Source: Candidatus Bathyarchaeota archaeon (GTDB lineage Archaea > Thermoproteota > Bathyarchaeia > 40CM-2-53-6). Taken from it: 64,000 nt of DNA. The notes below the pieces were generated by a model that saw only the letters and a program-made list of their open reading frames with translations, had not been told where the DNA came from and did not search any database. Position 1 is the stretch's first letter; each line of letters starts with the position of its first letter. Location: NCBI GenBank assembly GCA_963706285.1, contig CAVPLU010000003.1:32001-96000 (forward strand), read 5' to 3'. The position numbers and the translations under genes were made by a program. Positions 1-64,000 of the stretch are shown here, piece after piece.

Positions 1-107
1 GATCCAATTGCCTGAATGAAGCATATATTCCAAGAATTCCGGCATCCCGCTAACCAGGAGAATGAGAGAGTTGATATTTCGCCATTAGTGGATTTGACTG
101 ATTTCAC

Positions 108-560
108 ATGTATCGAGAATGGGTACCCGTCGGCAGACTCGTTCTGGCATTAACACTATTCTTCATTGGCCTTAGCGTATTCATTGTGGCCGCAAGCATA
201 GTTGCCGGAGAATCATCGGACATAGGTATAGGCACAACTCTGGTTCCTGTTATGTTCATCCTCGCGATCTTATGGAACTTCCGCGGCTTACGGATAGAGA
301 TCGATGATATTGGGGTGACGGTCAAGTATGGCATGCTGAACAGTAAGCGCATTCTTTTTGATGAGATAGTCTCATGTGAACCAGTAGAATCCACATTCGG
401 TAAGTATCTAGGGGTAGGGATCAGATATGGTAGAGACGGCTCATTTGCGTACACCACATCTTTCGGTTCAGCGGTGAAGATAAGTACGAAAGAGGGACGG
501 CCCTTCGTCTTCTCTACACACCATCCTGAAGACGTCTGCAGAGCTATCTTGAACGAATAG
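108..560 (+). CDS. Hypothetical membrane protein (2 TM helices plus PH-like soluble domain)
   Basis: 150-aa ORF with two hydrophobic helices, then a 'GVGIRYG...FVFSTHHPE' pattern typical of DUF3093/PH-like membrane proteins. Confidence 0.6.
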   Translation: MYREWVPVGRLVLALTLFFIGLSVFIVAASIVAGESSDIGIGTTLVPVMFILAILWNFRGLRIEIDDIGVTVKYGMLNSKRILFDEIVSCEPVESTFGKYLGVGIRYGRDGSFAYTTSFGSAVKISTKEGRPFVFSTHHPEDVCRAILNE

Positions 561-585
561 AATTCTCTTGAATTCGCCATTTTTC

Positions 586-790
586 AGGTGGTGGTGCGCA
601 CCAGCTGACCCGACGACGAACACCCCTCCTATGACGGTTCAAATTTGGGTGCCCACGCTAAGCGTACCGACGACGAAAACACGCCACTCCCATGCAGGTT
701 CAAATCTGACTGCCCGACCCAATTGTACCGACGACGCAAAGCGCCCCTCCCATACGACGTCCAGTTCTTCGATGACCGCACCAGGGAACA
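586..790 (+). repeat. Tandem array (3 units, ~60 bp) of the dispersed intergenic repeat family
   Basis: CCGACGACG starts at 610, 667 and 728. GGTTCAAAT lies at 636 and 697, preceded by the GGTGCGCACCA core. Confidence 0.85.
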
Positions 791-885
791 ACAATTCGGC
801 CGAGTATCGCAAGTCAGTCCAGGCAAAGCGACTTCATAGGAAGAACTCAACTGACAGTAAACGTACTAGGCTTTTTATGTGGTGA

Positions 886-1332
886 ATGAATTTGCCTGAG
901 AGGGATATTCCACTGCCCACGTCTCCGAACGAAAACATGAAGTCTCCCCCGTTTTTTGCTGCACATGATTTCATTGTTACCCATTACAAGGACTATAGCA
1001 TCTGGCTCTCGACTTTCGGTAGAAAGACCTGCAAACCACGACTCGTTCAAATATGGTTCGCCTTTGTGAACGATCATTTCTACGTATTTTCACGCGGTGG
1101 GCTTGGCTCTCAATGGGCCAAGAACGTCTTGAAGAACAACAGGGTGATCGTGAACCTTGCAGGAAAAGCCTTCCTTGGCACAGCTCGCCCGCTACGGGAC
1201 AATGACATGCGCGATGAAATCTACAAGTACTACAAAGGAAAATACAGGTTCTATCCCCAGACGTACATATTTTCTTGGAAGAAGAGAGTCCTGTTTGAAA
1301 TCGAACTTGAAGGGCTAGCTGACCTCACTTAA
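886..1332 (+). CDS. Split-barrel flavin/F420-binding protein (nitroreductase-like deazaflavin-dependent family)
   Basis: 'LSTFGRKTCKPRLVQIWF...SQWAKNVLKNNRV' matches the T-G-R-K-T-G-x-P-R...W..N pattern of DUF385/DDN-like proteins. Confidence 0.7.
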   Translation: MNLPERDIPLPTSPNENMKSPPFFAAHDFIVTHYKDYSIWLSTFGRKTCKPRLVQIWFAFVNDHFYVFSRGGLGSQWAKNVLKNNRVIVNLAGKAFLGTARPLRDNDMRDEIYKYYKGKYRFYPQTYIFSWKKRVLFEIELEGLADLT

Positions 1333-1423
1333 GGATAATGAAATCATCACACGACTCCCTCAAGACGTGTTGACAGTAGGGCAAACCTTGACAATCTGCA
1401 TGTGTGCGGATCGCTTGGTGATC

Positions 1424-1510
1424 GACGACGACGCACACTTCACGCGCGGCGACGACGAAAACGCCCCTCATGTCGGGTTCAAATCTTGCTGCCCGCGCGG
1501 TACCGACAGC
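1424..1510 (+). repeat. Copy of intergenic repeat family
   Basis: GACGACGAAAACGCCCCTCATGTCGGGTTCAAATCTTGCTGCCCGCGCGGTACCGAC closely matches the units at 610-727. Confidence 0.85.
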
Positions 1511-1799
1511 TTGGCAAGCTGTACGGGGGGTAATATTGCCGACTCTCGCAAGGGTTGAAGAATGTTTGGTCGTGCCACGTCGTCCTGTATGCTGAGTGGG
1601 GTCGTGAGATAGTTGATCGCTCAGCGAGGTTGCTTGTGGTTGCGTTTCTTGAGGTCTCGACTGTGATGCTTGCTCCAGAGCTACTCATCGCCAACTCGAG
1701 TAGGGCTTGAGCCAAGTGTCAACTCATCTCCACGAGGCGTCTTCTGGACACTCGTCAAGGAGGTCTTCTGGTCTCACTTCACACGGCGAGGATCAGTGG

Positions 1800-2488
1800 C
1801 GGCGGGCATGAGAATGGTTGCCCGTTCTGAATCCTGCTACCGGGTATTCAACGAGTGGAGCGTACCCACAGGCAGCGGAGCTGGATTTGGGATCTTTGTT
1901 GATGCTGGCTTCGTCTACTTCACGCAGGGCTATTACAACAAGATTGGGCGCTTGAGTGATATCGGTCCTGGCACTACGATTTATGCCAACTTGATTAGCA
2001 CTTCAGTTGCGACTTTAAGTCAGGTATCGACTGCGACAGGCACCTTCTTCTCAGCGGTCACCACGACGAGTGTGACCGCAAGCACAACGTCTGTGAGCCA
2101 CTCAACTGCCAGCGTCGCAACATCGCTGTCAGATGTTTTCCAAGCGCCGTACAGGACGACCACAGTGTCATATGTAACGAGCATTGCGATCATTGACGGT
2201 ACGTCGACGATTTACTCGACAATGGCCACGGTAAGCACGGTTGGAACCAGCACGTTAACCTCGTTCACCACTTCAACGACTACTTCTGGCGGAACCATAA
2301 TGCAGTTTGTAACTGAGACCCATACTGTATACGCGTACTTGCTGATGATACATAAGGCAATTGCACCTGTAGGCGGCTTCATCGAATCCGTCAACAAGCT
2401 CATGCTGCTTGTGTCGTGGCTTGCAGTCATCGGTGCAGTCGCTTGCATCGGCACCGTAGTCATGATCGTGAAGAAGCGTCGTCCGTAG
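1800..2488 (+). pseudogene. 5'-truncated/frameshifted surface protein: last Vgb-like propeller blade, S/T-rich linker, APVGG motif, TM anchor
   Basis: 'VFNEWSVP...FGIFVD...VYFTQ...NKIGRL' blade, then a Ser/Thr-rich stalk and 'APVGG...TM...KKRRP'. No clean start or signal peptide. Confidence 0.55.
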
Positions 2489-2489
2489 T

Positions 2490-2572
2490 TATTTGTGTGT
2501 GCCTCTAGTGGCGCAGGCGTCGGAATTTGAAGCGTTGATTTTGTGTGTACGCACCAAGGTACCCATGCACGA
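2490..2572 (-). repeat. Inverted-pair copy of intergenic repeat family
   Basis: Minus strand reads GTGCATGGGTACCTTGGTGCGTACACACAAAATCAACGCTTCAAATTCCGACGCCTGCGCCACTAGAGGCACACACAAAT. Confidence 0.85.
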
Positions 2573-2998
2573 TAGCAAGCGAGCACAATAGCCTCCCTCC
2601 TCCAGAATGCTGGACAAAAGGATCAATCAACGTCGTATTTCCGCAACATCTCGAGTGTAAGCTAGTAGGACGAACCATAGGCGAGATACTGCAACTTACG
2701 GACGAGACGCATGTGGGTCCATTAGAGTTCACGCCTGAATCGTTCCCTTTCCAGATCCCAGATCAGATCGAGATCGGAGAGGCCTATGCGGAAGACCCAG
2801 ACGAGTTTCGCTCGGCAAGAACCCCAACGAGCCCATTCTAAGGCTCCATATTATGGCGGTTCAGGTGTAGTTGGCACCAAAAATCTGAAATCCTCGCTAG
2901 CATACAGAATAGATGTCCTTCTCGGGCAAGATGTCCGCATATACGGAGGGGACTCGGTAACGGAATTGTTGGTATTCCTTTGGAGTGTGAGTAAATAA

Positions 2999-5506
2999 GT
3001 GATTTCAAAGAATATTGGTCTTGACTGCAGGCATGGTCGGTTTGAGAAGAAAGGTAAGTTTCTCCTCGTAGTATCGTTAACGTTGGTCCTAATCATTAGC
3101 AGTGGAAGTTTTCTTACATCAAACGTTCTTGGCCACGTGACTGGCAAGACGCTTCAGGGATGGGCGCCGACTCCGCCTTCAATCGATGGAGACATCGTCG
3201 CCTCGGAATGGCAGACCGCTGCGTCATCCACATTCTCCTTGACAATTGGAGGAAACCCTTACGCAGGCACATTGTATATCATGAACGATGCGACCAATCT
3301 GTACCTAGCAGTTGCGATAGCAGATCCGACCTTCAGCCCTGATCCCACACCTGACGCCGTCGCTTTCTACTTCGACAATAACCACAACGGTATCTATCAA
3401 CCAGGTGAGGATTCCGTCGCGCAGTACTCCGGGGTAACCGGGTTCAGGGACCGATTTTTGCAGGCGATCCCTACAATGGGAATTGATGTGGCTTTAGGTG
3501 GAACTACTGACGGGTCCGGAGCCTGTGCCGCACACGCCGGTAACAACCACTTTGAGATATCCCATCCTCTCAACTCATTCGATGATGCACATGATTTCAG
3601 CCTTGGCCCGCTGAGTACCGTCGGTTTCACTATGGGGTATGCCGATGCGGCAGTGGGACAGGACTATTGGCCAGCCATCGCCACGGAGAACACTACGACT
3701 TGGGGTGATATCGTAATTGCTTCAGCTCCTCAGACCATGATGGCGTGGGCTTCGACGCCACCAACCATCGATGGTGTTCTCGGAGCCACCGAGTGGACAG
3801 GCGCTGCCCACACATCCTTCTCGATCGGCTGGAGTTTCGTCGGTGACCTATGGGTCATGAACGACGCCACCAACCTATACGTGGCTGTCAAGATCGCAGA
3901 TACATCTCTCACAACCATGGACAGGCTTTACATCGCCTTTGACAACAACAATAATGGTGTTCGTGAAGCGGGAGATGACATACTTGGAGTAATGGGCGAT
4001 GGAGAATTCATGGATCTGTTTTGGGGCCCCACCACCAAGTTTGACAACTTCGAAGCAGGAAGCTCCGATGGTGAAGGCAAATCATCCGGCTCCGGCGGTT
4101 TCAACAGCTTCGAAATTAGTCACCCGCTCAACACAGCAGACAACGTACATGACTTCAGTCTGACTGCAGGGGACACGGTTGGCTTCGATTTGGAGTACTG
4201 GGAAGAGGCAACAGGATACTGGGGAGACTGGCCTTCCCTGAACGCCAGAAGCTGGGCACACATTATCGTCGCCTCAGCTTCAGTGCCTACACCGGATTTT
4301 GCACTAGCGTGCGCTCCATCACCATTGAGTTTGACTCAAGGCGGAAGTGGCACGAGCACATGCACAGTAACTTCGCTGAATGCGTTTAGCGCAGCAGTTG
4401 GGCTTTCAGGTTCATGGGTTGGGGCAGCACCATCTGGTGTCACACAAGCACTTCCAACGCCCATAACGCCTACCTCCGGCGGGAATGCAACATCAATCCT
4501 AACAGTCACAACCGCTGCTAGCTCCTCAACCGGGTCCTTCACGTTCAGAGTTACCGGAACAAGCGATGCGCTCACACACGCCGTGGATATACCAGTTCAG
4601 ATAAACTCCGGCGCAAGTGACTTCACAATTACCGTAAGCCCAGCTTCACTTTCACTTGGTCCCGCTGCATCCGGAACCACAACGATAACAGTACAATCCA
4701 TAGGAACATTCTCCGCGCCGGTAACCCTGACGGGTTCCGGACTCAGCGGGTTGAACTTGGCCCTCGGTACCAATCCAGTGATCCCCCCAGCAGGCGGAAT
4801 CGCTCAAGCAGTCCTCACCATCACAGTAGCTGGAGCGCCCATAGGATCGCACTCAGTGACGATTACAGGAGCAAGTGGCGCACTTGGTCACAGTACCACG
4901 CTTACCGTCGAAGTCACCGGCACCGGAGGAGGATGCTTGATTGCCACAGCCACCTACGGATCCGAACTTTCAGATGAAGTACAATTTCTCAGAGGCTTCC
5001 GCGACAATTCAATCATGAAGACAACCTCGGGATCCAGTTTCATGATCGCTTTCAACGCTTGGTACTACTCATTCAGCCCAACCTTCGCACAATTCATACG
5101 CGAACACTCAACCGCAAGAACCATCGCAAAGGCAACGCTCTATCCACTCATGGGTATCCTCAGATTGGGCGCCGCCACATTTCAGGTGTCTCCAGCGAAC
5201 CCTGAGGCAGGTGCAGTGCTGTCAGGGCTACTAGTAAGCTCGCTCATAGGAGTAGTTTACCTAGCTCCTCCACTGGCGATAGCACTTGTCTTCTCTTCAA
5301 GACTACGTCGAATCGCGAAGAAACTGCAGTTGCCTATTATGATGATCCTGTTCAGCACCATGATGGTTGTGTCTTTCGTCATGATTGTTGGCGCACCTGG
5401 CATACTGACTATGCTTGCAACGTCCGCAATTGTACTCTCAAGTCTGATTGCTTCGGGACTATTCGCTTCGCATGCAATCCTGCGTGCGGTGAAGGATCCC
5501 AAATAG
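2999..5506 (+). CDS. Cell-surface protein with two tandem CBM9/DOMON-like domains, two Ig-like repeats and a CFI-box-CTERM domain
   Basis: N-terminal hydrophobic signal, duplicated 'PPxIDG...EW...MNDATNLY.AV.IAD...FDNNxNG...FEISHPLN', and C-terminal 'GGGCLIATATYGSEL...LRGFRD...YYSFSP' with TM helices. Confidence 0.85.
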   Translation: MISKNIGLDCRHGRFEKKGKFLLVVSLTLVLIISSGSFLTSNVLGHVTGKTLQGWAPTPPSIDGDIVASEWQTAASSTFSLTIGGNPYAGTLYIMNDATNLYLAVAIADPTFSPDPTPDAVAFYFDNNHNGIYQPGEDSVAQYSGVTGFRDRFLQAIPTMGIDVALGGTTDGSGACAAHAGNNHFEISHPLNSFDDAHDFSLGPLSTVGFTMGYADAAVGQDYWPAIATENTTTWGDIVIASAPQTMMAWASTPPTIDGVLGATEWTGAAHTSFSIGWSFVGDLWVMNDATNLYVAVKIADTSLTTMDRLYIAFDNNNNGVREAGDDILGVMGDGEFMDLFWGPTTKFDNFEAGSSDGEGKSSGSGGFNSFEISHPLNTADNVHDFSLTAGDTVGFDLEYWEEATGYWGDWPSLNARSWAHIIVASASVPTPDFALACAPSPLSLTQGGSGTSTCTVTSLNAFSAAVGLSGSWVGAAPSGVTQALPTPITPTSGGNATSILTVTTAASSSTGSFTFRVTGTSDALTHAVDIPVQINSGASDFTITVSPASLSLGPAASGTTTITVQSIGTFSAPVTLTGSGLSGLNLALGTNPVIPPAGGIAQAVLTITVAGAPIGSHSVTITGASGALGHSTTLTVEVTGTGGGCLIATATYGSELSDEVQFLRGFRDNSIMKTTSGSSFMIAFNAWYYSFSPTFAQFIREHSTARTIAKATLYPLMGILRLGAATFQVSPANPEAGAVLSGLLVSSLIGVVYLAPPLAIALVFSSRLRRIAKKLQLPIMMILFSTMMVVSFVMIVGAPGILTMLATSAIVLSSLIASGLFASHAILRAVKDPK

Positions 5507-5509
5507 TCA

Positions 5510-5640
5510 ATGCGTGTAATGAGCCAGCGGTGGAGGACATTGTTGCGGCGGAATTCTACCCTCGTCGTTGAGGTATTTTGTATGTGTGCCACCAAGTAAC
5601 CCGACGACGATTCAAATACGCATTTCCGCGCCAAGTCTAC
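5510..5640. repeat. Copy of intergenic repeat family
   Basis: TTTTGTATGTGTGCCACCAAGTAACCCGACGACGATTCAAATACGCATTTCCGCGCCAAG, with a mirrored CGTCGTT on the left. Confidence 0.8.
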
Positions 5641-6004
5641 CGACATCGAATTCTCTTGCTGCTCCTGACGTGTCCAAGAATCCTCTAACGTCATGTTCGA
5701 ACCTGTTTCGTACCTTGACCACCAACCGGGATCCTGATCGCCTTGATTTGAGCGACTGTGTATGCCTCTTTGAGGCGTTCCACCATAGACCCCCCTTGGC
5801 GGCGGGTTTCGATTTTTTGGAGGGTTTGGGCATGGTTCTCAGCTTCACTGTTCGATTGGTAGCGAGGCTCTTGAGGGCGTTCTGGAGTACAAGAAGCCAA
5901 TGCCAAACTACGAGTGTTGTTCTGCCGGACAGCAAGGTCTCAAGAAATCATAGCACAAATCCTTCGCGCACTACCGGTGTTCTCGGTCTTGGCCGTTTCC
6001 TTAG

Positions 6005-6682
6005 ATGGATACGCTTTTCATCGTCAACGCGCTGTTTCTGGGCATGAGAGCAACAACCGTTCTAATTCTCCTATGTTTCGTTGCGAGTGTCTACGCGTGG
6101 ACCGCCAATCCCGTCATAGTGCAGAATGATCTCGTATTCAGCCTCACGAATCTGCAGGACGGAAGGGTCTGGACACTGTTTACAGCAATCTTCGTCCACG
6201 CCAATCTCCTTCACCTCTTAGGCAACATGATCTTCCTCTACGTGTTCGGTAACACGTTAGAAGGCGTCGCAGACACCAGACGGATGCTACTAGCATTCTT
6301 CTTAGGCGGAATCCTAAGTTTCCTGCTCAGCTTACCATTCTTCCCACCCGACGCAACATTCGTGGGCGCATCAGCGGCAATATTCACCCTCACAGCTGTT
6401 GTTATGTTGTTGAAGCCGCTCAGGTTCTCTTTCCTGTTACTCATGCCTGTCGGGCTAGTAGCGGTTCTATATTTCCTCTACAACGCCGTCGCCGTATACA
6501 CTCACCTACAGAGCGACGTAGCCTACATCTCACACATAATCGGCTTCACACTCGGGCTACCATTAGGAATCGCTTGGAGTCCACAATGGAAGAGGAATCT
6601 ACTGATCTCCATTGGACTCCTAATCGTATACTTCGTTATACTCTACTTGGTCACCACATATGTGCTACCCTTACTGCTCTGA
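6005..6682 (+). CDS. Rhomboid family intramembrane serine protease
   Basis: 'WTLFTAIFVHANLLHLLGNM', catalytic 'GASAA' and 'SHIIG' motifs, multiple TM helices. Confidence 0.92.
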   Translation: MDTLFIVNALFLGMRATTVLILLCFVASVYAWTANPVIVQNDLVFSLTNLQDGRVWTLFTAIFVHANLLHLLGNMIFLYVFGNTLEGVADTRRMLLAFFLGGILSFLLSLPFFPPDATFVGASAAIFTLTAVVMLLKPLRFSFLLLMPVGLVAVLYFLYNAVAVYTHLQSDVAYISHIIGFTLGLPLGIAWSPQWKRNLLISIGLLIVYFVILYLVTTYVLPLLL

Positions 6683-7027
6683 CTCTCTGGAAATTACTGT
6701 GGCCCACCGTACCGTTGAACTGAGGCCGCGACTTTTTCCTGATGAACCAGAACCGGATCCCCTCAACCGCATACTTGGAATCATTACTCAAGCGGGCGAG
6801 GCGTCATCTCTCATCAGTATCTGCTGCGGACGTGCCGAGAATTCAAGATGAAACGACGGGACGTGAAGAACCTGCCTTTAGCAGACAAAAGAAACATGAC
6901 ATATCCGTGGGTCGTTGTAATCTCAACTCTTACTTGTGCGTGTTTACATCACATGTATCTTACACGCAAAGCAATCGCTACCACGACAGCCTTTATTCCC
7001 AAAGTCCGGTTTGGCTGAACATTCGGT

Positions 7028-7063
7028 AATTGTGTGTGGGGCTAATGGTGCGCACACACAATT
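7028..7063 (+). repeat. Hairpin core of intergenic repeat family
   Basis: Perfect 11-bp inverted repeat AATTGTGTGTG-(GGGCTAATGGTGCG)-CACACACAATT. Confidence 0.9.
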
Positions 7064-7157
7064 GTGCTCGTCTCGCTCACAGCGACTTGTCAAGTTTTCA
7101 TTGTATCACGAAGATAAAAAAAGGAAAGAAAATGAGTTGAGAAGAAACTGAGCGGGG

Positions 7158-7550
7158 TCAGTGTTTCGCCTGTTTTGACATGTACTCTCCGGCTTGTGCG
7201 AACTGTTTCTTGAACTTTTCAAAGTCAACATTGGCCGCGTGCAGTATGGAGCTCCAACCAGTTGTGAATCTAGTGAGAAATGCGGTCTCGGCGATTTCAT
7301 CATCAGTAGCACCGTTCATTCTGGCGGCTCCTGTGTGGAAGTGAATACAGTACGGGCAATGGATTGCAGACGCGACCGCTAACCCCATAAGCTCACGGTA
7401 TTTGGCAGGTATCTTGGTTTCTCCGAAAGAGAACTTCTTCATCTCCGCCCATTCGTGAGGAAGTGCATCATGCGGAATCGCAGTGAATTGATCAAGCACT
7501 ATGCCCATAGTCTTCTTGATATCGGCAAGAGCATTTTCATATTCTCCCAT
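7158..7550 (-). CDS. Carboxymuconolactone decarboxylase/AhpD family protein
   Basis: 'KYRELMGLAVASAIHCPYCIHFH...GATDDEI', the AhpD CxxC core. Confidence 0.9.
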   Translation of the reverse strand: MGEYENALADIKKTMGIVLDQFTAIPHDALPHEWAEMKKFSFGETKIPAKYRELMGLAVASAIHCPYCIHFHTGAARMNGATDDEIAETAFLTRFTTGWSSILHAANVDFEKFKKQFAQAGEYMSKQAKH

Positions 7551-7644
7551 TCAATGTAACACCTCTGATACCCATCTTACCTTCGGGCGTTTCAGGTTTT
7601 CGGTATTTGCAAGTGTTTTTCATGTACTCTGCGGCAACAAAGAC

Positions 7645-7715
7645 AGCTTCGTCGTCGTTTGGTAGATGTGTGCACCATGAAGGCCGCACAGAGAGAAACG
7701 ACGATTTGAATCCGG
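7645..7715 (-). repeat. Copy of intergenic repeat family
   Basis: Minus strand reads CTGTGCGGCCTTCATGGTGCACACATCTACCAAACGACGACG. The plus strand continues AAACGACGATTTGAATCC. Confidence 0.7.
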
Positions 7716-7848
7716 ATAGCATGAAATCTGCCCATAGGTTTGATAGATCAGTACAAAATCCTCGAGTTAAGGCTGGCTAGATGCACGTTTATGCGAGTAC
7801 AGAACTTATACCGAAACAGACACCACTAGGCTTGGGATCGACTAGTAG

Positions 7849-8253
7849 ATGGCTTCAGTTCGAACAGCGGTCGGAATAGTTCTATCCATCATCGGCTTCG
7901 TCCTGCTGCTGTATGCCGGGTTGAACTTCAACAACCTCTTTTTCATTCAAGAAATGTTGACAGAAGCAGATATTCCAGCTTACGGCAGATCTGTAGCCGC
8001 GCCTGCGTTTCTGGCTCTATTGGTATTGTTGGACGGATCATTCGTGTTGGGTCTTAAGAGAGTCTTCAGTCTGAGCGTTCACGTTCTGGGTAACTTCGTC
8101 TGGTTGCTTGCGCTTCTCCAATTGGATCGGAACTTGGCCATGCCGATTACGGCTGTCTCAGCCTATCAACAGATCTTCTACCTAGTATTGGTGGGCGTGA
8201 TCTTCTTTATCGTGGGTGTCATAGTGAACGATATTCCACAACGCAAGAAATAG
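7849..8253 (+). CDS. Hypothetical membrane protein (about 4 TM)
   Basis: 134-aa ORF with four hydrophobic segments. Confidence 0.65.
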   Translation: MASVRTAVGIVLSIIGFVLLLYAGLNFNNLFFIQEMLTEADIPAYGRSVAAPAFLALLVLLDGSFVLGLKRVFSLSVHVLGNFVWLLALLQLDRNLAMPITAVSAYQQIFYLVLVGVIFFIVGVIVNDIPQRKK

Positions 8254-8309
8254 AGAATCATGAATTATGCAGATTGGAAGCTAACATTTCTACAAACGGA
8301 GTGTTGAAG

Positions 8310-8798
8310 ATGAAGGGCATAGTTGTTTATGACACCTCCTACGGAAACACCAAGAAAATCGCAGAGACAATCGCAGAGACACTAAAAGAGTCTGGAATAG
8401 AAGTTGATCTCTTCAACGTAAGAGACGTAAAGAAGTTAAGCGCAAAGGACTACGATTTCTTGGTTCTCGGTTCTCCGACCAAATTTGGCACAATGAGCTT
8501 TGCAATCAGATTCTTCTTGGGCAAGGTGAAGAGTGAGGAATGGATGAACAAGCCTTTCGCAGCCTTCGACACTGAAAATCCTGAGAACATGGAGAAGAAA
8601 GAATATAGTGCAGCCGAAAAGATTGCTGAAAAGCTCAAAGAGAAGAAGATGAACCAACTGTTGCCAGTTCTGAAAGCCGCTGTGTTGGGGCAAAAGGGAC
8701 CGCTTATAGAAGGCGAAATCGAGCGGACAAAAGACTATGCAAGGGAACTCGCCATTAAATTGAAGGAAGAAAAAGGTCTGAAGAACAATTTTTGTTGA
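8310..8798 (+). CDS. Flavodoxin family protein
   Basis: 'VVYDTSYGNTKKIAETIA...LVLGSPT...FAAFDT' FMN-binding motifs. Confidence 0.9.
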   Translation: MKGIVVYDTSYGNTKKIAETIAETLKESGIEVDLFNVRDVKKLSAKDYDFLVLGSPTKFGTMSFAIRFFLGKVKSEEWMNKPFAAFDTENPENMEKKEYSAAEKIAEKLKEKKMNQLLPVLKAAVLGQKGPLIEGEIERTKDYARELAIKLKEEKGLKNNFC

Positions 8799-8970
8799 GC
8801 GAGGAGAATTTCACGCGTAGACCAGCTCAAACGTCGCGAAAAGTCGAAGAGCCTCCTCCACGCTAAGATCATTCGCCGACGCTCAATGGTGATGACTTTG
8901 AGTGTTTGACTATGGTCATCAAAGCCACAACGCGTCAGAAGCGCCTTCTGACGGAGTCTATTCTAGGGCC

Positions 8971-9148
8971 TAGTGTGTGGGTTTAATGGTGCGCACCACC
9001 ACCAAAACTGCCTAAACGACAAGGGTTCAATTTACGATGCCCCCCAGCTGACTCACGCACTTTGGTGATCGTGCTAGCTTCGCTCTCAACACAAGTCTCA
9101 GGACAAGGACTGGATCCGACTGATCTCTCCCGCACCAAGGTACCGGGG
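8971..9148 (+). repeat. Multi-unit copy of intergenic repeat family
   Basis: GTGTGTGGGTTTAATGGTGCGCACCACCAC...AACGACAAGGGTTCAATT...CCCAGCTGACTCACGCAC, with a further unit ending CGCACCAAGGTACC at 9131-9144. Confidence 0.85.
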
Positions 9149-9674
9149 AAAACGGTTGCGTCTTCCTTGCATTTGCTGGTGTCATCGTGATAACGATGGG
9201 AGGCGCTTCGACGGCTTCTCTAAGCTTGTTTGAGCCTGTTGGAGTGTTGCTCATGGTTGCCGCTGCCTTCTGCTGGGCAGGCTATTCATTCTCGGCAAGA
9301 GGGTACTCCATGGTTACTCCAGCGCCGTTGCCACGTCTTGCGTGTTTCTGCTCGGCACGTTGTACTTGATTCCATTCGCGCTCGTTGAAGGCCACACAAG
9401 CCTCGTTCTGAATTCATCATGGATGACGTGGCTTAGCATCGTCTACCTAGCGATACCGAGCTCCGTGATCGCTTACATGCTTTGGAACCGCGCGATAAAA
9501 GAGATTGATATCACTAAACTCCTCGTCGCAATGTACGCCATACCAATACCAACAGCAATTCTCTCCTACCTATTCCTCGGGGAGAAGATAACATACTTCC
9601 TACTCCTCGGCGGAGCTCTCGTCATCATCGGAGTCTATCTGACAGGATCATCACGAAGCAACCACCACGCCTAG
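9149..9674 (+). pseudogene. EamA/DMT transporter, 5'-truncated (C-terminal half only)
   Basis: 'VFLAFAGVIVI...GVLLMVAAAFCWAGY...YLAIPSSVIAYMLWN...P..TAILSYLFLGE...GGALVIIGV'. The first EamA repeat is missing and there is an internal frameshift. Confidence 0.75.
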
Positions 9675-9818
9675 ATGCCTCTCAGGGAGAGGCGAGGAGA
9701 TTCTCGGAGGTCGCTGACTTTCGATCCGAACTCAACCGATTTGAGATCCCTAAGCTCTAAGGAGTCACCTATATCGACCGTCCACCGTTCTTAGAACGAG
9801 GAATCGCATACGAGGGAA

Positions 9819-11342
9819 GTGGCGAAAGCGAACAAACTCGGAGACATCTTCAGCCCAATCTACTCGCTTGCGGCGTCCGGTTGTCCGGAGTTCAAAATGC
9901 TAGTTGATGGAAAATGGACCTCGCTGGAGCAACGTATCGAGGTCCGGAGTCCAATCGATGATGGTCTAGTTGCGACCATCCCGAACGCTTCGGAACGAGA
10001 AGCGGATCAAGCGGTCGAGTCATCAGACACTCACAGAAACGCCATCAGGACCGTCCCCGCAGTCGAGAAGATCGAGATCTTCCTGCGCACGCGCGAATTG
10101 CTGCTCGACAACGAAGACTCCTTTGTCCATATTCTGTCGCTGGAAGCGGGCAAGACATTGGCTAATGCAAAGGGTGAAGTGAGATCTACGGCCGAGCGCC
10201 TGAAGCTCACCCCCGGAGGACTACAGCAAGATCAGAGGAGAACACATCCCAGGCGATTGGTCAGACGAGACCGTGGGTACCTCCGCAGACGTACTAAGAG
10301 AGCCACTGGGGGTCGTCTTAGCGATTTCACCTTTCAACTACCCACTCTATATTACCTCAACCAAAGCGATCCCGGCACTTCTCGCGGGAAATTCGGTCGT
10401 TGTGAAACCGGCAAGTCAAGATCCACTCTCTTTTCTCATGTTCGCTCGACTCTGGAGGAAGCTGGACTTCCGGCGGGCACACTCAACGTCGTGACAGGAA
10501 GGGGACCAATCGGCGAGTATCTAGCGGGCCGCGAGAAGGTTGACATGATCAGCTTCACGGGAAGCACGGAGGTAGGAAAGAGGCTGGCTCGAGTTGCAGG
10601 CATCAAGAAACTGCACATGGAATTGGGCGGGAAAGGATGCGCGATAGTTCTCGGAGACGCTGACCTTGATCTTGCGGTGAAGGAGATCGCGAAAGGCTCT
10701 CTCAGCTACAGTGGGCAGAGATGTGATGCAGTAAGCCGAGTCCTCGTTGAACAGAGTATTGTAGAAGCGTTCGTTGAGAAGATTGTGGAGGAGGCTGGAA
10801 CGTACAAGGTTGGCGACCCACGCGACCCCACAGTCAAAGTCGGACCACTCATCAATCGCAGTGCAGTAGAAAGGGTGCATGGCCTCGTTACTGATGCGAT
10901 CGACAAAGGCGCCAAGGCGCTTGTAGGAGCGAAGTTCGAAGGCAACTACTACTATCCAACGGTGCTCTACCCGGTTCCTATAAACGCGAACATCATGTGG
11001 GAAGAGACATTTGGTCCCATAATTCCGGTAATGTCTGTGAAAGATGTGGACGAAGCGATTGACCTGACGAATAGGTCGAAGTATGGCTTGGATTCGTGTG
11101 TCTTCACCTTCAACCTTAACCTTGCAAGAAAAGTCGCAAAGAGACTTGAAGAAGGAGAGATAACGATAAACGCGGCTCCCCGCCACGGCGTCGGCTATTA
11201 CCCGTTCGGTGGAAACAAAGACTCTGGACTCGGTAGAGAAGGAATAGGATACAGCATAGAAGAAATGACGAGACTGAAGACAATCGTCTACAACTGGAAG
11301 CCCGCTAGAGTCTGGAGCGACCTAGTGGAACCGGGTAAGTGA
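9819..11342 (+). CDS. gapN: Non-phosphorylating glyceraldehyde-3-phosphate dehydrogenase (ALDH family); compensating frameshifts at ~10210 and ~10450
   Basis: 'REPLGVVLAISPFNYPL' in the alternate frame, plus 'FTGSTEVG', 'ELGGK', 'YSGQRC', 'EETFGP' and 'PRHGVGYYPFGG..SG..REGIGY' as in crenarchaeal GAPN. Confidence 0.8.
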   Translation: MAKANKLGDIFSPIYSLAASGCPEFKMLVDGKWTSLEQRIEVRSPIDDGLVATIPNASEREADQAVESSDTHRNAIRTVPAVEKIEIFLRTRELLLDNEDSFVHILSLEAGKTLANAKGEVRSTAERLKLTPGGLQQDQRRTHPRRLVRRDRGYLRRRTKRATGGRLSDFTFQLPTLYYLNQSDPGTSRGKFGRCETGKSRSTLFSHVRSTLEEAGLPAGTLNVVTGRGPIGEYLAGREKVDMISFTGSTEVGKRLARVAGIKKLHMELGGKGCAIVLGDADLDLAVKEIAKGSLSYSGQRCDAVSRVLVEQSIVEAFVEKIVEEAGTYKVGDPRDPTVKVGPLINRSAVERVHGLVTDAIDKGAKALVGAKFEGNYYYPTVLYPVPINANIMWEETFGPIIPVMSVKDVDEAIDLTNRSKYGLDSCVFTFNLNLARKVAKRLEEGEITINAAPRHGVGYYPFGGNKDSGLGREGIGYSIEEMTRLKTIVYNWKPARVWSDLVEPGK

Positions 11343-11601
11343 TTCAGAACGTCCTTGCCCTCTCGGCTTTGCCTGATCCGGGACCAAGGCTTGGCGAAGA
11401 CAATGCGCTCCTCCATTCGTTATGGTTCAAACTGGTCGCCCGCACAGAGCATAACCACACACCAACGAAAGGAAGAATGGGCGAGCCTGACTGCAAGCGC
11501 TTAGCCGTTTCTTGCCTCATGGGCGAAAGGGCATTAGAGCGAGCTGCCGTCGGAGATTATCAAGAAAAATGTCGCTTGCTCCACTTTCGAATATCTATTT
11601 C

Positions 11602-12101
11602 TCAAAAGCCCTTGCTCTTTCTGATCTTGATAGAAATTCTGTGGTCAGCTTTTTGAAGCATTACTCTATTCAAAAATTCCTGCCTTAGATTTCTTGGAAG
11701 ACGCCGTGATTGCCAATTGCGTTCTTTGACAACCTTACCCTCCGCATTAGCGGGGTCAGCCGCTGCAACTGCCTTAAGAGCATAGTAAGAAGCGCCGAAG
11801 GCGTGTTGGGGAACATGTGCAGTTGCCACCGCTTGACCTGCGGCACGCGCAGCAAAACAAGCCGCGTTATCTTCTTTGCTTCGCGGGCGGAGGCATGAGC
11901 TGCAAGAGAAACTCCACGCACATCAGCCATCTTAAACACTCCTGTGCGAATCCAGGTTCGGCATGCTTCGATGGCTTTGCGAGGTCGGTCGTCTTTCGGG
12001 TATGCCTTTTCAAAATACGGAAGCACTCGTTCGGCACAATCCGCAGCACAGGTTGCCAGCGACCTCTGATCTTGTTTACTGTATTTCTTGTATCTTCTCA
12101 T
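11602..12101 (-). CDS. Imm5-like 'putative immunity protein' family (frameshift ~11870)
   Basis: 'AADCAERVL..FE...P.DDRPRKAI...AHA.AR' joins 'AARAAGQAVATAHVPQHA' across the frameshift. Confidence 0.75.
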
Positions 12102-12419
12102 GGTATGGTTGCTCTCCCTCTTCACGGGCGATCTTGCGAAATATCGATAGGCTTTTCGTGCCTGATTGATTTCGGAGTTATCATCTTCCTGTTGGCAGCC
12201 GCTTTGCCGATAGTGCCAGGTCTCGTGTGTGATACAGCTGGTGCAGGGATATTGCATAGGCCCTGTTTATAGTGGTCACGTGGACATGCTAGAAGGGGAC
12301 GTGGAAGTCACGTGCAAGTCCACCTTACTGCCACGCGTGAGGGCGTTCACGAAGCTTGTAGACTAACCGCGCGCCAACGCAGTCTTGGCTTTCCTTAGTG
12401 AGACATCAACGTTCGAACG

Positions 12420-12515
12420 TGACGTGTGCGTGGTTAGGACTTTGAACCGTCGTTCGTCGTGGTTATTGGGTTGATTTTTGTCGGTAGGCTGGTGCGCACA
12501 CCCGCGCACCACAAT
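12420..12515 (-). repeat. Copy of intergenic repeat family
   Basis: Minus strand reads GGGTGTGCGCACCAGCCTACCGAC...ACGACGAACGACGGTTCAAAGTCCTAACCACGCACAC. Confidence 0.8.
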
Positions 12516-12578
12516 GACACATGATATGGAAAGGCAGATATCAGGCCATAGCCAGAGTATCTCTGGAGAATATGGGTT

Positions 12579-13214
12579 ATGTCTGGGCCGATTGACATAG
12601 TGCTTTGCTTACACAATGCATTTCGTCGTGACACGCTGGAGATCGATGACGCTGCCTTCAAAGCAGCGCGTAGTGGTGGGGATATTAGTCGCGTTTTGGA
12701 TCGACTGCACATTACCGGAGAAGTTCTAGACTATCACGCGAAGGGTGAGGAGGAGGCGGTGTTCCCCGCTGTCGATAAGGTGGCGCCGCTTGTAGCGAAG
12801 GCCTACTTTTTGGACCATCGTGAACTAGACATAATGGTTGCTGGACTGGAAGCGATGCGGACAGCACCGGATGCATTAACAGCGGCTAGGGCGACAGCTG
12901 TCCTGAACGCACATCTGAGGATTCATCTGAACAAGGAAGACGCTCATTTGTACCCAATTCTGCGAGAGCGAACTACAGAAAGCGAGCAAGCCTCAATCGT
13001 TGGGACGATGGCCAGGAAGATCCCCCCTGACAGAAACCCCACTGTTGTTCGGTGGCTTTTCCCGTTACTAGGCCATGATGACCGTGCCGTGGTCACTAGG
13101 GGCTGGATGACTTTTATGCCTCCGCAAGTTTTCGCTGGACTCAAACCTCTCATTCGAGAGACTGTTGCCGGAGACTGGGCCGAGCTAACACGGCGAGTCC
13201 CAGAACTAAACTAA
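12579..13214 (+). CDS. Hemerythrin (HHE) domain protein
   Basis: 'HNAFRRD...YHAKGEEEAVFP...DHRELD...HLNKEDAHLYP'. Confidence 0.88.
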   Translation: MSGPIDIVLCLHNAFRRDTLEIDDAAFKAARSGGDISRVLDRLHITGEVLDYHAKGEEEAVFPAVDKVAPLVAKAYFLDHRELDIMVAGLEAMRTAPDALTAARATAVLNAHLRIHLNKEDAHLYPILRERTTESEQASIVGTMARKIPPDRNPTVVRWLFPLLGHDDRAVVTRGWMTFMPPQVFAGLKPLIRETVAGDWAELTRRVPELN

Positions 13215-13274
13215 CCCAATTGTGATTCGACCCACTCTCCACTGCTTCAATCCATCAGCTCTGTTTTGCCGACT

Positions 13275-13335
13275 AAATTGTGGGTCCGTGCAGTTTCTTG
13301 TGTGTGCACATCAAGTGATCCACATACATACACGT
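13275..13335 (-). repeat. Hairpin core of intergenic repeat family
   Basis: Minus strand reads TGTATGTGGATCACTTGATGTGCACACACAAG, nearly identical to the copy at ~29907. Confidence 0.8.
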
Positions 13336-13377
13336 GAGACGATGACTCGTGCTCTTTCGCGCTCTTGAGAACTCCAT

Positions 13378-13461
13378 AAGAGGCCCCTCTTTCCCGGAAA
13401 GAGGCCCCTCTTTAGGTCAAAGCGGCACCTCTTTCCCGGAGGGCGGCACCTCTTTGCAGAG
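13378..13461 (+). repeat. 4 x 21-bp tandem repeat with internal palindrome
   Basis: AAGAGGCCCCTCTTTCCCGGA / AAGAGGCCCCTCTTTAGGTCA / AAGCGGCACCTCTTTCCCGGA / GGGCGGCACCTCTTTGCAGAG. Confidence 0.9.
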
Positions 13462-13779
13462 AGTGGTCCTACATAATGCCACGCATGCCGCGGGCGCAGC
13501 GATAGGGAAAGAGGATAGCGGGGGCATCTCGCATTGGGCGCACAGTCTGACAGCCCTTTGTCATCGTTATTGTTATTGTGTATGAGTAGGCTGGTGCGGG
13601 CAGTGGAGTTTGAACTGCGATTCTAGGCGACGGCAATTCATCATGCCGGCTGGGACAGAGAATCATCAAACTACGTTTTCTCGTAAGCGGGTATGATTCT
13701 TTGACGACGTCTGCCGAAACAAGGAAAGAAGGGTTAAATGCGCCTCAGGCTGCATGGCGCAGTTCGGTCGTCATCTAGA

Positions 13780-14103
13780 ATGCAGTTCTGCTCGAAATGC
13801 AGTCTGACGCTTGTTCCAACAAAGAAGGAAGAGACTGTTGTGCTAACATGCCCAAAGTGCGGGCAAGAAACTAGACGTTCAGATCCAGTGATGCAGAAAC
13901 TCGGAAAGACCAAGGAATCCATCGTGGTAATCGGCAAAAAGGAAGAGAACATACGAACTCTCCCGACAGCAAAAACTCGCTGCCAAAAATGCGGGCATGG
14001 AGAAGCTTTCTATTGGATGGTGCAAACGCGCGGGGGCGATGAAGCATCAACCCAGTTCTTCAGGTGTGCCAAATGCGGAGTAACATGGCGAGAGTATTCA
14101 TGA
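13780..14103 (+). CDS. tfs: Transcription factor S (TFS/RpoM, TFIIS-like cleavage factor)
   Basis: Two zinc ribbons (CSKC/CPKC and CQKC/CAKC) and 'QTRGGDEASTQFFRC' with the catalytic DE pair. Confidence 0.92.
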   Translation: MQFCSKCSLTLVPTKKEETVVLTCPKCGQETRRSDPVMQKLGKTKESIVVIGKKEENIRTLPTAKTRCQKCGHGEAFYWMVQTRGGDEASTQFFRCAKCGVTWREYS

Positions 14104-14237
14104 AACCCCGAAGTTGGGAAACCACTGTAGAGATAGGATAGCTCCCGATAGCGGTCGTCGCAGAACCAGACAAAGAGACAGGGCAGGGATAGATGTTCGC
14201 CCAGCTGGCACTTAATTCGTCGTTAACGAACTGGTCT

Positions 14238-15407
14238 TCACTGGTGAGACTCGTTGTCTCTCACCAACAGGACGACTGATATGAGGAAAAGAGTGTACAC
14301 CGCTGCAATGAGCCATGAGATCGAATAGCCAAACGATATGGCGAGAAGAGAGAACGCCACCGGAGACCAGAATCCTGCGAACATTTGAATACAATTTACC
14401 CAGCTTACTGCAAGCGTTTCATATTCCGCTGACACGGCCGGGACCTCTCGCGCGGCCAAGTAGCTAATAGTGAAGGCGCCACTGCAACTCCCCACAATGA
14501 TAGTGGCCCCGATTGCAGAGTAAGAGTTTCCAATGGAAACTAATGCGACCGCGATTGCCAATGCTGATCCGAGAGAGAATAGCAACAAGCGAATTCTCCT
14601 TGTTTTATCATATAGTAACCCAAACAGAGGAGATGCAAATATCGCAGATAACGGACTGAGACTCCCTATTATTCCAGCTGACGCCGGCCCCAGATTCAAT
14701 GACTGTTCAAGATAGAAGATCATGAAAGTGTTAATGAGGATCTGACCGCTGCCTATCCCAAATAGGTAAAGCGAAAGTATGAGCAACCATCTATTCGAAA
14801 GCACTTTTCGCAAGTCATCTGCCTTGATGACAAAGCCTTTGCGCAGTTCATCTCTTGGCAAGTATGCCAAGAGGAAGAGGGCGCCTAGAACGCCTAGAGC
14901 ACTGCTAATAGCTAGGCTTAAGCGCCATCCAGTCAGATCAGCTAGAACTGACCATGCAAAAAGACCCAGCGCTCCTCCAACATAGAATGCTGCGTTGAAA
15001 ACTCCAACTCCGAAGCCTTGTGATTTACGACTAAACGACTTTGCGACTAGTGTGACTCCTGGACCAAAAAATAGGGCCATGCCAACTCCGACGAAGAATC
15101 TCAGTATGACGAACTGATAGAACTCAGAAGTGACTGCCGTCAGACTCGTTGCAGCCGACGAAATCAGTATCCCGTATATGGCGATTTTCCTTGGTCCGAA
15201 CTTTGCTGCGAATACTCCTCCTGGAATTTGAAACACACCTAGTCCAATGTAGAAACTCGCAGTAACGAAGCCTAGGCCTGAAACATCTTGACCGAAATCA
15301 TGAGCCATGAATGCGAAAACTGCAGCCACGTTATACCAATTAACCGCATAGATTACTCTAGAAAAGACCAACGAAGCGACGGCGCCGCGGTTAGATATGC
15401 TTCTCAT
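14238..15407 (-). CDS. MFS transporter
   Basis: About 12 TM helices, 'GGVFAAKFGPRK' motif-A-like loop and 'LRFFVGVG'. Confidence 0.88.
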   Translation of the reverse strand: MRSISNRGAVASLVFSRVIYAVNWYNVAAVFAFMAHDFGQDVSGLGFVTASFYIGLGVFQIPGGVFAAKFGPRKIAIYGILISSAATSLTAVTSEFYQFVILRFFVGVGMALFFGPGVTLVAKSFSRKSQGFGVGVFNAAFYVGGALGLFAWSVLADLTGWRLSLAISSALGVLGALFLLAYLPRDELRKGFVIKADDLRKVLSNRWLLILSLYLFGIGSGQILINTFMIFYLEQSLNLGPASAGIIGSLSPLSAIFASPLFGLLYDKTRRIRLLLFSLGSALAIAVALVSIGNSYSAIGATIIVGSCSGAFTISYLAAREVPAVSAEYETLAVSWVNCIQMFAGFWSPVAFSLLAISFGYSISWLIAAVYTLFLISVVLLVRDNESHQ

Positions 15408-15489
15408 TTGAATAGTTGTCCAGCAATTAATGCGTGGTCGCAGTGAGCATTTCAAACCTAAAGAACTATGCTGACGGCGGGACCTCTTA

Positions 15490-15522
15490 GCGTGTGTGTA
15501 GCTTAGTGCGCACCACCACAAT
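15490..15522 (+). repeat. Hairpin core of intergenic repeat family
   Basis: GTGTGTGTAGCTTAGTGCGCACCACCACAA. Confidence 0.7.
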
Positions 15523-15678
15523 ACGCCCCTATGTGACTGCAGACTACCATGAAAGACTCGACTGAAGCACAGCATGTGCTAAGACAAGTCTTCTTTGAGT
15601 CCAGAATATTCGGGGCTGCCGGCAATAAGACTCTACATGCAGAGTTAAAATACCGCGTCGCGCGTTTTCCACATTACG

Positions 15679-16521
15679 ATGACTACTAAAGTCTGTCTCG
15701 TAACAGGCGCCAGTTCTGGTGTTGGTCGAGCTACGGCAGCCAGATTAGCAGGAACCGGCGCAGGTGTGGTAGTGGTTTGTCGTGACAGGACTCGCGGAGA
15801 ACAGGCTCGTAAGGAAATTATTTCACAGACCCAAAACCAATCAGTTGACTTGATGATCGCCGACCTATCCTCTCTGGCTTCTGTTCGCAGTCTGGTGGCC
15901 AATTTCGAAGCGAGATACTCCAGACTAGACGTGCTGATAAACGACGCTGCGATTTACAGCAGCACTCGTGAAGTTACGCCTGATGGCTTTGAGTTAATGT
16001 TTGCAACAAACTATTTGGGGCCGTTCCTCCTTACCCGTTTGCTGATTCCTCGCCTAGTAGCAGCGGCGCCTTCCAGAGTCATCAGCGTGACTGCACCCTC
16101 TACAACTAGACCGAATCTCAATGACCTGCAAGGAGAACGAAAGTTCGGGGCGTTGAGTGCCTTCGGGGCGTCGAAAGCCGCGGATCTCCTCTTCACTTAC
16201 GCACTCTCTCGCAGGCTTGAACGAGTAGGCGTGATGGCAAATGCCTATCATCCCGGCATCGTGCGAACAGGCCTGATGAGCAGGGCGTCTGTGCCTGTTC
16301 GATTGGTCTCAAGCGTTATGAATTTGTTCGTCGGGGTCACGCCTGAACGAGCTTCTAAGGGGTTAGTAGAGTTGGCCACGTCTGACAGATTTACGAAATT
16401 GACAGGACAACTCGTGCACAATGGCAAGACGATTGCCGCACCGTTCGTCGAGGACGTAGACTTTCAAGACCATCTGTGGAAAACAAGCTGCGGACTCGTC
16501 GGACTACCGGAAACGGTTTGA
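15679..16521 (+). CDS. Short-chain dehydrogenase/reductase (retinol dehydrogenase-like subgroup)
   Basis: 'LVTGASSGVG', 'ADLSSLASVR', 'DGFELMFATNYLGPFLLT' and 'HPGIVRT'. The YxxxK motif is replaced by FGASK. Confidence 0.9.
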   Translation: MTTKVCLVTGASSGVGRATAARLAGTGAGVVVVCRDRTRGEQARKEIISQTQNQSVDLMIADLSSLASVRSLVANFEARYSRLDVLINDAAIYSSTREVTPDGFELMFATNYLGPFLLTRLLIPRLVAAAPSRVISVTAPSTTRPNLNDLQGERKFGALSAFGASKAADLLFTYALSRRLERVGVMANAYHPGIVRTGLMSRASVPVRLVSSVMNLFVGVTPERASKGLVELATSDRFTKLTGQLVHNGKTIAAPFVEDVDFQDHLWKTSCGLVGLPETV

Positions 16522-16615
16522 TCATCTCAACTCATCACATGGGTACAAGAGACGTAGTTTACAGAAAATGGAGAACGTACTGAGTTAAGGAGGTTGCATC
16601 GCTTCGCTCGTGACA

Positions 16616-17110
16616 TCAAAGACTCTGCGACTCTTCCTCAAAGAATCCTGTGAGTGATGCTGGGATTTCCACCATAGGTCTTGCTCTCTGATATTCTGCC
16701 CGAGTTACGGACTTGGTCTCCATTTCAAGGAAAGCCCTAGCCATCCCATCTTGCTTTAGTTCAGCCCTGATCTGGGCCATGGGTCCCTCACGCTTGACGA
16801 TCCAGCCTGTCCCCGATATAGGACGTTTTGTACTCATATCTCCGAGCTTCATGTCAATCGTCTTAGGCATTAGGGGAACTCGATGAAGAATTCCACCGGC
16901 TGTCCAGATGATCAGATCGACGAGCACTGCGTATACAATTCCAGGGTTGACGACACCGGGCTGACCAGACCACCACTTTGTAGGGATGCATTCGGTGGTG
17001 ACACGATCGTCTCCCTTGAAGAATCTCAGTCTAAGGCCCATCGGATTCTGTGGGCCACACCCGAAGCAGAGGTTGTCGTCCGAATTTTCGAGTTCGACTC
17101 GTTGAGTCAT
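16616..17110 (-). CDS. PaaI-like hotdog-fold thioesterase
   Basis: 'CFGCGPQNPMGLRLRF...GQPGVVNPG', the N-terminal motif of this subfamily. Confidence 0.8.
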   Translation of the reverse strand: MTQRVELENSDDNLCFGCGPQNPMGLRLRFFKGDDRVTTECIPTKWWSGQPGVVNPGIVYAVLVDLIIWTAGGILHRVPLMPKTIDMKLGDMSTKRPISGTGWIVKREGPMAQIRAELKQDGMARAFLEMETKSVTRAEYQRARPMVEIPASLTGFFEEESQSL

Positions 17111-17219
17111 GTAGACACAGGCACCCCGCCGTCTTTATATCAATTCCGAAGCGTGCTTCCGCGATTTGAAATTGAGGAACTAAGAAGGGTGATCGTTTGC
17201 TTTACCACAGTTTTTGAAA

Positions 17220-17375
17220 AGGTGGTGGTCTGCTCTGGATGCTTGCGCCAGAATTTGGACAGGCATTTACGTGTGTGTGGGTACCGTGGCGTGCACACAC
17301 TAAATTGCACGAACGATTACGGTTCAATTCACGGCACTTGCACCAGACTCACACAAATCAAACGAAAGACGACGG
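17220..17375. repeat. Multi-unit/inverted-pair copy of intergenic repeat family
   Basis: GTGTGTGTGGGTACCGTGGCGTGCACACAC...AACGATTACGGTTCAATTCACGGCACTTGCACCAGACTCACACAAAT, plus a further unit on the minus strand at 17220-17260. Confidence 0.85.
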
Positions 17376-17504
17376 ACGAGAGCTGAAATTCGGATTGTAG
17401 CCTCTTGTTGTACTGATTTTCTTACGGACAGCGCCAAGAATGGACTCTGGTAGACAGTTCGGAAAGCCAAGTTGAAATACTGACCGAGACTAATCCTAAC
17501 AGTC

Positions 17505-17942
17505 ATGCCGAAATCATTCGTGATCGAGCAATCGTACTACTTTGAGGTGGCGTTCGACAAGGTCTTCCAAGCGTTGACAGACTCGAAGATGCTTGTGAAA
17601 TGGTTCCTGTCGAAGGCTAAAATCGTATCGAAGAAGGGCGGGAGCTACTCCTTCGCTTGGATCGGAGGATATCATATGACTGGAAAGGTGAAGCGATTTG
17701 AGACGAACAAGGCTGTCTCCTTTTCGTGGTCTGATAAGCTGAAGAGTGGAGAATTGGCGAAAACTACGGCCTCGTTCAAAGTTGCTAAGAAAGGGCATGG
17801 GACTCTGCTGAAGCTGCGTCACACAGGTTTCGAGGACCCCGAGCACTTCGCAGAATGCTCCTCACGATGGGGATACTATCTGACCAACATGAAGTCAGTC
17901 TTGGACCATGGCATAGACCTGCGGTCAAAGTACGACTCGTAG
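17505..17942 (+). CDS. SRPBCC/AHSA1 (START-like) domain protein
   Basis: 'KVFQALTD...KWF...GGSYSF...T.LKLRHTGF...WGYYLTNMKSVL'. Confidence 0.88.
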   Translation: MPKSFVIEQSYYFEVAFDKVFQALTDSKMLVKWFLSKAKIVSKKGGSYSFAWIGGYHMTGKVKRFETNKAVSFSWSDKLKSGELAKTTASFKVAKKGHGTLLKLRHTGFEDPEHFAECSSRWGYYLTNMKSVLDHGIDLRSKYDS

Positions 17943-17999
17943 ACTCACCGCCAATTATCAATCAACGGGCAATCAATCCTTTGTCCTTAATCGTTTCGT

Positions 18000-18055
18000 A
18001 ATTGTGTCTGTATGCACTAAGGTGCCCGTTGTCGGGTGGGCTTGTGCACACGTAA
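18000..18055. repeat. Degenerate copy of intergenic repeat family
   Basis: Minus strand reads CGGGCACCTTAGTGCATACAGACACAAT. Plus strand reads GGTGGGCTTGTGCACAC. Confidence 0.55.
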
Positions 18056-18126
18056 CCAGAAAATTCCAATCCAAGAACGCCTGTTCAAGTCAACCTGAAG
18101 ACTCTGACTTCTTCTGGGGTTCCAAC

Positions 18127-18789
18127 TCATTTGTGAAGTGTAACAACTCGGCGGTGCCTGTCTATCCAGTAACCTAGAGGCACCGTTATCCACAGCAGAA
18201 GCAGAGTCGATGCGACGGCCTGTTCATTTGGCGGAGACGGACCGAACTGGCTGACAAAATAGACTGCGACCAAAACAACCGCGAGAGCCCACGCTCCAAA
18301 TCGTCCCAACCGATCATTCGCCACAGTTGAACGAAGATAGAGTGAAAAACCAAAGACGAACAAACCTAGCTCTAACAGTATCGTGAGCGGAAGAGAATTC
18401 CATCCTCCCAAACCAACCTTTAACCCATCCTCGAAGCCCAGAGGCAAGTCCGGCCTGTGCATGATCAAGTCGAGAAACCAATGGCTAGAAACAGCAAGAC
18501 CTACCACTGTCGCCGATCGGAGATCACGTCTAACAACATAGTAGACACCTCCAAGAAGAATCGAATAGACCAACGCGGCAGCTAAGCTGTGGCTGTACGG
18601 GTAAGAGTAGAGATCAAGACTAGAAGCCGCCATGAGCCCAGGCTTCACTGAAGCATGCTCCACTCCTGCCAAAAGAAGGATTGCAAAAACCAAGTCAAGC
18701 AGCTCAGCGGCAAGAATCAGAGTACCCAACGATACTCTCAACGCAACACGTTTTGCCCCAAAACCAACACCGAAATGACCCAGAAACAT
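18127..18789 (-). CDS. Membrane-bound metal-dependent hydrolase-like protein
   Basis: 'MFLGHF...LLDLVF...YSHSL...SHWFLDLIMHRPDLP' His/Asp motifs with TM helices. Confidence 0.8.
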   Translation of the reverse strand: MFLGHFGVGFGAKRVALRVSLGTLILAAELLDLVFAILLLAGVEHASVKPGLMAASSLDLYSYPYSHSLAAALVYSILLGGVYYVVRRDLRSATVVGLAVSSHWFLDLIMHRPDLPLGFEDGLKVGLGGWNSLPLTILLELGLFVFGFSLYLRSTVANDRLGRFGAWALAVVLVAVYFVSQFGPSPPNEQAVASTLLLLWITVPLGYWIDRHRRVVTLHK

Positions 18790-19013
18790 CCGGCAGCACC
18801 CTACCCTAGCTACCTCTGAAATGGCTCACGCCGGAACTTCAGACTTTTCATCCTTTCACACACAACTCAAACGACGACCCCACCAAAGGATGGCACATAG
18901 AAGCGAGCGATGCAAAGAGCGGCGCAAGCGTCGAAGCGCTTCAGTGTAGGGGTTCAGTACCGTACGATTGATATCCACCAGTTTTGATGTGTCGGCTACT
19001 CAAGGAGATTCTC

Positions 19014-19508
19014 ATGAAGCCGGTTCTGTTGGTGATAGACGTCCAGAAAGAGTACTTCAAAAACCCCAGAACGGCGCAATCCCTCAACGATGCTATTGCA
19101 TACATCAATGCGACCATAGAACTGTTCAGAGAGAAACATCTGCCAATTGTCTGCATTCAGGACGTGGATAAGGAGGAGGGAGTTGTGCCGGGCAAAGACG
19201 GGTTCGAACTGCCTCAGAACCTGAACATACTGTCTTCGGATCTTCACATTCATAAGACTTACAGAAATTCTTTCAACAAGACACCCCTTGGAGAGAGACT
19301 GCGAGAATTGGGCGTCGACACTGTAATCATCACTGGTTACTCCGCTGAACGTTGTGTGTTGTCTACGTATCGAGGCGCGGAGGACCTTGATTTGACATCC
19401 ATCATTTTGAGGGGCGCTCTTGCCAGCGATAATCAAGAGAATATTGAGTTTGTCGAACGCATCAGCAACATAATCTCTTATGAGAGTTTGAAGAAGGCCC
19501 TTGAATAG
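19014..19508 (+). CDS. Isochorismatase family cysteine hydrolase
   Basis: 'LLVIDVQ...KTYRNSF...TGYSAERCVLST', with the D-K-C triad. Confidence 0.9.
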   Translation: MKPVLLVIDVQKEYFKNPRTAQSLNDAIAYINATIELFREKHLPIVCIQDVDKEEGVVPGKDGFELPQNLNILSSDLHIHKTYRNSFNKTPLGERLRELGVDTVIITGYSAERCVLSTYRGAEDLDLTSIILRGALASDNQENIEFVERISNIISYESLKKALE

Positions 19509-19584
19509 TATCTATGACAGGAACTATTCGAAGCGCACGACAAATTGTGCTCTGAATCGTCGGTAGCGAACGTTCTTGGGATTT

Positions 19585-19665
19585 TCTATGTGGTATCACT
19601 CGTGCGAGCGCCGTGCAATTTGAACCTCGCCAGCCGTCATCTTCGCAGATTTGCGTGTGAGTCTC
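19585..19665 (-). repeat. Copy of intergenic repeat family
   Basis: Minus strand reads CTCACACGCAAAT...GAGGTTCAAATTGCACGGCGCTCGCACGAGTGATACCACA. Confidence 0.7.
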
Positions 19666-19717
19666 ATGATGCGAGACTCGGAAAGTCATACAGGCAAGGT
19701 TGATGCAAGTTCTCTTC

Positions 19718-20089
19718 TCAAGGAATGAGACGTGCTAGCGAATATCCCACTACGAACGTCCCGAGTGACATGAGTCCTGCTCCAACGATTACGATAAACC
19801 AGTTCAGGTTCCACCATTCAAGAGGTGTGTAGTTCCTAAGGAACGGAACGTACACTTTCCCCTCTTCATGCTGGTGGATATGTCCGATCGCGACTCCGAA
19901 GGCGAAGTCGGCGCCCCAGAAACCGAACGCTATCATGAAAGCACCAAGAGCAGATGAGAATACCCCGACTATGGTCGCAAGGAGACTGTTGAGCGTGTGG
20001 AAGGCAAAGGCATAGGTGACAATGATGACGACAAGACCCAATACGCATAGGAGATACTCGTGTCCTTTGATTCTCATTGTGATTCGCAT
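19718..20089 (-). CDS. Hypothetical membrane protein
   Basis: 123-aa ORF with 3 hydrophobic segments. Confidence 0.55.
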   Translation of the reverse strand: MRITMRIKGHEYLLCVLGLVVIIVTYAFAFHTLNSLLATIVGVFSSALGAFMIAFGFWGADFAFGVAIGHIHQHEEGKVYVPFLRNYTPLEWWNLNWFIVIVGAGLMSLGTFVVGYSLARLIP

Positions 20090-20164
20090 CGATACATTTG
20101 CCCACTGGAATATAATCTGGTCGTGTCGACCGTGTGCAATTCATTGAGTGGGACCGTTGCACTA

Positions 20165-20290
20165 CGAACTATTGAATTTGTCATTGCGCACCAACCTACT
20201 CGCTGATCCCAAAACATGATCTTCGTTCGATGATCTTTGCGAATTGGGGATTTTGCGTTATCATCGTGGGTTTAAGGTCGCGCTCTTGCT
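20165..20290 (+). repeat. Degenerate copies of intergenic repeat family
   Basis: TTGAATTTGTCATTGCGCACCAACC and GTGGGTTTAAGGTCGCG, comparable to the copy at 8977. Confidence 0.5.
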
Positions 20291-20407
20291 ATTGTTCGTG
20301 TTCTGCACTGTCTTCCGTCCGTAACGCAAATCGCAAATGACTCGCGCATGAAACGGAGTCAGTAGGGACTCTCTGTCGCTATTCTCTTGGGGGTTGGCCT
20401 CATCCGT

Positions 20408-21371
20408 CTAGTACCAACCGGCCTTTCGAAATACTACTAGAAACAAGCCGGTCATGAATGCCATTAATCCTAGTGCAAATAGGATGCTCCAGGGTTCAGA
20501 GAAAGGCGGCCATGTGTGTTGAAAGTTCATTCCGTAGAATCCGCCCACCGCGCCCAGCATCCCGATTGTTATGGTGATCACTGTCAGCCTGTTGACGATT
20601 TGATTTAGCCGGTTTGAGACAGCCGACATGTACAAGTCGACGGTGCTGGTTAGCGCGTCGCGGTAAGTGTCGACCATATCGGTGATCCGCAGCAGGTGAT
20701 CGTAGACATCGCGTAGGTAGTATTGAAGTAGTCTCTGGTCAACGAACGGCAGGTCACGACGTGTCAAGACATTGAACATGTCACGTTGAGGCCCAACCAC
20801 TCGTCGCAATTCGAGAAGAGTCTTCCTCAACTGGAAGAGATTGTTCAACGCTTCTCGACTTGGTTTCGCAAGTATGACGCTCTCCAACTCGTCTATGTTT
20901 TCCCCGACGCCGTCCAGGATAGGGAAGTATGAGTTCACAACGATATCGACAAGCACGTAGAGCAGATAGCCCGCAGACACGTTAGCAACTTCGATTGGGT
21001 TACCAACTCTCTTACGCACCTCATCAATCACGGATTCGCTGCTTCGATGGACCGTCACAACATAGTTCTTCCCCACGAAGACGTCAAGTTCTCTGAAGGA
21101 GAGCTTCCTTTTCCGAATCTGATGATACAGGATTCAGGATTGCGAAGAGGTAATCCCCATACTCCTCAACTTTGGGACGTTGCCTCTGGTTACGTGTATC
21201 CTCAATGGCCAGGGGGTGGAAGTGAAATATATCCCGCATAGCTTGAACATCCTCCTCAGTCGGCCCTGTCATATCCACCCAGACTGTCGATAGATTCGAC
21301 GCGAGAAGCTGAGTAAGCTCTGCTGGAGTCTTCTCAAGTGTTCCTTGCGGAGAGAACACCGTGATTTTCAA
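20408..21371 (-). CDS. corA: CorA family Mg2+/Co2+ transporter (frameshift ~21090)
   Basis: 'FHFHPLAIED...QRPKVEEY' N-terminus and the 'YGMNF' signature before the last TM helix. Confidence 0.9.
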
Positions 21372-21464
21372 GGGTCAAATGTCCCCTCGATGGTTCTGTA
21401 CGGCCTCCTTAAGCAGGCTGATATTCTCAAATCTTCCTACTTGCCGTAAACGCAAACATAAGAT

Positions 21465-21630
21465 GGTTAAGATTTGGACGCGTACCATAAGACCAACACG
21501 CAATCAGTCCAAGAACGACGGTTCAAATTCTTGTGCTCCGACCAAGTCATACCGTGCACACGACGACAACTGCTGACAACCAGCTCACGACTCAAACCCA
21601 GTGCTCACGCAAGGAGCGCACACAATTCAA
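21465..21630 (+). repeat. Tandem multi-unit copy of intergenic repeat family
   Basis: AACGACGGTTCAAATTCTTGTGCTCCGACCAAGTCATACCGTGCACACGACGAC...GACTCAAACCCAGTGCTCACGCAAGGAGCGCACACAATT. Confidence 0.8.
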
Positions 21631-21691
21631 TAGATGAATGGGACAAGTCTAATTAATTCGAGATCATTTCGAACCCGAGGAACGTCAAATC

Positions 21692-22888
21692 ATGGTCCTG
21701 CCAATGGGATCAAAGGAGATTGCTCCAAACGTCTTCTGGGTGGGCGCGAAGCACCATAACCGAAGACTGTTCGACGGACTGATACCGCTCCCACATGGTA
21801 CCAGCTACAACGCGTATCTGATCGTAGGATCGAAGAAAACCGCTCTGATCGACACTGTAAATCCAGGGTTCGAGAAAGAACTGTTAGCCAAGATATCAGA
21901 ACGCATCGACCCCGCTAAGATAGACTACGTCATAATGAACCATGCAGAGCCAGACCACGCGAACGCAGCTAAGGATGTGTTAGCGGTTGCGAAGAATGCT
22001 AGGTTAGTTACCGGCGTGAAGGGTAAGGAGGCAGCGATGATGTACTTCGACATACCCTCAGAGAAGATCATGGTCGTCGATGAGAGTTCCATGATAGACC
22101 TCGGCGGCAAGACGTTGAAGTTCGTGGACGCTCCCTGGCTGCACTGGCCGGAGACGATATTCACGTACCTTGAGGAGGACAAGATACTGTTCCCCTGCGA
22201 CTTCTTTGGATCGCATCTGGCGGTCGGCGAGTTCTACGCGGACGAGTATGGCAACGAGAAGACGCTCGACATGGCAAAGATGTACTTCGCCGAGATCATG
22301 ATGCCGTTCAGGAAGCCTGGTCAGACAGCGATCGAGAAGGTCAAGAAGCTCGGGCCGAAGATTATTGCGCCCTCACACGGCATGATCTGGAGAGAATCGA
22401 AGATCATCCTAGACGAGTACGCCAAATGGACCAGCGAGAAGTTCCAGAGGAAGGTCATGATCGTTTATGTCTCTATGTGGGGAAGCACTGAGAAGATGGT
22501 GCTGGCCCTCAGGGATGCGCTCGTGAAGAAGGGCATCACCGTTCAGCTGTTCGACATACCGAACACGGACATCGGCCACATCGCAAAGGAACTCGTTGAT
22601 GCGCCGGTCGTCGTCGTGGGTGCACCAGCGGTGCTTGGTGGAGTACACCCGGTCGCCGCATATGCGACGATGCTGGTTAAGGTCCTGAGAGCGCCGACTA
22701 GGTATGCAGCTGTGCTTACCTCGTATGGCTGGTCCGGAGGTGCCGTGAAAGCACTCCAAGGCATCCTTGAAGGAACGAAGATCGAGGTGCTGGGCGCAGT
22801 CGAGGTTAAAGGTCCGCCTAAGAAAGCCGAGTTCGACAAGGTCACTGAACTGGCAGACACGATAGGTGAGAAACTGAATTCACTCTGA
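21692..22888 (+). CDS. fprA: FprA family flavodiiron protein (O2/NO reductase)
   Basis: 'GTSYNAYLI', 'NHAEPDH', 'PWLHWPET', 'PSHG' and a C-terminal flavodoxin domain 'YVSMWGST...SYGWSGGA'. Confidence 0.95.
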   Translation: MVLPMGSKEIAPNVFWVGAKHHNRRLFDGLIPLPHGTSYNAYLIVGSKKTALIDTVNPGFEKELLAKISERIDPAKIDYVIMNHAEPDHANAAKDVLAVAKNARLVTGVKGKEAAMMYFDIPSEKIMVVDESSMIDLGGKTLKFVDAPWLHWPETIFTYLEEDKILFPCDFFGSHLAVGEFYADEYGNEKTLDMAKMYFAEIMMPFRKPGQTAIEKVKKLGPKIIAPSHGMIWRESKIILDEYAKWTSEKFQRKVMIVYVSMWGSTEKMVLALRDALVKKGITVQLFDIPNTDIGHIAKELVDAPVVVVGAPAVLGGVHPVAAYATMLVKVLRAPTRYAAVLTSYGWSGGAVKALQGILEGTKIEVLGAVEVKGPPKKAEFDKVTELADTIGEKLNSL

Positions 22889-22984
22889 TGCGACAAAGTG
22901 ACTCGCCCGATTTCGACCATTTGATTTACCTGAGAGAGCTTGTTTTGGGATTCCTCCCCAATCCGTCGTCAATCGTTGTTCAGG

Positions 22985-23020
22985 AATGACTTTGTGCACA
23001 CCAAGAGAATCACACACTTC
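22985..23020 (-). repeat. Hairpin core of intergenic repeat family
   Basis: Minus strand reads GTGTGTGATTCTCTTGGTGTGCACAAA. Confidence 0.7.
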
Positions 23021-23249
23021 TAACAACGACGCTTCGAAGCATACTATGGATACTTGTACGCATCTTCTAGTGCAGGTTTGGAGCAATCTACACGTTAGAT
23101 CGTTCCGTAACTGGTGAGCTCTTCTTTCCTCTGGATATTTGCTCCATCACGATCATACGTAATATCTCCAAACTAGACTATCAACAGCAAGTGTTAATCC
23201 CTCGGATGCGGATAGATGCGTGAGGTTCATTGAGGTCTAGACTCCAGGT

Positions 23250-23723
23250 GTGGCGACGTTCTTGCCAATGACCGGCGTTTGTCCCCGTTGCTTCACGAAT
23301 GCTCCATCGGCAGCCAGCTACTGTAACAGGTGCGGAACAATGCTGCGGCGCCCTGAATCGCACGGTGAGTACTACGCACAGTACGCTCCTCCCTTGTATC
23401 CAACTCCAACCCCCGCCCAGTCGGATTCGACTACACGTCCTCAACTCATCAAAGACATCATCAACATATTGATGCTGTACTGGAATCAGCTTGACTGGAA
23501 AACTCTAGGAGCTGTGCTCGATGCGCTCTCGAAGTTCCATGCGCGTGGCGAGGGAGCGGCGGTCGCCGCACGGTATCTGAGAGAATTGAGAGAATGGTTA
23601 GGCCCTTCCGAGGTCTTCGTCTATGGTGGATACTACTATTGCAAGAAGCATCAGAGTCCCTTGCAGTATGTGGAAGGTAGGCTGTGGTGCCCGGTTGAAC
23701 AGAGATACTTACGGACGGAGTAG
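23250..23723 (+). CDS. Zinc-ribbon domain hypothetical protein
   Basis: N-terminal CPRC...CNRCG and C-terminal CKKH...WCP. Confidence 0.6.
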   Translation: MATFLPMTGVCPRCFTNAPSAASYCNRCGTMLRRPESHGEYYAQYAPPLYPTPTPAQSDSTTRPQLIKDIINILMLYWNQLDWKTLGAVLDALSKFHARGEGAAVAARYLRELREWLGPSEVFVYGGYYYCKKHQSPLQYVEGRLWCPVEQRYLRTE

Positions 23724-23988
23724 AAGACCTCACCACCACGAAGAAAAAGGACTCGAACTCAAGCGGACTGTCACGCGTCGCTGAGCCGAAATTGATGGAT
23801 GAAAGGCAGCGGTATCTGATCCAAAACGAGTGCAGAGCGCTAAGAGGATAGCTAAGCAAGACTATCGCAAACTAAGCGAAGCACAGAGAATTGACTTGTG
23901 CAGCATTCGTCAGGTGGGTAGGATATTATGGCTTCGTAGCGGCTGTGGTGAGCTTGTGGAGTATCAGATAACGCAGGGACAAACTCCT

Positions 23989-24585
23989 ATGAAAGCAGCA
24001 ATCATTGTCGCCCATCCTGATGATGAGAGTATCTGGAGTGGTGGGCTGATACTGCAGAAACCAGATTGGGAATGGACGGTGCTTAGCCTATGCCGGGGCG
24101 ATGATCCCGATCGATCACGGAAGTTTGAGTCGGTTGGTGGCCTGCTTGGTTTCGATGCTTTCATATCCGACGTAGACGATTCCGATCCTTTGAAGCAGAT
24201 AGATGCTCAGAGAGAAATCGGTAGCAGGATTCTCAACTTTCTTGCGTCCACTTGTTGGGATCTTTGCTTGACTCATGGCTCCAACGGAGAGTACGGCCAT
24301 CTCAGACACAAGGAGGTTCACGGCGAGGTCCTCAGGTTGGCCCACGAGGGGACCCTGGAATGCCGCCAGTTATGGACGTTTGCATACGAATGCAACGTTC
24401 AGGAAAGATTCTGCCGACCTGATCCACATGCCAACGTCCTAGTTCATCTTGCAGACAAAGAGCTTTTCGAGAAGAGACGAATAGTTCACCGGGAATATGG
24501 GTATGAGGAGGACTCGTTTGAGGTCCGTTCCTGCATAACGCCTGAAAGTTTCCGACGCTCCATTGTGAGGGACGAGCAGCAATGA
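23989..24585 (+). CDS. PIG-L family (MshB/BshB-like) deacetylase
   Basis: 'IVAHPDDE' and 'THGSNGEYGHLRH' signature motifs. Confidence 0.9.
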   Translation: MKAAIIVAHPDDESIWSGGLILQKPDWEWTVLSLCRGDDPDRSRKFESVGGLLGFDAFISDVDDSDPLKQIDAQREIGSRILNFLASTCWDLCLTHGSNGEYGHLRHKEVHGEVLRLAHEGTLECRQLWTFAYECNVQERFCRPDPHANVLVHLADKELFEKRRIVHREYGYEEDSFEVRSCITPESFRRSIVRDEQQ

Positions 24586-25751
24586 AGATCCTGGTTATGT
24601 ACGACTATCCTCCATCCCCTGGAGGTTTGACCACTCAAGGCGACCTTCTCTACAGAGGGTTACGGGAACTTGGAGTGGAGGTTTTCCCGGCACCATTCGA
24701 GTCGGAGCAGGAGAAGGAATGGTACTATCGTTGGTTCCAACCAGACATAGCTGTGGGCGTCGGATACTGGGGGCATACACCACATCTGATATTGCATCCG
24801 CAACGTCATGGAGTGCGAGCGGTACCATGGTTGGTCGTCGACGGCTACCTAGGAGATACTGAGACATACCTGGAGATACTGAACGCATTACCCTTGATCC
24901 TAGTTACGTCCAACTGGGTCAAGGATGTTTATTCACGTGATGGATTGGATCCTTCAAAGATTGAAGTTCTTCCAGTAGGTTGCGATACAGACTCCTTCAT
25001 CCCAAGAGAGAAGACAGATCCAAAGGTCGTGGCAGTGCGTGAGGCATTGGGAGTATCCCCTGAAGAGATCATGATTCTCACAGTAGGTGGAGACGCGGCA
25101 TCTAAGGGAGCCCAAGAAGTCATGCAGGCGCTCGCTATGATCAGTAAAGAAGCGCCTGATTGGAGATACGTCTGCAAAGTCTGGCCTCAGCCTCGAACGC
25201 AGCAACAGAATCTTGCTGATCTCCAGCTAGCCAAACATCTCGGAATCGACCAGAACGTGATCTATACCATGAGCCGTGCATCCCGCAACTTCATGCCCTA
25301 CTTGATGGCCGCGTGCGACATCTACGCCGGACCGTCTCGTTTGGAAGGATTTGGAATGACGCAGGTAGAGGCCGGAGCGTGCGGTAAACCTGTGATCGGT
25401 ATCAAGGCTATGGGGATGCTTGATACTCTTGTCCACGGGCAGACCGCTTTTCTGGCTGAGGTCGCTGAGGAGGTCCGCATAACGGAGAGAACTTTAGGAG
25501 AGCAAGAGGGATACGAACATGCACATCGAGTTGTCTTCAAGAGTCCACAAACAGCCGATTATCGAGCAAGCGTGCATGACATAGCAGAGTATCTGCTGAG
25601 ACTCATGACAGATGAAAAGCTCCGTCAGAGGATGGGAGAGGCTGCGAGAAAGCGAGTAGTAGAGAAATTTGACTATCGTATCGTAGCAAAAAGTTTCATG
25701 CAGATAGCATCGGAACGGCTGAGGATTCCTTCAAATGTCCATCAGAAGTGA
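24582..25751 (+). CDS. Glycosyltransferase family 4
   Basis: 'PSRLEGFGMTQVEAGACGKPVI' (EX7E motif). Start overlaps the upstream stop (ATGA). Confidence 0.92.
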   Translation: MKILVMYDYPPSPGGLTTQGDLLYRGLRELGVEVFPAPFESEQEKEWYYRWFQPDIAVGVGYWGHTPHLILHPQRHGVRAVPWLVVDGYLGDTETYLEILNALPLILVTSNWVKDVYSRDGLDPSKIEVLPVGCDTDSFIPREKTDPKVVAVREALGVSPEEIMILTVGGDAASKGAQEVMQALAMISKEAPDWRYVCKVWPQPRTQQQNLADLQLAKHLGIDQNVIYTMSRASRNFMPYLMAACDIYAGPSRLEGFGMTQVEAGACGKPVIGIKAMGMLDTLVHGQTAFLAEVAEEVRITERTLGEQEGYEHAHRVVFKSPQTADYRASVHDIAEYLLRLMTDEKLRQRMGEAARKRVVEKFDYRIVAKSFMQIASERLRIPSNVHQK

Positions 25752-26926
25752 GGGTGTCGAGAAGGCCAAAAGAGCGGCGCTGGATGTTCTGCTTCATAAT
25801 ATGCATGGTCCGTGTGATGGGCTGCCTAGGACCGCTGGTTGGGGCTACCCGGAACCGTATACTCGCGACCTCATGATCTCGAGCCTAGGAATCCTAGGAT
25901 CACGCAATCAAAGGCTGACTTCTTCAATTCGTCATGTGCTTGAGACTCTCGCTAGGAACCAGAGTCCCCGGGGGCTGATTCCGTCACTGGTTCATGACCC
26001 TGAGGACCGAGCGAGCAGTGATACTACACCACTTTTTCTATTGGCTGTGGCCTGTTTTCGCATGACCACAGGCGAGAGCAGCTTCCTCGAAACTGCGGTC
26101 CAAAAAGCAATGACTTGGATGGGCTACCAAAGTCCATCCGACAGGATAATCGTCGCACAACTGCCGACCAGCGACTGGCGTGATGAACAGTGGGTTCTAG
26201 GGTTTGGCCTCTTCGTGAACACTCTGGTTTACTCATATCTGAGACTCTACGGCGAACATGAAAAAGCCGATCTTCTTCGTAGCCTGATGAACAAGTACAC
26301 CATAACTGCTGACGTCACGCATCGTCACGTTCATGAGGGGCTGGCTATGCGGCAAAAACCGTACTATGCCCTCTGGTCATACAAGAACAACAACAGCGAA
26401 CGGTTTGATTTGCTAGGAAACAGCCTAGCCATACTTACGGGAATCGCCTCGCCTTCACGAGCCAACGCGATCATATCATGGGTTGAACGTGAGTGCGCTA
26501 CGATGCGGAAGAGAGGCAAGCTGGTTGGCGACCTTCCACCGAACCTCTTCCCATTTATTCGTGAGGCGGACCCTGACTGGCGACCACGTTACAAAGATCT
26601 ACAACCTGCCAGGAGAATATCATAACGGCGGTATCTGGCCTTTCGTATGCGGCTTCTATGTGGCGGCGCTAGTGGCTGCAGGTCGACAACGACTCGCAAC
26701 GAAGAAGCTTGAGGCGCTAGCAAGGATAGTACGGCCTGCAAGGACAGCAAACGTGGCTTTCGGCTTCAATGAATGGTTAAGAGCACAGGATGGGACGCCA
26801 CGTGGCCAAGATTGGCAGACTTGGTCTGCAGCGATGTATCTTTATGCCGCTGTCTCAGTGGAGCGATGTGAGACTCCCTTTTTCAAGGAGGTCCGAACCA
26901 GTTCTCATAATGCCGCATTCAGGTGA
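25735..26926 (+). CDS. GH100/amylo-alpha-1,6-glucosidase-like (alpha/alpha)6 glycoside hydrolase (frameshift ~26595)
   Basis: 'YTRDL', 'DWRDE', 'FDLLGNSLAIL', then in the second frame 'YHNGGIWPF...FNEW...QTWSAAMY'. Confidence 0.8.
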
Positions 26927-27218
26927 GCGATCTAGGCGAGAGCAAATCCTGGCAGTGCACATCGGGACCTACACGTTCTCATCCGCGGATTCTGTGATGG
27001 ACCCGATCAGAAGCAATTCCCATGTACAACGCCATCTATGCGTACTGTGCCGTGAAGACTGTGCCGGCAAAATTGCTTCAAAAGGAGAATCGGTTCTTGT
27101 TGTGGAAACGGATGTCTCCCACTTGATAGTTCAAATCCAACCGTCCACTCCAGAGATACCGGATACGATCTTCGTTCGAATTGGCCTTCATGACTAAGGC
27201 TGATGCGCTAATTAGCGT

Positions 27219-28102
27219 TCAATCTCGACGCGCTCTTGCTGAGACGGTGACTCTCTGGACTCCGATGAATTTCTCTTTCACTGTCGTCTCAATGCGGGAT
27301 TTGATTTCGTCGAGCGTGCCCACTGTCATGGTGCTGTCGACTTCTATGTGTATTTCCGATTGTACGAAGGGTCCCGAGGCTCTTAGGAGCACGTCCTTCA
27401 CTTCCACTCCATCGTTGTTTTCAACTATTCCTCTTATCTCTTCCACAAGCTGGGGGTTGTGGTAGGCGTCGAGCAACACTAATGTGGTTTCTTTCAGGGC
27501 AACGTAGCAGACGAGAAGGATGAAGAGCCCCACGGCCATTCCTCCTAGTGCGTCCAATTCGTGGAATCCAAGCGAGGAACCGAGCACTGCAAAGAAGACT
27601 AGAAACGATGCTGAACCATCTTTAATCGCGTTGTTGGCATCCAGCCTGAGGGATGCTAGATTGTATTTCTTCGCGATTCTTCTCATCTGAGACAGCCCTA
27701 TAGAGAGAGATGCTGCCTGCAATCAGCAAGACTGCCATTGCTAGGATTGGTAGAGTCAGTGGTCTTGGTTCGAGAAAGGCGCGATAGGATCGGTATATGA
27801 CGAATCCGCCTACACCTGTTAGAACAATTGATGTTGCGAACGCAACCAAGCTTTCGACCTTGTGATAGCCAAAGTGGAATTTCTCGTCTGGTGCTTTTCG
27901 TGACATCTTGAGGCCAAACCAGACCAGGAATGAGACGAAACCGTCTGATATCGAATCTATTCCATCTGCCGTCAAACCAATGCTACCGGTGAACTGTCCG
28001 GTCGCGATCTCGATTACACCTAAGACCTACGAGTGTCCATACTGACGCCTTCGCTAGCCTTTCGCCCTCAAAGTAGCCTGCTGAAACTCCAGAGGACTTC
28101 AT
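27219..28102 (-). CDS. Cation diffusion facilitator (CDF/FieF-like) transporter, frameshifted
   Basis: 'ADGIDSISD', 'PDEKFHFGYHKVESL' and a C-terminal ZT dimer domain, spread over three frames. Confidence 0.85.
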
Positions 28103-28199
28103 AGGGTCATCATCCAAGATTCGGTCGACTCGTTGAAGATGCGATGATCATTGCTCCGACGGATCAGATATCTGCATACTGTCTTCATGAAGATGATTA

Positions 28200-28316
28200 T
28201 GAAGATGTGGATGGTTCAAATCTGGATGCCCACGCGAAATGTGCTGACGATGAAGAACGAACGCTTCCATATGATGACTCAAATTGCGATGGCTGCACCG
28301 CGGTACCCGTGCACAT
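28200..28316 (+). repeat. Two-unit tandem of intergenic repeat family
   Basis: GGTTCAAAT at 28213 followed by CTGGATGCCCACGCGA, and GACTCAAAT at 28276 followed by TGCGATGGCTGCACCG then CGGTACCCGTGCAC. Confidence 0.8.
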
Positions 28317-28537
28317 ATTCCCTGACCATGCTCTCTTGATACAGGCGCTTATGGTTACCATTTGATGCTAGACACAAGTTTCAAATGAATCCAGAATCAC
28401 ATGGATCGACAGCGTCTTGCTGATATATCCCTGTTTGCATGTTTGGAGTCTGTTGCTTTCTCCGTACGCAGACATGAGAGCGCCGAGGAAGGGCGTGATG
28501 ACAAGAAGCGCCAAACATTGGGAGGTAAGATACGACT

Positions 28538-29713
28538 ATGAGTGTCATGATTCTGAGAACGGTCATCTTGCTGGGCGTGCTGTCGTTGGCGGTGGGATTG
28601 TCAGCGCAGGTCACCATGATACGGGCCCTAACGCTGTATGACTCCGGCGAATCCGACGCCCGAAGAGCAGTTAGTACTTGAGTACATCAACCGAGCGCGA
28701 GCCAATCCTACCTCGGAGGGCACACGTTTGGGCATTGACATGTGGGAAAGCTTGTGCGACCTCAATGACGTAGGGGTTCGCCCACCTCTGGCCATGAACA
28801 AGATCCTGCTCCAAGTAGCAGATTATCACAGCTGGGACATGTACACTAACAACTATTTCGCCCACAATGACCTTAGCGGTCACGATCCAAGTCAGCGCAT
28901 GACAAACGCAGGCTATAGTCCGTGGACGTGGGGCGAAAATATCGCTGTGGGCAGTAGTGGTTACAGTGCCACGAATCTGGAAGATGACCTCATGGTTGAC
29001 TCCAGCACCTCATGTCGGTCTCCATCGCGTCAACCTGTTCGACAACAACTTCAAAGAAGTCGGAGTCGGTTATTATGCAGGGGCGACTCCAAATCCCTCG
29101 CGCTGGAGTAACTTCCTCACGCAAGATTTTGGCTTGGCGAGCGTCGGGCCGTTCCTGGTAGGTGTGGTCTACAATGATGCGGATGGCTGACAACTTCTAC
29201 GATATCGGTGAGGGCGTCTCTGGGGTCCAGATCACTCCCAGCGGGGGAAGTTACTACGCAGTCTCATCCACAAGCGGTGGTTACGCGTTCCCGATCGGTA
29301 CCTCAGGGACGATCACGGTGACAGCTTCAGGTTCTGGTTACGGCTCGATCACGAAGACGGTGTCGTTTACTGGTGCAAACATCAAGCTGGACTTCACCAA
29401 CATGAGCAACAACACTACTACGAAAACCACTACAACCACCACTAGGACTTCTACAACCAGCACGACCTCAACAACCAGCACGACTATAGCCATCGCGATT
29501 TCTACCAGCACGCCATCTTCTACTACAACCAGTACGACCTCTTCAACAGCCAGCACGACTTCTAGAGTCAGCATGACTTCTACAATCAGCACGACCTCTT
29601 CCACTACAACAACCAGTACGACGGAGATTCCGGAATATCAGTTTGGCCAAGCAGTTCTCCTCATCGCACTTGTAGGAGTCTATGGAGTGATGCGCCGAAA
29701 GATCGCCAAATGA
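28538..29713 (+). CDS. Secreted CAP (SCP) domain protein with Thr-rich stalk and PEF-CTERM-like anchor, frameshifted
   Basis: Signal peptide from ATG 28538, 'EQLVLEYINRAR...HSWDM...YFAH...WGENIA...HRVNL...EVGVG...TQDFG', and C-terminal 'IPEYQFG-TM-RRK'. Confidence 0.8.
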
Positions 29714-29869
29714 GTCAAACGCGTTTTCTTTCACTCTCGAATGATCATGCTGAATCTTTGGGCGCTTCAGCGGTCACCGTGTAGGATCAACAAGCAACAG
29801 AGTCGAGTCTTGTCTTCCTCAAGGAAGCAGTCTTCGCGTCGTACTTGACATTGCCAGGAGTCTTAGCAG

Positions 29870-29952
29870 TCGTAGTTGTGGGTTGAGATTCGTTCCTTTC
29901 TCTTTCTGTGTGTGCATCAAGCGATCCACACACAAATCTCTAGTTCAAACCC
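29870..29952. repeat. Copy of intergenic repeat family
   Basis: TGTGTGTGCATCAAGCGATCCACACACAAATCTCTAGTTCAAAC. Confidence 0.8.
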
Positions 29953-30042
29953 ACCTGAGGGCTATCTGACTTGTTTTGGGTTTCCTGTTCTTTGTCAAGT
30001 TCTCGGGTCTGAAGATGAGTGTTAGGCACAGCCCAGGTTAGA

Positions 30043-30624
30043 CTATGGTTTCTTGCTATGCTCGGATGACATCGCGGCCACAGTCTCATAGTTTTCTGGT
30101 GTGCAGTAGAGACGGATCGTCCTCAAGCCGCCGCCTAGTCCTCCGGCGAACCATCGTTCCTTCAAGAGGATTACATGCTCCTTTGGGTACAGCAATACTT
30201 GGCGGACATCGTGCCAGCTGATCTCGCCGCCGATGCCTGCGCCGCTTGTGTGGGATTGTTGGAGTCCGATGATAATGGCTGGCGGACTGGATCTCGCGAT
30301 ACCCATGAGAATCAGTAGGAAACTGATGCCTTTGTAGGCATCTCTTTGCTTTGAACGCGTTGTGAAACCTGCACCTCGACTTTCAACACGGAAACGAACT
30401 TGACGATAGCTTTGTTGAATAATGAAGCGGACTAGTACAGTGAAAAAGATCACCAATGCCACCAGTACAGATGCGTATATGCTCAACAATGTCAGTGGTA
30501 TCAAGATGAGAGCAGAGATTCCGATTACTTTGATCAGGTATTGTGTCGTGAAGCGATCGTAGATGGGAAGATCATAATCCCATTCCAACTCCTTGGGAAG
30601 CTCTCGTTTTTCATTATGTGTCAT
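30043..30624 (-). CDS. Hypothetical membrane protein (PH-like C-terminus)
   Basis: Two TM helices followed by 'ISWHDVRQV..YP..HVI.L...LYCTPENYE.V'. Confidence 0.65.
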   Translation of the reverse strand: MTHNEKRELPKELEWDYDLPIYDRFTTQYLIKVIGISALILIPLTLLSIYASVLVALVIFFTVLVRFIIQQSYRQVRFRVESRGAGFTTRSKQRDAYKGISFLLILMGIARSSPPAIIIGLQQSHTSGAGIGGEISWHDVRQVLLYPKEHVILLKERWFAGGLGGGLRTIRLYCTPENYETVAAMSSEHSKKP

Positions 30625-30717
30625 TGTGTTTTGCCTACAGCATCCTATTGACAATCTTGCGCTTGAATTCGGGTGAACCAACTGTTAAATAGGTTTGGAC
30701 TGGTCACCGTGTTTGAC

Positions 30718-31410
30718 ATGAGCAAGGTATCTGATTCTGAGAAATACATTGCAGAGTTCATCGGCACATTTGTACTGGTTTTCATGGGCTGTGGGAGCGC
30801 TGTAATTGCTGGCAAATTCATAGGCTTCATGGGAATCGCGTTCGCCTTTGGCCTCTCAGTCCTTGTGATGGTTTATGCCATTGGAGGCATTTCCGGATGC
30901 CACATAAATCCCGCCATCTCGATATCGATGCTCGCTTCCGGAAAGATGAAACTGCAGGACACGGTGATCTATGTAGTAGTGCAGTGCATGGGTGCCGTGG
31001 TTGCTGCGGCGTTACTGTACTCAATCGCTATCGGGAATCCGGGATACAGTCTCGCCGTCAATGGTTTGGGTCAGAATGGGTACGGAGAAGCCTCGCCTGG
31101 CGGATTCTCTATGAGTTCCGGATTCATTGCGGAAGTTGTTCTGACGTTCATATTCCTGCTCGTGATCTATGGCTCGACCAGCGAGAGAGCCCCCAAGGGC
31201 TTCGCGGGCCTTTCGATAGGCTTGAGTCTGGTTCTTATCCACCTAGTTGGGATACCGATAACGGGCACATCTGTTAACCCTGCGAGAAGTCTCGGCCCGG
31301 CGATTATGGTCGGAGGTGCTGCTCTGAATCAGCTGTGGCTGTTTTGGGTTGCCCCGATCATCGGAGGGCTTCTCGCCTCATTGGTCTGGCGCATTCTCGA
31401 ATCAAAATGA
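30718..31410 (+). CDS. aqpZ: Aquaporin Z (MIP family)
   Basis: 'ISGCHINPA', 'GTSVNPARS', 'LGQNGYG..SPGG' and 'QLWLFWVAP'. Confidence 0.95.
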   Translation: MSKVSDSEKYIAEFIGTFVLVFMGCGSAVIAGKFIGFMGIAFAFGLSVLVMVYAIGGISGCHINPAISISMLASGKMKLQDTVIYVVVQCMGAVVAAALLYSIAIGNPGYSLAVNGLGQNGYGEASPGGFSMSSGFIAEVVLTFIFLLVIYGSTSERAPKGFAGLSIGLSLVLIHLVGIPITGTSVNPARSLGPAIMVGGAALNQLWLFWVAPIIGGLLASLVWRILESK

Positions 31411-31454
31411 GAAAGCACGAGACCTGAAGCGTACTTGAAATCCCATCAATCTCC

Positions 31455-31550
31455 ATGGGTTGCTCTACTTCGTGCAGCCTCGGTGATCTGAATCGTCGTT
31501 CTGTCGATTTGTGTGTAGGTCACATGTGCGGAGGTCCGAGCATGGGTCGT
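31455..31550 (-). repeat. Tandem copy of intergenic repeat family
   Basis: Minus strand reads CCGCACATGTGACCTACACACAAAT...AACGACGATTCAGATCACCGAGGCTGCACGAAG. Confidence 0.75.
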
Positions 31551-31613
31551 AAGGACGTGTGGTCTCCTTAAGCTAGACTTCGCCGTACTAAGTGTTGATA
31601 CGGGTGATTCACT

Positions 31614-32030
31614 ATGGACGCGACGGCGACTAATTCGCATCTCAAAATTCACCTAATCACACACCCGCTCAGACAGAACCCGGCAACATTTGTCTCCGGG
31701 ATACTCTTGCTCGCGGTATTTGTCAGCTTAGCCTCACTAGTCTTACCATCGGTTACCGTGCCAACTTTCAGAACCGAAACTATCACTATCTCAGGAGTTC
31801 TAGTAGTATTTCCAGGATACATCTCTACAACATCCGACAACTCAACACTGTTCTACAAAGTCCCAATGACGAATACAGTCACGGTTACAAGCGAAGTAAT
31901 CTATTCAGGCTTCACGACAATACCGATGTACACTGCTTTCGGTTTGAGTGACGCACAGTTCATGCTTCTGGGGATATTGATGGTCACACTAGGGTTGTCC
32001 GGAGCAGTACTGTTGAGGCGGGCGAAATAG
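31614..32030 (+). CDS. Hypothetical protein with N- and C-terminal TM helices
   Basis: Thr-rich middle region and a terminal TM followed by RRAK. Confidence 0.5.
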   Translation: MDATATNSHLKIHLITHPLRQNPATFVSGILLLAVFVSLASLVLPSVTVPTFRTETITISGVLVVFPGYISTTSDNSTLFYKVPMTNTVTVTSEVIYSGFTTIPMYTAFGLSDAQFMLLGILMVTLGLSGAVLLRRAK

Positions 32031-32184
32031 AGATCGAGATACCACGACACGAGATGCGGTCATACACTAGAGACCAACGAGATGAAGAAGGTCACATCTC
32101 GTTTAGCAATAGTTCTATCATGGCCTTTGGTGTCACGTCTCTGTTGTTCATTTGGTGCCCGCCAGAACGAAACTCCAGCCTATC

Positions 32185-32625
32185 TCACCTGGACTTCGCG
32201 TAGACTCTCTCGAGACGTGTTGCCACCACTACCAGAGCCAGAGCGAAGATCAGCCAAGGGAAATGAAACACGTACTCAACTAAGGCGAGGTAGACGAAGT
32301 TGGGCGATGCAGCCCCCGACATATGAGCGCCATCGTGAACCCAGTTGAGAACGCTGAACCATGTTGCGATGAAGAATAGCACGAGCAGTGACCCGCGAAT
32401 CTCTTTCGGCCATTTCGAATAGTTCAACGCAAGGTAGATCAGCAACGCGATACCAACGCCAAAGGCTAGAGCATCCCAGAAGCTCAGAAACATGAACGCT
32501 GGAAGCAGCGACATCGGCGGCATATCCGTTGACGGAAATACCATGTTCTTGGCAAAAAATATCACGACGGTCAATGCGGCAGCAACCACTATCAAACCAA
32601 TTGTAGTTACGCGCAAATTGCACAC
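32185..32625 (-). CDS. Hypothetical membrane protein (4 TM, His-containing)
   Basis: Hydrophobic ORF with 'W.HD..H' and 'EYVFH'. Confidence 0.6.
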   Translation of the reverse strand: MCNLRVTTIGLIVVAAALTVVIFFAKNMVFPSTDMPPMSLLPAFMFLSFWDALAFGVGIALLIYLALNYSKWPKEIRGSLLVLFFIATWFSVLNWVHDGAHMSGAASPNFVYLALVEYVFHFPWLIFALALVVVATRLERVYAKSR

Positions 32626-32699
32626 CTAGATGTGGTGTGCTGGCTGAGATTCTTACGCCTTGACATTGACAGATCCACTGAGTTCTCGCTGATTTCTTT

Positions 32700-32780
32700 G
32701 TCTTGACGACGAAAATGAGGGTTCAAATTTAGACGCTCGCGCTATGGGGCTCGCATGCACAAAACAAACGAAAACGTCAA
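32700..32780 (+). repeat. Copy of intergenic repeat family
   Basis: GACGACGAAAATGAGGGTTCAAATTTAGACGCTCGCGCTATGGGGCTCGCATGCACAAAA. Confidence 0.8.
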
Positions 32781-33344
32781 GGGAGGACGACTCAGATAAC
32801 GACGACCGCGCTAAGCGAAATCGCCGCATGTCTTCTATCTAGTAGTTGTCGTCAGTAGACCTTTTCCGTGCTCTATATATCGCCCATGGTCTTATTGTGT
32901 TGTTGAGGCAACTAGCTCTTGAAGACCCAGAAGTGCTACGAGGTTGACATCGAAATTGGTGCGAGATGCGCGTTCCTCGCAGGAAACAAGGCAGCTGCCA
33001 AAGCTCGAATCAAGAGACACATGCGAAGACTTCTCGGAAAACGACCGATCTACGCCTACAGGATAAGAATCGAAAAGATCACAGAGACCAAACTGAGAAA
33101 GTGAGTCTCCGTAGCCTAGTGCGGAGAATTTCGGTTGTGTTCTCATGCAATTCACAAATCTACAACATGTGTGCGCACTGGCTATCCGTCGTCGCTCATG
33201 AGACACACGCGCAAGAAGAGACTGTCATAGATCGTTTCCTGTTCTTGATTGCAGGCGCGTCGATCCTTTTTACAGTCTGGAGAATATGCAAGCAGGGATA
33301 GGGTTCCCTTAGCCCGGGTCAGGCCCTCCAGGTTCTCCTCGTCC

Positions 33345-33425
33345 AAAGCGGGCTCTACAGGGCGCGAGCATGGCAATTTGAACTGTCGTTAGGGGTTGTT
33401 TTGTGTGTGCGTGCCAAACGATCCT
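33345..33425 (-). repeat. Inverted-pair copy of intergenic repeat family
   Basis: Minus strand reads GGATCGTTTGGCACGCACACACAAAACAACCCCTAACGACAGTTCAAATTGCCATGCTCGCGCCC. Confidence 0.8.
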
Positions 33426-33505
33426 TCATGTCTACATTAGGCTATGCTGTTTTCAGAGTTTGGTCTTAAATATCAGTATTCGACCTTTATGATATTGAAT
33501 GTCTT

Positions 33506-33889
33506 ATGTTCTGTCCTAAATGTGGCGGCAAGAATGAGGATAATGCAACGTTTTGCGTGAGTTGTGGAGCCCAGTTGAGTAAGTCTGCTCAACCTTCGCC
33601 TGTGCAGCCTCTTAATGTTCCACCTCCAAGTGGGGAAAAGAGTGCTGTGATTGCAGCGATCTTGAACTTCTTCTTTCCAGGTATCGGTTACTGGTACTGG
33701 GGATATCAGAAGGTTGTGACTGTCCCACCGGTGCTATTGTTCATAATTGTTATCGTAGTTGAAGTTCTCATTTGGACGTTTGCTTGGTTCTTTGCAGGCA
33801 TTATCCAATTTGCCATTAGCGCATTCTTTGCATACGATCTCTACGTGAAGACGACAGGTCAACGAGGCTGGATAGAAGCCAGCAAGTAA
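33506..33889 (+). CDS. Zinc-ribbon plus TM2-like membrane protein
   Basis: 'MFCPKCG...FCVSCG' and 'KSAVIAAILNFFFPGIGYWY'. Confidence 0.8.
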   Translation: MFCPKCGGKNEDNATFCVSCGAQLSKSAQPSPVQPLNVPPPSGEKSAVIAAILNFFFPGIGYWYWGYQKVVTVPPVLLFIIVIVVEVLIWTFAWFFAGIIQFAISAFFAYDLYVKTTGQRGWIEASK

Positions 33890-33919
33890 TCCCCGAGACT
33901 TGCATCAGACACCGAGGCA

Positions 33920-33957
33920 TACGTGTGCGCGGGTCACTTTGTGCGCATACACAAGTC
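33920..33957 (+). repeat. Hairpin core of intergenic repeat family between convergent genes
   Basis: GTGTGCGCGGGTCACTTTGTGCGCATACACAAG. Confidence 0.75.
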
Positions 33958-34602
33958 TTAGTGCTGTTGGGATGTGCGGACTCGCAATATCTTGAATGCG
34001 AACTGAACCGCAGGGCCGATGGCAAACGCAGAAACTATTGTTCCCACCCAAAAAGGTCCACCAAGTAGCCATCCTACGAGAACTGTAGCTGACTCAAGGA
34101 GCGTACGCGACCATCGGAGGCTCATCTTGCCTATTCGTGACAGAGCAAGCATCAGGCTGTCTCGCGGACCCGCTCCAGCATCTACCCCTACATATACTGC
34201 GGTTCCGAATCCCATGATCAAAGTTCCAAGGAGGAGATACGCGACTTGGACCCAGAGGACGGCAGGGGCGTCGGGCACAAACGGTTTGACCGCGTCAACC
34301 CATACGCCGATGAAAATCATGTTCGTAATCGTGCCCCAGCCCAATGGCTCCCGAAGAATCACGTCCAAGAGCACGACCACGAACCCCACGCCTATGCTGG
34401 CCTGACCAAGAGAGACGGGCAAATGGTAGGTAAGTGCCATATGCAGAACATCCCAAGAACTGAGGCCTAGGTTCGCTTGGACCATCATGTCAATGGACAA
34501 CCCGTATAGCAGGAACCCAATCTGGATCACCAAGAAATCATATGCAAAACGTCTCCAGCCCATCCAATGGAACTTGACGATCTTTCTTGCCACCCGCCTC
34601 AC
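33958..34602 (-). CDS. YczE/YitT family membrane protein
   Basis: 'ANLGLSSWDVLH', 'GAGPRDSLM' and 'GWLLGG...GT...GPAVQ'. Confidence 0.88.
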   Translation of the reverse strand: MRRVARKIVKFHWMGWRRFAYDFLVIQIGFLLYGLSIDMMVQANLGLSSWDVLHMALTYHLPVSLGQASIGVGFVVVLLDVILREPLGWGTITNMIFIGVWVDAVKPFVPDAPAVLWVQVAYLLLGTLIMGFGTAVYVGVDAGAGPRDSLMLALSRIGKMSLRWSRTLLESATVLVGWLLGGPFWVGTIVSAFAIGPAVQFAFKILRVRTSQQH

Positions 34603-34771
34603 CGGAAGCTAATGGCCGCGTCTTCAATTTCAGAAGTATAGAAAGATGCCTCAGTCACTGCGTATGTGTTCATAATTTTGTGTGCAATACTTCGCGCGAC
34701 AACAAAACGCGCCTCTCAATATGCCGGCCGAGTAGCTCTCTTCTCGTTACCGCCAGCAAGCAAAATTTGTC

Positions 34772-35464
34772 TCAGAAAGTCATGTTGGGAACCTGCACCG
34801 GAATCAGGTGCCCGAACAGTTCAGGCAGGTAGACGTAGTCTGCGTCCGGAGGAATCCTTCCTACCACGCTGAACGGGATCCCACTCATATCGAGTATTCT
34901 CAGCAGCGGAGAGTTGTATGGGCCCGGTTTTGCTGCAAGATGCTGGAGCCATTTGCGTGAGATCTCAACTTCGGAGTCCAGCATTCCGTTTAGGAATCCG
35001 CGAATATGCCATTCTAGCAGGCTTGTGAGGGGTCTTGACAGCCCAAACTTTTGTCCAGTCTTCCATTCTTGGAAGATCGGACGTGTGAACCCTGCTCGTT
35101 GGAGTATCGCGGTGAGGAGAGGAAAATGCTCTGGGTGGACTTGCACGCCAGTTAGACTTGCGAGAGCCGCATCTGTTGAACAGGTCATATTGGCGTCAAG
35201 CAGGCTTGTTCTGACATGGCATCTTATGGTTTGCCAGCCCAGTATTTTAGCTGCTTCGAGTCTGTGGGTTCCGAACACGACCTCATATCGGCCGTCATTT
35301 AGTGGTTCACTTACCAAGATCGGCTCGAACTGCCCCACCGCCATCATGGACTCTGCTAGTTCAGCTATTTTCGCGAAGTCCACAGGTCCCAGAGGTCTAA
35401 GGAGGAGGAGCCTGCTGGGATGGATCTGACGAATCGGAATATCTAGTATTTGGTCTGGGCCCAT
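34772..35464 (-). CDS. ParB/Srx N-terminal domain protein with unknown C-terminal domain
   Basis: 'IAELAESM...GQFEPILV...YEVVFGTHRLEAAKILGWQTI'. Confidence 0.8.
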   Translation of the reverse strand: MGPDQILDIPIRQIHPSRLLLLRPLGPVDFAKIAELAESMMAVGQFEPILVSEPLNDGRYEVVFGTHRLEAAKILGWQTIRCHVRTSLLDANMTCSTDAALASLTGVQVHPEHFPLLTAILQRAGFTRPIFQEWKTGQKFGLSRPLTSLLEWHIRGFLNGMLDSEVEISRKWLQHLAAKPGPYNSPLLRILDMSGIPFSVVGRIPPDADYVYLPELFGHLIPVQVPNMTF

Positions 35465-35828
35465 TGCTACAACTAGCCTTCAACGTGCTCGGTTGAGTGT
35501 CAGTTCAGTCCGGATTGTTATCTTACTGGATTCATAGCTCTTCCTTTGAACGATTGATGCATGCAACAGCAGTGTGCATATGCGGCGTTCATAACGAACC
35601 GGGTTTCACGACAATTGTGAAGGAGGCGCTGCTTCTTCGGCTTTCGCCTTGTTTCTACGCCAGAATATTGGATGCGAGAATGGACGGAACGGATCTTTCT
35701 TGAGGTGTTGTACTGGTACTGTAGCGACGAGCGTTTCGCACTTAAGTGCAGAAACGCTGTCGCTACACGTACGCATACGTTTCAGATCGTGTGGTTCTGA
35801 TAGTAGTCCTAGGTATGCAAATCTTCGC

Positions 35829-36651
35829 TTAGGCAGACCAGAAAGCCGCTCCAGCGAGCGTCGAACGTTTTGCCTTCCCAAGTTTCTCAAGTTGTTCCAA
35901 TTTGAGACGAGCCTTGTTCGAGGGAAGCGCAAATACGCGTTCGACTTCGACGAGGCTTGTTGGTCCTTGCTGCTTCAAGTAAGCGAGGATATCAGTCGGC
36001 TTCGTCTTCTTGAGTTTCCCGTCCGCAAGATAGTCGATGGCGCTCTCCATTACGGACGGCTGGAACTTCTGGTCCAAATAGATGGTGCGGCCGTGTCCAT
36101 CAGTCACGGCGACGTTGTAGAATCCAACATGGACAGGTGGCGCGTCCTCGCCCTGTTTTTCAAGGTCGGCTTTGAGGCTTTCTTGGTCGGCCCAATCATG
36201 TTTGAATCTTGTTACGTCTAGTCCAGCCTCTTTCACCGCTTCAAGAATCTTCACATTGTCAGTAACGTCTTGTTCTTCGACAATGTTTCGTCGCAAAAGC
36301 GCACGGTATAGGCGGTGCCCTTTCTCGTGGCTTTGACGAATCCCTGCCATTACAGCCAGCGTGGCAGGCAAGAGATTCTTGGGCATCTGGTCGAAATCAT
36401 AGTTGAGGTGCATGGGTACGCCCATGATCTCTTGTGATTCCTTCGCCCACTTGATCATGCCAGCATCGTCGAGTTCGTACTCCTTCTTGTACTCCTCGAC
36501 ATCCTCGTACACCGTGCCGTAGAAGGTTACGAGGTTAATTTGGTCGCCGTAGACCAGCTTCAAGCGATTGAAGACGGGCTCATAGCCCCACGACCACCAG
36601 CATGTAGGCGCTGTGAAGTGGACGACAGCGATACGATGGTCTATGACTCAT
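35829..36651 (-). CDS. DsbA/YjbH-like thioredoxin-fold protein with C-terminal wHTH-like region (5' frameshift)
   Basis: In-frame sequence upstream of the listed ORF reads 'VHFTAPTCWWSWGYEP' (CxxS), followed by a DsbA-like helical insert. Confidence 0.7.
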
Positions 36652-36708
36652 CCTGAACCCAACCTAAGGAAGCATCTTCGTGCCAAATCAAAGCTTGAAT
36701 GATGGATC

Positions 36709-36999
36709 TCAAAGGGTGCTGGTATCGATTTCTTCTAAGAAGAACACTGTGGGCTGGTCGACGACTCCTGCCTTCTTCATGAGTTCTGCGAGACTCGGGT
36801 CGGAGAACATTGGTTTGGCTTTATCCAGGTCTGCGCATTCGAAAATGATAACGACTTCATTCCTGTCATGTTTGTTGCGCGTTAGCTGCCAGCTAGTGAA
36901 ACCTGCGTCACGTTGACGCTTAGCATCGCCGACGAAGAATGGCTTCCACGCGGCAAGATCCCGGACTTTGTGTCGAACAATGACTTTTCCCTTGTTCAT
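36709..36999 (-). CDS. Dimeric alpha-beta barrel (cyclase/ABM-like) small protein
   Basis: 'VRHKVRD..AWK..F...AELMKKAGVVDQP'. Confidence 0.75.
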   Translation of the reverse strand: MNKGKVIVRHKVRDLAAWKPFFVGDAKRQRDAGFTSWQLTRNKHDRNEVVIIFECADLDKAKPMFSDPSLAELMKKAGVVDQPTVFFLEEIDTSTL

Positions 37000-37277
37000 C
37001 CGAAGAATTCCTCCGGAGTAACGGCGACTTCGTAAGTGTCAGGTACAAATGGTAGACTCAGTTTTGCCATTTCAGCGTAGAATATTCTCCCAGCCTCGTT
37101 AAGTCGCTCATACTTGTCCACGTGGAATATGAAGAGGAGCGTGCTCTGCTGAGGAAAGAATGGTCCTTCAATCTTTCCGCCGATCTTGGATTCAATCTTC
37201 GAATTGATCTCTCTCATCTTCTTCAAGTCGTTCTGTAGGTCGTCGCCTTGGTAATCGAGTCTAACCAGTATGATCAT
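36996..37277 (-). CDS. Hypothetical protein (ferredoxin-like alpha/beta pattern)
   Basis: 93-aa ORF whose stop overlaps the downstream start. Confidence 0.65.
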   Translation of the reverse strand: MIILVRLDYQGDDLQNDLKKMREINSKIESKIGGKIEGPFFPQQSTLLFIFHVDKYERLNEAGRIFYAEMAKLSLPFVPDTYEVAVTPEEFFG

Positions 37278-37286
37278 GCGATCTCA

Positions 37287-37469
37287 CTACTTTGCTGGCT
37301 TGAGGTGCGTCAAAGCCTCTGCTCTTGAGATTCCTTGAGGATAATCCGCTTTGTGGACGCGTTCTACGTGCATCTGAGCCACTGCCACAGCGTCGTCTTC
37401 ACCGTGCGGAGTAACGAAGCTGAAGCCACAAGGACATTCCATACTTAGTTTGGTTGCCAAATCCATCAC
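37287..37469 (-). CDS. DUF1059-like small metal-binding protein
   Basis: 'CPCGF......EDD.V..AQ.H....H'. Confidence 0.7.
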   Translation of the reverse strand: MMDLATKLSMECPCGFSFVTPHGEDDAVAVAQMHVERVHKADYPQGISRAEALTHLKPAK

Positions 37470-37685
37470 TACACAAATTCAAGACATGCGTCACGTATAC
37501 TGGTACTTCTTGTAATACCGCACAGAAACTGGACGAATGTCACTCGGGACACAATGCAGATTGTACGTATGGTTACCTATTGTCAGTATTACTGGGTCCC
37601 ATGCTGGGGATTTCGAGGACTCGCACACCTAGCCGAGCACACCTTGCTTCTGGGTGCGGGCACCTTGTGTCCACGTGCAGAGGCT

Positions 37686-38786
37686 TCAGACGGCCCCCCA
37701 GGTGTGCTCGCAGTTGCAGTAGCTTTTCCCGAAGTCATCGTTGTCTACCTTACGATTACGAGTCTTGAACTGGAAATTCGTGACCCTTGCTGGGTACTCG
37801 TTATAGAATATTCCATGCCAAATGGGTCCTATGAGGGGTTGCGATATGTTCCAGCAGCACCTTGCGTAGGTTTCCATCTCTATGTTGAGTTCGCCTTCGT
37901 CGGAGAATGCGTCCACACTGAATATTGGCTGATCATTCTCGTAACGTTTGGTTATTCTGATATCCTGCATGAAATACTCCTTCCCCTCCTCAGGGTCGTA
38001 GAAATTGAGTGTCTTCGAAACCATCTTTTCTCCCCAATCCATCAAGCTCTCGTGTGATATTGACTGCCTAAGCATTGGTATTCCGATATGCGGTAGGAAG
38101 TACTGTAGGTAGGCGCCATTGTCCCATTGTACTGTCGCCCAGTACCAGCAGGGAGTTATCGAGGATATTCGAACTTTCTGGAAATAAGACCTGCCCCTTA
38201 CGGGAGTCTCGGTTTCGCCCATTCGAATTTTTCCCGATGACGAGAGCGCCCTATACTTCAGCATAGAGTATCCCGTCTTTCCAGTGAAGTTCTTCCCTGT
38301 TGACACCAGTTCCGCCATCGGGTCTTTCCATCGCTGCATCGACAGCTCGATTCCAACATTCTCGCTGTCTACGTCCAGCTTGAGATCTGCAGGGCCGCCG
38401 TTGAAGGAATAGGCGCCGTGATCGCTTTCCATTATGATTCGTCCAGAATGGTCGTCCCATTCGGTTTCAGTCCGGCCGTTGTCGATGATAAGAGGATCAT
38501 GCATCTTGTTTCCATCATAGTACCAGGAGGCAACCATTGATTCGAATGTGCTGCGGTTTTCGTTGATCTCTATTGGGATTTTCGGCTCCCAGTGAAAATC
38601 GTTCACGCGGACCTTTCTGCAGTTCCGGGTGCCCCATAGGATCATGAGCTGCTTGGGGAATTCGGGGTTGTCTGGGTTTTCGAAAAAATGAAGCCACCAC
38701 CACCAGTGCCAGGTGCGGTTCTTGAGCATGTTCTTGGGATAAATTTTCCATATATCGTTGAAGACTTTGTGCATTCGATGCTTCAC
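37686..38786 (-). CDS. Uncharacterised Trp-rich beta protein (AttH/tocopherol cyclase-like fold suspected)
   Basis: 366-aa clean ORF with 'WHWWWWLHF', 'G.SYFQKV.....PCWYW' and 'CEHTWG'. Confidence 0.65.
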   Translation of the reverse strand: MKHRMHKVFNDIWKIYPKNMLKNRTWHWWWWLHFFENPDNPEFPKQLMILWGTRNCRKVRVNDFHWEPKIPIEINENRSTFESMVASWYYDGNKMHDPLIIDNGRTETEWDDHSGRIIMESDHGAYSFNGGPADLKLDVDSENVGIELSMQRWKDPMAELVSTGKNFTGKTGYSMLKYRALSSSGKIRMGETETPVRGRSYFQKVRISSITPCWYWATVQWDNGAYLQYFLPHIGIPMLRQSISHESLMDWGEKMVSKTLNFYDPEEGKEYFMQDIRITKRYENDQPIFSVDAFSDEGELNIEMETYARCCWNISQPLIGPIWHGIFYNEYPARVTNFQFKTRNRKVDNDDFGKSYCNCEHTWGAV

Positions 38787-38789
38787 TTT

Positions 38790-39155
38790 TCACTGCTTTT
38801 CCAATCTGAATAGAATGTAAGCCGCGGCAGTCATCCCTAAGAAAAAGTATAAGACTGTAACTTCTATTGGCAAAGTTCCGCGTATCATATAGAACGGAGA
38901 ACCATAGTAATCCCACAGTCGATTTCCAGTTCCATAGAGCTCCCACACAGCATCTGCTACAAAACCGACAACACCAAGCTCCAGGATCACGGGATCCCTG
39001 AACTTGACAAGTCCAGCTATTCCTATGGCACCAAACAGAATCATTAGGAACGTACTCATCCAAATATTTCTGCCCAATTGACTTGCAAGGAAAGTGGAAG
39101 ATATGATGATCAAGGTGATAATCGAGACTGTTGTGACGCTATTCTTGAGCTTCAT
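38790..39155 (-). CDS. Small membrane protein (DUF2878/lycopene-cyclase-domain-like)
   Basis: 4 TM helices with 'WELYG....WDY...LPIE'. Ends 3 bp before the downstream gene. Confidence 0.6.
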   Translation of the reverse strand: MKLKNSVTTVSIITLIIISSTFLASQLGRNIWMSTFLMILFGAIGIAGLVKFRDPVILELGVVGFVADAVWELYGTGNRLWDYYGSPFYMIRGTLPIEVTVLYFFLGMTAAAYILFRLEKQ

Positions 39156-39424
39156 AAGCCGCGTGTAAGCAAGTCGCTGGCTTAAATTTTTGCAGTTTCT
39201 ATGCCCGTGAAAGTTGTGAGATCGACTTTCATCGCACTGCTTGGGGCGTGTGTTCTCAATAGTGTGGAGTCTAGAGCGGAGTCTCTCTCTTGGTGCGTTG
39301 CGCCGAATCATAATGACGCCGGAACAAATATTGGAGAATGGGAATGCCTATTGTGAACAATTCCACTGCTGTAGGACTCAAGAAGGAAATGAAGATCGAC
39401 CTCAAGAACACAGCAGGAGGCGTC

Positions 39425-39590
39425 ACATTCCTGAGTAAAAGGAGTCTCACGAAAGCGGGCTGCAGACTTCGGTCTACCAGGTGATGCAAGGTCGCAAGTC
39501 TTAACTGGAGAGGCTTCATTCTGAAGTAGTGCGCGTGAGTGGGGCCTCCCACCCGTTGCGCTCAACAAACCCCGGAGTAGGGAGGAGAAC
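39425..39590 (+). ncRNA. Candidate structured cis-regulatory RNA leader upstream of QueT-family transporter
   Basis: Consecutive hairpins with GAAA, UUCG and GCAA tetraloops, a closing GCUGC/GUAGU stem, and a final hairpin overlapping the GGAGG ribosome-binding site. Confidence 0.5.
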
Positions 39591-39592
39591 GA

Positions 39593-40133
39593 ATGAGAAA
39601 GAAAGAATACATTCTCCATGACTTTGGCGGCAGTTTTCGCCGCTCTATATGCCGTCGGCGTCGTTGTCCTTGGACCTGTCAGCTTCCAAGTGTTTCAGGT
39701 GAGAGTCGCGGACGCACTGCTTCCGCTGTGTATACTGTTTGGGTGGCCTGTGATTCTTGGTTTAACACTTGGTACGATTGTGGCAAACCTCTTTGGTGGT
39801 CTGGGACCAATCGACATCGTTGGAGGTAGCCTCGCGAACTTGATTGCGGGCTACGTTGCATGGAGAATCTCCCTGGATAGGGGGAAACCCTGGCTTCTCC
39901 TTGGTGTTGTATCGCAAGTAATGATCGTCACTGCAATTGTTGGAACTTACCTCAGCTACCTATTCGGGATGCCTGTTGAAGTCGGGTTGCTTGGCGTACT
40001 CCTAGGAAGTATAGTCGCTATTGGAATCCTCGGGTCTCTGCTCTTGCTGGCACTGTCATCGAAACGGGTATCTGCTGCATTCAGATCACGCGGAATCATC
40101 TTTGCACAAGTTCACCGAAGCACTAGTCATTGA
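39593..40133 (+). CDS. queT: QueT family ECF S-component transporter (probable 1-nt indel near start)
   Basis: 'AAVFAALY...PVSF..FQVRVADAL..L...GLTLG...AN...GLGPIDIVGGS.A'. GGAGG lies before ATG 39593. Confidence 0.8.
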
Positions 40134-40170
40134 ATCTCCACGCTAGTCTTTCCTCGGGAGCATGAGAACC

Positions 40171-40896
40171 TCACGAGTCCTGAGAGATGGGCCAGCTGAG
40201 TATTCTACTCTTCTCAAGCCCAATGAGGACAGGGACACCGACAACGATGGCAACTATAACGGCGTAAGCTGCTTCGAGAGGGGTCTGGATAGCACCTAAC
40301 ACGAATATTGAGGGAAGCGCCTCTATCGGGATCGGGTATGCCTGATAGAGGCCCCCAACTATGAGCATAAACACTCTGACCAAAGCATCCAACTCCACGG
40401 CCACGAAAGCAACCAGGGCAACAGCAGGAACTAGACGATGCGGACTCAGCTTGGTGGCTTGGAGTCTGTGCACAAGGAAAGCCGCGGCGAAGACGCCTGC
40501 GAACCCGATGTATGTGTCCCAAAGTGTCCACAAGGGAATATGCATCGTCAGCGGATGCGCGAGAAATGCCGCGAGCAACACTGCATAGATTCCGGCAGTG
40601 AGATACCATCTCCGTGTTATCAAGAAACCCGCCCCCAGTGCTCCTACAGCTTCAGCGATCCCGAATAGGTTCTCGATCCAGAAGCCATCAGGCCTCATGA
40701 AACGACCCCCGATCCAACCGATCGCTGCTGCAAGGAACCCAAGATAAGGACCCGCAATGATGCCTTCCAATGGCTCCATGACGATGCTCATTCTTCGAAA
40801 CCCGACAAGCGGAGGCGCGTACGAGAGGACAATATGAAGAGCTGCCAACGCTGCAACCACAGATACATACAGGCTTCCTCGTCCTCTCAGAGTCAT
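40171..40896 (-). CDS. ECF S-component-like membrane protein
   Basis: 'AALAAL...PLEGIIAGPYLG' N-terminal pattern with 7-8 TM helices. Confidence 0.6.
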   Translation of the reverse strand: MTLRGRGSLYVSVVAALAALHIVLSYAPPLVGFRRMSIVMEPLEGIIAGPYLGFLAAAIGWIGGRFMRPDGFWIENLFGIAEAVGALGAGFLITRRWYLTAGIYAVLLAAFLAHPLTMHIPLWTLWDTYIGFAGVFAAAFLVHRLQATKLSPHRLVPAVALVAFVAVELDALVRVFMLIVGGLYQAYPIPIEALPSIFVLGAIQTPLEAAYAVIVAIVVGVPVLIGLEKSRILSWPISQDS

Positions 40897-41010
40897 GACC
40901 TCTCACCAAGCATGCAAAATCATCCAGCACCTGAATGCTGCATGCAGCAGTCCAGTGCGATATTTCTTGCGCGTTTTGATTTCTTACAAACCTTCGCTAT
41001 TGTTTTGGCG

Positions 41011-41403
41011 TCAGGTCGAGATGTGAGTGGGTTCTATCTTGAGTATGACGCGTTTCTCGTCGGGTGCACGCCATGGGTACTTGTCCTTGCCAATGTATTT
41101 CTTAGCAAGCTTGTCGATGTGTGTGTCAGCGCCTTCGAGTATCTGAGATATTACGTGCCCTCGGATCACAATCTTGTCGTACATGTTGTTCTGATCGGCA
41201 ACGGAGATTGCAACGCGAGAATCCCTAGTAACATTCTTCTGTTTCCTTCGTCCCATCGAAGTGTTTACGAGTACAGTGTCGCCTTCATGATCAATCCAGA
41301 CAGGCGTCACGTGCGGTGAGCCATCAGGCATGATGGTTCCAAGGAAAGCGAAATTTCTGCCTTCAATCAATTTTGCTGCGTGGTCGTCCAACTTGAGAGG
41401 CAA
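41011..41403 (-). CDS. PPOX class F420-dependent oxidoreductase
   Basis: 'LGTIMPDGSPHVTPVW...GRRKQKNV.RD.RVAISV...IDKLAKKY.G...RV'. Confidence 0.9.
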   Translation of the reverse strand: MPLKLDDHAAKLIEGRNFAFLGTIMPDGSPHVTPVWIDHEGDTVLVNTSMGRRKQKNVTRDSRVAISVADQNNMYDKIVIRGHVISQILEGADTHIDKLAKKYIGKDKYPWRAPDEKRVILKIEPTHIST

Positions 41404-41780
41404 TCAAGATCACAATAGATTCTGTTGAATTTGATGACATGTAAGGTTTGCTGGTGATTTACTGATTACGAGCACATTCAGCAAAAGGAAGCACAGTTTC
41501 AAAATGATTGTCAGCTGTATTGCCCCACACTTGTTGGCCATCCAGTCATGCACTAAATGAATATTCATGTTTCGATGGCTCTAGATTATGAATGGAAAAT
41601 ACAAACCTTCATTCAAGTCAAATCCAGCAATATCCCGATGACTTGTGTCGAAAAAGGAAGCTTCAGACTCAACATCTGAGGTGCTAGCGTCAGCTGAAGT
41701 TCTCAGGAAGAGGATAGCTGCGTTTCTGCTGAGGTAAGAGAAGCCACCAAGGAGCTAGCTCTTGCAGATTGTGAATCTGC

Positions 41781-41960
41781 ATGGAAAGAAGCGTGGTCAC
41801 CCGCGAAGTGAAGAAAGCGACTGGGAAAGAAATTCTGGAAATGGCAGACAATATTCTAGCGCGGTCAGATGAAGAACTGTTCGATATGGATTACTTCGTA
41901 GATGTACTTGAAACGAGGGTGGCGAGCAAGTCCATGCGGTTACTTGCTCTTCTCGCTTGA
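41781..41960 (+). CDS. Small hypothetical protein (59 aa, below ORF-track cutoff)
   Basis: Manual translation gives MERSVVTREVKKATGKEILEMADNILARSDEELFDMDYFVDVLETRVASKSMRLLALLA. Confidence 0.4.
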   Translation: MERSVVTREVKKATGKEILEMADNILARSDEELFDMDYFVDVLETRVASKSMRLLALLA

Positions 41961-43013
41961 CTGAGGGCTCTTCTGTCTTCTCTGGAAAACAAGGAAAACG
42001 AGTGCTACCACAAGCGCAGCTGTCACAATGATGAGGACGTAGGTGTAGGTCCTGTAGTTGCCCAGTTCTGCGGCCGCTGCTTTATTCTCTGATTCTAATT
42101 GACCATAGTTTGATGCCAATTGGTTGTAGTCAGATTTGAGCGAATCATATTTTGACGTGAGGTCGTTTTGCTTGGCGACTAGCGCATTGTATTCCTGCTG
42201 CAAAGCCGCGTACTGAGCAGAAACGCTTTCGTATTCTGGCGTAGTTGCGAGGACGTATGTCAGCGGTAGGGTCTGTTGTGATGATTTCTGAACGGTTACG
42301 GATGTTGGTATGTATGTTGGCTGGTACACGTAGTAGTATGTGTAGTTGTGCGCGTAAGACGGATAATAGTACGAATAGTACGGGTAGTAGTAGGGGTAGT
42401 TGCCAGAGTAGTACTGCCAATAGTTCGAAGGGTAATTGCTGCTCGTCGTAGTTTCCTTCCAAACCTCTGTCAATGTTCCGACCATCATGCTTCTGTTTGT
42501 GTTCGGAGGTATCGCCACAGTGAGAGTGGTCTGCCAATTTGTGCCTGAACTGACTTCCTTATCTGATACGATAGTTGATGAGGTAGCCTTTGCCAGTTGT
42601 TGATTTGTGTAGGCAAAGATGTCGATCGATAGGCTGGTCACCGTCACGCTCGCTTTTGCGGTTGCGATAGTTGAAATGGTGATTGTATTGCCTGGACTTG
42701 CAGACGCCGGGAAGGTGAATTGAACCGTGAAATGTTCAGTTGAGGCAGTTGTGACGATGTTAGATGTCGGCGGCAGTTGAGCCGGTTGTTCCGCTATTGG
42801 TTGCACGGTCGGGAATGTGCCGTAGTTGACTGGTTGGAACGCGTTTACCGCTGAGGGTGCCCACATCTGTACCCCCTGAATTGCTAGGAGTGAAAGTATC
42901 AGTGCCGATGCGACCAGTGGTGCCCAAGCTCTATCAGTTGGCCGAGTTCTCGTAGCCTTCATGCGCTCCGGCTGAGGACACCAACGCCACAGGAAAGAAC
43001 GCTTCAGCTTCAT
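41940..43013 (-). CDS. Membrane-anchored protein: Ig-like domain with Tyr-rich insert, coiled coil, C-terminal TM
   Basis: Signal/TM helix, beta-rich domain, 'YYSGNYPYYYPYYSYYYP', heptad repeat, then TM followed by RRQK. Confidence 0.7.
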   Translation of the reverse strand: MKLKRSFLWRWCPQPERMKATRTRPTDRAWAPLVASALILSLLAIQGVQMWAPSAVNAFQPVNYGTFPTVQPIAEQPAQLPPTSNIVTTASTEHFTVQFTFPASASPGNTITISTIATAKASVTVTSLSIDIFAYTNQQLAKATSSTIVSDKEVSSGTNWQTTLTVAIPPNTNRSMMVGTLTEVWKETTTSSNYPSNYWQYYSGNYPYYYPYYSYYYPSYAHNYTYYYVYQPTYIPTSVTVQKSSQQTLPLTYVLATTPEYESVSAQYAALQQEYNALVAKQNDLTSKYDSLKSDYNQLASNYGQLESENKAAAAELGNYRTYTYVLIIVTAALVVALVFLVFQRRQKSPQSSEKSK

Positions 43014-43474
43014 GCCGTTCCCCCCAAAATTGCCTTGAACAAAGTATCCGCGAGGTGAGAAGGATTTGCTCTAGCTCTGTCCCGAGGAAGTGAAATTCCT
43101 CGTTCTTCACTCTCTCTTATCAGGGTCTGCTTGCAGCTGTCAAGGTTCGTGCACTCAGAACAGTCGCCCTCTCCCTTGTACCAGACCTGGATTCCGTTCG
43201 CTACTGAGAAAGTGACAAGCACGTCCGTCCTCCAAGTTGGGCTATACCCGAGGAGAAACCCATTCTTCAGATCGATCTTGTGAATATCCAGCCGGTTTAG
43301 CTGCGCTGCATCTGTCAGCGCACGTGACATCTTGGTATCTATGGCGTTGAAGGTCTTGTTCGTTGTTTGCGGGGTTACTCCTATCTTCCGGGATACTTCG
43401 GCTTGGGTTAAGCCCTGCCTTCTGAGGTTCCAGAAGCTAAGCTGCTTCGTCGTGAGATATCCTGCTCGCATCAT
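43010..43474 (-). CDS. HTH transcriptional regulator with C-terminal CxxCxxxxxC motif
   Basis: 'GLTQAEVSRKIGVT' HTH and 'GDCSECTNLDSC'. Confidence 0.75.
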   Translation of the reverse strand: MMRAGYLTTKQLSFWNLRRQGLTQAEVSRKIGVTPQTTNKTFNAIDTKMSRALTDAAQLNRLDIHKIDLKNGFLLGYSPTWRTDVLVTFSVANGIQVWYKGEGDCSECTNLDSCKQTLIRESEERGISLPRDRARANPSHLADTLFKAILGGTA

Positions 43475-43638
43475 GCGCGTATGCCAACCTAAGCATAAGT
43501 AAGCCTACAGACACCTATAATCCTTGCCCAACTATCATCGTCCGCCGGACTCGTACGACCTATCTTCTCTCGGAGGCAGTATCCTGCGATCCTCGTCGAT
43601 CTCCGATAACCGGAGATATATCAAGCACAAGTCCGAGA

Positions 43639-44859
43639 ATGTCAGCACGAGACTGGAGACAAATGGCGCCTAACAACCCCGCAGCAAACCAGTTGCGGCG
43701 GCTTCACCTCTCTGTCTTCGCAGCCTCAATCGGCATCTCGTACTTCTATTTCATTCCTGCATTCGCTGAACAGCTTGGTGCTGGTTACTTGGATTTGGGC
43801 TTGATCGGTACCGTTCGATCGCTGCCCTACACGTTTCTCCCGGTTATCGCAGGGTATCTTGGAGACCGGTTCGGCAGACGGCGGCTCTATCTACTCAGCG
43901 TGTGCGCGGTTGGGGCTGCAACATTGCTGCTTGCTGCAACGGATACCATACCAGGTATACTGGTTGTCCAGATTCTCTTGGGAATTGGGCTAGCACTGTT
44001 CTGGCCAATATCTGAGGCGCTGGTATCTGGAATCTCGTCTCTGCATGAGCGTGCCGCTGCGATCGGGATGTATGCAGTTGCGTGGGGATCCGGTTTTCTA
44101 ATCGGCCCATTAGTGGGCGGCATTGTTGCTCAGGAGGCAGGATTTCAGATATCGTTCCTCGTTGCCGGAATTCTCATCTTGGCAACCTCAGGAGTCTCAG
44201 CCGCTGCAATTCGAGGAGAAGAGAAACAACGGGGCCAAATGCGGCAGTCTTCCGCAAGACCCTCTTGGAAACTGCTCTATGCGGTACTTCCGATGCTTCT
44301 GGTCCAAATTCCGTACGCAATTGTGCTCGCCTTTATCGTTTCGATTTTTCCTGGTTACGCAGCCGCGGCCGGATTAGCACCATCGGAGGTTGGATTGCTT
44401 CTATCCGGCTTTGGATTCGCAAGAACGCTTGCATTCTCTCTTGCCGGCAGAATGCAAAGAAGGGTCGGTGAGAGGAAGAGCATCGCAGTGGGCTCGTTGG
44501 GCTTGGGATTGGTGCTGCTCCTAATTCAGACCAACAGTAGTTTCATTGCACTATTGGCGGATTCATGCCTAATGGGTGCATTCATTGGACTAATCTATCC
44601 GCCAACAGTGGCATACGTTTCCAAACGTTCCCCATTTGAGAATCTAGGATTTGTCATAGGTGCGTATGAGACGATCTTTGGTATCGGCTTCGCGGTTGGC
44701 CCAATCCTCTCGGGTTTCATCGCTCAGACTGTGAGTGCCGACCTTGCCTTGCTCGTTCTGGCAATAATCGCTTTTACAATCATTCCTCTACTGGCCTTTG
44801 CCAGACAAGGCAGATCCGGCGCGGATGCGTCGGCATTTGAGCCGCAGCCTGTTGGATGA
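43639..44859 (+). CDS. MFS transporter
   Basis: 'GYLGDRFGRRR' motif A with about 12 TM helices. Confidence 0.9.
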   Translation: MSARDWRQMAPNNPAANQLRRLHLSVFAASIGISYFYFIPAFAEQLGAGYLDLGLIGTVRSLPYTFLPVIAGYLGDRFGRRRLYLLSVCAVGAATLLLAATDTIPGILVVQILLGIGLALFWPISEALVSGISSLHERAAAIGMYAVAWGSGFLIGPLVGGIVAQEAGFQISFLVAGILILATSGVSAAAIRGEEKQRGQMRQSSARPSWKLLYAVLPMLLVQIPYAIVLAFIVSIFPGYAAAAGLAPSEVGLLLSGFGFARTLAFSLAGRMQRRVGERKSIAVGSLGLGLVLLLIQTNSSFIALLADSCLMGAFIGLIYPPTVAYVSKRSPFENLGFVIGAYETIFGIGFAVGPILSGFIAQTVSADLALLVLAIIAFTIIPLLAFARQGRSGADASAFEPQPVG

Positions 44860-45165
44860 TTCATCCATTTTGCTTTTATCGTCGCTTGGCTGTCGATGCG
44901 AGTCGTAACAATGGAGGTGAATCGTTTGGTACTTCATCCTGGACCGCTGCTCGTCCTGTTTGGTCTGCTTCGTATCGTGCTTGGCGCAGTGATTGTGGTT
45001 GGGTTGTTCTATCTGCTCATCAAGCTTGCGAGATTGGCAGAAGCTATCGCCGAGACAAAACGGGCACAAGCGCGACCCCCAACTTCTCAAACATAACTCC
45101 CGGCTGTGCCAGCATGAGCTGTCAACGCCTTCCAGGAGCCTTTCCCTCTTTCTTGATGCAGATAC

Positions 45166-46368
45166 TCACGATCGCATGAACTGTTCAATTCTATTCGTTG
45201 CCTCATCAATCGTTTTGATCGGAGGCAAGAATACGGTTCTGAAGTGTCCTGCTCCGTAGGTCTCATCGAATCCAGAGCCGTTGACAACGAGAACTCCCGT
45301 CTTCTTGACTAGGTCAACTGCGAAATCCTTGTCGGAACTCCACCGGCCGTTCAGTGAGATTTTGGGGAAAAGGTAGAATGCACCCTTTGGAGTTGTGCAT
45401 GTGAGCCCTTTGATGGATCTGATCTTGTCTAGGAAGTGATCCCTGCGTTTCTTCAGCACAGTCACCATTCTCGTAATCTGTCTCTGTGATCCTTTGAGAG
45501 CTTTCACGGCCGCATACTGGATAGGGGTCGTTGCGGATATTCGAATTCTACTCTCTTTTGCGATCGCTTCTTTCAGCTCCAATAGGGTTTGATTGGGGTC
45601 ATGGAAATACATGTAGCCAAGCCGCCAACCAGTCATGGCATATGTTTTCGAGAACCCGTTCAAACCGACCACGGGGATGTCTTTTGCAAGAGCGGCTGCG
45701 CTTGTGAATTTTGAGTCATATACGAGTCTGTCGTAGATCTCATCTGCTACGACAAGGAGCTTGTACTCCGCTGCGATATCTAGCATCCTCTTCAATGTCC
45801 CCTCGTCATACAGCGATCCCGTGGGGTTGTTTGGATTCACGATCACCATTGCGCGGGTTTTGCTCGTTATCTTCTTCCGAAGATCCTCCAAATCGGGTAG
45901 CCAATCATTATCTTCGTCAGTTCGGTACGGGACCGGGAGTCCGCCGAAAAACTTGGTGAAGGAGGTATATGGAGGGTAGGTTGGTCCTGGCAGCAACATC
46001 TCGTCGCCAGGCTGAACAATCGCTCCCATCAGAAACTGTATTCCTTCCGAGATGCCCGAGGTTATTATCACATCTTCACTTGAGATCGGCACCGAATTAG
46101 CTCTCTTCTCCTTCTCTGCAACTGCTTCTCTGAGCGCTAGAATGCCTTCTGAGGGGGCGTAGTAGTTGTAGTCATCGTCCACCGCCTTGGCGAGAGCTCT
46201 CTTGATATGGGGTGCGGTGTGGAAATCGAACTTGGCAGGATCACCGATGTTAAGGTAGATCACTTTCTTGCCGGATCGCTCTACCTCTTTTGCGATCTCT
46301 AACATATCTCTGATCGCGTATTCGATTTCGGCCGCTCGGCTGGCAACCTGTACTCTGCTTGAGATCAA
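45166..46368 (-). CDS. Class I/II PLP aminotransferase (AlaA-like alanine aminotransferase)
   Basis: 'EYAIRD', 'LNIGDP', 'NPNNPTG', 'DEIYD' and 'GFSKTYAMTGWRLG'. Confidence 0.9.
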   Translation of the reverse strand: MISSRVQVASRAAEIEYAIRDMLEIAKEVERSGKKVIYLNIGDPAKFDFHTAPHIKRALAKAVDDDYNYYAPSEGILALREAVAEKEKRANSVPISSEDVIITSGISEGIQFLMGAIVQPGDEMLLPGPTYPPYTSFTKFFGGLPVPYRTDEDNDWLPDLEDLRKKITSKTRAMVIVNPNNPTGSLYDEGTLKRMLDIAAEYKLLVVADEIYDRLVYDSKFTSAAALAKDIPVVGLNGFSKTYAMTGWRLGYMYFHDPNQTLLELKEAIAKESRIRISATTPIQYAAVKALKGSQRQITRMVTVLKKRRDHFLDKIRSIKGLTCTTPKGAFYLFPKISLNGRWSSDKDFAVDLVKKTGVLVVNGSGFDETYGAGHFRTVFLPPIKTIDEATNRIEQFMRS

Positions 46369-46470
46369 TACGTTAATCCCGCAGTTAGCAGCGAATAACT
46401 CGTACTTGACAGTTTTGTGGCATCGGTCTGCATCAGCCACGTCAAAAGCGACATCCGAGTAGAAGCAGCC

Positions 46471-47165
46471 TTGGAACACGAGCCTCGTCTCAATTCAACA
46501 GAATGGGAGAAGCTTAGGGGAGACATCATCTCGTGTACTCGCTGTCCGAGACTTGTGAGACACCGGAGGGAGGTCGCTCTCAAGAAGAAGAGAGAGTTCA
46601 TGAATTGGGAGTACTGGGGTGCGCCGGTTCCAGGTTTTGGTGACACGCAAGCTCAGCTTCTGATAGTCGGATTGGCCCCAGCTGCTCATGGTGGCAATCG
46701 AACAGGACGAATGTTCACAGGAGATGGTTCAGCGAACTTCCTCATGCCTGCACTTTGTGCCTGCCGGGTTCGCGAGTCAACCAACGTCTGATCACGTTCG
46801 TGACGGACTCCAGATGAGGAATGCCTTCATGACTGCGGTGGTGCGTTGCGCTCCGCCTCAGAACAAGCCTCTTGCGAGCGAGCTAACGAACTGTGGTCCC
46901 TACCTTGACAGAGAACTCGTGCTGCTATCGCATGTTCGAGTTGCGCTAGTTTTTGGGCAAGTGGCCTTCAAAGCGTACCTCGAACGCCTTCGGCGGCAGG
47001 AGGATGCCATTCCACGCCTTGAAATTCAAACATGGCCAGAAATACGCAATGCCTCCAGATCTTCCTGTTCTGATCGCATCTTATCATCCCAGCAAACAGA
47101 ACACGCAAACCGGAAGACTCACAAGCAGAATGATGAACGCGGTACTTCGCAAAGTTCAAGAGTAA
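46471..47165 (+). CDS. udgB: Family 5 uracil-DNA glycosylase (UdgB-like), frameshifted
   Basis: 'CTRCPRL', 'GLAPAAHGGNRTGRMFTGD', 'RCAPPQNKP' and 'YHPSKQNTQTG' over three frames. Confidence 0.88.
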
Positions 47166-47295
47166 CCTGAATCGGTCAACATAGCTCAGCGGGAGAGGCT
47201 ATGTATCGAAGCGATGCTAGTCTCGCAAACGGGTTTCGGCTCACAACTCTTTTATAGAGTCCAAAGATGTCTCACATCCGATTCGCGTGGTCGCC

Positions 47296-47535
47296 ATGGA
47301 ACCGTCAAGGAAGCCACTGAACCTTCTCGTGAAGAAGCTGAACTCCGATATCACCATCAGACTGAAGAACGATATTGAGTACCGCGGCAAGATGATTGAC
47401 TGCGACAGCCACATGAACATAATTCTGGACGGCGCTGTCGAATATAGAAGCAACTCGCCCACTGCAAACTTTGGAAACGTCATTCTGCGTGGAAGCAACA
47501 TACTGTACGTTTGTGTGGACCACGGCCGGCAGTAA
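47296..47535 (+). CDS. Archaeal Sm-like (LSm/SmAP) protein
   Basis: 'YRGKMIDCDSHMNIIL' (Sm1) and 'ILRGSNI' (Sm2). Confidence 0.93.
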   Translation: MEPSRKPLNLLVKKLNSDITIRLKNDIEYRGKMIDCDSHMNIILDGAVEYRSNSPTANFGNVILRGSNILYVCVDHGRQ

Positions 47536-47681
47536 TGTACCGGAAAGGGCATTATGATCCGCGAGCCTAGTGTCTGCCAGACACTACTTAGCTGCCTGAT
47601 TCTCCAGGAACGGCGTCGTTGACCATTATCGAATTCTCAAGTTCTTCCGGGCTCAGCTCTTGAGCAATCCTAAACAAATGC

Positions 47682-49337
47682 ATGTGCTCCACGTATAGAG
47701 AAGGAATTCGGCCGGCGGAGCTTGTGACATTGCTTGACATACAATACGAGTCAGAACGCCAGCGCCGAGCCTGTCAAGAAATTGCTCGCAGACTCTTGCT
47801 CGATCGAACAGAAGCCGAAAATCCGGAAGAAACAAAACTAGTCGTCGCTCGGAAATATCGGCTGCCTAGTGTCCCTAGGAATTCGGATATTTTCGCCGTC
47901 GTCTCTCCAGAGGAACAGCGGATGCTACGGGATAAGCTGCAGCTGAAGCGGGTCAGGAGTATTTCTGGTGTTAACGTGATTGGGGTGATGTCAGCGCCTG
48001 AGCGATGCCCCCATGGGAGATGCGCATACTGTCCTCAGGAAAGTGATGCACCAACAAGCTACACTGGATATGAGCCTGCGGCAATGCGAGCCAAACAGAA
48101 TAACTTCGATCCCTATGCACAGCTCTCAAGCAGGCTAGCGCAGTTGCGAGCTATCGGTCACCAACCATCAAAGGTTGAGATTGTTATCCAAGGTGGCACC
48201 TTTCTGGCACGTCCGTTTCCATATCAACAGCATTTCATGAAGCGATGTCTGGACGCTCTGAACGGGTCTGAAAGCCTCTCTCTTGACGAGGCGAAAGCCA
48301 GAGCGTGCTCCAGCTCGATCAGGAATGTGGGGATAACCTTTGAGACGCGCCCAGATTGGGCTCGTGCCGAACATGTGGATCTGATGCTCTCTTACGGTGC
48401 AACACGCGTTGAGATCGGCGTTCAAACACTTGATGACGGCGTTCTTCAACTCGTCGAGCGAGGCCATGACGTTCAAGATGTGATCAAGTCTTTTCAGATC
48501 GTCAGAGACGCTGGGTTGAAGATCGTTGCTCATATGATGCCGGGGCTGCCCGGCTCAACTCCTGAGCAGGATTTGGAGGGATTCAAACGACTAGTCTCGG
48601 ACTCGGATTTTCGACCCGACATGCTGAAGATCTATCCTTGTCTCGTCGTGCGTGGGACGAAAGTATACGACTGGTGGAAGAGTGGGACGTACACTCCACT
48701 TGACGTCGAACGGGCTGCGGAGCTGATTGCGAATGTCAAGGAATTAATTCCTCCTTGGATGAGAATCATGAGAGTTCAGCGTGAAATACCGGCGAGACTC
48801 ATTCAGGCGGGGCCTGATAAGGGGAACCTTCGCGAACGCGCCCTCATGTTGCTGAGAGCAAAAGGGCGCCGCTGCAGATGCATTCGATGCCGCGAAGCAG
48901 GTCACCGAAGAATCAAGGAAAATGTGAACCCAGACTCTGAAGATATCAAACTCATCAGAACATGCTACGAATCGTCAGGGGGCACAGAGATCTTCCTCTC
49001 CAAAGAAGATCCTAAGACTGACACGCTGATAGCATATCTCCGTCTAAGGATTCCATCTCCATCAGCACACAGGATAGAGGTCAGCTCGAACCGATCATCG
49101 ATCGTGAGGGAGTTGCACGTATACGGGCCAGTCGTGCCTGTCGGAGAACATAATGCGTCCTCCTGGCAACACAAGGGCCATGGCATCTCCTTACTGAAGG
49201 AGGCTGAAAGACTGTCCACAGAAGAGTATGATCTGAGAAAGATCCTTGTCCTCAGCGCACTCGGAACAAAGGAGTACTATCTGCGTGCCGGCTACAAACC
49301 TGATGGTCCCTACGTGAGCAAGAACTTGCGCCAATAA
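47682..49337 (+). CDS. elp3: Elp3 tRNA U34 acetyltransferase (radical SAM plus GNAT)
   Basis: 'CPHGRCAYCP', 'SYTGYEPA', 'ETRPD', 'RVQREIP', 'CRCIRCRE' and 'RELHVYG'. Confidence 0.95.
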   Translation: MCSTYREGIRPAELVTLLDIQYESERQRRACQEIARRLLLDRTEAENPEETKLVVARKYRLPSVPRNSDIFAVVSPEEQRMLRDKLQLKRVRSISGVNVIGVMSAPERCPHGRCAYCPQESDAPTSYTGYEPAAMRAKQNNFDPYAQLSSRLAQLRAIGHQPSKVEIVIQGGTFLARPFPYQQHFMKRCLDALNGSESLSLDEAKARACSSSIRNVGITFETRPDWARAEHVDLMLSYGATRVEIGVQTLDDGVLQLVERGHDVQDVIKSFQIVRDAGLKIVAHMMPGLPGSTPEQDLEGFKRLVSDSDFRPDMLKIYPCLVVRGTKVYDWWKSGTYTPLDVERAAELIANVKELIPPWMRIMRVQREIPARLIQAGPDKGNLRERALMLLRAKGRRCRCIRCREAGHRRIKENVNPDSEDIKLIRTCYESSGGTEIFLSKEDPKTDTLIAYLRLRIPSPSAHRIEVSSNRSSIVRELHVYGPVVPVGEHNASSWQHKGHGISLLKEAERLSTEEYDLRKILVLSALGTKEYYLRAGYKPDGPYVSKNLRQ

Positions 49338-49409
49338 TCGGCGCTCGCACAGGTTTTAACTCTCAGCCCACAGTCACGTATCTGGGCACTTGCACTGAGT
49401 GAACCACAG

Positions 49410-50753
49410 ATGCAGGAATCAACCGGATACAAGGGCAGGGCTCTTGACTTGATCAAGACCGCCGGCGCTTCAATCGGAGATAAGGTAAGCCTAACAGGAG
49501 AGGGAGAGAGCGTCGAAGGCTTGTTGATGCCTCGAGTAGCCGGTGAAGATGACTCTCACATCGTGTTAAAACTCGCGACCGGCTACAACGTTGGGGTCAA
49601 GATAGGTGGGAAGGCTCGGATTCAAGTCCTTGGCACTGGTGCAAAGCCTGCACTTTCAAGACCTCCAACACCCGCCGCGACAAAGGGCCTTCCAGCGGTA
49701 ACGATCTTCAGCACAGGCGGGACAATCGCCAGCCGAGTAGACTATCGTACAGGAGCCGTTGAAGCAGCGTTGTCTGCTGAAGATCTCTACAGTTTTGTTC
49801 CAGAATTGGCATCAGAAGCCAACGTGAACGCGAAGGTTCTCTACAGCGTGTTCAGCGAGAACTTCACGGCGCAGCATTGGAAGGAAACCGCTGAAGCAGT
49901 CTGCGAAGAGATCCAGTCGGGGATATCAGGTGTAGTGATCGCCCAAGGAACAGACACGCTCGGTTACTGTGCGGCCGCTATGAGTTTCGCACTTCAATCC
50001 AGTCCCGTTCCTATTGTCTTCGTTGCGGCTCAGAGGTCTTCAGACAGGCCGAGTTCAGATGCGGCGACAAACCTGATCGGGGCCGTGAGTGTGGCAGCCA
50101 AGGCGCCATTCGCTGGAGTAGTTGCGGTGATGCATGGGTGGCTGTCAGATGACATCCTGCTGGTCCACAAAGGAACAAAGGTTCGCAAATGCCACACGAG
50201 CCGGCGTGACGCATTCAGATCCATAGACGCCGCACCCTTGGCGCGTTTTCATCTGGAAAACAGGACACTGGAGAGTCTAGATAGTGACTTCCCCGTGAGA
50301 GGAGGATCATCCAAGGTTGTCTGCAAGTCAAACTTTGATGATCGTGTTGCCCTCACGAAATTCTATCCAGGCATGGACCCTGGGATTATCGACTGGTATG
50401 TGGCTAAGGACTACCACGGCTTGATCCTTGAGGGCACAGGGCTTGGTCACGTGAGCGCACGCTGCTATCCAAGCCTCAAACAGGCAGTGGACAAGGGCAT
50501 GTTCGTGGGAATGACCTCTCAGTGTATCTGGGGGAGAGTTGACATGAACGTCTACTCGACAGGCATCGACTTGCAGAAGATTGGCGTCAATCCGCTAGAA
50601 GACATGCTGCCAGAGACAGCGCTTGTTAAGCTCATGTGGGTACTCGGACAAACAGACAACCCCCGGAAAATCGCGGAGATGATGCAAACGAACCTGGCGG
50701 GTGAGATCAGCCCGAGAAGACTGGAGGCCTCGCAAGATGACAAAGGTCACTGA
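49410..50753 (+). CDS. gatD: Glu-tRNA(Gln) amidotransferase subunit D
   Basis: 'TGGTIASRVDY', 'GTDT', 'AQRSSDRPSSD' and 'HTSRRDAF'. Confidence 0.95.
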   Translation: MQESTGYKGRALDLIKTAGASIGDKVSLTGEGESVEGLLMPRVAGEDDSHIVLKLATGYNVGVKIGGKARIQVLGTGAKPALSRPPTPAATKGLPAVTIFSTGGTIASRVDYRTGAVEAALSAEDLYSFVPELASEANVNAKVLYSVFSENFTAQHWKETAEAVCEEIQSGISGVVIAQGTDTLGYCAAAMSFALQSSPVPIVFVAAQRSSDRPSSDAATNLIGAVSVAAKAPFAGVVAVMHGWLSDDILLVHKGTKVRKCHTSRRDAFRSIDAAPLARFHLENRTLESLDSDFPVRGGSSKVVCKSNFDDRVALTKFYPGMDPGIIDWYVAKDYHGLILEGTGLGHVSARCYPSLKQAVDKGMFVGMTSQCIWGRVDMNVYSTGIDLQKIGVNPLEDMLPETALVKLMWVLGQTDNPRKIAEMMQTNLAGEISPRRLEASQDDKGH

Positions 50754-52647
50754 TTATGGCGCCATAGGTCTAAAGGTAGGCATTGAAATTCACAGGCAGC
50801 TAGATACTGAAAAGAAATTGTTTTGCGATTGTCCGACGACGATGTCAGAGGAGCCACCCTCGGTTAGTTTCTTGAGAAGACTGCGCCCAACGCAGAGCGA
50901 ATTGGGTCAAGTCGATCCTGCGGCACTTTTCGAGTTCCAGAAGGGCCGAGCGGTGATCTACGAATCTGATGATCGTACATCATGTCTTGTTGAGATGGAT
51001 GAGGAACCGCCGAAGGATCTTAACCCTGAGGCTGTGGAAATATCGCTCGCCGCATCGATTCTGATGCATGTGAAGCCGGTCGACGAGATCCACGTCATGA
51101 GGAAGATTGTGATCGACGGGTCGAATACCACTGGATTCCAGAGAACTTGCGTAGTGGCACTGAACGGTTTAGTCGTGGTGGACGGAAAGAAAATCCCGAT
51201 TCAGCAAATATCCCTTGAGGAGGACGCTGCACGGAAAACCGGAGAATCGGGGCTCACGGTGAACTACAGAATAGACCGCCTTGGGATCCCTCTAATCGAG
51301 GTTTCCACTGGGCCCGCGATCGCATCGCCCGAAGAGACAGAACGAGTCGCCAAAACAATCGGAGACATTCTCAGGGACACTGGCCGAGTTAAGCGGGGGC
51401 TAGGCACGGTGAGGCAGGATCTCAATGTCTCAATTCGAGACGGAGCCCTGATTGAGATAAAGGGTGTTCAAGAACTTGACTTGCTCTCCAAAGCTGTCAG
51501 CTATGAGGTGTCCAGGCAACTAGAACTGTTGGGGATCAAGGATGAGCTGACCTCGCGCGGAATCAAGGCAAATCATCTTGTTGACAAATTCATTGATGTG
51601 TCAGCGATCTTTTCGCAGACCAAGTCGAAGCGGATTCGTGAAGCTCTCGAGTCGGGAGGCATCGCGCTTGCCGTGAAACTTCCGAGCTTCAATGGCCTAT
51701 TAGGCAGAGAACTCGCACCCGGTCTTCGCCTCGGCACCGAGATGGCAAGCAGAGCGAAGTTTTGGGGAAGGGTTGGAGGGATCTTTCATACGGATGAGCT
51801 TCCAGCGTACGGCATATCGGAAGAGGAAGTCCTCTCAATGAGGAGAACTCTAGATTGCGGGGAGCATGACGCGGCAGTCTTGGTTGCCGATCGCAAAGAC
51901 AAAGCATGGGATGCTCTCACAGCAGTTGTCGAGAGAGCGCGTGAAGCACTGATAGGTGTCCCAACTGAGACTCGGACAGCAGTCGCGGACGGAACGACAC
52001 GGTACATGCGCCCGCGTCCGGGCGCGTCCAGGATGTACCCTGAAACGGACGTGCCTCCGGTACCAGTTACGCAGGACCAACTTGCGGGGATTCAAGCGAA
52101 GACTGCCTCCACCACGGGAGACGATCACGCAAGAGTTGCTGACAAAATACCAGTTGAATAGCAAACTCGCGAATCAGCTGATCGAATCCGACTACCTAGA
52201 TGTGTTCCGGCGCGTATGCTCGAAAGAGGGGATTGCACCAAGCTTCGTGGCGACAGTCCTAACTGAGAATCTCAAGAACCTCAGCCGAGAGGGTATTCCA
52301 GTCGACAAATTGACGTCCAGTCACTTGGAGTCCGTCTTTTCCGCTGTCCTTGCGGGAACAGTGGCGAAGGAGGCAGCACCCTCAATCCTAGCTTGGCTTT
52401 CGAAGAACAACAGAAGTAGCGTCGATGATGCGATTCGAGAACTCGGGATGCGGATGCTTTCTGAAAGTGAGCTCTTGAGCAATCGTAGATAGGATCATTG
52501 GTGCTAATACTAATCTGATCAAAGAGAAAGGCGAGGGTGCCTATGGGAAGATCATGGGACTAGTTATGAGTGAAGTCCGAGGCTCAGCAGATCCAGCTGC
52601 AGTCACCAGACTAGTCAAGATTGGAATCGGAGAGAAGACATCGGTAG
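50737..52647 (+). CDS. gatE: Glu-tRNA(Gln) amidotransferase subunit E, frameshifted in C-terminal part
   Basis: 'GLKVGIEIHRQL...KLFC', 'DGSNTTGFQRT' and 'RMYPETD'. The tail continues in other frames ('MGLVMSEVRG'). Confidence 0.93.
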
Positions 52648-52657
52648 TCTTCTTCCG

Positions 52658-52945
52658 CTACTTCCAGAGTATCTCCTCATCTTTGATTACATTGTACTTG
52701 AGTCGTTGGAACCGTTCTATATCGTGCTGTAGGAATAGTGTCAGCGCTGTCTCAGTGAATGCTTCTTGGAAAGGTTGCCCGCAGACGCTGCAGACTTTTT
52801 CAGACATATTGTTTGTCAATTGGAGGGCATAGAATCCATTAGTGAGGATGGCCACCCCGACTTGGCTGTCGTCTGGGTGATTGTCAATGTTTGAGCATTC
52901 GAATACCATCCAAGTATTCCATCTTTCTTCGCCCAAGAACTCCAA
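52658..52945 (-). CDS. Hypothetical protein with CxxC
   Basis: 95-aa ORF containing 'CSVCGQPF'. The start is uncertain. Confidence 0.45.
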   Translation of the reverse strand: MEFLGEERWNTWMVFECSNIDNHPDDSQVGVAILTNGFYALQLTNNMSEKVCSVCGQPFQEAFTETALTLFLQHDIERFQRLKYNVIKDEEILWK

Positions 52946-53027
52946 CCTTCAGATCTCATTATGCCCATGATGAATCGATAATAATACTTACGCAAAAGGC
53001 AGAACTTCTCGAAGTAGCGTGACTGAT

Positions 53028-53966
53028 TCATTCTAGGAACTCGACGTCGTCGATCACGCCGTCTTGATTTGCGTCAACCCCCGATACCACACGTGCAACC
53101 ACTTCTCGGTTGAACACATTCCCGGAAGCGATATCTTCCGTGTATTTCACGAAGGCCATGATCGCGGCCTGGGTTCCTGCAGTCTCATTACCCGCAAGAA
53201 CAATTACCCTCGAGTCAGGATTCATTGGATTTCTGATCATCTGAACTGCTGCGTCTTGAGGTTCGGCGTACGTGCGCTCTGAAATGGTGGACATTAATAC
53301 ATCTGTGCCGGTCAACTCATAGGTAATCGGAAGAAACTCATTCATCATCATGGCAATCGTGTTCACCCTGGGACTTCCAACCAGGATCAGGTTGCCTAAG
53401 ATCTGTTGTTGAGTGAGCTCCGTGTCTAGTCTGACTACGTTCGTTCTGGCGAGCGGAAGGAGAGATCCTAAGAAGAAAGCAAGGTAAGACGCGTGATAGC
53501 CACCCAAATCCCTTTCTCTAAACATCCCGTGTTGATCAGGGCTTCCTACCACGACATGTCCATTGAAGACGCCATTGACAACAAATGGTGCGAGCAGCTT
53601 TGTGCTGGCTTCGGAAAGGGTCGTCTCCTCGACTTCAGAGTTTGACTTTTCGATCTTGGATGCAATCACCGCGATAGCTGCGTGTTCGGCTCGATAGTAT
53701 TTCGCGACTGCTCCTCGGCGTCGCTCCCGTCTTTGCAGCCGGATGAACCCCGCTTTCTCCAGCTCTTTTATGTGGTAGCAGACTACTTGTTGACTGGCAT
53801 TCAGTTTCTTTGATAGTTCACGTGCGCATTGATCAACTGTCGCTAGCTCTTGGAGGATCTTCCAGCGCATTGGCTGAAGGAGCGCCTGGGCAGGAGCGGG
53901 ATCCTCGAAGACCTTGACTGGAATAGGTTCTCCGATTCGTCTGTCTTTGAGCACTAGGTAGGGCAT
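53028..53966 (-). CDS. ArsR-like wHTH regulator fused to a C-terminal alpha/beta domain
   Basis: 'RWKILQEL...VCYHIKELEKAGFI...RGAVAKYY', then 'VVGSPD.HG', 'NLILVGSPRVN' and 'G.DANQDG.ID.VEFLE'. Confidence 0.8.
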   Translation of the reverse strand: MPYLVLKDRRIGEPIPVKVFEDPAPAQALLQPMRWKILQELATVDQCARELSKKLNASQQVVCYHIKELEKAGFIRLQRRERRRGAVAKYYRAEHAAIAVIASKIEKSNSEVEETTLSEASTKLLAPFVVNGVFNGHVVVGSPDQHGMFRERDLGGYHASYLAFFLGSLLPLARTNVVRLDTELTQQQILGNLILVGSPRVNTIAMMMNEFLPITYELTGTDVLMSTISERTYAEPQDAAVQMIRNPMNPDSRVIVLAGNETAGTQAAIMAFVKYTEDIASGNVFNREVVARVVSGVDANQDGVIDDVEFLE

Positions 53967-54261
53967 CTAAACCAATCAAAAGGTTCATGCTCGATTACTA
54001 AAGTCGTTTCTTATCGCCTTCTTTGATAGTTAGATGGGGGTTTGTGGGGTTATGGGCGGGTTCATGGCAAGGCAGTTCCGTGAGCCAATTCCCTATGTAT
54101 TTGCCGTTTCTGTGGGATTTTTGCCCTCTTCTTTGGGGCTATTAAGGCAGGTTCGCTTGCAGTTCTGTTTGTGCTTCTATTCTCTCGTCAACTATGAATG
54201 GTATTGATTCCGTTGCGTGATAAGAGGGTTCAGCGCTGGGAGAGGGATTTGACACGAAGGT

Positions 54262-54965
54262 TCAACATAGGTTATCCATGCGTTGGAAATGCTTGGTTGA
54301 GACGGCTATCATGACTCGTCCAGTACCGTAGCCTATCATTCGTTCGAAATGTTGCATCCTGATGCCTATGCTCCGCTGACCACGGAAGGTCCTGAAAGAC
54401 TCCCATTCTCGGAGAATACGACCAAGATCGCGGTCAGTGGTAGAATGAAGACGGCATTGTATGCAAGAAGGTAAGGAATTCTGAGCGGCGAGCCGGATAT
54501 GAGAGATAGGAAGGTCATGTAGACACCGCCCGTGCAGGCGCAAGGAAAGTTGTGAAATCCTATCAGAATGCCCGCTGCGAAAACCGCGGGAACTCCGCCA
54601 GCCTTCATGAAACGCACAGCTCTTGAGCTAAGCGCATGCGAGACAGACCCCATCATGAGTGGGATCGCATGTGGCCGAAAATAGTTGACAATGTTAGCGA
54701 CGCCAATCGCAAGCATTCCAGCAGCGGCGATCCTTGCGAGAAAATGCGGTACAGAAGGAAGCGTGATGAAGAGCAACGTGACCCCAAGTCCCACCATCAC
54801 ATAGGAGAGAAAGACGCTCCCTATGTAGACCGCGCCGTAGCCCAAGATCGTGTTGCGGTCAGTTTGAGTCGTGTACATTAGGCTTAGGAACAATCCAAGC
54901 AGGCCGAGAGAGCAGATATTCAGTCCGTCAATCAGGCCTAGCGAGATTAGCGGAAGAGGATTCAA
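54262..54965 (-). CDS. CcdA/DsbD-TM-like cytochrome c biogenesis membrane protein (3' frameshift)
   Basis: 'GLIDGLNIC' and 'FPCACTGGVY...YL..YN..FILPL'. Confidence 0.7.
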
Positions 54966-55236
54966 AATGAGCTATCCTCTGATGACCTTCACATTTCCGT
55001 CGCCAAGTAAGCTGTATTGTAACATGGTCTCCTGTGGCGAGGCACGCTTGATTCGACATGTCATGTGAGTAGTTGAAGTGAAGTTCAGTTCCATCGGAGC
55101 CCGTGATTATGGCGATGCAGTTTGTCAGACCATGCTCAACAGGCTTACAGTTGGTATCAGCCTTGACAATTCCTTTCGCGGCCCCAGTGAAGTGAGCATT
55201 CACGATGCTGCCGAAAAACGCGTCTTCCGCAGACAC
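54962..55236 (-). CDS. Hypothetical Cys-containing protein (boundaries uncertain)
   Basis: 'DTNCKP...TNC...HDMSNQACL'. The ends appear to be frameshifted. Confidence 0.4.
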
Positions 55237-55456
55237 TGATCAAATGCTTGCACGATGCGGCTATTCAAGTGCGGAAGTCAGAGACAAGGCCACTACTCCT
55301 TTGTCCGCTCGTTTGGATTAGGGAAAAATTACTATGGTGATCCCATCATCTCCTACGACCGAGAACCACAATGGGATTATCCCCAGAGTACCGAGCATAA
55401 TCATCAAGGCTTCCCACCGGAATAATCAATCATCTGATGAAGTCCTGTGCACGCGA

Positions 55457-56418
55457 CTACAGTGTCGATGAGTTTTCGGGTTGACGGGGTGGTGCGTCTT
55501 GGAACATTGCTGTGCTTATGTACCTCTCACCCGTGTCGGGTAACACTACAACGATTAGCTTCCCTGCGTTCTCAGGTCTCCTCGCCACTTCGACTGCGGC
55601 AAACGTTGCTGCGCCGGAGGAGATGCCTGCGAGAATACCCTCTTCGCTCACCAAGCGTCGAGCCATATCTATTGCTTCTTCGTTTCTGACCTTGAACACT
55701 TCATCGACCAAGTCACGTTTGAGCACGTCTGGTACGAAACCGGCTCCGATTCCCTGTATCTTATGTGGCCCGGGGGTCCCGCCCGACAGAACTGGTGAGT
55801 CGTATGGTTCTGACGGCAACTATCTTGAAGCTGGGCTTGCGTGTCTTTATCACTTCTCCAACGCCGGTGACGGTTCCTCCGGTTCCTACGCCTGCAACAA
55901 GCATGTCTGCTCTGCCATCGGTGTCATCCCATATTTCCAAAGCCGTTGTCTCTCGATGGACTTTCGGGTTTGCCAGGTTCTTGAACTGCTGTGGCACAAA
56001 GGAATTAGCCGTTGAAGCGGCGAGATCTTCTGCCTTTTTCACAGCACCCTTCATGCCTTCCTTTCCAGGAGTAAGCACGAGTTCTGCGCCAAAGGCCTTG
56101 AGTAGAGCTCTTCTTTCGAGACTCATTGTATCTGGCATGGTCAGGATCATTCGATACCCTTTGCACGGCTGCAACCATGGCTAATCCAATGCCAGTGTTC
56201 CCGCTCGTCGGTTCGATTATGACCGAGTCACGTTTGATCAAGCCTCTCTGCTCGGCCTCATGGATCATGCTCCAGCAAATTCTGTCTTTCACACTGCCAC
56301 CAGGGTTTCTGGACTCAAGCTTTGCCAACACGTCAGCTTCGCATCCCTTCACGACCCTGTTCAGTCTGACCAGCGGCGTTTTCCCAATGGTCTCGATTAC
56401 GTTCTCGTACACTTTCAC
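55457..56418 (-). CDS. cysK: Cysteine synthase A (O-acetylserine sulfhydrylase), two frameshifts
   Basis: '[10 protein letters not shown]', 'EPTSGNTG', 'GVGTGGT', '[10 protein letters not shown]', 'GISSGA' and 'PDTGERY'. Confidence 0.93.
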
Positions 56419-56434
56419 TGGCTATCTCTCCGGT

Positions 56435-56482
56435 ATAACGCCGTTATGTCCGCGACCAGTATATCAATATAACGCCGTTATA
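56435..56482. promoter_or_regulatory. Two ATAAC-N3-GTTAT palindromic operators upstream of cysK
   Basis: ATAACGCCGTTAT at 56435-56447 and 56469-56481, flanking an AT-rich TATA-like stretch. Confidence 0.7.
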
Positions 56483-56593
56483 ATCCTCCGAACGACCAAG
56501 ATTCAACTAAGCGACGCTCTCGAGCACAGCCTCTAAGAATGATTGTTTTCGCTAATTCTGAACCTCGTCACAGAATTAGAAAGACAAACGCTG

Positions 56594-57064
56594 CTAAGAG
56601 AACTCCGCACGTAGATTGGAACGACGTTGAACGTACATTCGATTCAGGCATACAGCAATTCCCGATTCTTGTCCAGCGAACTCGCCGACGAAGATAGTCT
56701 GAGGCACCCAAGATGGGATGGAGCGCGTCTTCATCAGTCCGGCCCTGTTTAGCTGATCCCCCATTTGCAGACATAGCTCGCACGTCATTTTCGCGAGGTA
56801 TGTAGATGAGATATTTCCTTTTGAAATCTTGGCCGCCATCTTCTTTGCGGCAGTCTCAATCTTGCGGGAGGAAGAAAGAGGCAGTAGTTGTTTCTTTCCT
56901 CTCTTGGAATGTAGATACTGGCTTACAGCAGGCTGGGTAATGCCCAGTCTCTTTGCCACTACTGCTTCCGGCAAACCATACCTGTTCACCAGCTCCTTAG
57001 TGACTACTGATCGTACCGTCGGCAAAATATATCGAACCATTGCCTCGCAGCGCAACTGGACCAC
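56594..57064 (-). CDS. COG2522-like HTH transcriptional regulator with Cys ligands
   Basis: 'LRCE...ILP.VRS...VAKRLGITQPAVSQYL..KRG...CELC'. Confidence 0.85.
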   Translation of the reverse strand: MVQLRCEAMVRYILPTVRSVVTKELVNRYGLPEAVVAKRLGITQPAVSQYLHSKRGKKQLLPLSSSRKIETAAKKMAAKISKGNISSTYLAKMTCELCLQMGDQLNRAGLMKTRSIPSWVPQTIFVGEFAGQESGIAVCLNRMYVQRRSNLRAEFS

Positions 57065-57346
57065 ATTTCACGGACGTAACTGATTAGGCGCGAATAAAGT
57101 TCCCTATCCTGTGACATGAAACACGCTCGTCCCAAACTCGAAAGGGTCTGATTCCGATTCGGAAGCGAAATGCGCAGCGATTTCTGCGAGCAGATCGCAC
57201 CCGGCAAAATGTCCTTGTTGTTCCACGTATGGACCTAGGTAATTAGAACGATCCACAAGTACTGATTTGGGTTCAGGTTCATGCGATTCCTATTGGAATA
57301 GTCGAAGCACGAAGACATTAATAGCGCGACGGTTATCGCGTGCGAC

Positions 57347-58682
<1,336 letters not shown>

Positions 58683-58782
58683 AGAACCGACCATTTTCCA
58701 TCGCAAAGGTGCTAACACGAGGATCGGTATCGTGTTGCAGAGTGCGAGCAAGATCTAGAACGCATCTATCGAGATGAAGGTT

Positions 58783-59699
58783 ATGCCAATCAAAATACCA
58801 GACAATCTTCCAGCGGCAAAAGTCTTGAACAATGAGAACATATTTGTCATGTTTGAGGACCGAGCCTACCATCAAGACATTCGACCTTGAACATAGCTAT
58901 TCTGAATCTTATGCCCACAAAAATAACCACGGAAACTCAGATACTACGATTGCTTGGAAACTCCCCTCTTCAGGTGGACACAGTTCTGTTGCACCCAAAG
59001 AATCACAATTCCAAGAATACTCCCGGAGAACATTTGACGACTTTCTACAGATATTTCGAAGACATCAAGAACCAGAAGTTTGATGGAATGATCATAACTG
59101 GCGCACCTGTGGAGCACCTTGAGTTTAAAGAAGTGGACTACTGGGATGAACTTGAAGAAATCATGGATTGGTCCGTCCATAATGTTTTTTCCACGTTTTA
59201 CATGTGCTGGGGTGCCCAGGCTGGACTGTATCATCACTACGGAATACCAAAGTATCCTTTGAAAGAAAAGATGTTTGGAGTATTTCCCCATTCTGTGAAT
59301 AAGAAGAATGTCAAATTATTCAGGGGCTTTGACGACGTATTCTACGTTCCTCACTCGCGTCATACGGAGATCCGAAGAAGCGACATAGAAAAGGTTGCAG
59401 ACCTCCAAATACTTTCGGAGTCAGAGGAGGCCGGAGTGTACATTGTTGCAAGCAAGGACGAAAGAAAAATATTTGTGACTGGGCACTCCGAGTATGATGC
59501 GCTGACGCTAAAATCCGAATATGATCGTGATACCGCAAAAGGACTTGACATAAAAGTACCCAAGAACTACTATCCGGACGATGATCCGAATTCACAACCT
59601 ATAGTGAAATGGCGAAGCCACGCCAACCTTCTATTCTCAAACTGGCTCAACTACTACGTGTACCAAGAGACTCCTTACGACCCGAACGAGATAAGGTGA
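58783..59699 (+). CDS. metA: MetA family homoserine O-acyltransferase, predicted acetyl-CoA-specific (frameshift ~58886)
   Basis: '[11 protein letters not shown]...HQDIRP' joins 'ILNLMP.K..TE.Q...GAPVE...CWGAQA...GHSEY'. Glu in GAPVE marks the acetyltransferase type. Confidence 0.92.
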
Positions 59700-59736
59700 T
59701 TTGCATAAGCACCCAACCGATAGGATTGTAGGGTCC

Positions 59737-59991
59737 TCACTCTGACCTTTCTTTGATGTGTTTCTCGAGTTCCATGAGTCTCTTGTGCTGTGCGAAGATC
59801 ATCGATAGAAGCAAGGGGACTTCCTTGATTGGGGAGGCCATGGTTCCAGCGTATGAGGCATAGAGTCTACATTGTGCAGTCAGGTCATCGAATACGACGC
59901 GTTCTTCTGGTCTGAGGAATTGCTTGAATCCTGCCAGTCTTGTGAGTTCTTCGTTGAGGACGATTCTCCACGACGGTATCGTTCTACCCAT
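59737..59991 (-). CDS. Small alpha-helical protein of the 'MGRTxPS' family (resembles small proteins in archaeal PolB2 operons)
   Basis: 'MGRTIPSWR...FKQFLRPEER..FD.L...LLSMI'. Confidence 0.65.
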   Translation of the reverse strand: MGRTIPSWRIVLNEELTRLAGFKQFLRPEERVVFDDLTAQCRLYASYAGTMASPIKEVPLLLSMIFAQHKRLMELEKHIKERSE

Positions 59992-60359
59992 TTCACTCTC
60001 ACATTGCTCGCGAGAGCGATCGGCGTGGATAAGATATCGGAGGAACGACGTGGCGAGAGTGAGGCTCGTAACTGAAGCTGAACTCTACGAGCTCTGACAC
60101 GTTCGACTAGGTCTCTCCTTACGTGTCTATTCTCTCATCGGCTATCAGTGGTATGTATCTCGTTAGCGGCTATGGCGTCACTTGAATCCGAGGATCCGTA
60201 TGAGCTGGTTGAACGTCGGCCACCCGGCAACATCCAGATCATGATTCCATACTGGATCTACTATCGCGTCAGCAGCTTCCTAACCGCAAGCCTGAGCTCA
60301 ACAAGAACAGAAGAATACTTGATCTCAATTCTGGAAGGCCACGTTAGGAGACTTAGCCT

Positions 60360-60524
60360 GTGAACGATTACGCGCATGGCGCTCTTGAGGCGTTGGCTTG
60401 GGTGCTCAACCTTCTCGAGGACACGAACGACACGGCACGTATCAGACGCCAAGTTGAAGGCGCCAGTGACGATCTGCTGGCGGGAGTCTCAGTGAACTTT
60501 CGGCAACGACTCAAGACACGTTAG
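60360..60524 (+). CDS. Small hypothetical protein (54 aa, below ORF-track cutoff)
   Basis: Manual translation gives MNDYAHGALEALAWVLNLLEDTNDTARIRRQVEGASDDLLAGVSVNFRQRLKTR. Start overlaps the stop of ORF 60148-60363 (GTGA). Confidence 0.5.
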   Translation: MNDYAHGALEALAWVLNLLEDTNDTARIRRQVEGASDDLLAGVSVNFRQRLKTR

Positions 60525-60673
60525 ACTTGCTATGCTTCGCTTCTCTTACGAACTCGGGCCCGCCGAGCCAGCCTGTCGCTGGTTAGCCGAAGAATCTACC
60601 CAATATTGGGTAAATACGCTCTTTCGCGTAAGTCTTATCAATGAAACCCTCGTATTGCCGCGACGAACATATC

Positions 60674-61225
60674 ATGGGACTCCACACGGCCACTAAGGGC
60701 AGGCAAGTTGCATTTGTTGCTTCAATGGGTGCTTTGGGCAATGTCCTGGCCCTGCTGACGGTGTCAATTCCAACACCAATCAGCCAAGTAGCTCCTGATC
60801 TGTCACATGTCGCCACACTCATCGTCGCACTGTACTCTGGACCGGTGCTCGGGGGAATCACAGGTGCGCTGGTCAGTATCGTTCCGTTCTATCGATTCGG
60901 AGTTGCTGGATGGTTCGGCCCGCTTGTGGGCTTTCTCATCATTCCTCTGAAATCACTAACCGGAATAACTGCCGGGATTCTTGGCAAGAGACTGCGGCCA
61001 GGTGCTGCTACCTTGCTTGGATACGTGCCCGAATGTGTTTCCACATATCTGTACTTCATGCTGGTGGTGCCCTTTTTCCTTCCTGCAGTCGCGCAATATG
61101 TTACACAGGGGTTCGTCGTTCTTGTTCTCGCAAAAGCTTGGGTGGAACTGGGCATAATAGCCATAATAATGGAGGCTATTCGGCGGCGTGATATTGTCGG
61201 TCGCATACTTGGAAAGACTGGCTAG
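60674..61225 (+). CDS. ECF transporter S-component
   Basis: 'VAFVASMGALGNVL...DLSH...ALYSGP..GG.TG' with about 6 TM helices. Confidence 0.8.
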   Translation: MGLHTATKGRQVAFVASMGALGNVLALLTVSIPTPISQVAPDLSHVATLIVALYSGPVLGGITGALVSIVPFYRFGVAGWFGPLVGFLIIPLKSLTGITAGILGKRLRPGAATLLGYVPECVSTYLYFMLVVPFFLPAVAQYVTQGFVVLVLAKAWVELGIIAIIMEAIRRRDIVGRILGKTG

Positions 61226-61303
61226 CAGTCGATTTCATTTCTCTGCGAGCGAATCGGTAGTTCCTATCGAAGTCAGCGGTGCGTCTCCAATGAGTCGAAC
61301 TCA

Positions 61304-62329
61304 TCAGGATCTTCGTGGCATGCGGTCGATGAGATCTTCGCTTGATGGGCCCGTGCCGATCAATGACACAGGTATGCCAATGGCTTTCTCTATGTTGCTA
61401 ACGAAGTCCTTGGCTTCGGGTGGAAGATCTTCGAACTTCCTACGTCCGACTGCGTCGGGGAATGCCACGTCTATCTTGGTGATTGCCGCCTGTGTCGCGC
61501 CGTTTAGAAGAACTGCTCTCTTTGCCAAGTCGTAATCGAAGGGAGCCGCTCTCCGAAGCCGACCGGTGACCGTGCCGAATTCTTGCCACCCCCTTCTTCG
61601 GGTCTCCTCCTCGCTGAGCTGTCCCGCAAGAGGTCCTTCGCCAACTCTGGTAACAAATGCTTTGAAGACCACAATGACGTCGTCTATTTTGGTCGGTCCG
61701 ATGCCAACATCCGAGCAGATCGCCGAGGCACAGACGTCCTTGCTTGTGCAAAATGGGTAGGTTCCGTGGAACAGTGATAGGAACGTGCCTTGTGATCCTT
61801 CAAGCAGGACATGACGTTTATCCTCCAATGCCTTGTTAATCTCTCCCGAAACATCGGCTAGGAAGCCAGACAGCTCCGGGGCATCCTTCGCCAGTTTAGC
61901 TGATCTGAATATGCGGTCAGCATTGCAGGCGCCAACACCGCTCTTCGTGATGCCTATCTTTTTCACGAGATATTCCGATTTGCTTTCCTCATCGATGTGT
62001 CTTTGCTCAATTATCGCACATTGACGATCAATGCCGATTCGGTTTCTTGTTTCGGTAACTTCAATTTCCTTCAGAAGGACGCTTGGATTCACAAGCACAC
62101 CCGGACCAATCAGGAGACGTGATTCCTTAGAAACGAAACCGCTAGGAATCATCCTCAACGAGTACGTTTTCCCCTGAACCTGCACGGTATGTCCAGCGTT
62201 GGGCCCTACACCGCCTCGAGCTACAATGGCTGGGCGGTCTCTAAGCGCCAAGTATGCAGTGAGTTTCCCCTTGCCTTCGTCTCCAAAGAAACCGCCTACG
62301 ACAACCGTGCATGTCACGTGTGTTCCCAA
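61304..62329 (-). CDS. purA: Adenylosuccinate synthetase (short archaeal type)
   Basis: 'GGFFGDEGKGK', 'GPNAGHT', 'EGSQG', 'TRVGEGP', 'EFGTVTGR.RR' and 'TKID'. Confidence 0.96.
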   Translation of the reverse strand: MGTHVTCTVVVGGFFGDEGKGKLTAYLALRDRPAIVARGGVGPNAGHTVQVQGKTYSLRMIPSGFVSKESRLLIGPGVLVNPSVLLKEIEVTETRNRIGIDRQCAIIEQRHIDEESKSEYLVKKIGITKSGVGACNADRIFRSAKLAKDAPELSGFLADVSGEINKALEDKRHVLLEGSQGTFLSLFHGTYPFCTSKDVCASAICSDVGIGPTKIDDVIVVFKAFVTRVGEGPLAGQLSEEETRRRGWQEFGTVTGRLRRAAPFDYDLAKRAVLLNGATQAAITKIDVAFPDAVGRRKFEDLPPEAKDFVSNIEKAIGIPVSLIGTGPSSEDLIDRMPRRS

Positions 62330-62552
62330 CCAAGGGCGAGGAACATCGTTCTTAAGCCTTTATCGAACCGCTCGGAACGTCACGTCCACAATCATGTTTC
62401 CAATTAGGTTCGATGGGCGAACAGGATATTCAGTTCGCCCGTCGAAAGTCCTCAACGCGCCGGCTGAGAGCGCTCAGACACTTGTTTCTCATCATCAACG
62501 CAGCGTTGGACATCCAAGAGTCTAAAGGTTTTCCCAGCCATCGGTCCCTACG

Positions 62553-62846
62553 CTAGGGGGCGCTGGTCAAATCGCCCAATTGCTTGTCTTGGAGTTGTCT
62601 AACGAACGCCGCACCGAGAGGGCTCAAGGCAACAAGGTCATCCCTAGCGCTTTTTTTCTTGATAACGAGTCCTCGTGCTTCAAGTCGGTCAAGTCGTGCG
62701 ACAATGACGGTTTTGGGAGCGCTTGGTAGATGGCTTGCAAGATCATGCATGGCCACTGCCTGGGCTCCGAGCGCCTTCAGTCCCCACATTGTCTGGAGTG
62801 TCAGGATTTCCTCGTTTGATAGGTCAGAGTTCATGGCAACTATCAT
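62553..62846 (-). CDS. Small winged-helix protein
   Basis: 'LDRLEARGLV...LSPLG..FV' MarR-like wHTH ending. Confidence 0.6.
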   Translation of the reverse strand: MIVAMNSDLSNEEILTLQTMWGLKALGAQAVAMHDLASHLPSAPKTVIVARLDRLEARGLVIKKKSARDDLVALSPLGAAFVRQLQDKQLGDLTSAP

Positions 62847-62956
62847 CCTGAGTGGATGCCCAGATGTTTCTTATGGATTTGGTGCGAAACTCTGGTGTAC
62901 TATTAAGCGAACATTAATATACCTAGCAACATGCGTATGAAACAAGGCAGACCGAG

Positions 62957-63643
62957 ATGGCACCAGGTGAAGACACCGCAGCCTTTCTGGACGCACTGAC
63001 GCGTTCACCTCAACTGAAAGTTCTCAGCGTTCTCGCGGAACGACCACAAGAAGAACTCACCAAGACAGAGATAGCTCAAAAAGCCGGAATCGGTCGGACG
63101 ACCCTCTACAGGGTCTGGGACGACTTGGAGAAGATGAAAGCCGTAGCGCCTTCTCGACACGTTGGAGCAGTCACACTCTACCGCCTAAACCCGCAGAGTT
63201 CAATCGTCCAATCCCTCATGAACATCACGAAGGGTCTCTCATCTGTCACCAGCGCAGTTGGCAGGATCGAAGAGATCAGGGAAGTCGAAAAACTTGCCAG
63301 AGAAGAATTCGGCAAGGACCTGCCTCCAAGCGCAAGCATCCTTGTGAAGCTTCATGGCAGAAATGCCGTTGACGAGTTGACAGCCGTCCAATCATCAGCA
63401 CTGAAGCTATCCAAAGCCGAGACCGAATCGATCGAGAGCCTGGTTGGAGCAGGCTTGGTCGATAGACGTGGCGATAAGTTGAATCTCACAAAAGTGGGTT
63501 CTATTACTGCCCAAGGAGCTTCGAAGATCTGGGGAGAATCACAACGCGAGACTATTCAACAGACACTTGCTTCTGCAAAAGTAGCCTTAGACCTCATCAA
63601 CCAAGAGATCAAGAAGCTTCAAGGAATGGTCCCAAAAGAGTAA
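62957..63643 (+). CDS. Tandem winged-helix transcriptional regulator
   Basis: '[19 protein letters not shown]' and a second wHTH 'SLVGAGLV...LTKVG'. Confidence 0.75.
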
Positions 63644-63758
63644 TTGCGCCTTCCGCCAACTGATCTCCCAGCATCTCATCGCATCGTCCCAAGTCGGGAC
63701 GATCCAAAGCTTTAATCTACATCGGAGCAACCGACTCACTAGTCTTGGTGTTCCTCGA

Positions 63759-64000
63759 GTGGCGAAGTATGTCTTTGTGACTGGCGGAGTAATGTCTGGC
63801 CTCGGAAAGGGTGTATCTGCGGCCTCCATTGGCAAGATACTACTCACACGGGGAACGAAAGTCAGCGCCCTTAAGATCGATCCATACCTCAATGTCGACG
63901 CAGGAACAATGAATCCTGTTGTGCACGGAGAAGTCTTTGTCACCGAAGATGGTGGCGAGACAGACATGGATCTCGGCACCTATGAGCGATTTCTCGACGT
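63759..64000 (+). CDS. pyrG: CTP synthase (5' part, runs off window)
   Basis: Manual translation gives '[17 protein letters not shown]...[38 protein letters not shown]'. Confidence 0.96.

Follow-up and report, generated by a model that had tools for sequence, protein, structure and literature searches.

Only a rather small number of genomes are known to carry casposons, and work on these elements has centred on their likely ancestral relation to CRISPR adaptation. Repeats that punctuate single accessory genes are familiar from integron attC arrays, and intergenic mosaics from REP/BIME and the neisserial NIME/dRS3 elements. In Aciduliprofundum boonei, the minimal casposase target is described as a 15-bp duplicated segment with the adjacent 18 bp, which encode the tRNA-Pro T-loop; oligonucleotides with the sequence of the element ends are integrated as well (PMC5137440). 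The casposon duplications described for Methanosarcina mazei are 14 bp long with an invariant 5' CGCA; one duplication is common to tandem elements, and solo ends occur (PMC4779613). The first of these reports also draws the comparison between the CRISPR leader-repeat and the casposase target (PMC5137440), the second mentions Tn7-type islands at fixed attachment sites (PMC4779613), and archaeal Tn7 elements are described beside tRNA genes (bioRxiv 10.1101/2025.07.27.667033).

We analysed 64,000 nt (the window) of a 2.13-Mb Bathyarchaeia genome in which a family of short repeats separates unrelated genes. This family and its relatives resemble the family 2 casposons described from A. boonei and M. 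mazei (PMC5137440, PMC4779613) in an 18-bp T-loop leader next to a 14–15-bp apparently duplicated segment, insertion at tRNA 3' ends or next to them, a duplication beginning with CGCA (the M. mazei form), one duplication common to tandem elements, solo ends, inactivated copies and a candidate Cas1-solo transposase. They differ in their Bathyarchaeia host, in their simple (CA)n tips of ~9–10 nt, in the lack of a detected PolB in the one intact element examined, in targets that would be dispersed tRNA-like copies and not a true tRNA gene, and in the tens of putative scars per genome, the tandem arrays of whole units and the presence of casposase fragments only in this genome. Tn7-type islands are similar in that repeated insertion at a tRNA or fixed site yields stacked, partly decayed elements. 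However, this genome has no rve/TnsB match, and the duplication is 14 bp, compared with 5 bp for Tn7. The CRISPR leader-repeat junction, where Cas1-Cas2 integrates, shares a leader with a duplicated segment and growth at the leader-proximal side, but here there are no spacers of foreign origin and no cas operon, and the repeats are non-identical. Integron attC, REP/BIME and NIME/dRS3 repeats likewise lie between single accessory genes or form mosaic intergenic elements, yet their defining enzymes and folded sites are missing here.

A repeat family in the acquired part of the genome

The initial annotation had proposed a family of related intergenic repeats, and this family is real: the window holds 7 copies of GGTTCAAAT where 0.57 would be expected, 0 of 100 shuffles reached that count, and an nhmmer profile seeded with three window copies and then grown found 40 matches at E<1e-3 in the genome. 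Fixed patterns gave 47 matches for the unit body (4 true tRNA 3' ends counted among them), 40 for the tail and 32 for the hairpin core (TG)4...(CA)4, compared with 0, 4 and 0 in a Markov-1 control genome. A crude ORF-based gene call, with 77% genome coverage, places 36 of the 40 significant units between genes.

A unit consists of an 18-nt box, GGTTCAAAT-N6-GCC, which resembles the tRNA T-loop, a 14-nt segment, CGCACCA-N7, and a (CA)n tip, which in many tails is replaced by (CGA)n. The hairpin core is made of (TG)4, a 14-nt segment of the unit kind and (CA)4. Fourteen nucleotides is the commonest spacing between strict (TG)3/(CA)3 arms, yet it occurs in only 4 of 15 cases. Arrangements are modular, both tandem and inverted: whole units, leader included, form tandem arrays with a 48–61-nt period, and unit orientations are mixed in the genome. 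Across 139 units from 13 genomes, box positions are 90–99% conserved and spacers only 30–60%, nearest-neighbour identity is 0.69 within a genome and 0.70 between genomes, and no genome-specific bursts or within-genome clustering of copies were seen. The conserved boxes, with no within-genome excess of identity, point to constraint on a putative protein-recognised site and away from a recent burst.

Profile and patterns together define 22 merged repeat loci at 633–33953 and none at 33954–64000, in agreement with the earlier remark that the housekeeping half has no clear copies. Sixteen of the 22 coordinates first listed were recovered; those at 5510, 7645, 15490, 18000, 20165 and 31455 fell below our thresholds and show a weaker, partial resemblance by eye (5593 and 15488 are low-identity members), and the loci at 12225 and 13583 are new. 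Tandem units with a 61-nt period occupy 633..786 on the plus strand (clear units at 633–673 and 697–734, a partial third at 768–786; nhmmer E 2e-8, 2e-5 and 0.5) and also appear as direct-repeat families D2–D6. At 1402..1500, patterns and locus merging join an inverted tail fragment (1402–1421, minus) to a unit (1476–1500, plus). Other units lie at 19589..19626 (minus; GGTTCAAAT search and profile), 28210..28242 (plus; profile) and 32717..32755 (plus; profile E 4e-7), with a unit body at 21520..21544 (plus; 4 mismatches to the 25-nt pattern) and a pattern-matched tail fragment, a 14-nt-segment-like stretch plus CA tip, at 22998..23017 (plus). An inverted unit found by the profile at 13583..13616 (minus) lies upstream of a TFS-like gene, and homology with two congeners starts exactly at its ...GCACCA end.

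The core at 7031..7060 (no strand assigned), TGTGTGTG / GGGCTAATGGTGCG / CACACACA, has 0 mismatches to the hairpin pattern, and its 14 nt are the reverse complement of CGCACCATTAGCCC, giving the exact 14-nt spacing with CGCA. Degenerate cores were matched by pattern at 13299..13328 (minus; 3 mismatches), 29905..29934 (minus), 33924..33953 (plus) and 12475–12504, the last sharing the locus 12225..12504 (no strand assigned) with a pattern-matched tail fragment at 12225–12244 (minus). The four copies initially singled out as fullest are, as described, composites of hairpin core and unit: 2495..2571 (minus; patterns), with unit 2495–2533 and core 2542–2571, whose inner 14 nt on the minus strand are CGCACCAAGGTACC; 8972..9060 (plus; pattern and profile), with core 8972–9001 and then unit 9022–9060; 17272..17354 (plus; pattern and profile), with core 17272–17301 and unit 17319–17354; and 33361..33424 (minus; profile), with unit 33361–33387 and half core 33401–33424. 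This half core abuts a Zn-ribbon gene segment whose other side is abutted by core 33924–33953.

Window positions 1..39320 are the right-hand 39 kb of a flexible island of ~47 kb (contig C3:23.8–71.3 kb), which starts immediately after the tRNA gene at C3:23655–23760; at least two islands of this genome abut tRNA 3' ends. Compared with five congeners, the island shows only patchy single-gene matches, and window 40–60 kb shows contiguous synteny with congeners at 70–78%; tRNA and right flank are ~8 kb apart in the relative G008 versus 49 kb here. Genes between repeats are mostly single and unrelated and use both strands, as the earlier observation that they are not co-oriented had it, and the cargo is rich in oxidative-stress genes (katG, AhpD-like, flavodiiron, hemerythrin, flavodoxin). 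Cargo identity is 86–94% between species and 87–93% between genera, and core DNA identity is 70–78% and about 65%, respectively. One cargo gene has different neighbours in different genomes, and the repeats beside a given gene differ from genome to genome. The suggested tie to gene acquisition is borne out: the repeats lie in acquired, non-syntenic DNA. Synteny breaks inside the repeat, an expectation attached to that suggestion, were found in part: some between-genome homology breakpoints do fall within it, at several different places, but only 27 of 124 high-identity segment ends are ≤30 nt from a repeat. One clean recent insertion, C4:173187–180393, has an imperfect TTATTTAAGGTA/TTGTTTAGGGTA repeat on either side and no 14-bp CGCA duplication with CA tips.

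Cas1 elements and the junction grammar

In the relative G031 (genus g4), the grammar of the units frames an 8.6-kb element that carries a solo Cas1 gene, in the order T-loop box, perfect 14-bp direct repeat, CACACACAC ... GTGTGTGTG, the 14 bp again, and then an older (CA)n end. On the minus strand, the left junction reads AGTTCAAATCTGGATGCC / CGCACCACTATACC / CACACACACAC and the right junction GGTGTGTGTG / CGCACCACTATACC / CACACACACACAC...; the 14-mer is identical at 14 of 14 positions at both element ends, and the terminal inverted repeats (CACACACAC / GTGTGTGTG tips) are short in their inverted part, ~9–10 nt. The Cas1 has 410 aa (Pfam E 5e-52). Among the 11 ORFs scanned in this one element there are no other cas genes and no Pfam match to PolB or another polymerase family at E<=1e-3, so that one of the genes that define casposons is missing there. 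Just past the second 14-mer, the older (CA)n end is accompanied by a Cas1 fragment, which amounts to tandem stacking. A second Cas1 locus of the same genome has the same right-end grammar, GTGTGTGTG / CGCACCATTAGACC / CACAC.

Partial-profile Cas1 genes of roughly 370–415 aa, or fragments of them, occur in g1 (3 of 9 genomes, plus this one), g4 (4 of 11), f2 (3 of 4) and g18, and none were found in g2 (0 of 12), g3 (0 of 3), f3–f6 or f9. Cas1 matches in f7 and f8 include full-profile ones of 337–381 aa and are probably CRISPR-type. The matches to casposase-like Cas1 fall mainly in repeat-bearing lineages. Intact genes (368–416 aa) are present in G009, G031, G033 and G059, and the repeat-rich G001, G002 and G004 (84–95% complete) and G046 (96%) gave no Cas1 match. 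No intact casposase was found in this genome: ORF C10:48975–49394 (139 aa) is 57% identical to casposase residues 248–375, two more DNA copies of the fragment exist, and all three lie in repeat-rich islands, at most a few kb from unit arrays. The window holds no casposase gene, as expected from the proposal that the enzyme is encoded outside it. Because only fragments remain, the casposon system of this genome looks extinct or supplied from outside.

On balance, we think that the repeats are probably junction scars of casposon-like (Cas1-solo) transposons and the island a stack of old insertions. The 18-nt box would serve as a leader and place the casposase, insertion would duplicate the 14-nt segment, and the (CA)n and (TG)n runs would represent the tips of inserted elements, left and right respectively. 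One insertion would then have a unit as its leader-side junction, and a hairpin core would be the joint of two neighbouring insertions sharing one duplication. Repeated insertion would begin beside a tRNA gene, the insides would decay or be deleted, and the end state would be mostly single, unrelated cargo genes with scars between them. The intact G031 element, the distribution of casposase-like Cas1, the casposase fragments near unit arrays and the conserved boxes speak for such scars. Likewise, the 18-nt leader and 14-nt CGCA segment agree with the published target rules, the CGCA 14-mer of units follows immediately on the GGTTCAAAT-N6-GCC box, and the elements are placed without regard to gene direction, as expected of a DNA-level site. 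The repeat behaves as a DNA-level recombination signal, as first supposed, and not as a transcript signal, but to call it an undescribed recombination-site family was too strong: its grammar matches published casposase targets and ends and the G031 element.

Several observations speak against the scars. Simple stacking does not predict tandem arrays of whole units, and the mixed orientations, the (CGA)n tails, the minority of strict arms at 14-nt spacing, the missing PolB match in G031, the repeat-rich genomes without Cas1, the scattered breakpoints, the small share of segment ends near a repeat and the clean C4 insertion with its other flanking repeat count in the same direction. Among same-strand 14-mer pairs within 25 kb in this genome, 0 of 15 are identical and 1 of 15 is one base apart in the variable 7 nt, which is the background level; therefore, no cassette of the window is shown to be a bounded element. 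The tandem arrays could, though we hold this doubtful, record a casposase that serially inserts short end-derived DNA at the leader-proximal site, intermediate between transposition and CRISPR-array growth, with casposase and not integrases building the cassette islands of the order. The array period of ~57 nt would then be the 14-nt CGCA segment plus ~43 nt, from the (CA)n tip through the T-loop box plus GCC, and each short-piece insertion would duplicate the 14-nt segment.

Other origins of the repeat

Could the units be a selfish or neutral mosaic repeat (REP/BIME, NIME or MITE-like) that offers portable homology to host recombination, the link to Cas1 being incidental? The modular tandem and inverted arrangements, the breakpoints at several internal positions and the lack of an enzyme encoded near the repeats (largest family 4 members among 442 ORFs) would fit, but the boxes are close to invariant in three families while the spacers vary freely, which argues for recognition of the site, the intact G031 Cas1 element has the unit grammar at both ends, and identical shared stretches of 9–10 nt would be short for homologous recombination. 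Units accompany 0 of 8 and 1 of 12 rve loci, and IS110 occurs in 11 and RT in 2 of 61 genomes. We therefore consider a mosaic repeat rather unlikely. Its REPIN/RAYT form, raised in the initial annotation, is not supported: this genome has no Y1 transposase (PF01797, 0 matches), and the units lack a conserved hairpin and genome-specific bursts.

Attachment-site scars of tRNA-targeting tyrosine integrases, that is, tRNA 3' ends decayed after serial integration, would explain why unit spacing is that of a tRNA 3' end (T-loop, 13 nt, CCA), why a unit and the tRNA at C4:162402–162426 are alike at 21 of 25 positions (hand count), and why at least two islands adjoin tRNA 3' ends; in G008, an integrase adjoins the tRNA that here borders the C6 island. 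However, PF00589 has no match in this genome (89% complete), and integrases do not track units: G004 has 48 units and no integrase match, and all 12 g2 genomes have integrases and just 0–4 unit-model matches each. Clear units were found at only 3 of 18 integrase loci (104 kb), at about the genome-wide density and none adjacent. Bordering tRNAs differ in their 3' ends, the units are not copies of these, and integration of this kind leaves both the 14-nt spacing and the (TG)n/(CA)n tips without a function. We consider such scars unlikely.

It appears improbable that the unit is an attC-like site on which some undescribed recombinase of an integron-like cassette system acts. Such a site would suit an island of single, unrelated genes separated by repeats, whose cargo is more similar between species and genera than the core and changes neighbours between genomes. 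Against the integron option, also raised initially, this genome has no tyrosine recombinase of the IntI type (PF00589, 0 matches), and there is neither an attC-like fold nor gene co-orientation; the repeats next to one gene vary between genomes and therefore do not travel with the gene as attC does. Folded as single-stranded DNA, the core at 7022–7069 gave z = −4.2; z was −1.5 for another core, which lies shortly before the window starts, and −1.1 to +1.6 for six longer items (four composites and two tandem arrays). RNAalifold found 0 pairs and no covariation in 39 aligned units. The architecture of two inverted boxes around a loop that had been described thus holds for the (TG)4-N14-(CA)4 core, for which an 11-bp stem is predicted, and not for single units.

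A cis-regulatory element or small RNA (promoter, terminator or tRNA-like RNA) is very improbable: the intergenic location, the stem of the core and its frequent position 3' of stop codons on the window map would favour it, but gene gaps with units (12 divergent, 13 convergent and 35 tandem, against a length background of 25%, 17% and 58%) and unit orientation relative to neighbouring genes are unbiased, and more distant orthologues of the TFS-like gene lack the upstream unit. Units as tRNA or tRNA-like RNA were rejected, with no Rfam match (RF00005 tRNA included) even at E<=10, no covariation and, by reading, only 3 of 5 T-stem pairs in the consensus.

Meaning for the Bathyarchaeia

In the literature covered, no paper matched casposons together with the name Bathyarchaeia, and one matched them together with the name Bathyarchaeota. 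The proposed target (18-nt leader plus 14-nt CGCA segment) and end tip are defined in sequence and can be tested in vitro. If serial insertion of short end-derived DNA occurs, it would be a living link from transposition to CRISPR-array growth, in a lineage whose Cas1 elements are without PolB. If the junction-scar reading is true, Cas1-solo elements with the target logic of euryarchaeal family 2 would have been active across three soil/wetland Bathyarchaeia families, where they would have left tens of scars per genome and shaped the flexible gene pool.

The repeat family and its distribution

The initial annotation had described about 22 intergenic loci carrying one repeat family in the window, and this family is real. 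The box motif GGTTCAAAT occurs seven times in the window against an expectation of 0.57, and a profile built up from three copies in the window recovered 40 units across the genome at E<1e-3, 36 of them intergenic by a crude gene call covering 77% of the genome. Fixed patterns also far exceeded their counts in a Markov-1 control genome: 47 versus 0 for the unit body (a count that includes four true tRNA ends), 40 versus 4 for the tail and 32 versus 0 for the hairpin core. After merging, the window holds 22 repeat loci, all within 633-33953; 16 of the 22 positions first listed were recovered, but the other six are weaker look-alikes. The housekeeping half indeed lacks clear copies, as profile and fixed patterns found no locus at 33954-64000. 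The rest of the 217-kb contig C3 (outside 23.8-66 kb) contains one chance-level tail match and one real tRNA end.

How far does the unit extend among relatives? All nine congeners (genus g1) carry it, with 7-91 matches each, and it also occurs in most of genus g4, in family f2 and in one genus of family f10. When 151 genomes sampled across the class were searched (E<=1e-8), matches were confined to 10, all in those three families of one order, and the other 121 genomes gave none. Unit copies within one genome are no more similar than copies between genomes.

The genome assembly spans 2.13 Mb in 21 contigs (89% complete, 7.5% contamination). Its proteins are archaeal in kind (GatD/GatE, ELP3, TFS), and its tRNA genes are intron-rich and encode CCA. 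Long duplicate stretches of 92-97% identity occur between contigs C6/C7 (e.g., 28 kb), C10/C11/C15, C4/C5, C4/C20 and C15/C16, which suggests that two strains were co-binned, consistent with this level of contamination. Between C16:4398-5452 and C15:891-2187, one of these pairs, a 1-kb segment has been replaced, and the replacement begins within a repeat head.

A gene island beside a tRNA

The repeats separate accessory genes in an island (C3:23.8-71.3 kb) that starts directly after the tRNA at C3:23655-23760; a second island, on contig C6, adjoins another tRNA 3' end. The flank-to-flank distance is ~8 kb in congener G008 versus 49 kb in our genome. Window 40-60 kb is syntenic in five of five congeners at 70-78% DNA identity; at window 1-40 kb, congeners match at scattered single genes only, some of them 86-94% identical. 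Core DNA of genus g4 is ~65% identical to that of our genome, yet a 1.1-kb segment reaches 93% and the window's CMD gene 87%. Thus, the high identity of gene-sized segments, set against the lower identity of the core, shows recent movement between species and genera. The same gene has different neighbours across genomes, and a 21-kb contig of congener G009 maps gene by gene onto ten contigs of our genome.

The cargo is very diverse: the largest family in the 442 ORFs that lie near repeats counts four members, and a guilt-by-association search of these ORFs found no recurrent gene family. katG lies in the island just upstream of the window, and the window itself carries AhpD-like, flavodiiron, hemerythrin, flavodoxin and DsbA-like genes together with several gene fragments. 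Among broken or partial island genes, CorA is split over two ORFs, EamA is present as a 110-aa fragment, a cation-efflux protein is represented only by its C-terminal part, and KARI spans two overlapping ORFs (window 20408-21371, 9342-9674 and 27219-27722; 15893-16973 of the extracted locus L001).

A 497-nt Zn-ribbon gene segment occurs twice at 97.8% identity, abutted by repeats on both sides in the window (33425-33920) and without nearby repeats at C9:90131-90626; the surroundings of the latter copy (C9:87-94 kb) consist of segments duplicated elsewhere in the genome. A short motif, GGTCAGATTTGTCTAGAC..., is common to C9:~90.1 kb and C10:~107.6 kb, beside duplicated segments. Window 13378-13455 contains a second repeat family, three or four 21-nt hairpin units in tandem (AAGAGGCCCCTCTTT...), which may be terminator-like. 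Its sequence is found again, at 80-95% identity, on many contigs in five congeners and in a segment of C15 that varies between strains. An 18-nt-period tandem repeat at window 29411-29614 lies inside an ORF and was read as low-complexity coding repeats.

Anatomy of the unit

Aligning 39 units, and 139 units drawn from 13 genomes, gave the consensus (ACGACG) GGTTCAAAT - 6 variable nt - GC(C/T) - CGCACCA - ~7 semi-variable nt - CACACAC. Across units, boxes are conserved at 90-99% and spacers at 30-60%, and tails are partly (CGA)n in place of (CA)n. Units stand singly, in tandem (periods 48-61 nt) or inverted, and tests detected no bias in their orientation or in gene-gap type. The hairpin core of the initial annotation, (TG)4 + 14 nt + (CA)4, encloses the CGCACCA-N7 segment as its inner 14 nt, in either orientation.

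What kind of element is this unit? A REPIN-like or integron-like family with hairpin architecture had been proposed. When eight pieces were folded as single-stranded DNA, core 7022-7069 was exceptional (z = -4.2), in keeping with that architecture, but the other seven were unremarkable (z = -1.5 for a second core, -1.1 to +1.6 for six longer pieces) and the RNAalifold consensus structure of the units has 0 pairs. Rfam gave no match at gathering thresholds and none at E<=10 on an array, and ARAGORN predicted no tRNA within the window. The unit resembles a tRNA 3' end, with a T-loop box, 13 nt to CCA and, by hand count, 21/25 identities to the genome's own tRNA end C4:162402-162426; by our reading of the sequence, its T stem would be unpaired. 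A reading of the unit as the 3' half of a split or intron-rich tRNA was rejected because neither a 5' partner nor T-stem pairing was found. A coding repeat was dismissed since periods of 56, 57 and 61 nt break the reading frame.

Candidate enzymes and the casposon reading

The initial annotation had suggested looking for a tyrosine recombinase or HUH gene flanked by the best repeat copies; searches for these and for several other recombination enzymes gave no gene that explains the repeat. Tyrosine recombinases, Y1 transposases and serine recombinases neither account for its distribution nor adjoin units, and no tyrosine recombinase (PF00589), even of the XerA type, was found in our genome or in congeners G003-G006 (assemblies 77-93% complete). 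rve DDE transposases are present in 9/9 congeners, but units lie alongside at only 0/8 and 1/12 of their loci. TnpB occurs once, distant from any unit, and IS110 and reverse transcriptase, found in only 11/61 and 2/61 genomes, respectively, fail to explain the repeat.

Solo-type Cas1 (a partial profile match, ~370-415 aa where intact) or its fragments occur in g1, g4, f2 and g18; the Cas1 profile search found none of this type in g2 (0/12), g3 (0/3), f3-f6 or f9. Matches in f7 and f8, some of them full-profile (337-381 aa), we infer to be CRISPR-type. In G031, a relative in genus g4, a 410-aa Cas1 lies within an 8.6-kb element whose first end reads T-loop box-GCC, then CGCACCACTATACC, then CACACACACAC..., and whose second end reads ...GGTGTGTGTG, then CGCACCACTATACC, then CACACACACACAC. 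Beyond the second end lie an older end and a Cas1 fragment, and a second G031 locus has a right end of the same pattern. Our own genome retains a 139-aa remnant, 57% identical to casposase residues 248-375, in three DNA copies, each only a few kb away from unit arrays.

In congener G009, the extracted locus L141 (contig C124) has a 1.28-kb single-ORF segment between identical 14-mers, CGCACCATGAGACC, at 3189-3202 and 4467-4480; two copies of this 14-mer arose in 0/200 shuffles. The segment opens with a (CA)n tip but lacks (TG)n at the opposite end, and could be a Cas1-less mini-element.

The minimal target of the A. boonei casposase comprises the 15-bp segment that is duplicated and the neighbouring 18 bp, which encode the tRNA-Pro T-loop; oligonucleotides derived from the element ends are integrated too (PMC5137440). 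For M. mazei, the published account describes 14-bp duplications with an invariant CGCA, one duplication shared by tandem elements and solo ends that adjoin CGCA (PMC4779613). Similar to these targets, the leader here has 18 nt (9 + 6 + 3) and the segment has 14 nt starting with CGCA. Thus, the unit looks like a used casposase target, and the hairpin core looks like the joint of two stacked elements.

Several features do not fit casposons. No cassette in our genome is flanked by matched 14-mers, strict-arm cores favour the 14-nt spacing only weakly (4/15 cases), and the casposon reading does not predict tandem arrays of whole units, mixed orientations or (CGA)n tails. The search of the G031 element gave no polymerase, and a Cas1 match is absent from several repeat-rich but incomplete genomes. 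Homology does break at or inside the repeat in some cases, but the position differs among them: directly after ...GCACCA at the TFS gene, after TTGTGTG in others and, in one strain-level replacement, inside the head motif. A clean 7.2-kb insertion on contig C4 contains three units; in all nine congeners searched, the corresponding flanks lack it. Its empty site shows an identical joint in four of the five congeners aligned base by base (G001, G002, G004, G008) and a slightly different one in G007; the flanks are 95-96% identical in G001. The insertion is bordered by an imperfect 12-nt repeat, with no casposase-type duplication, and the 150 nt next to its left-end unit are not themselves a repeat and occur only in our genome and G001. 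Because the breakpoints vary and the C4 insertion lacks such a duplication, other recombination moves these segments as well.

Our best reading, held with moderate confidence, is that the repeats are junction scars of casposons (Cas1-solo transposons) in a tRNA-anchored island. We infer that the cassette structure of the window would have arisen by casposition.
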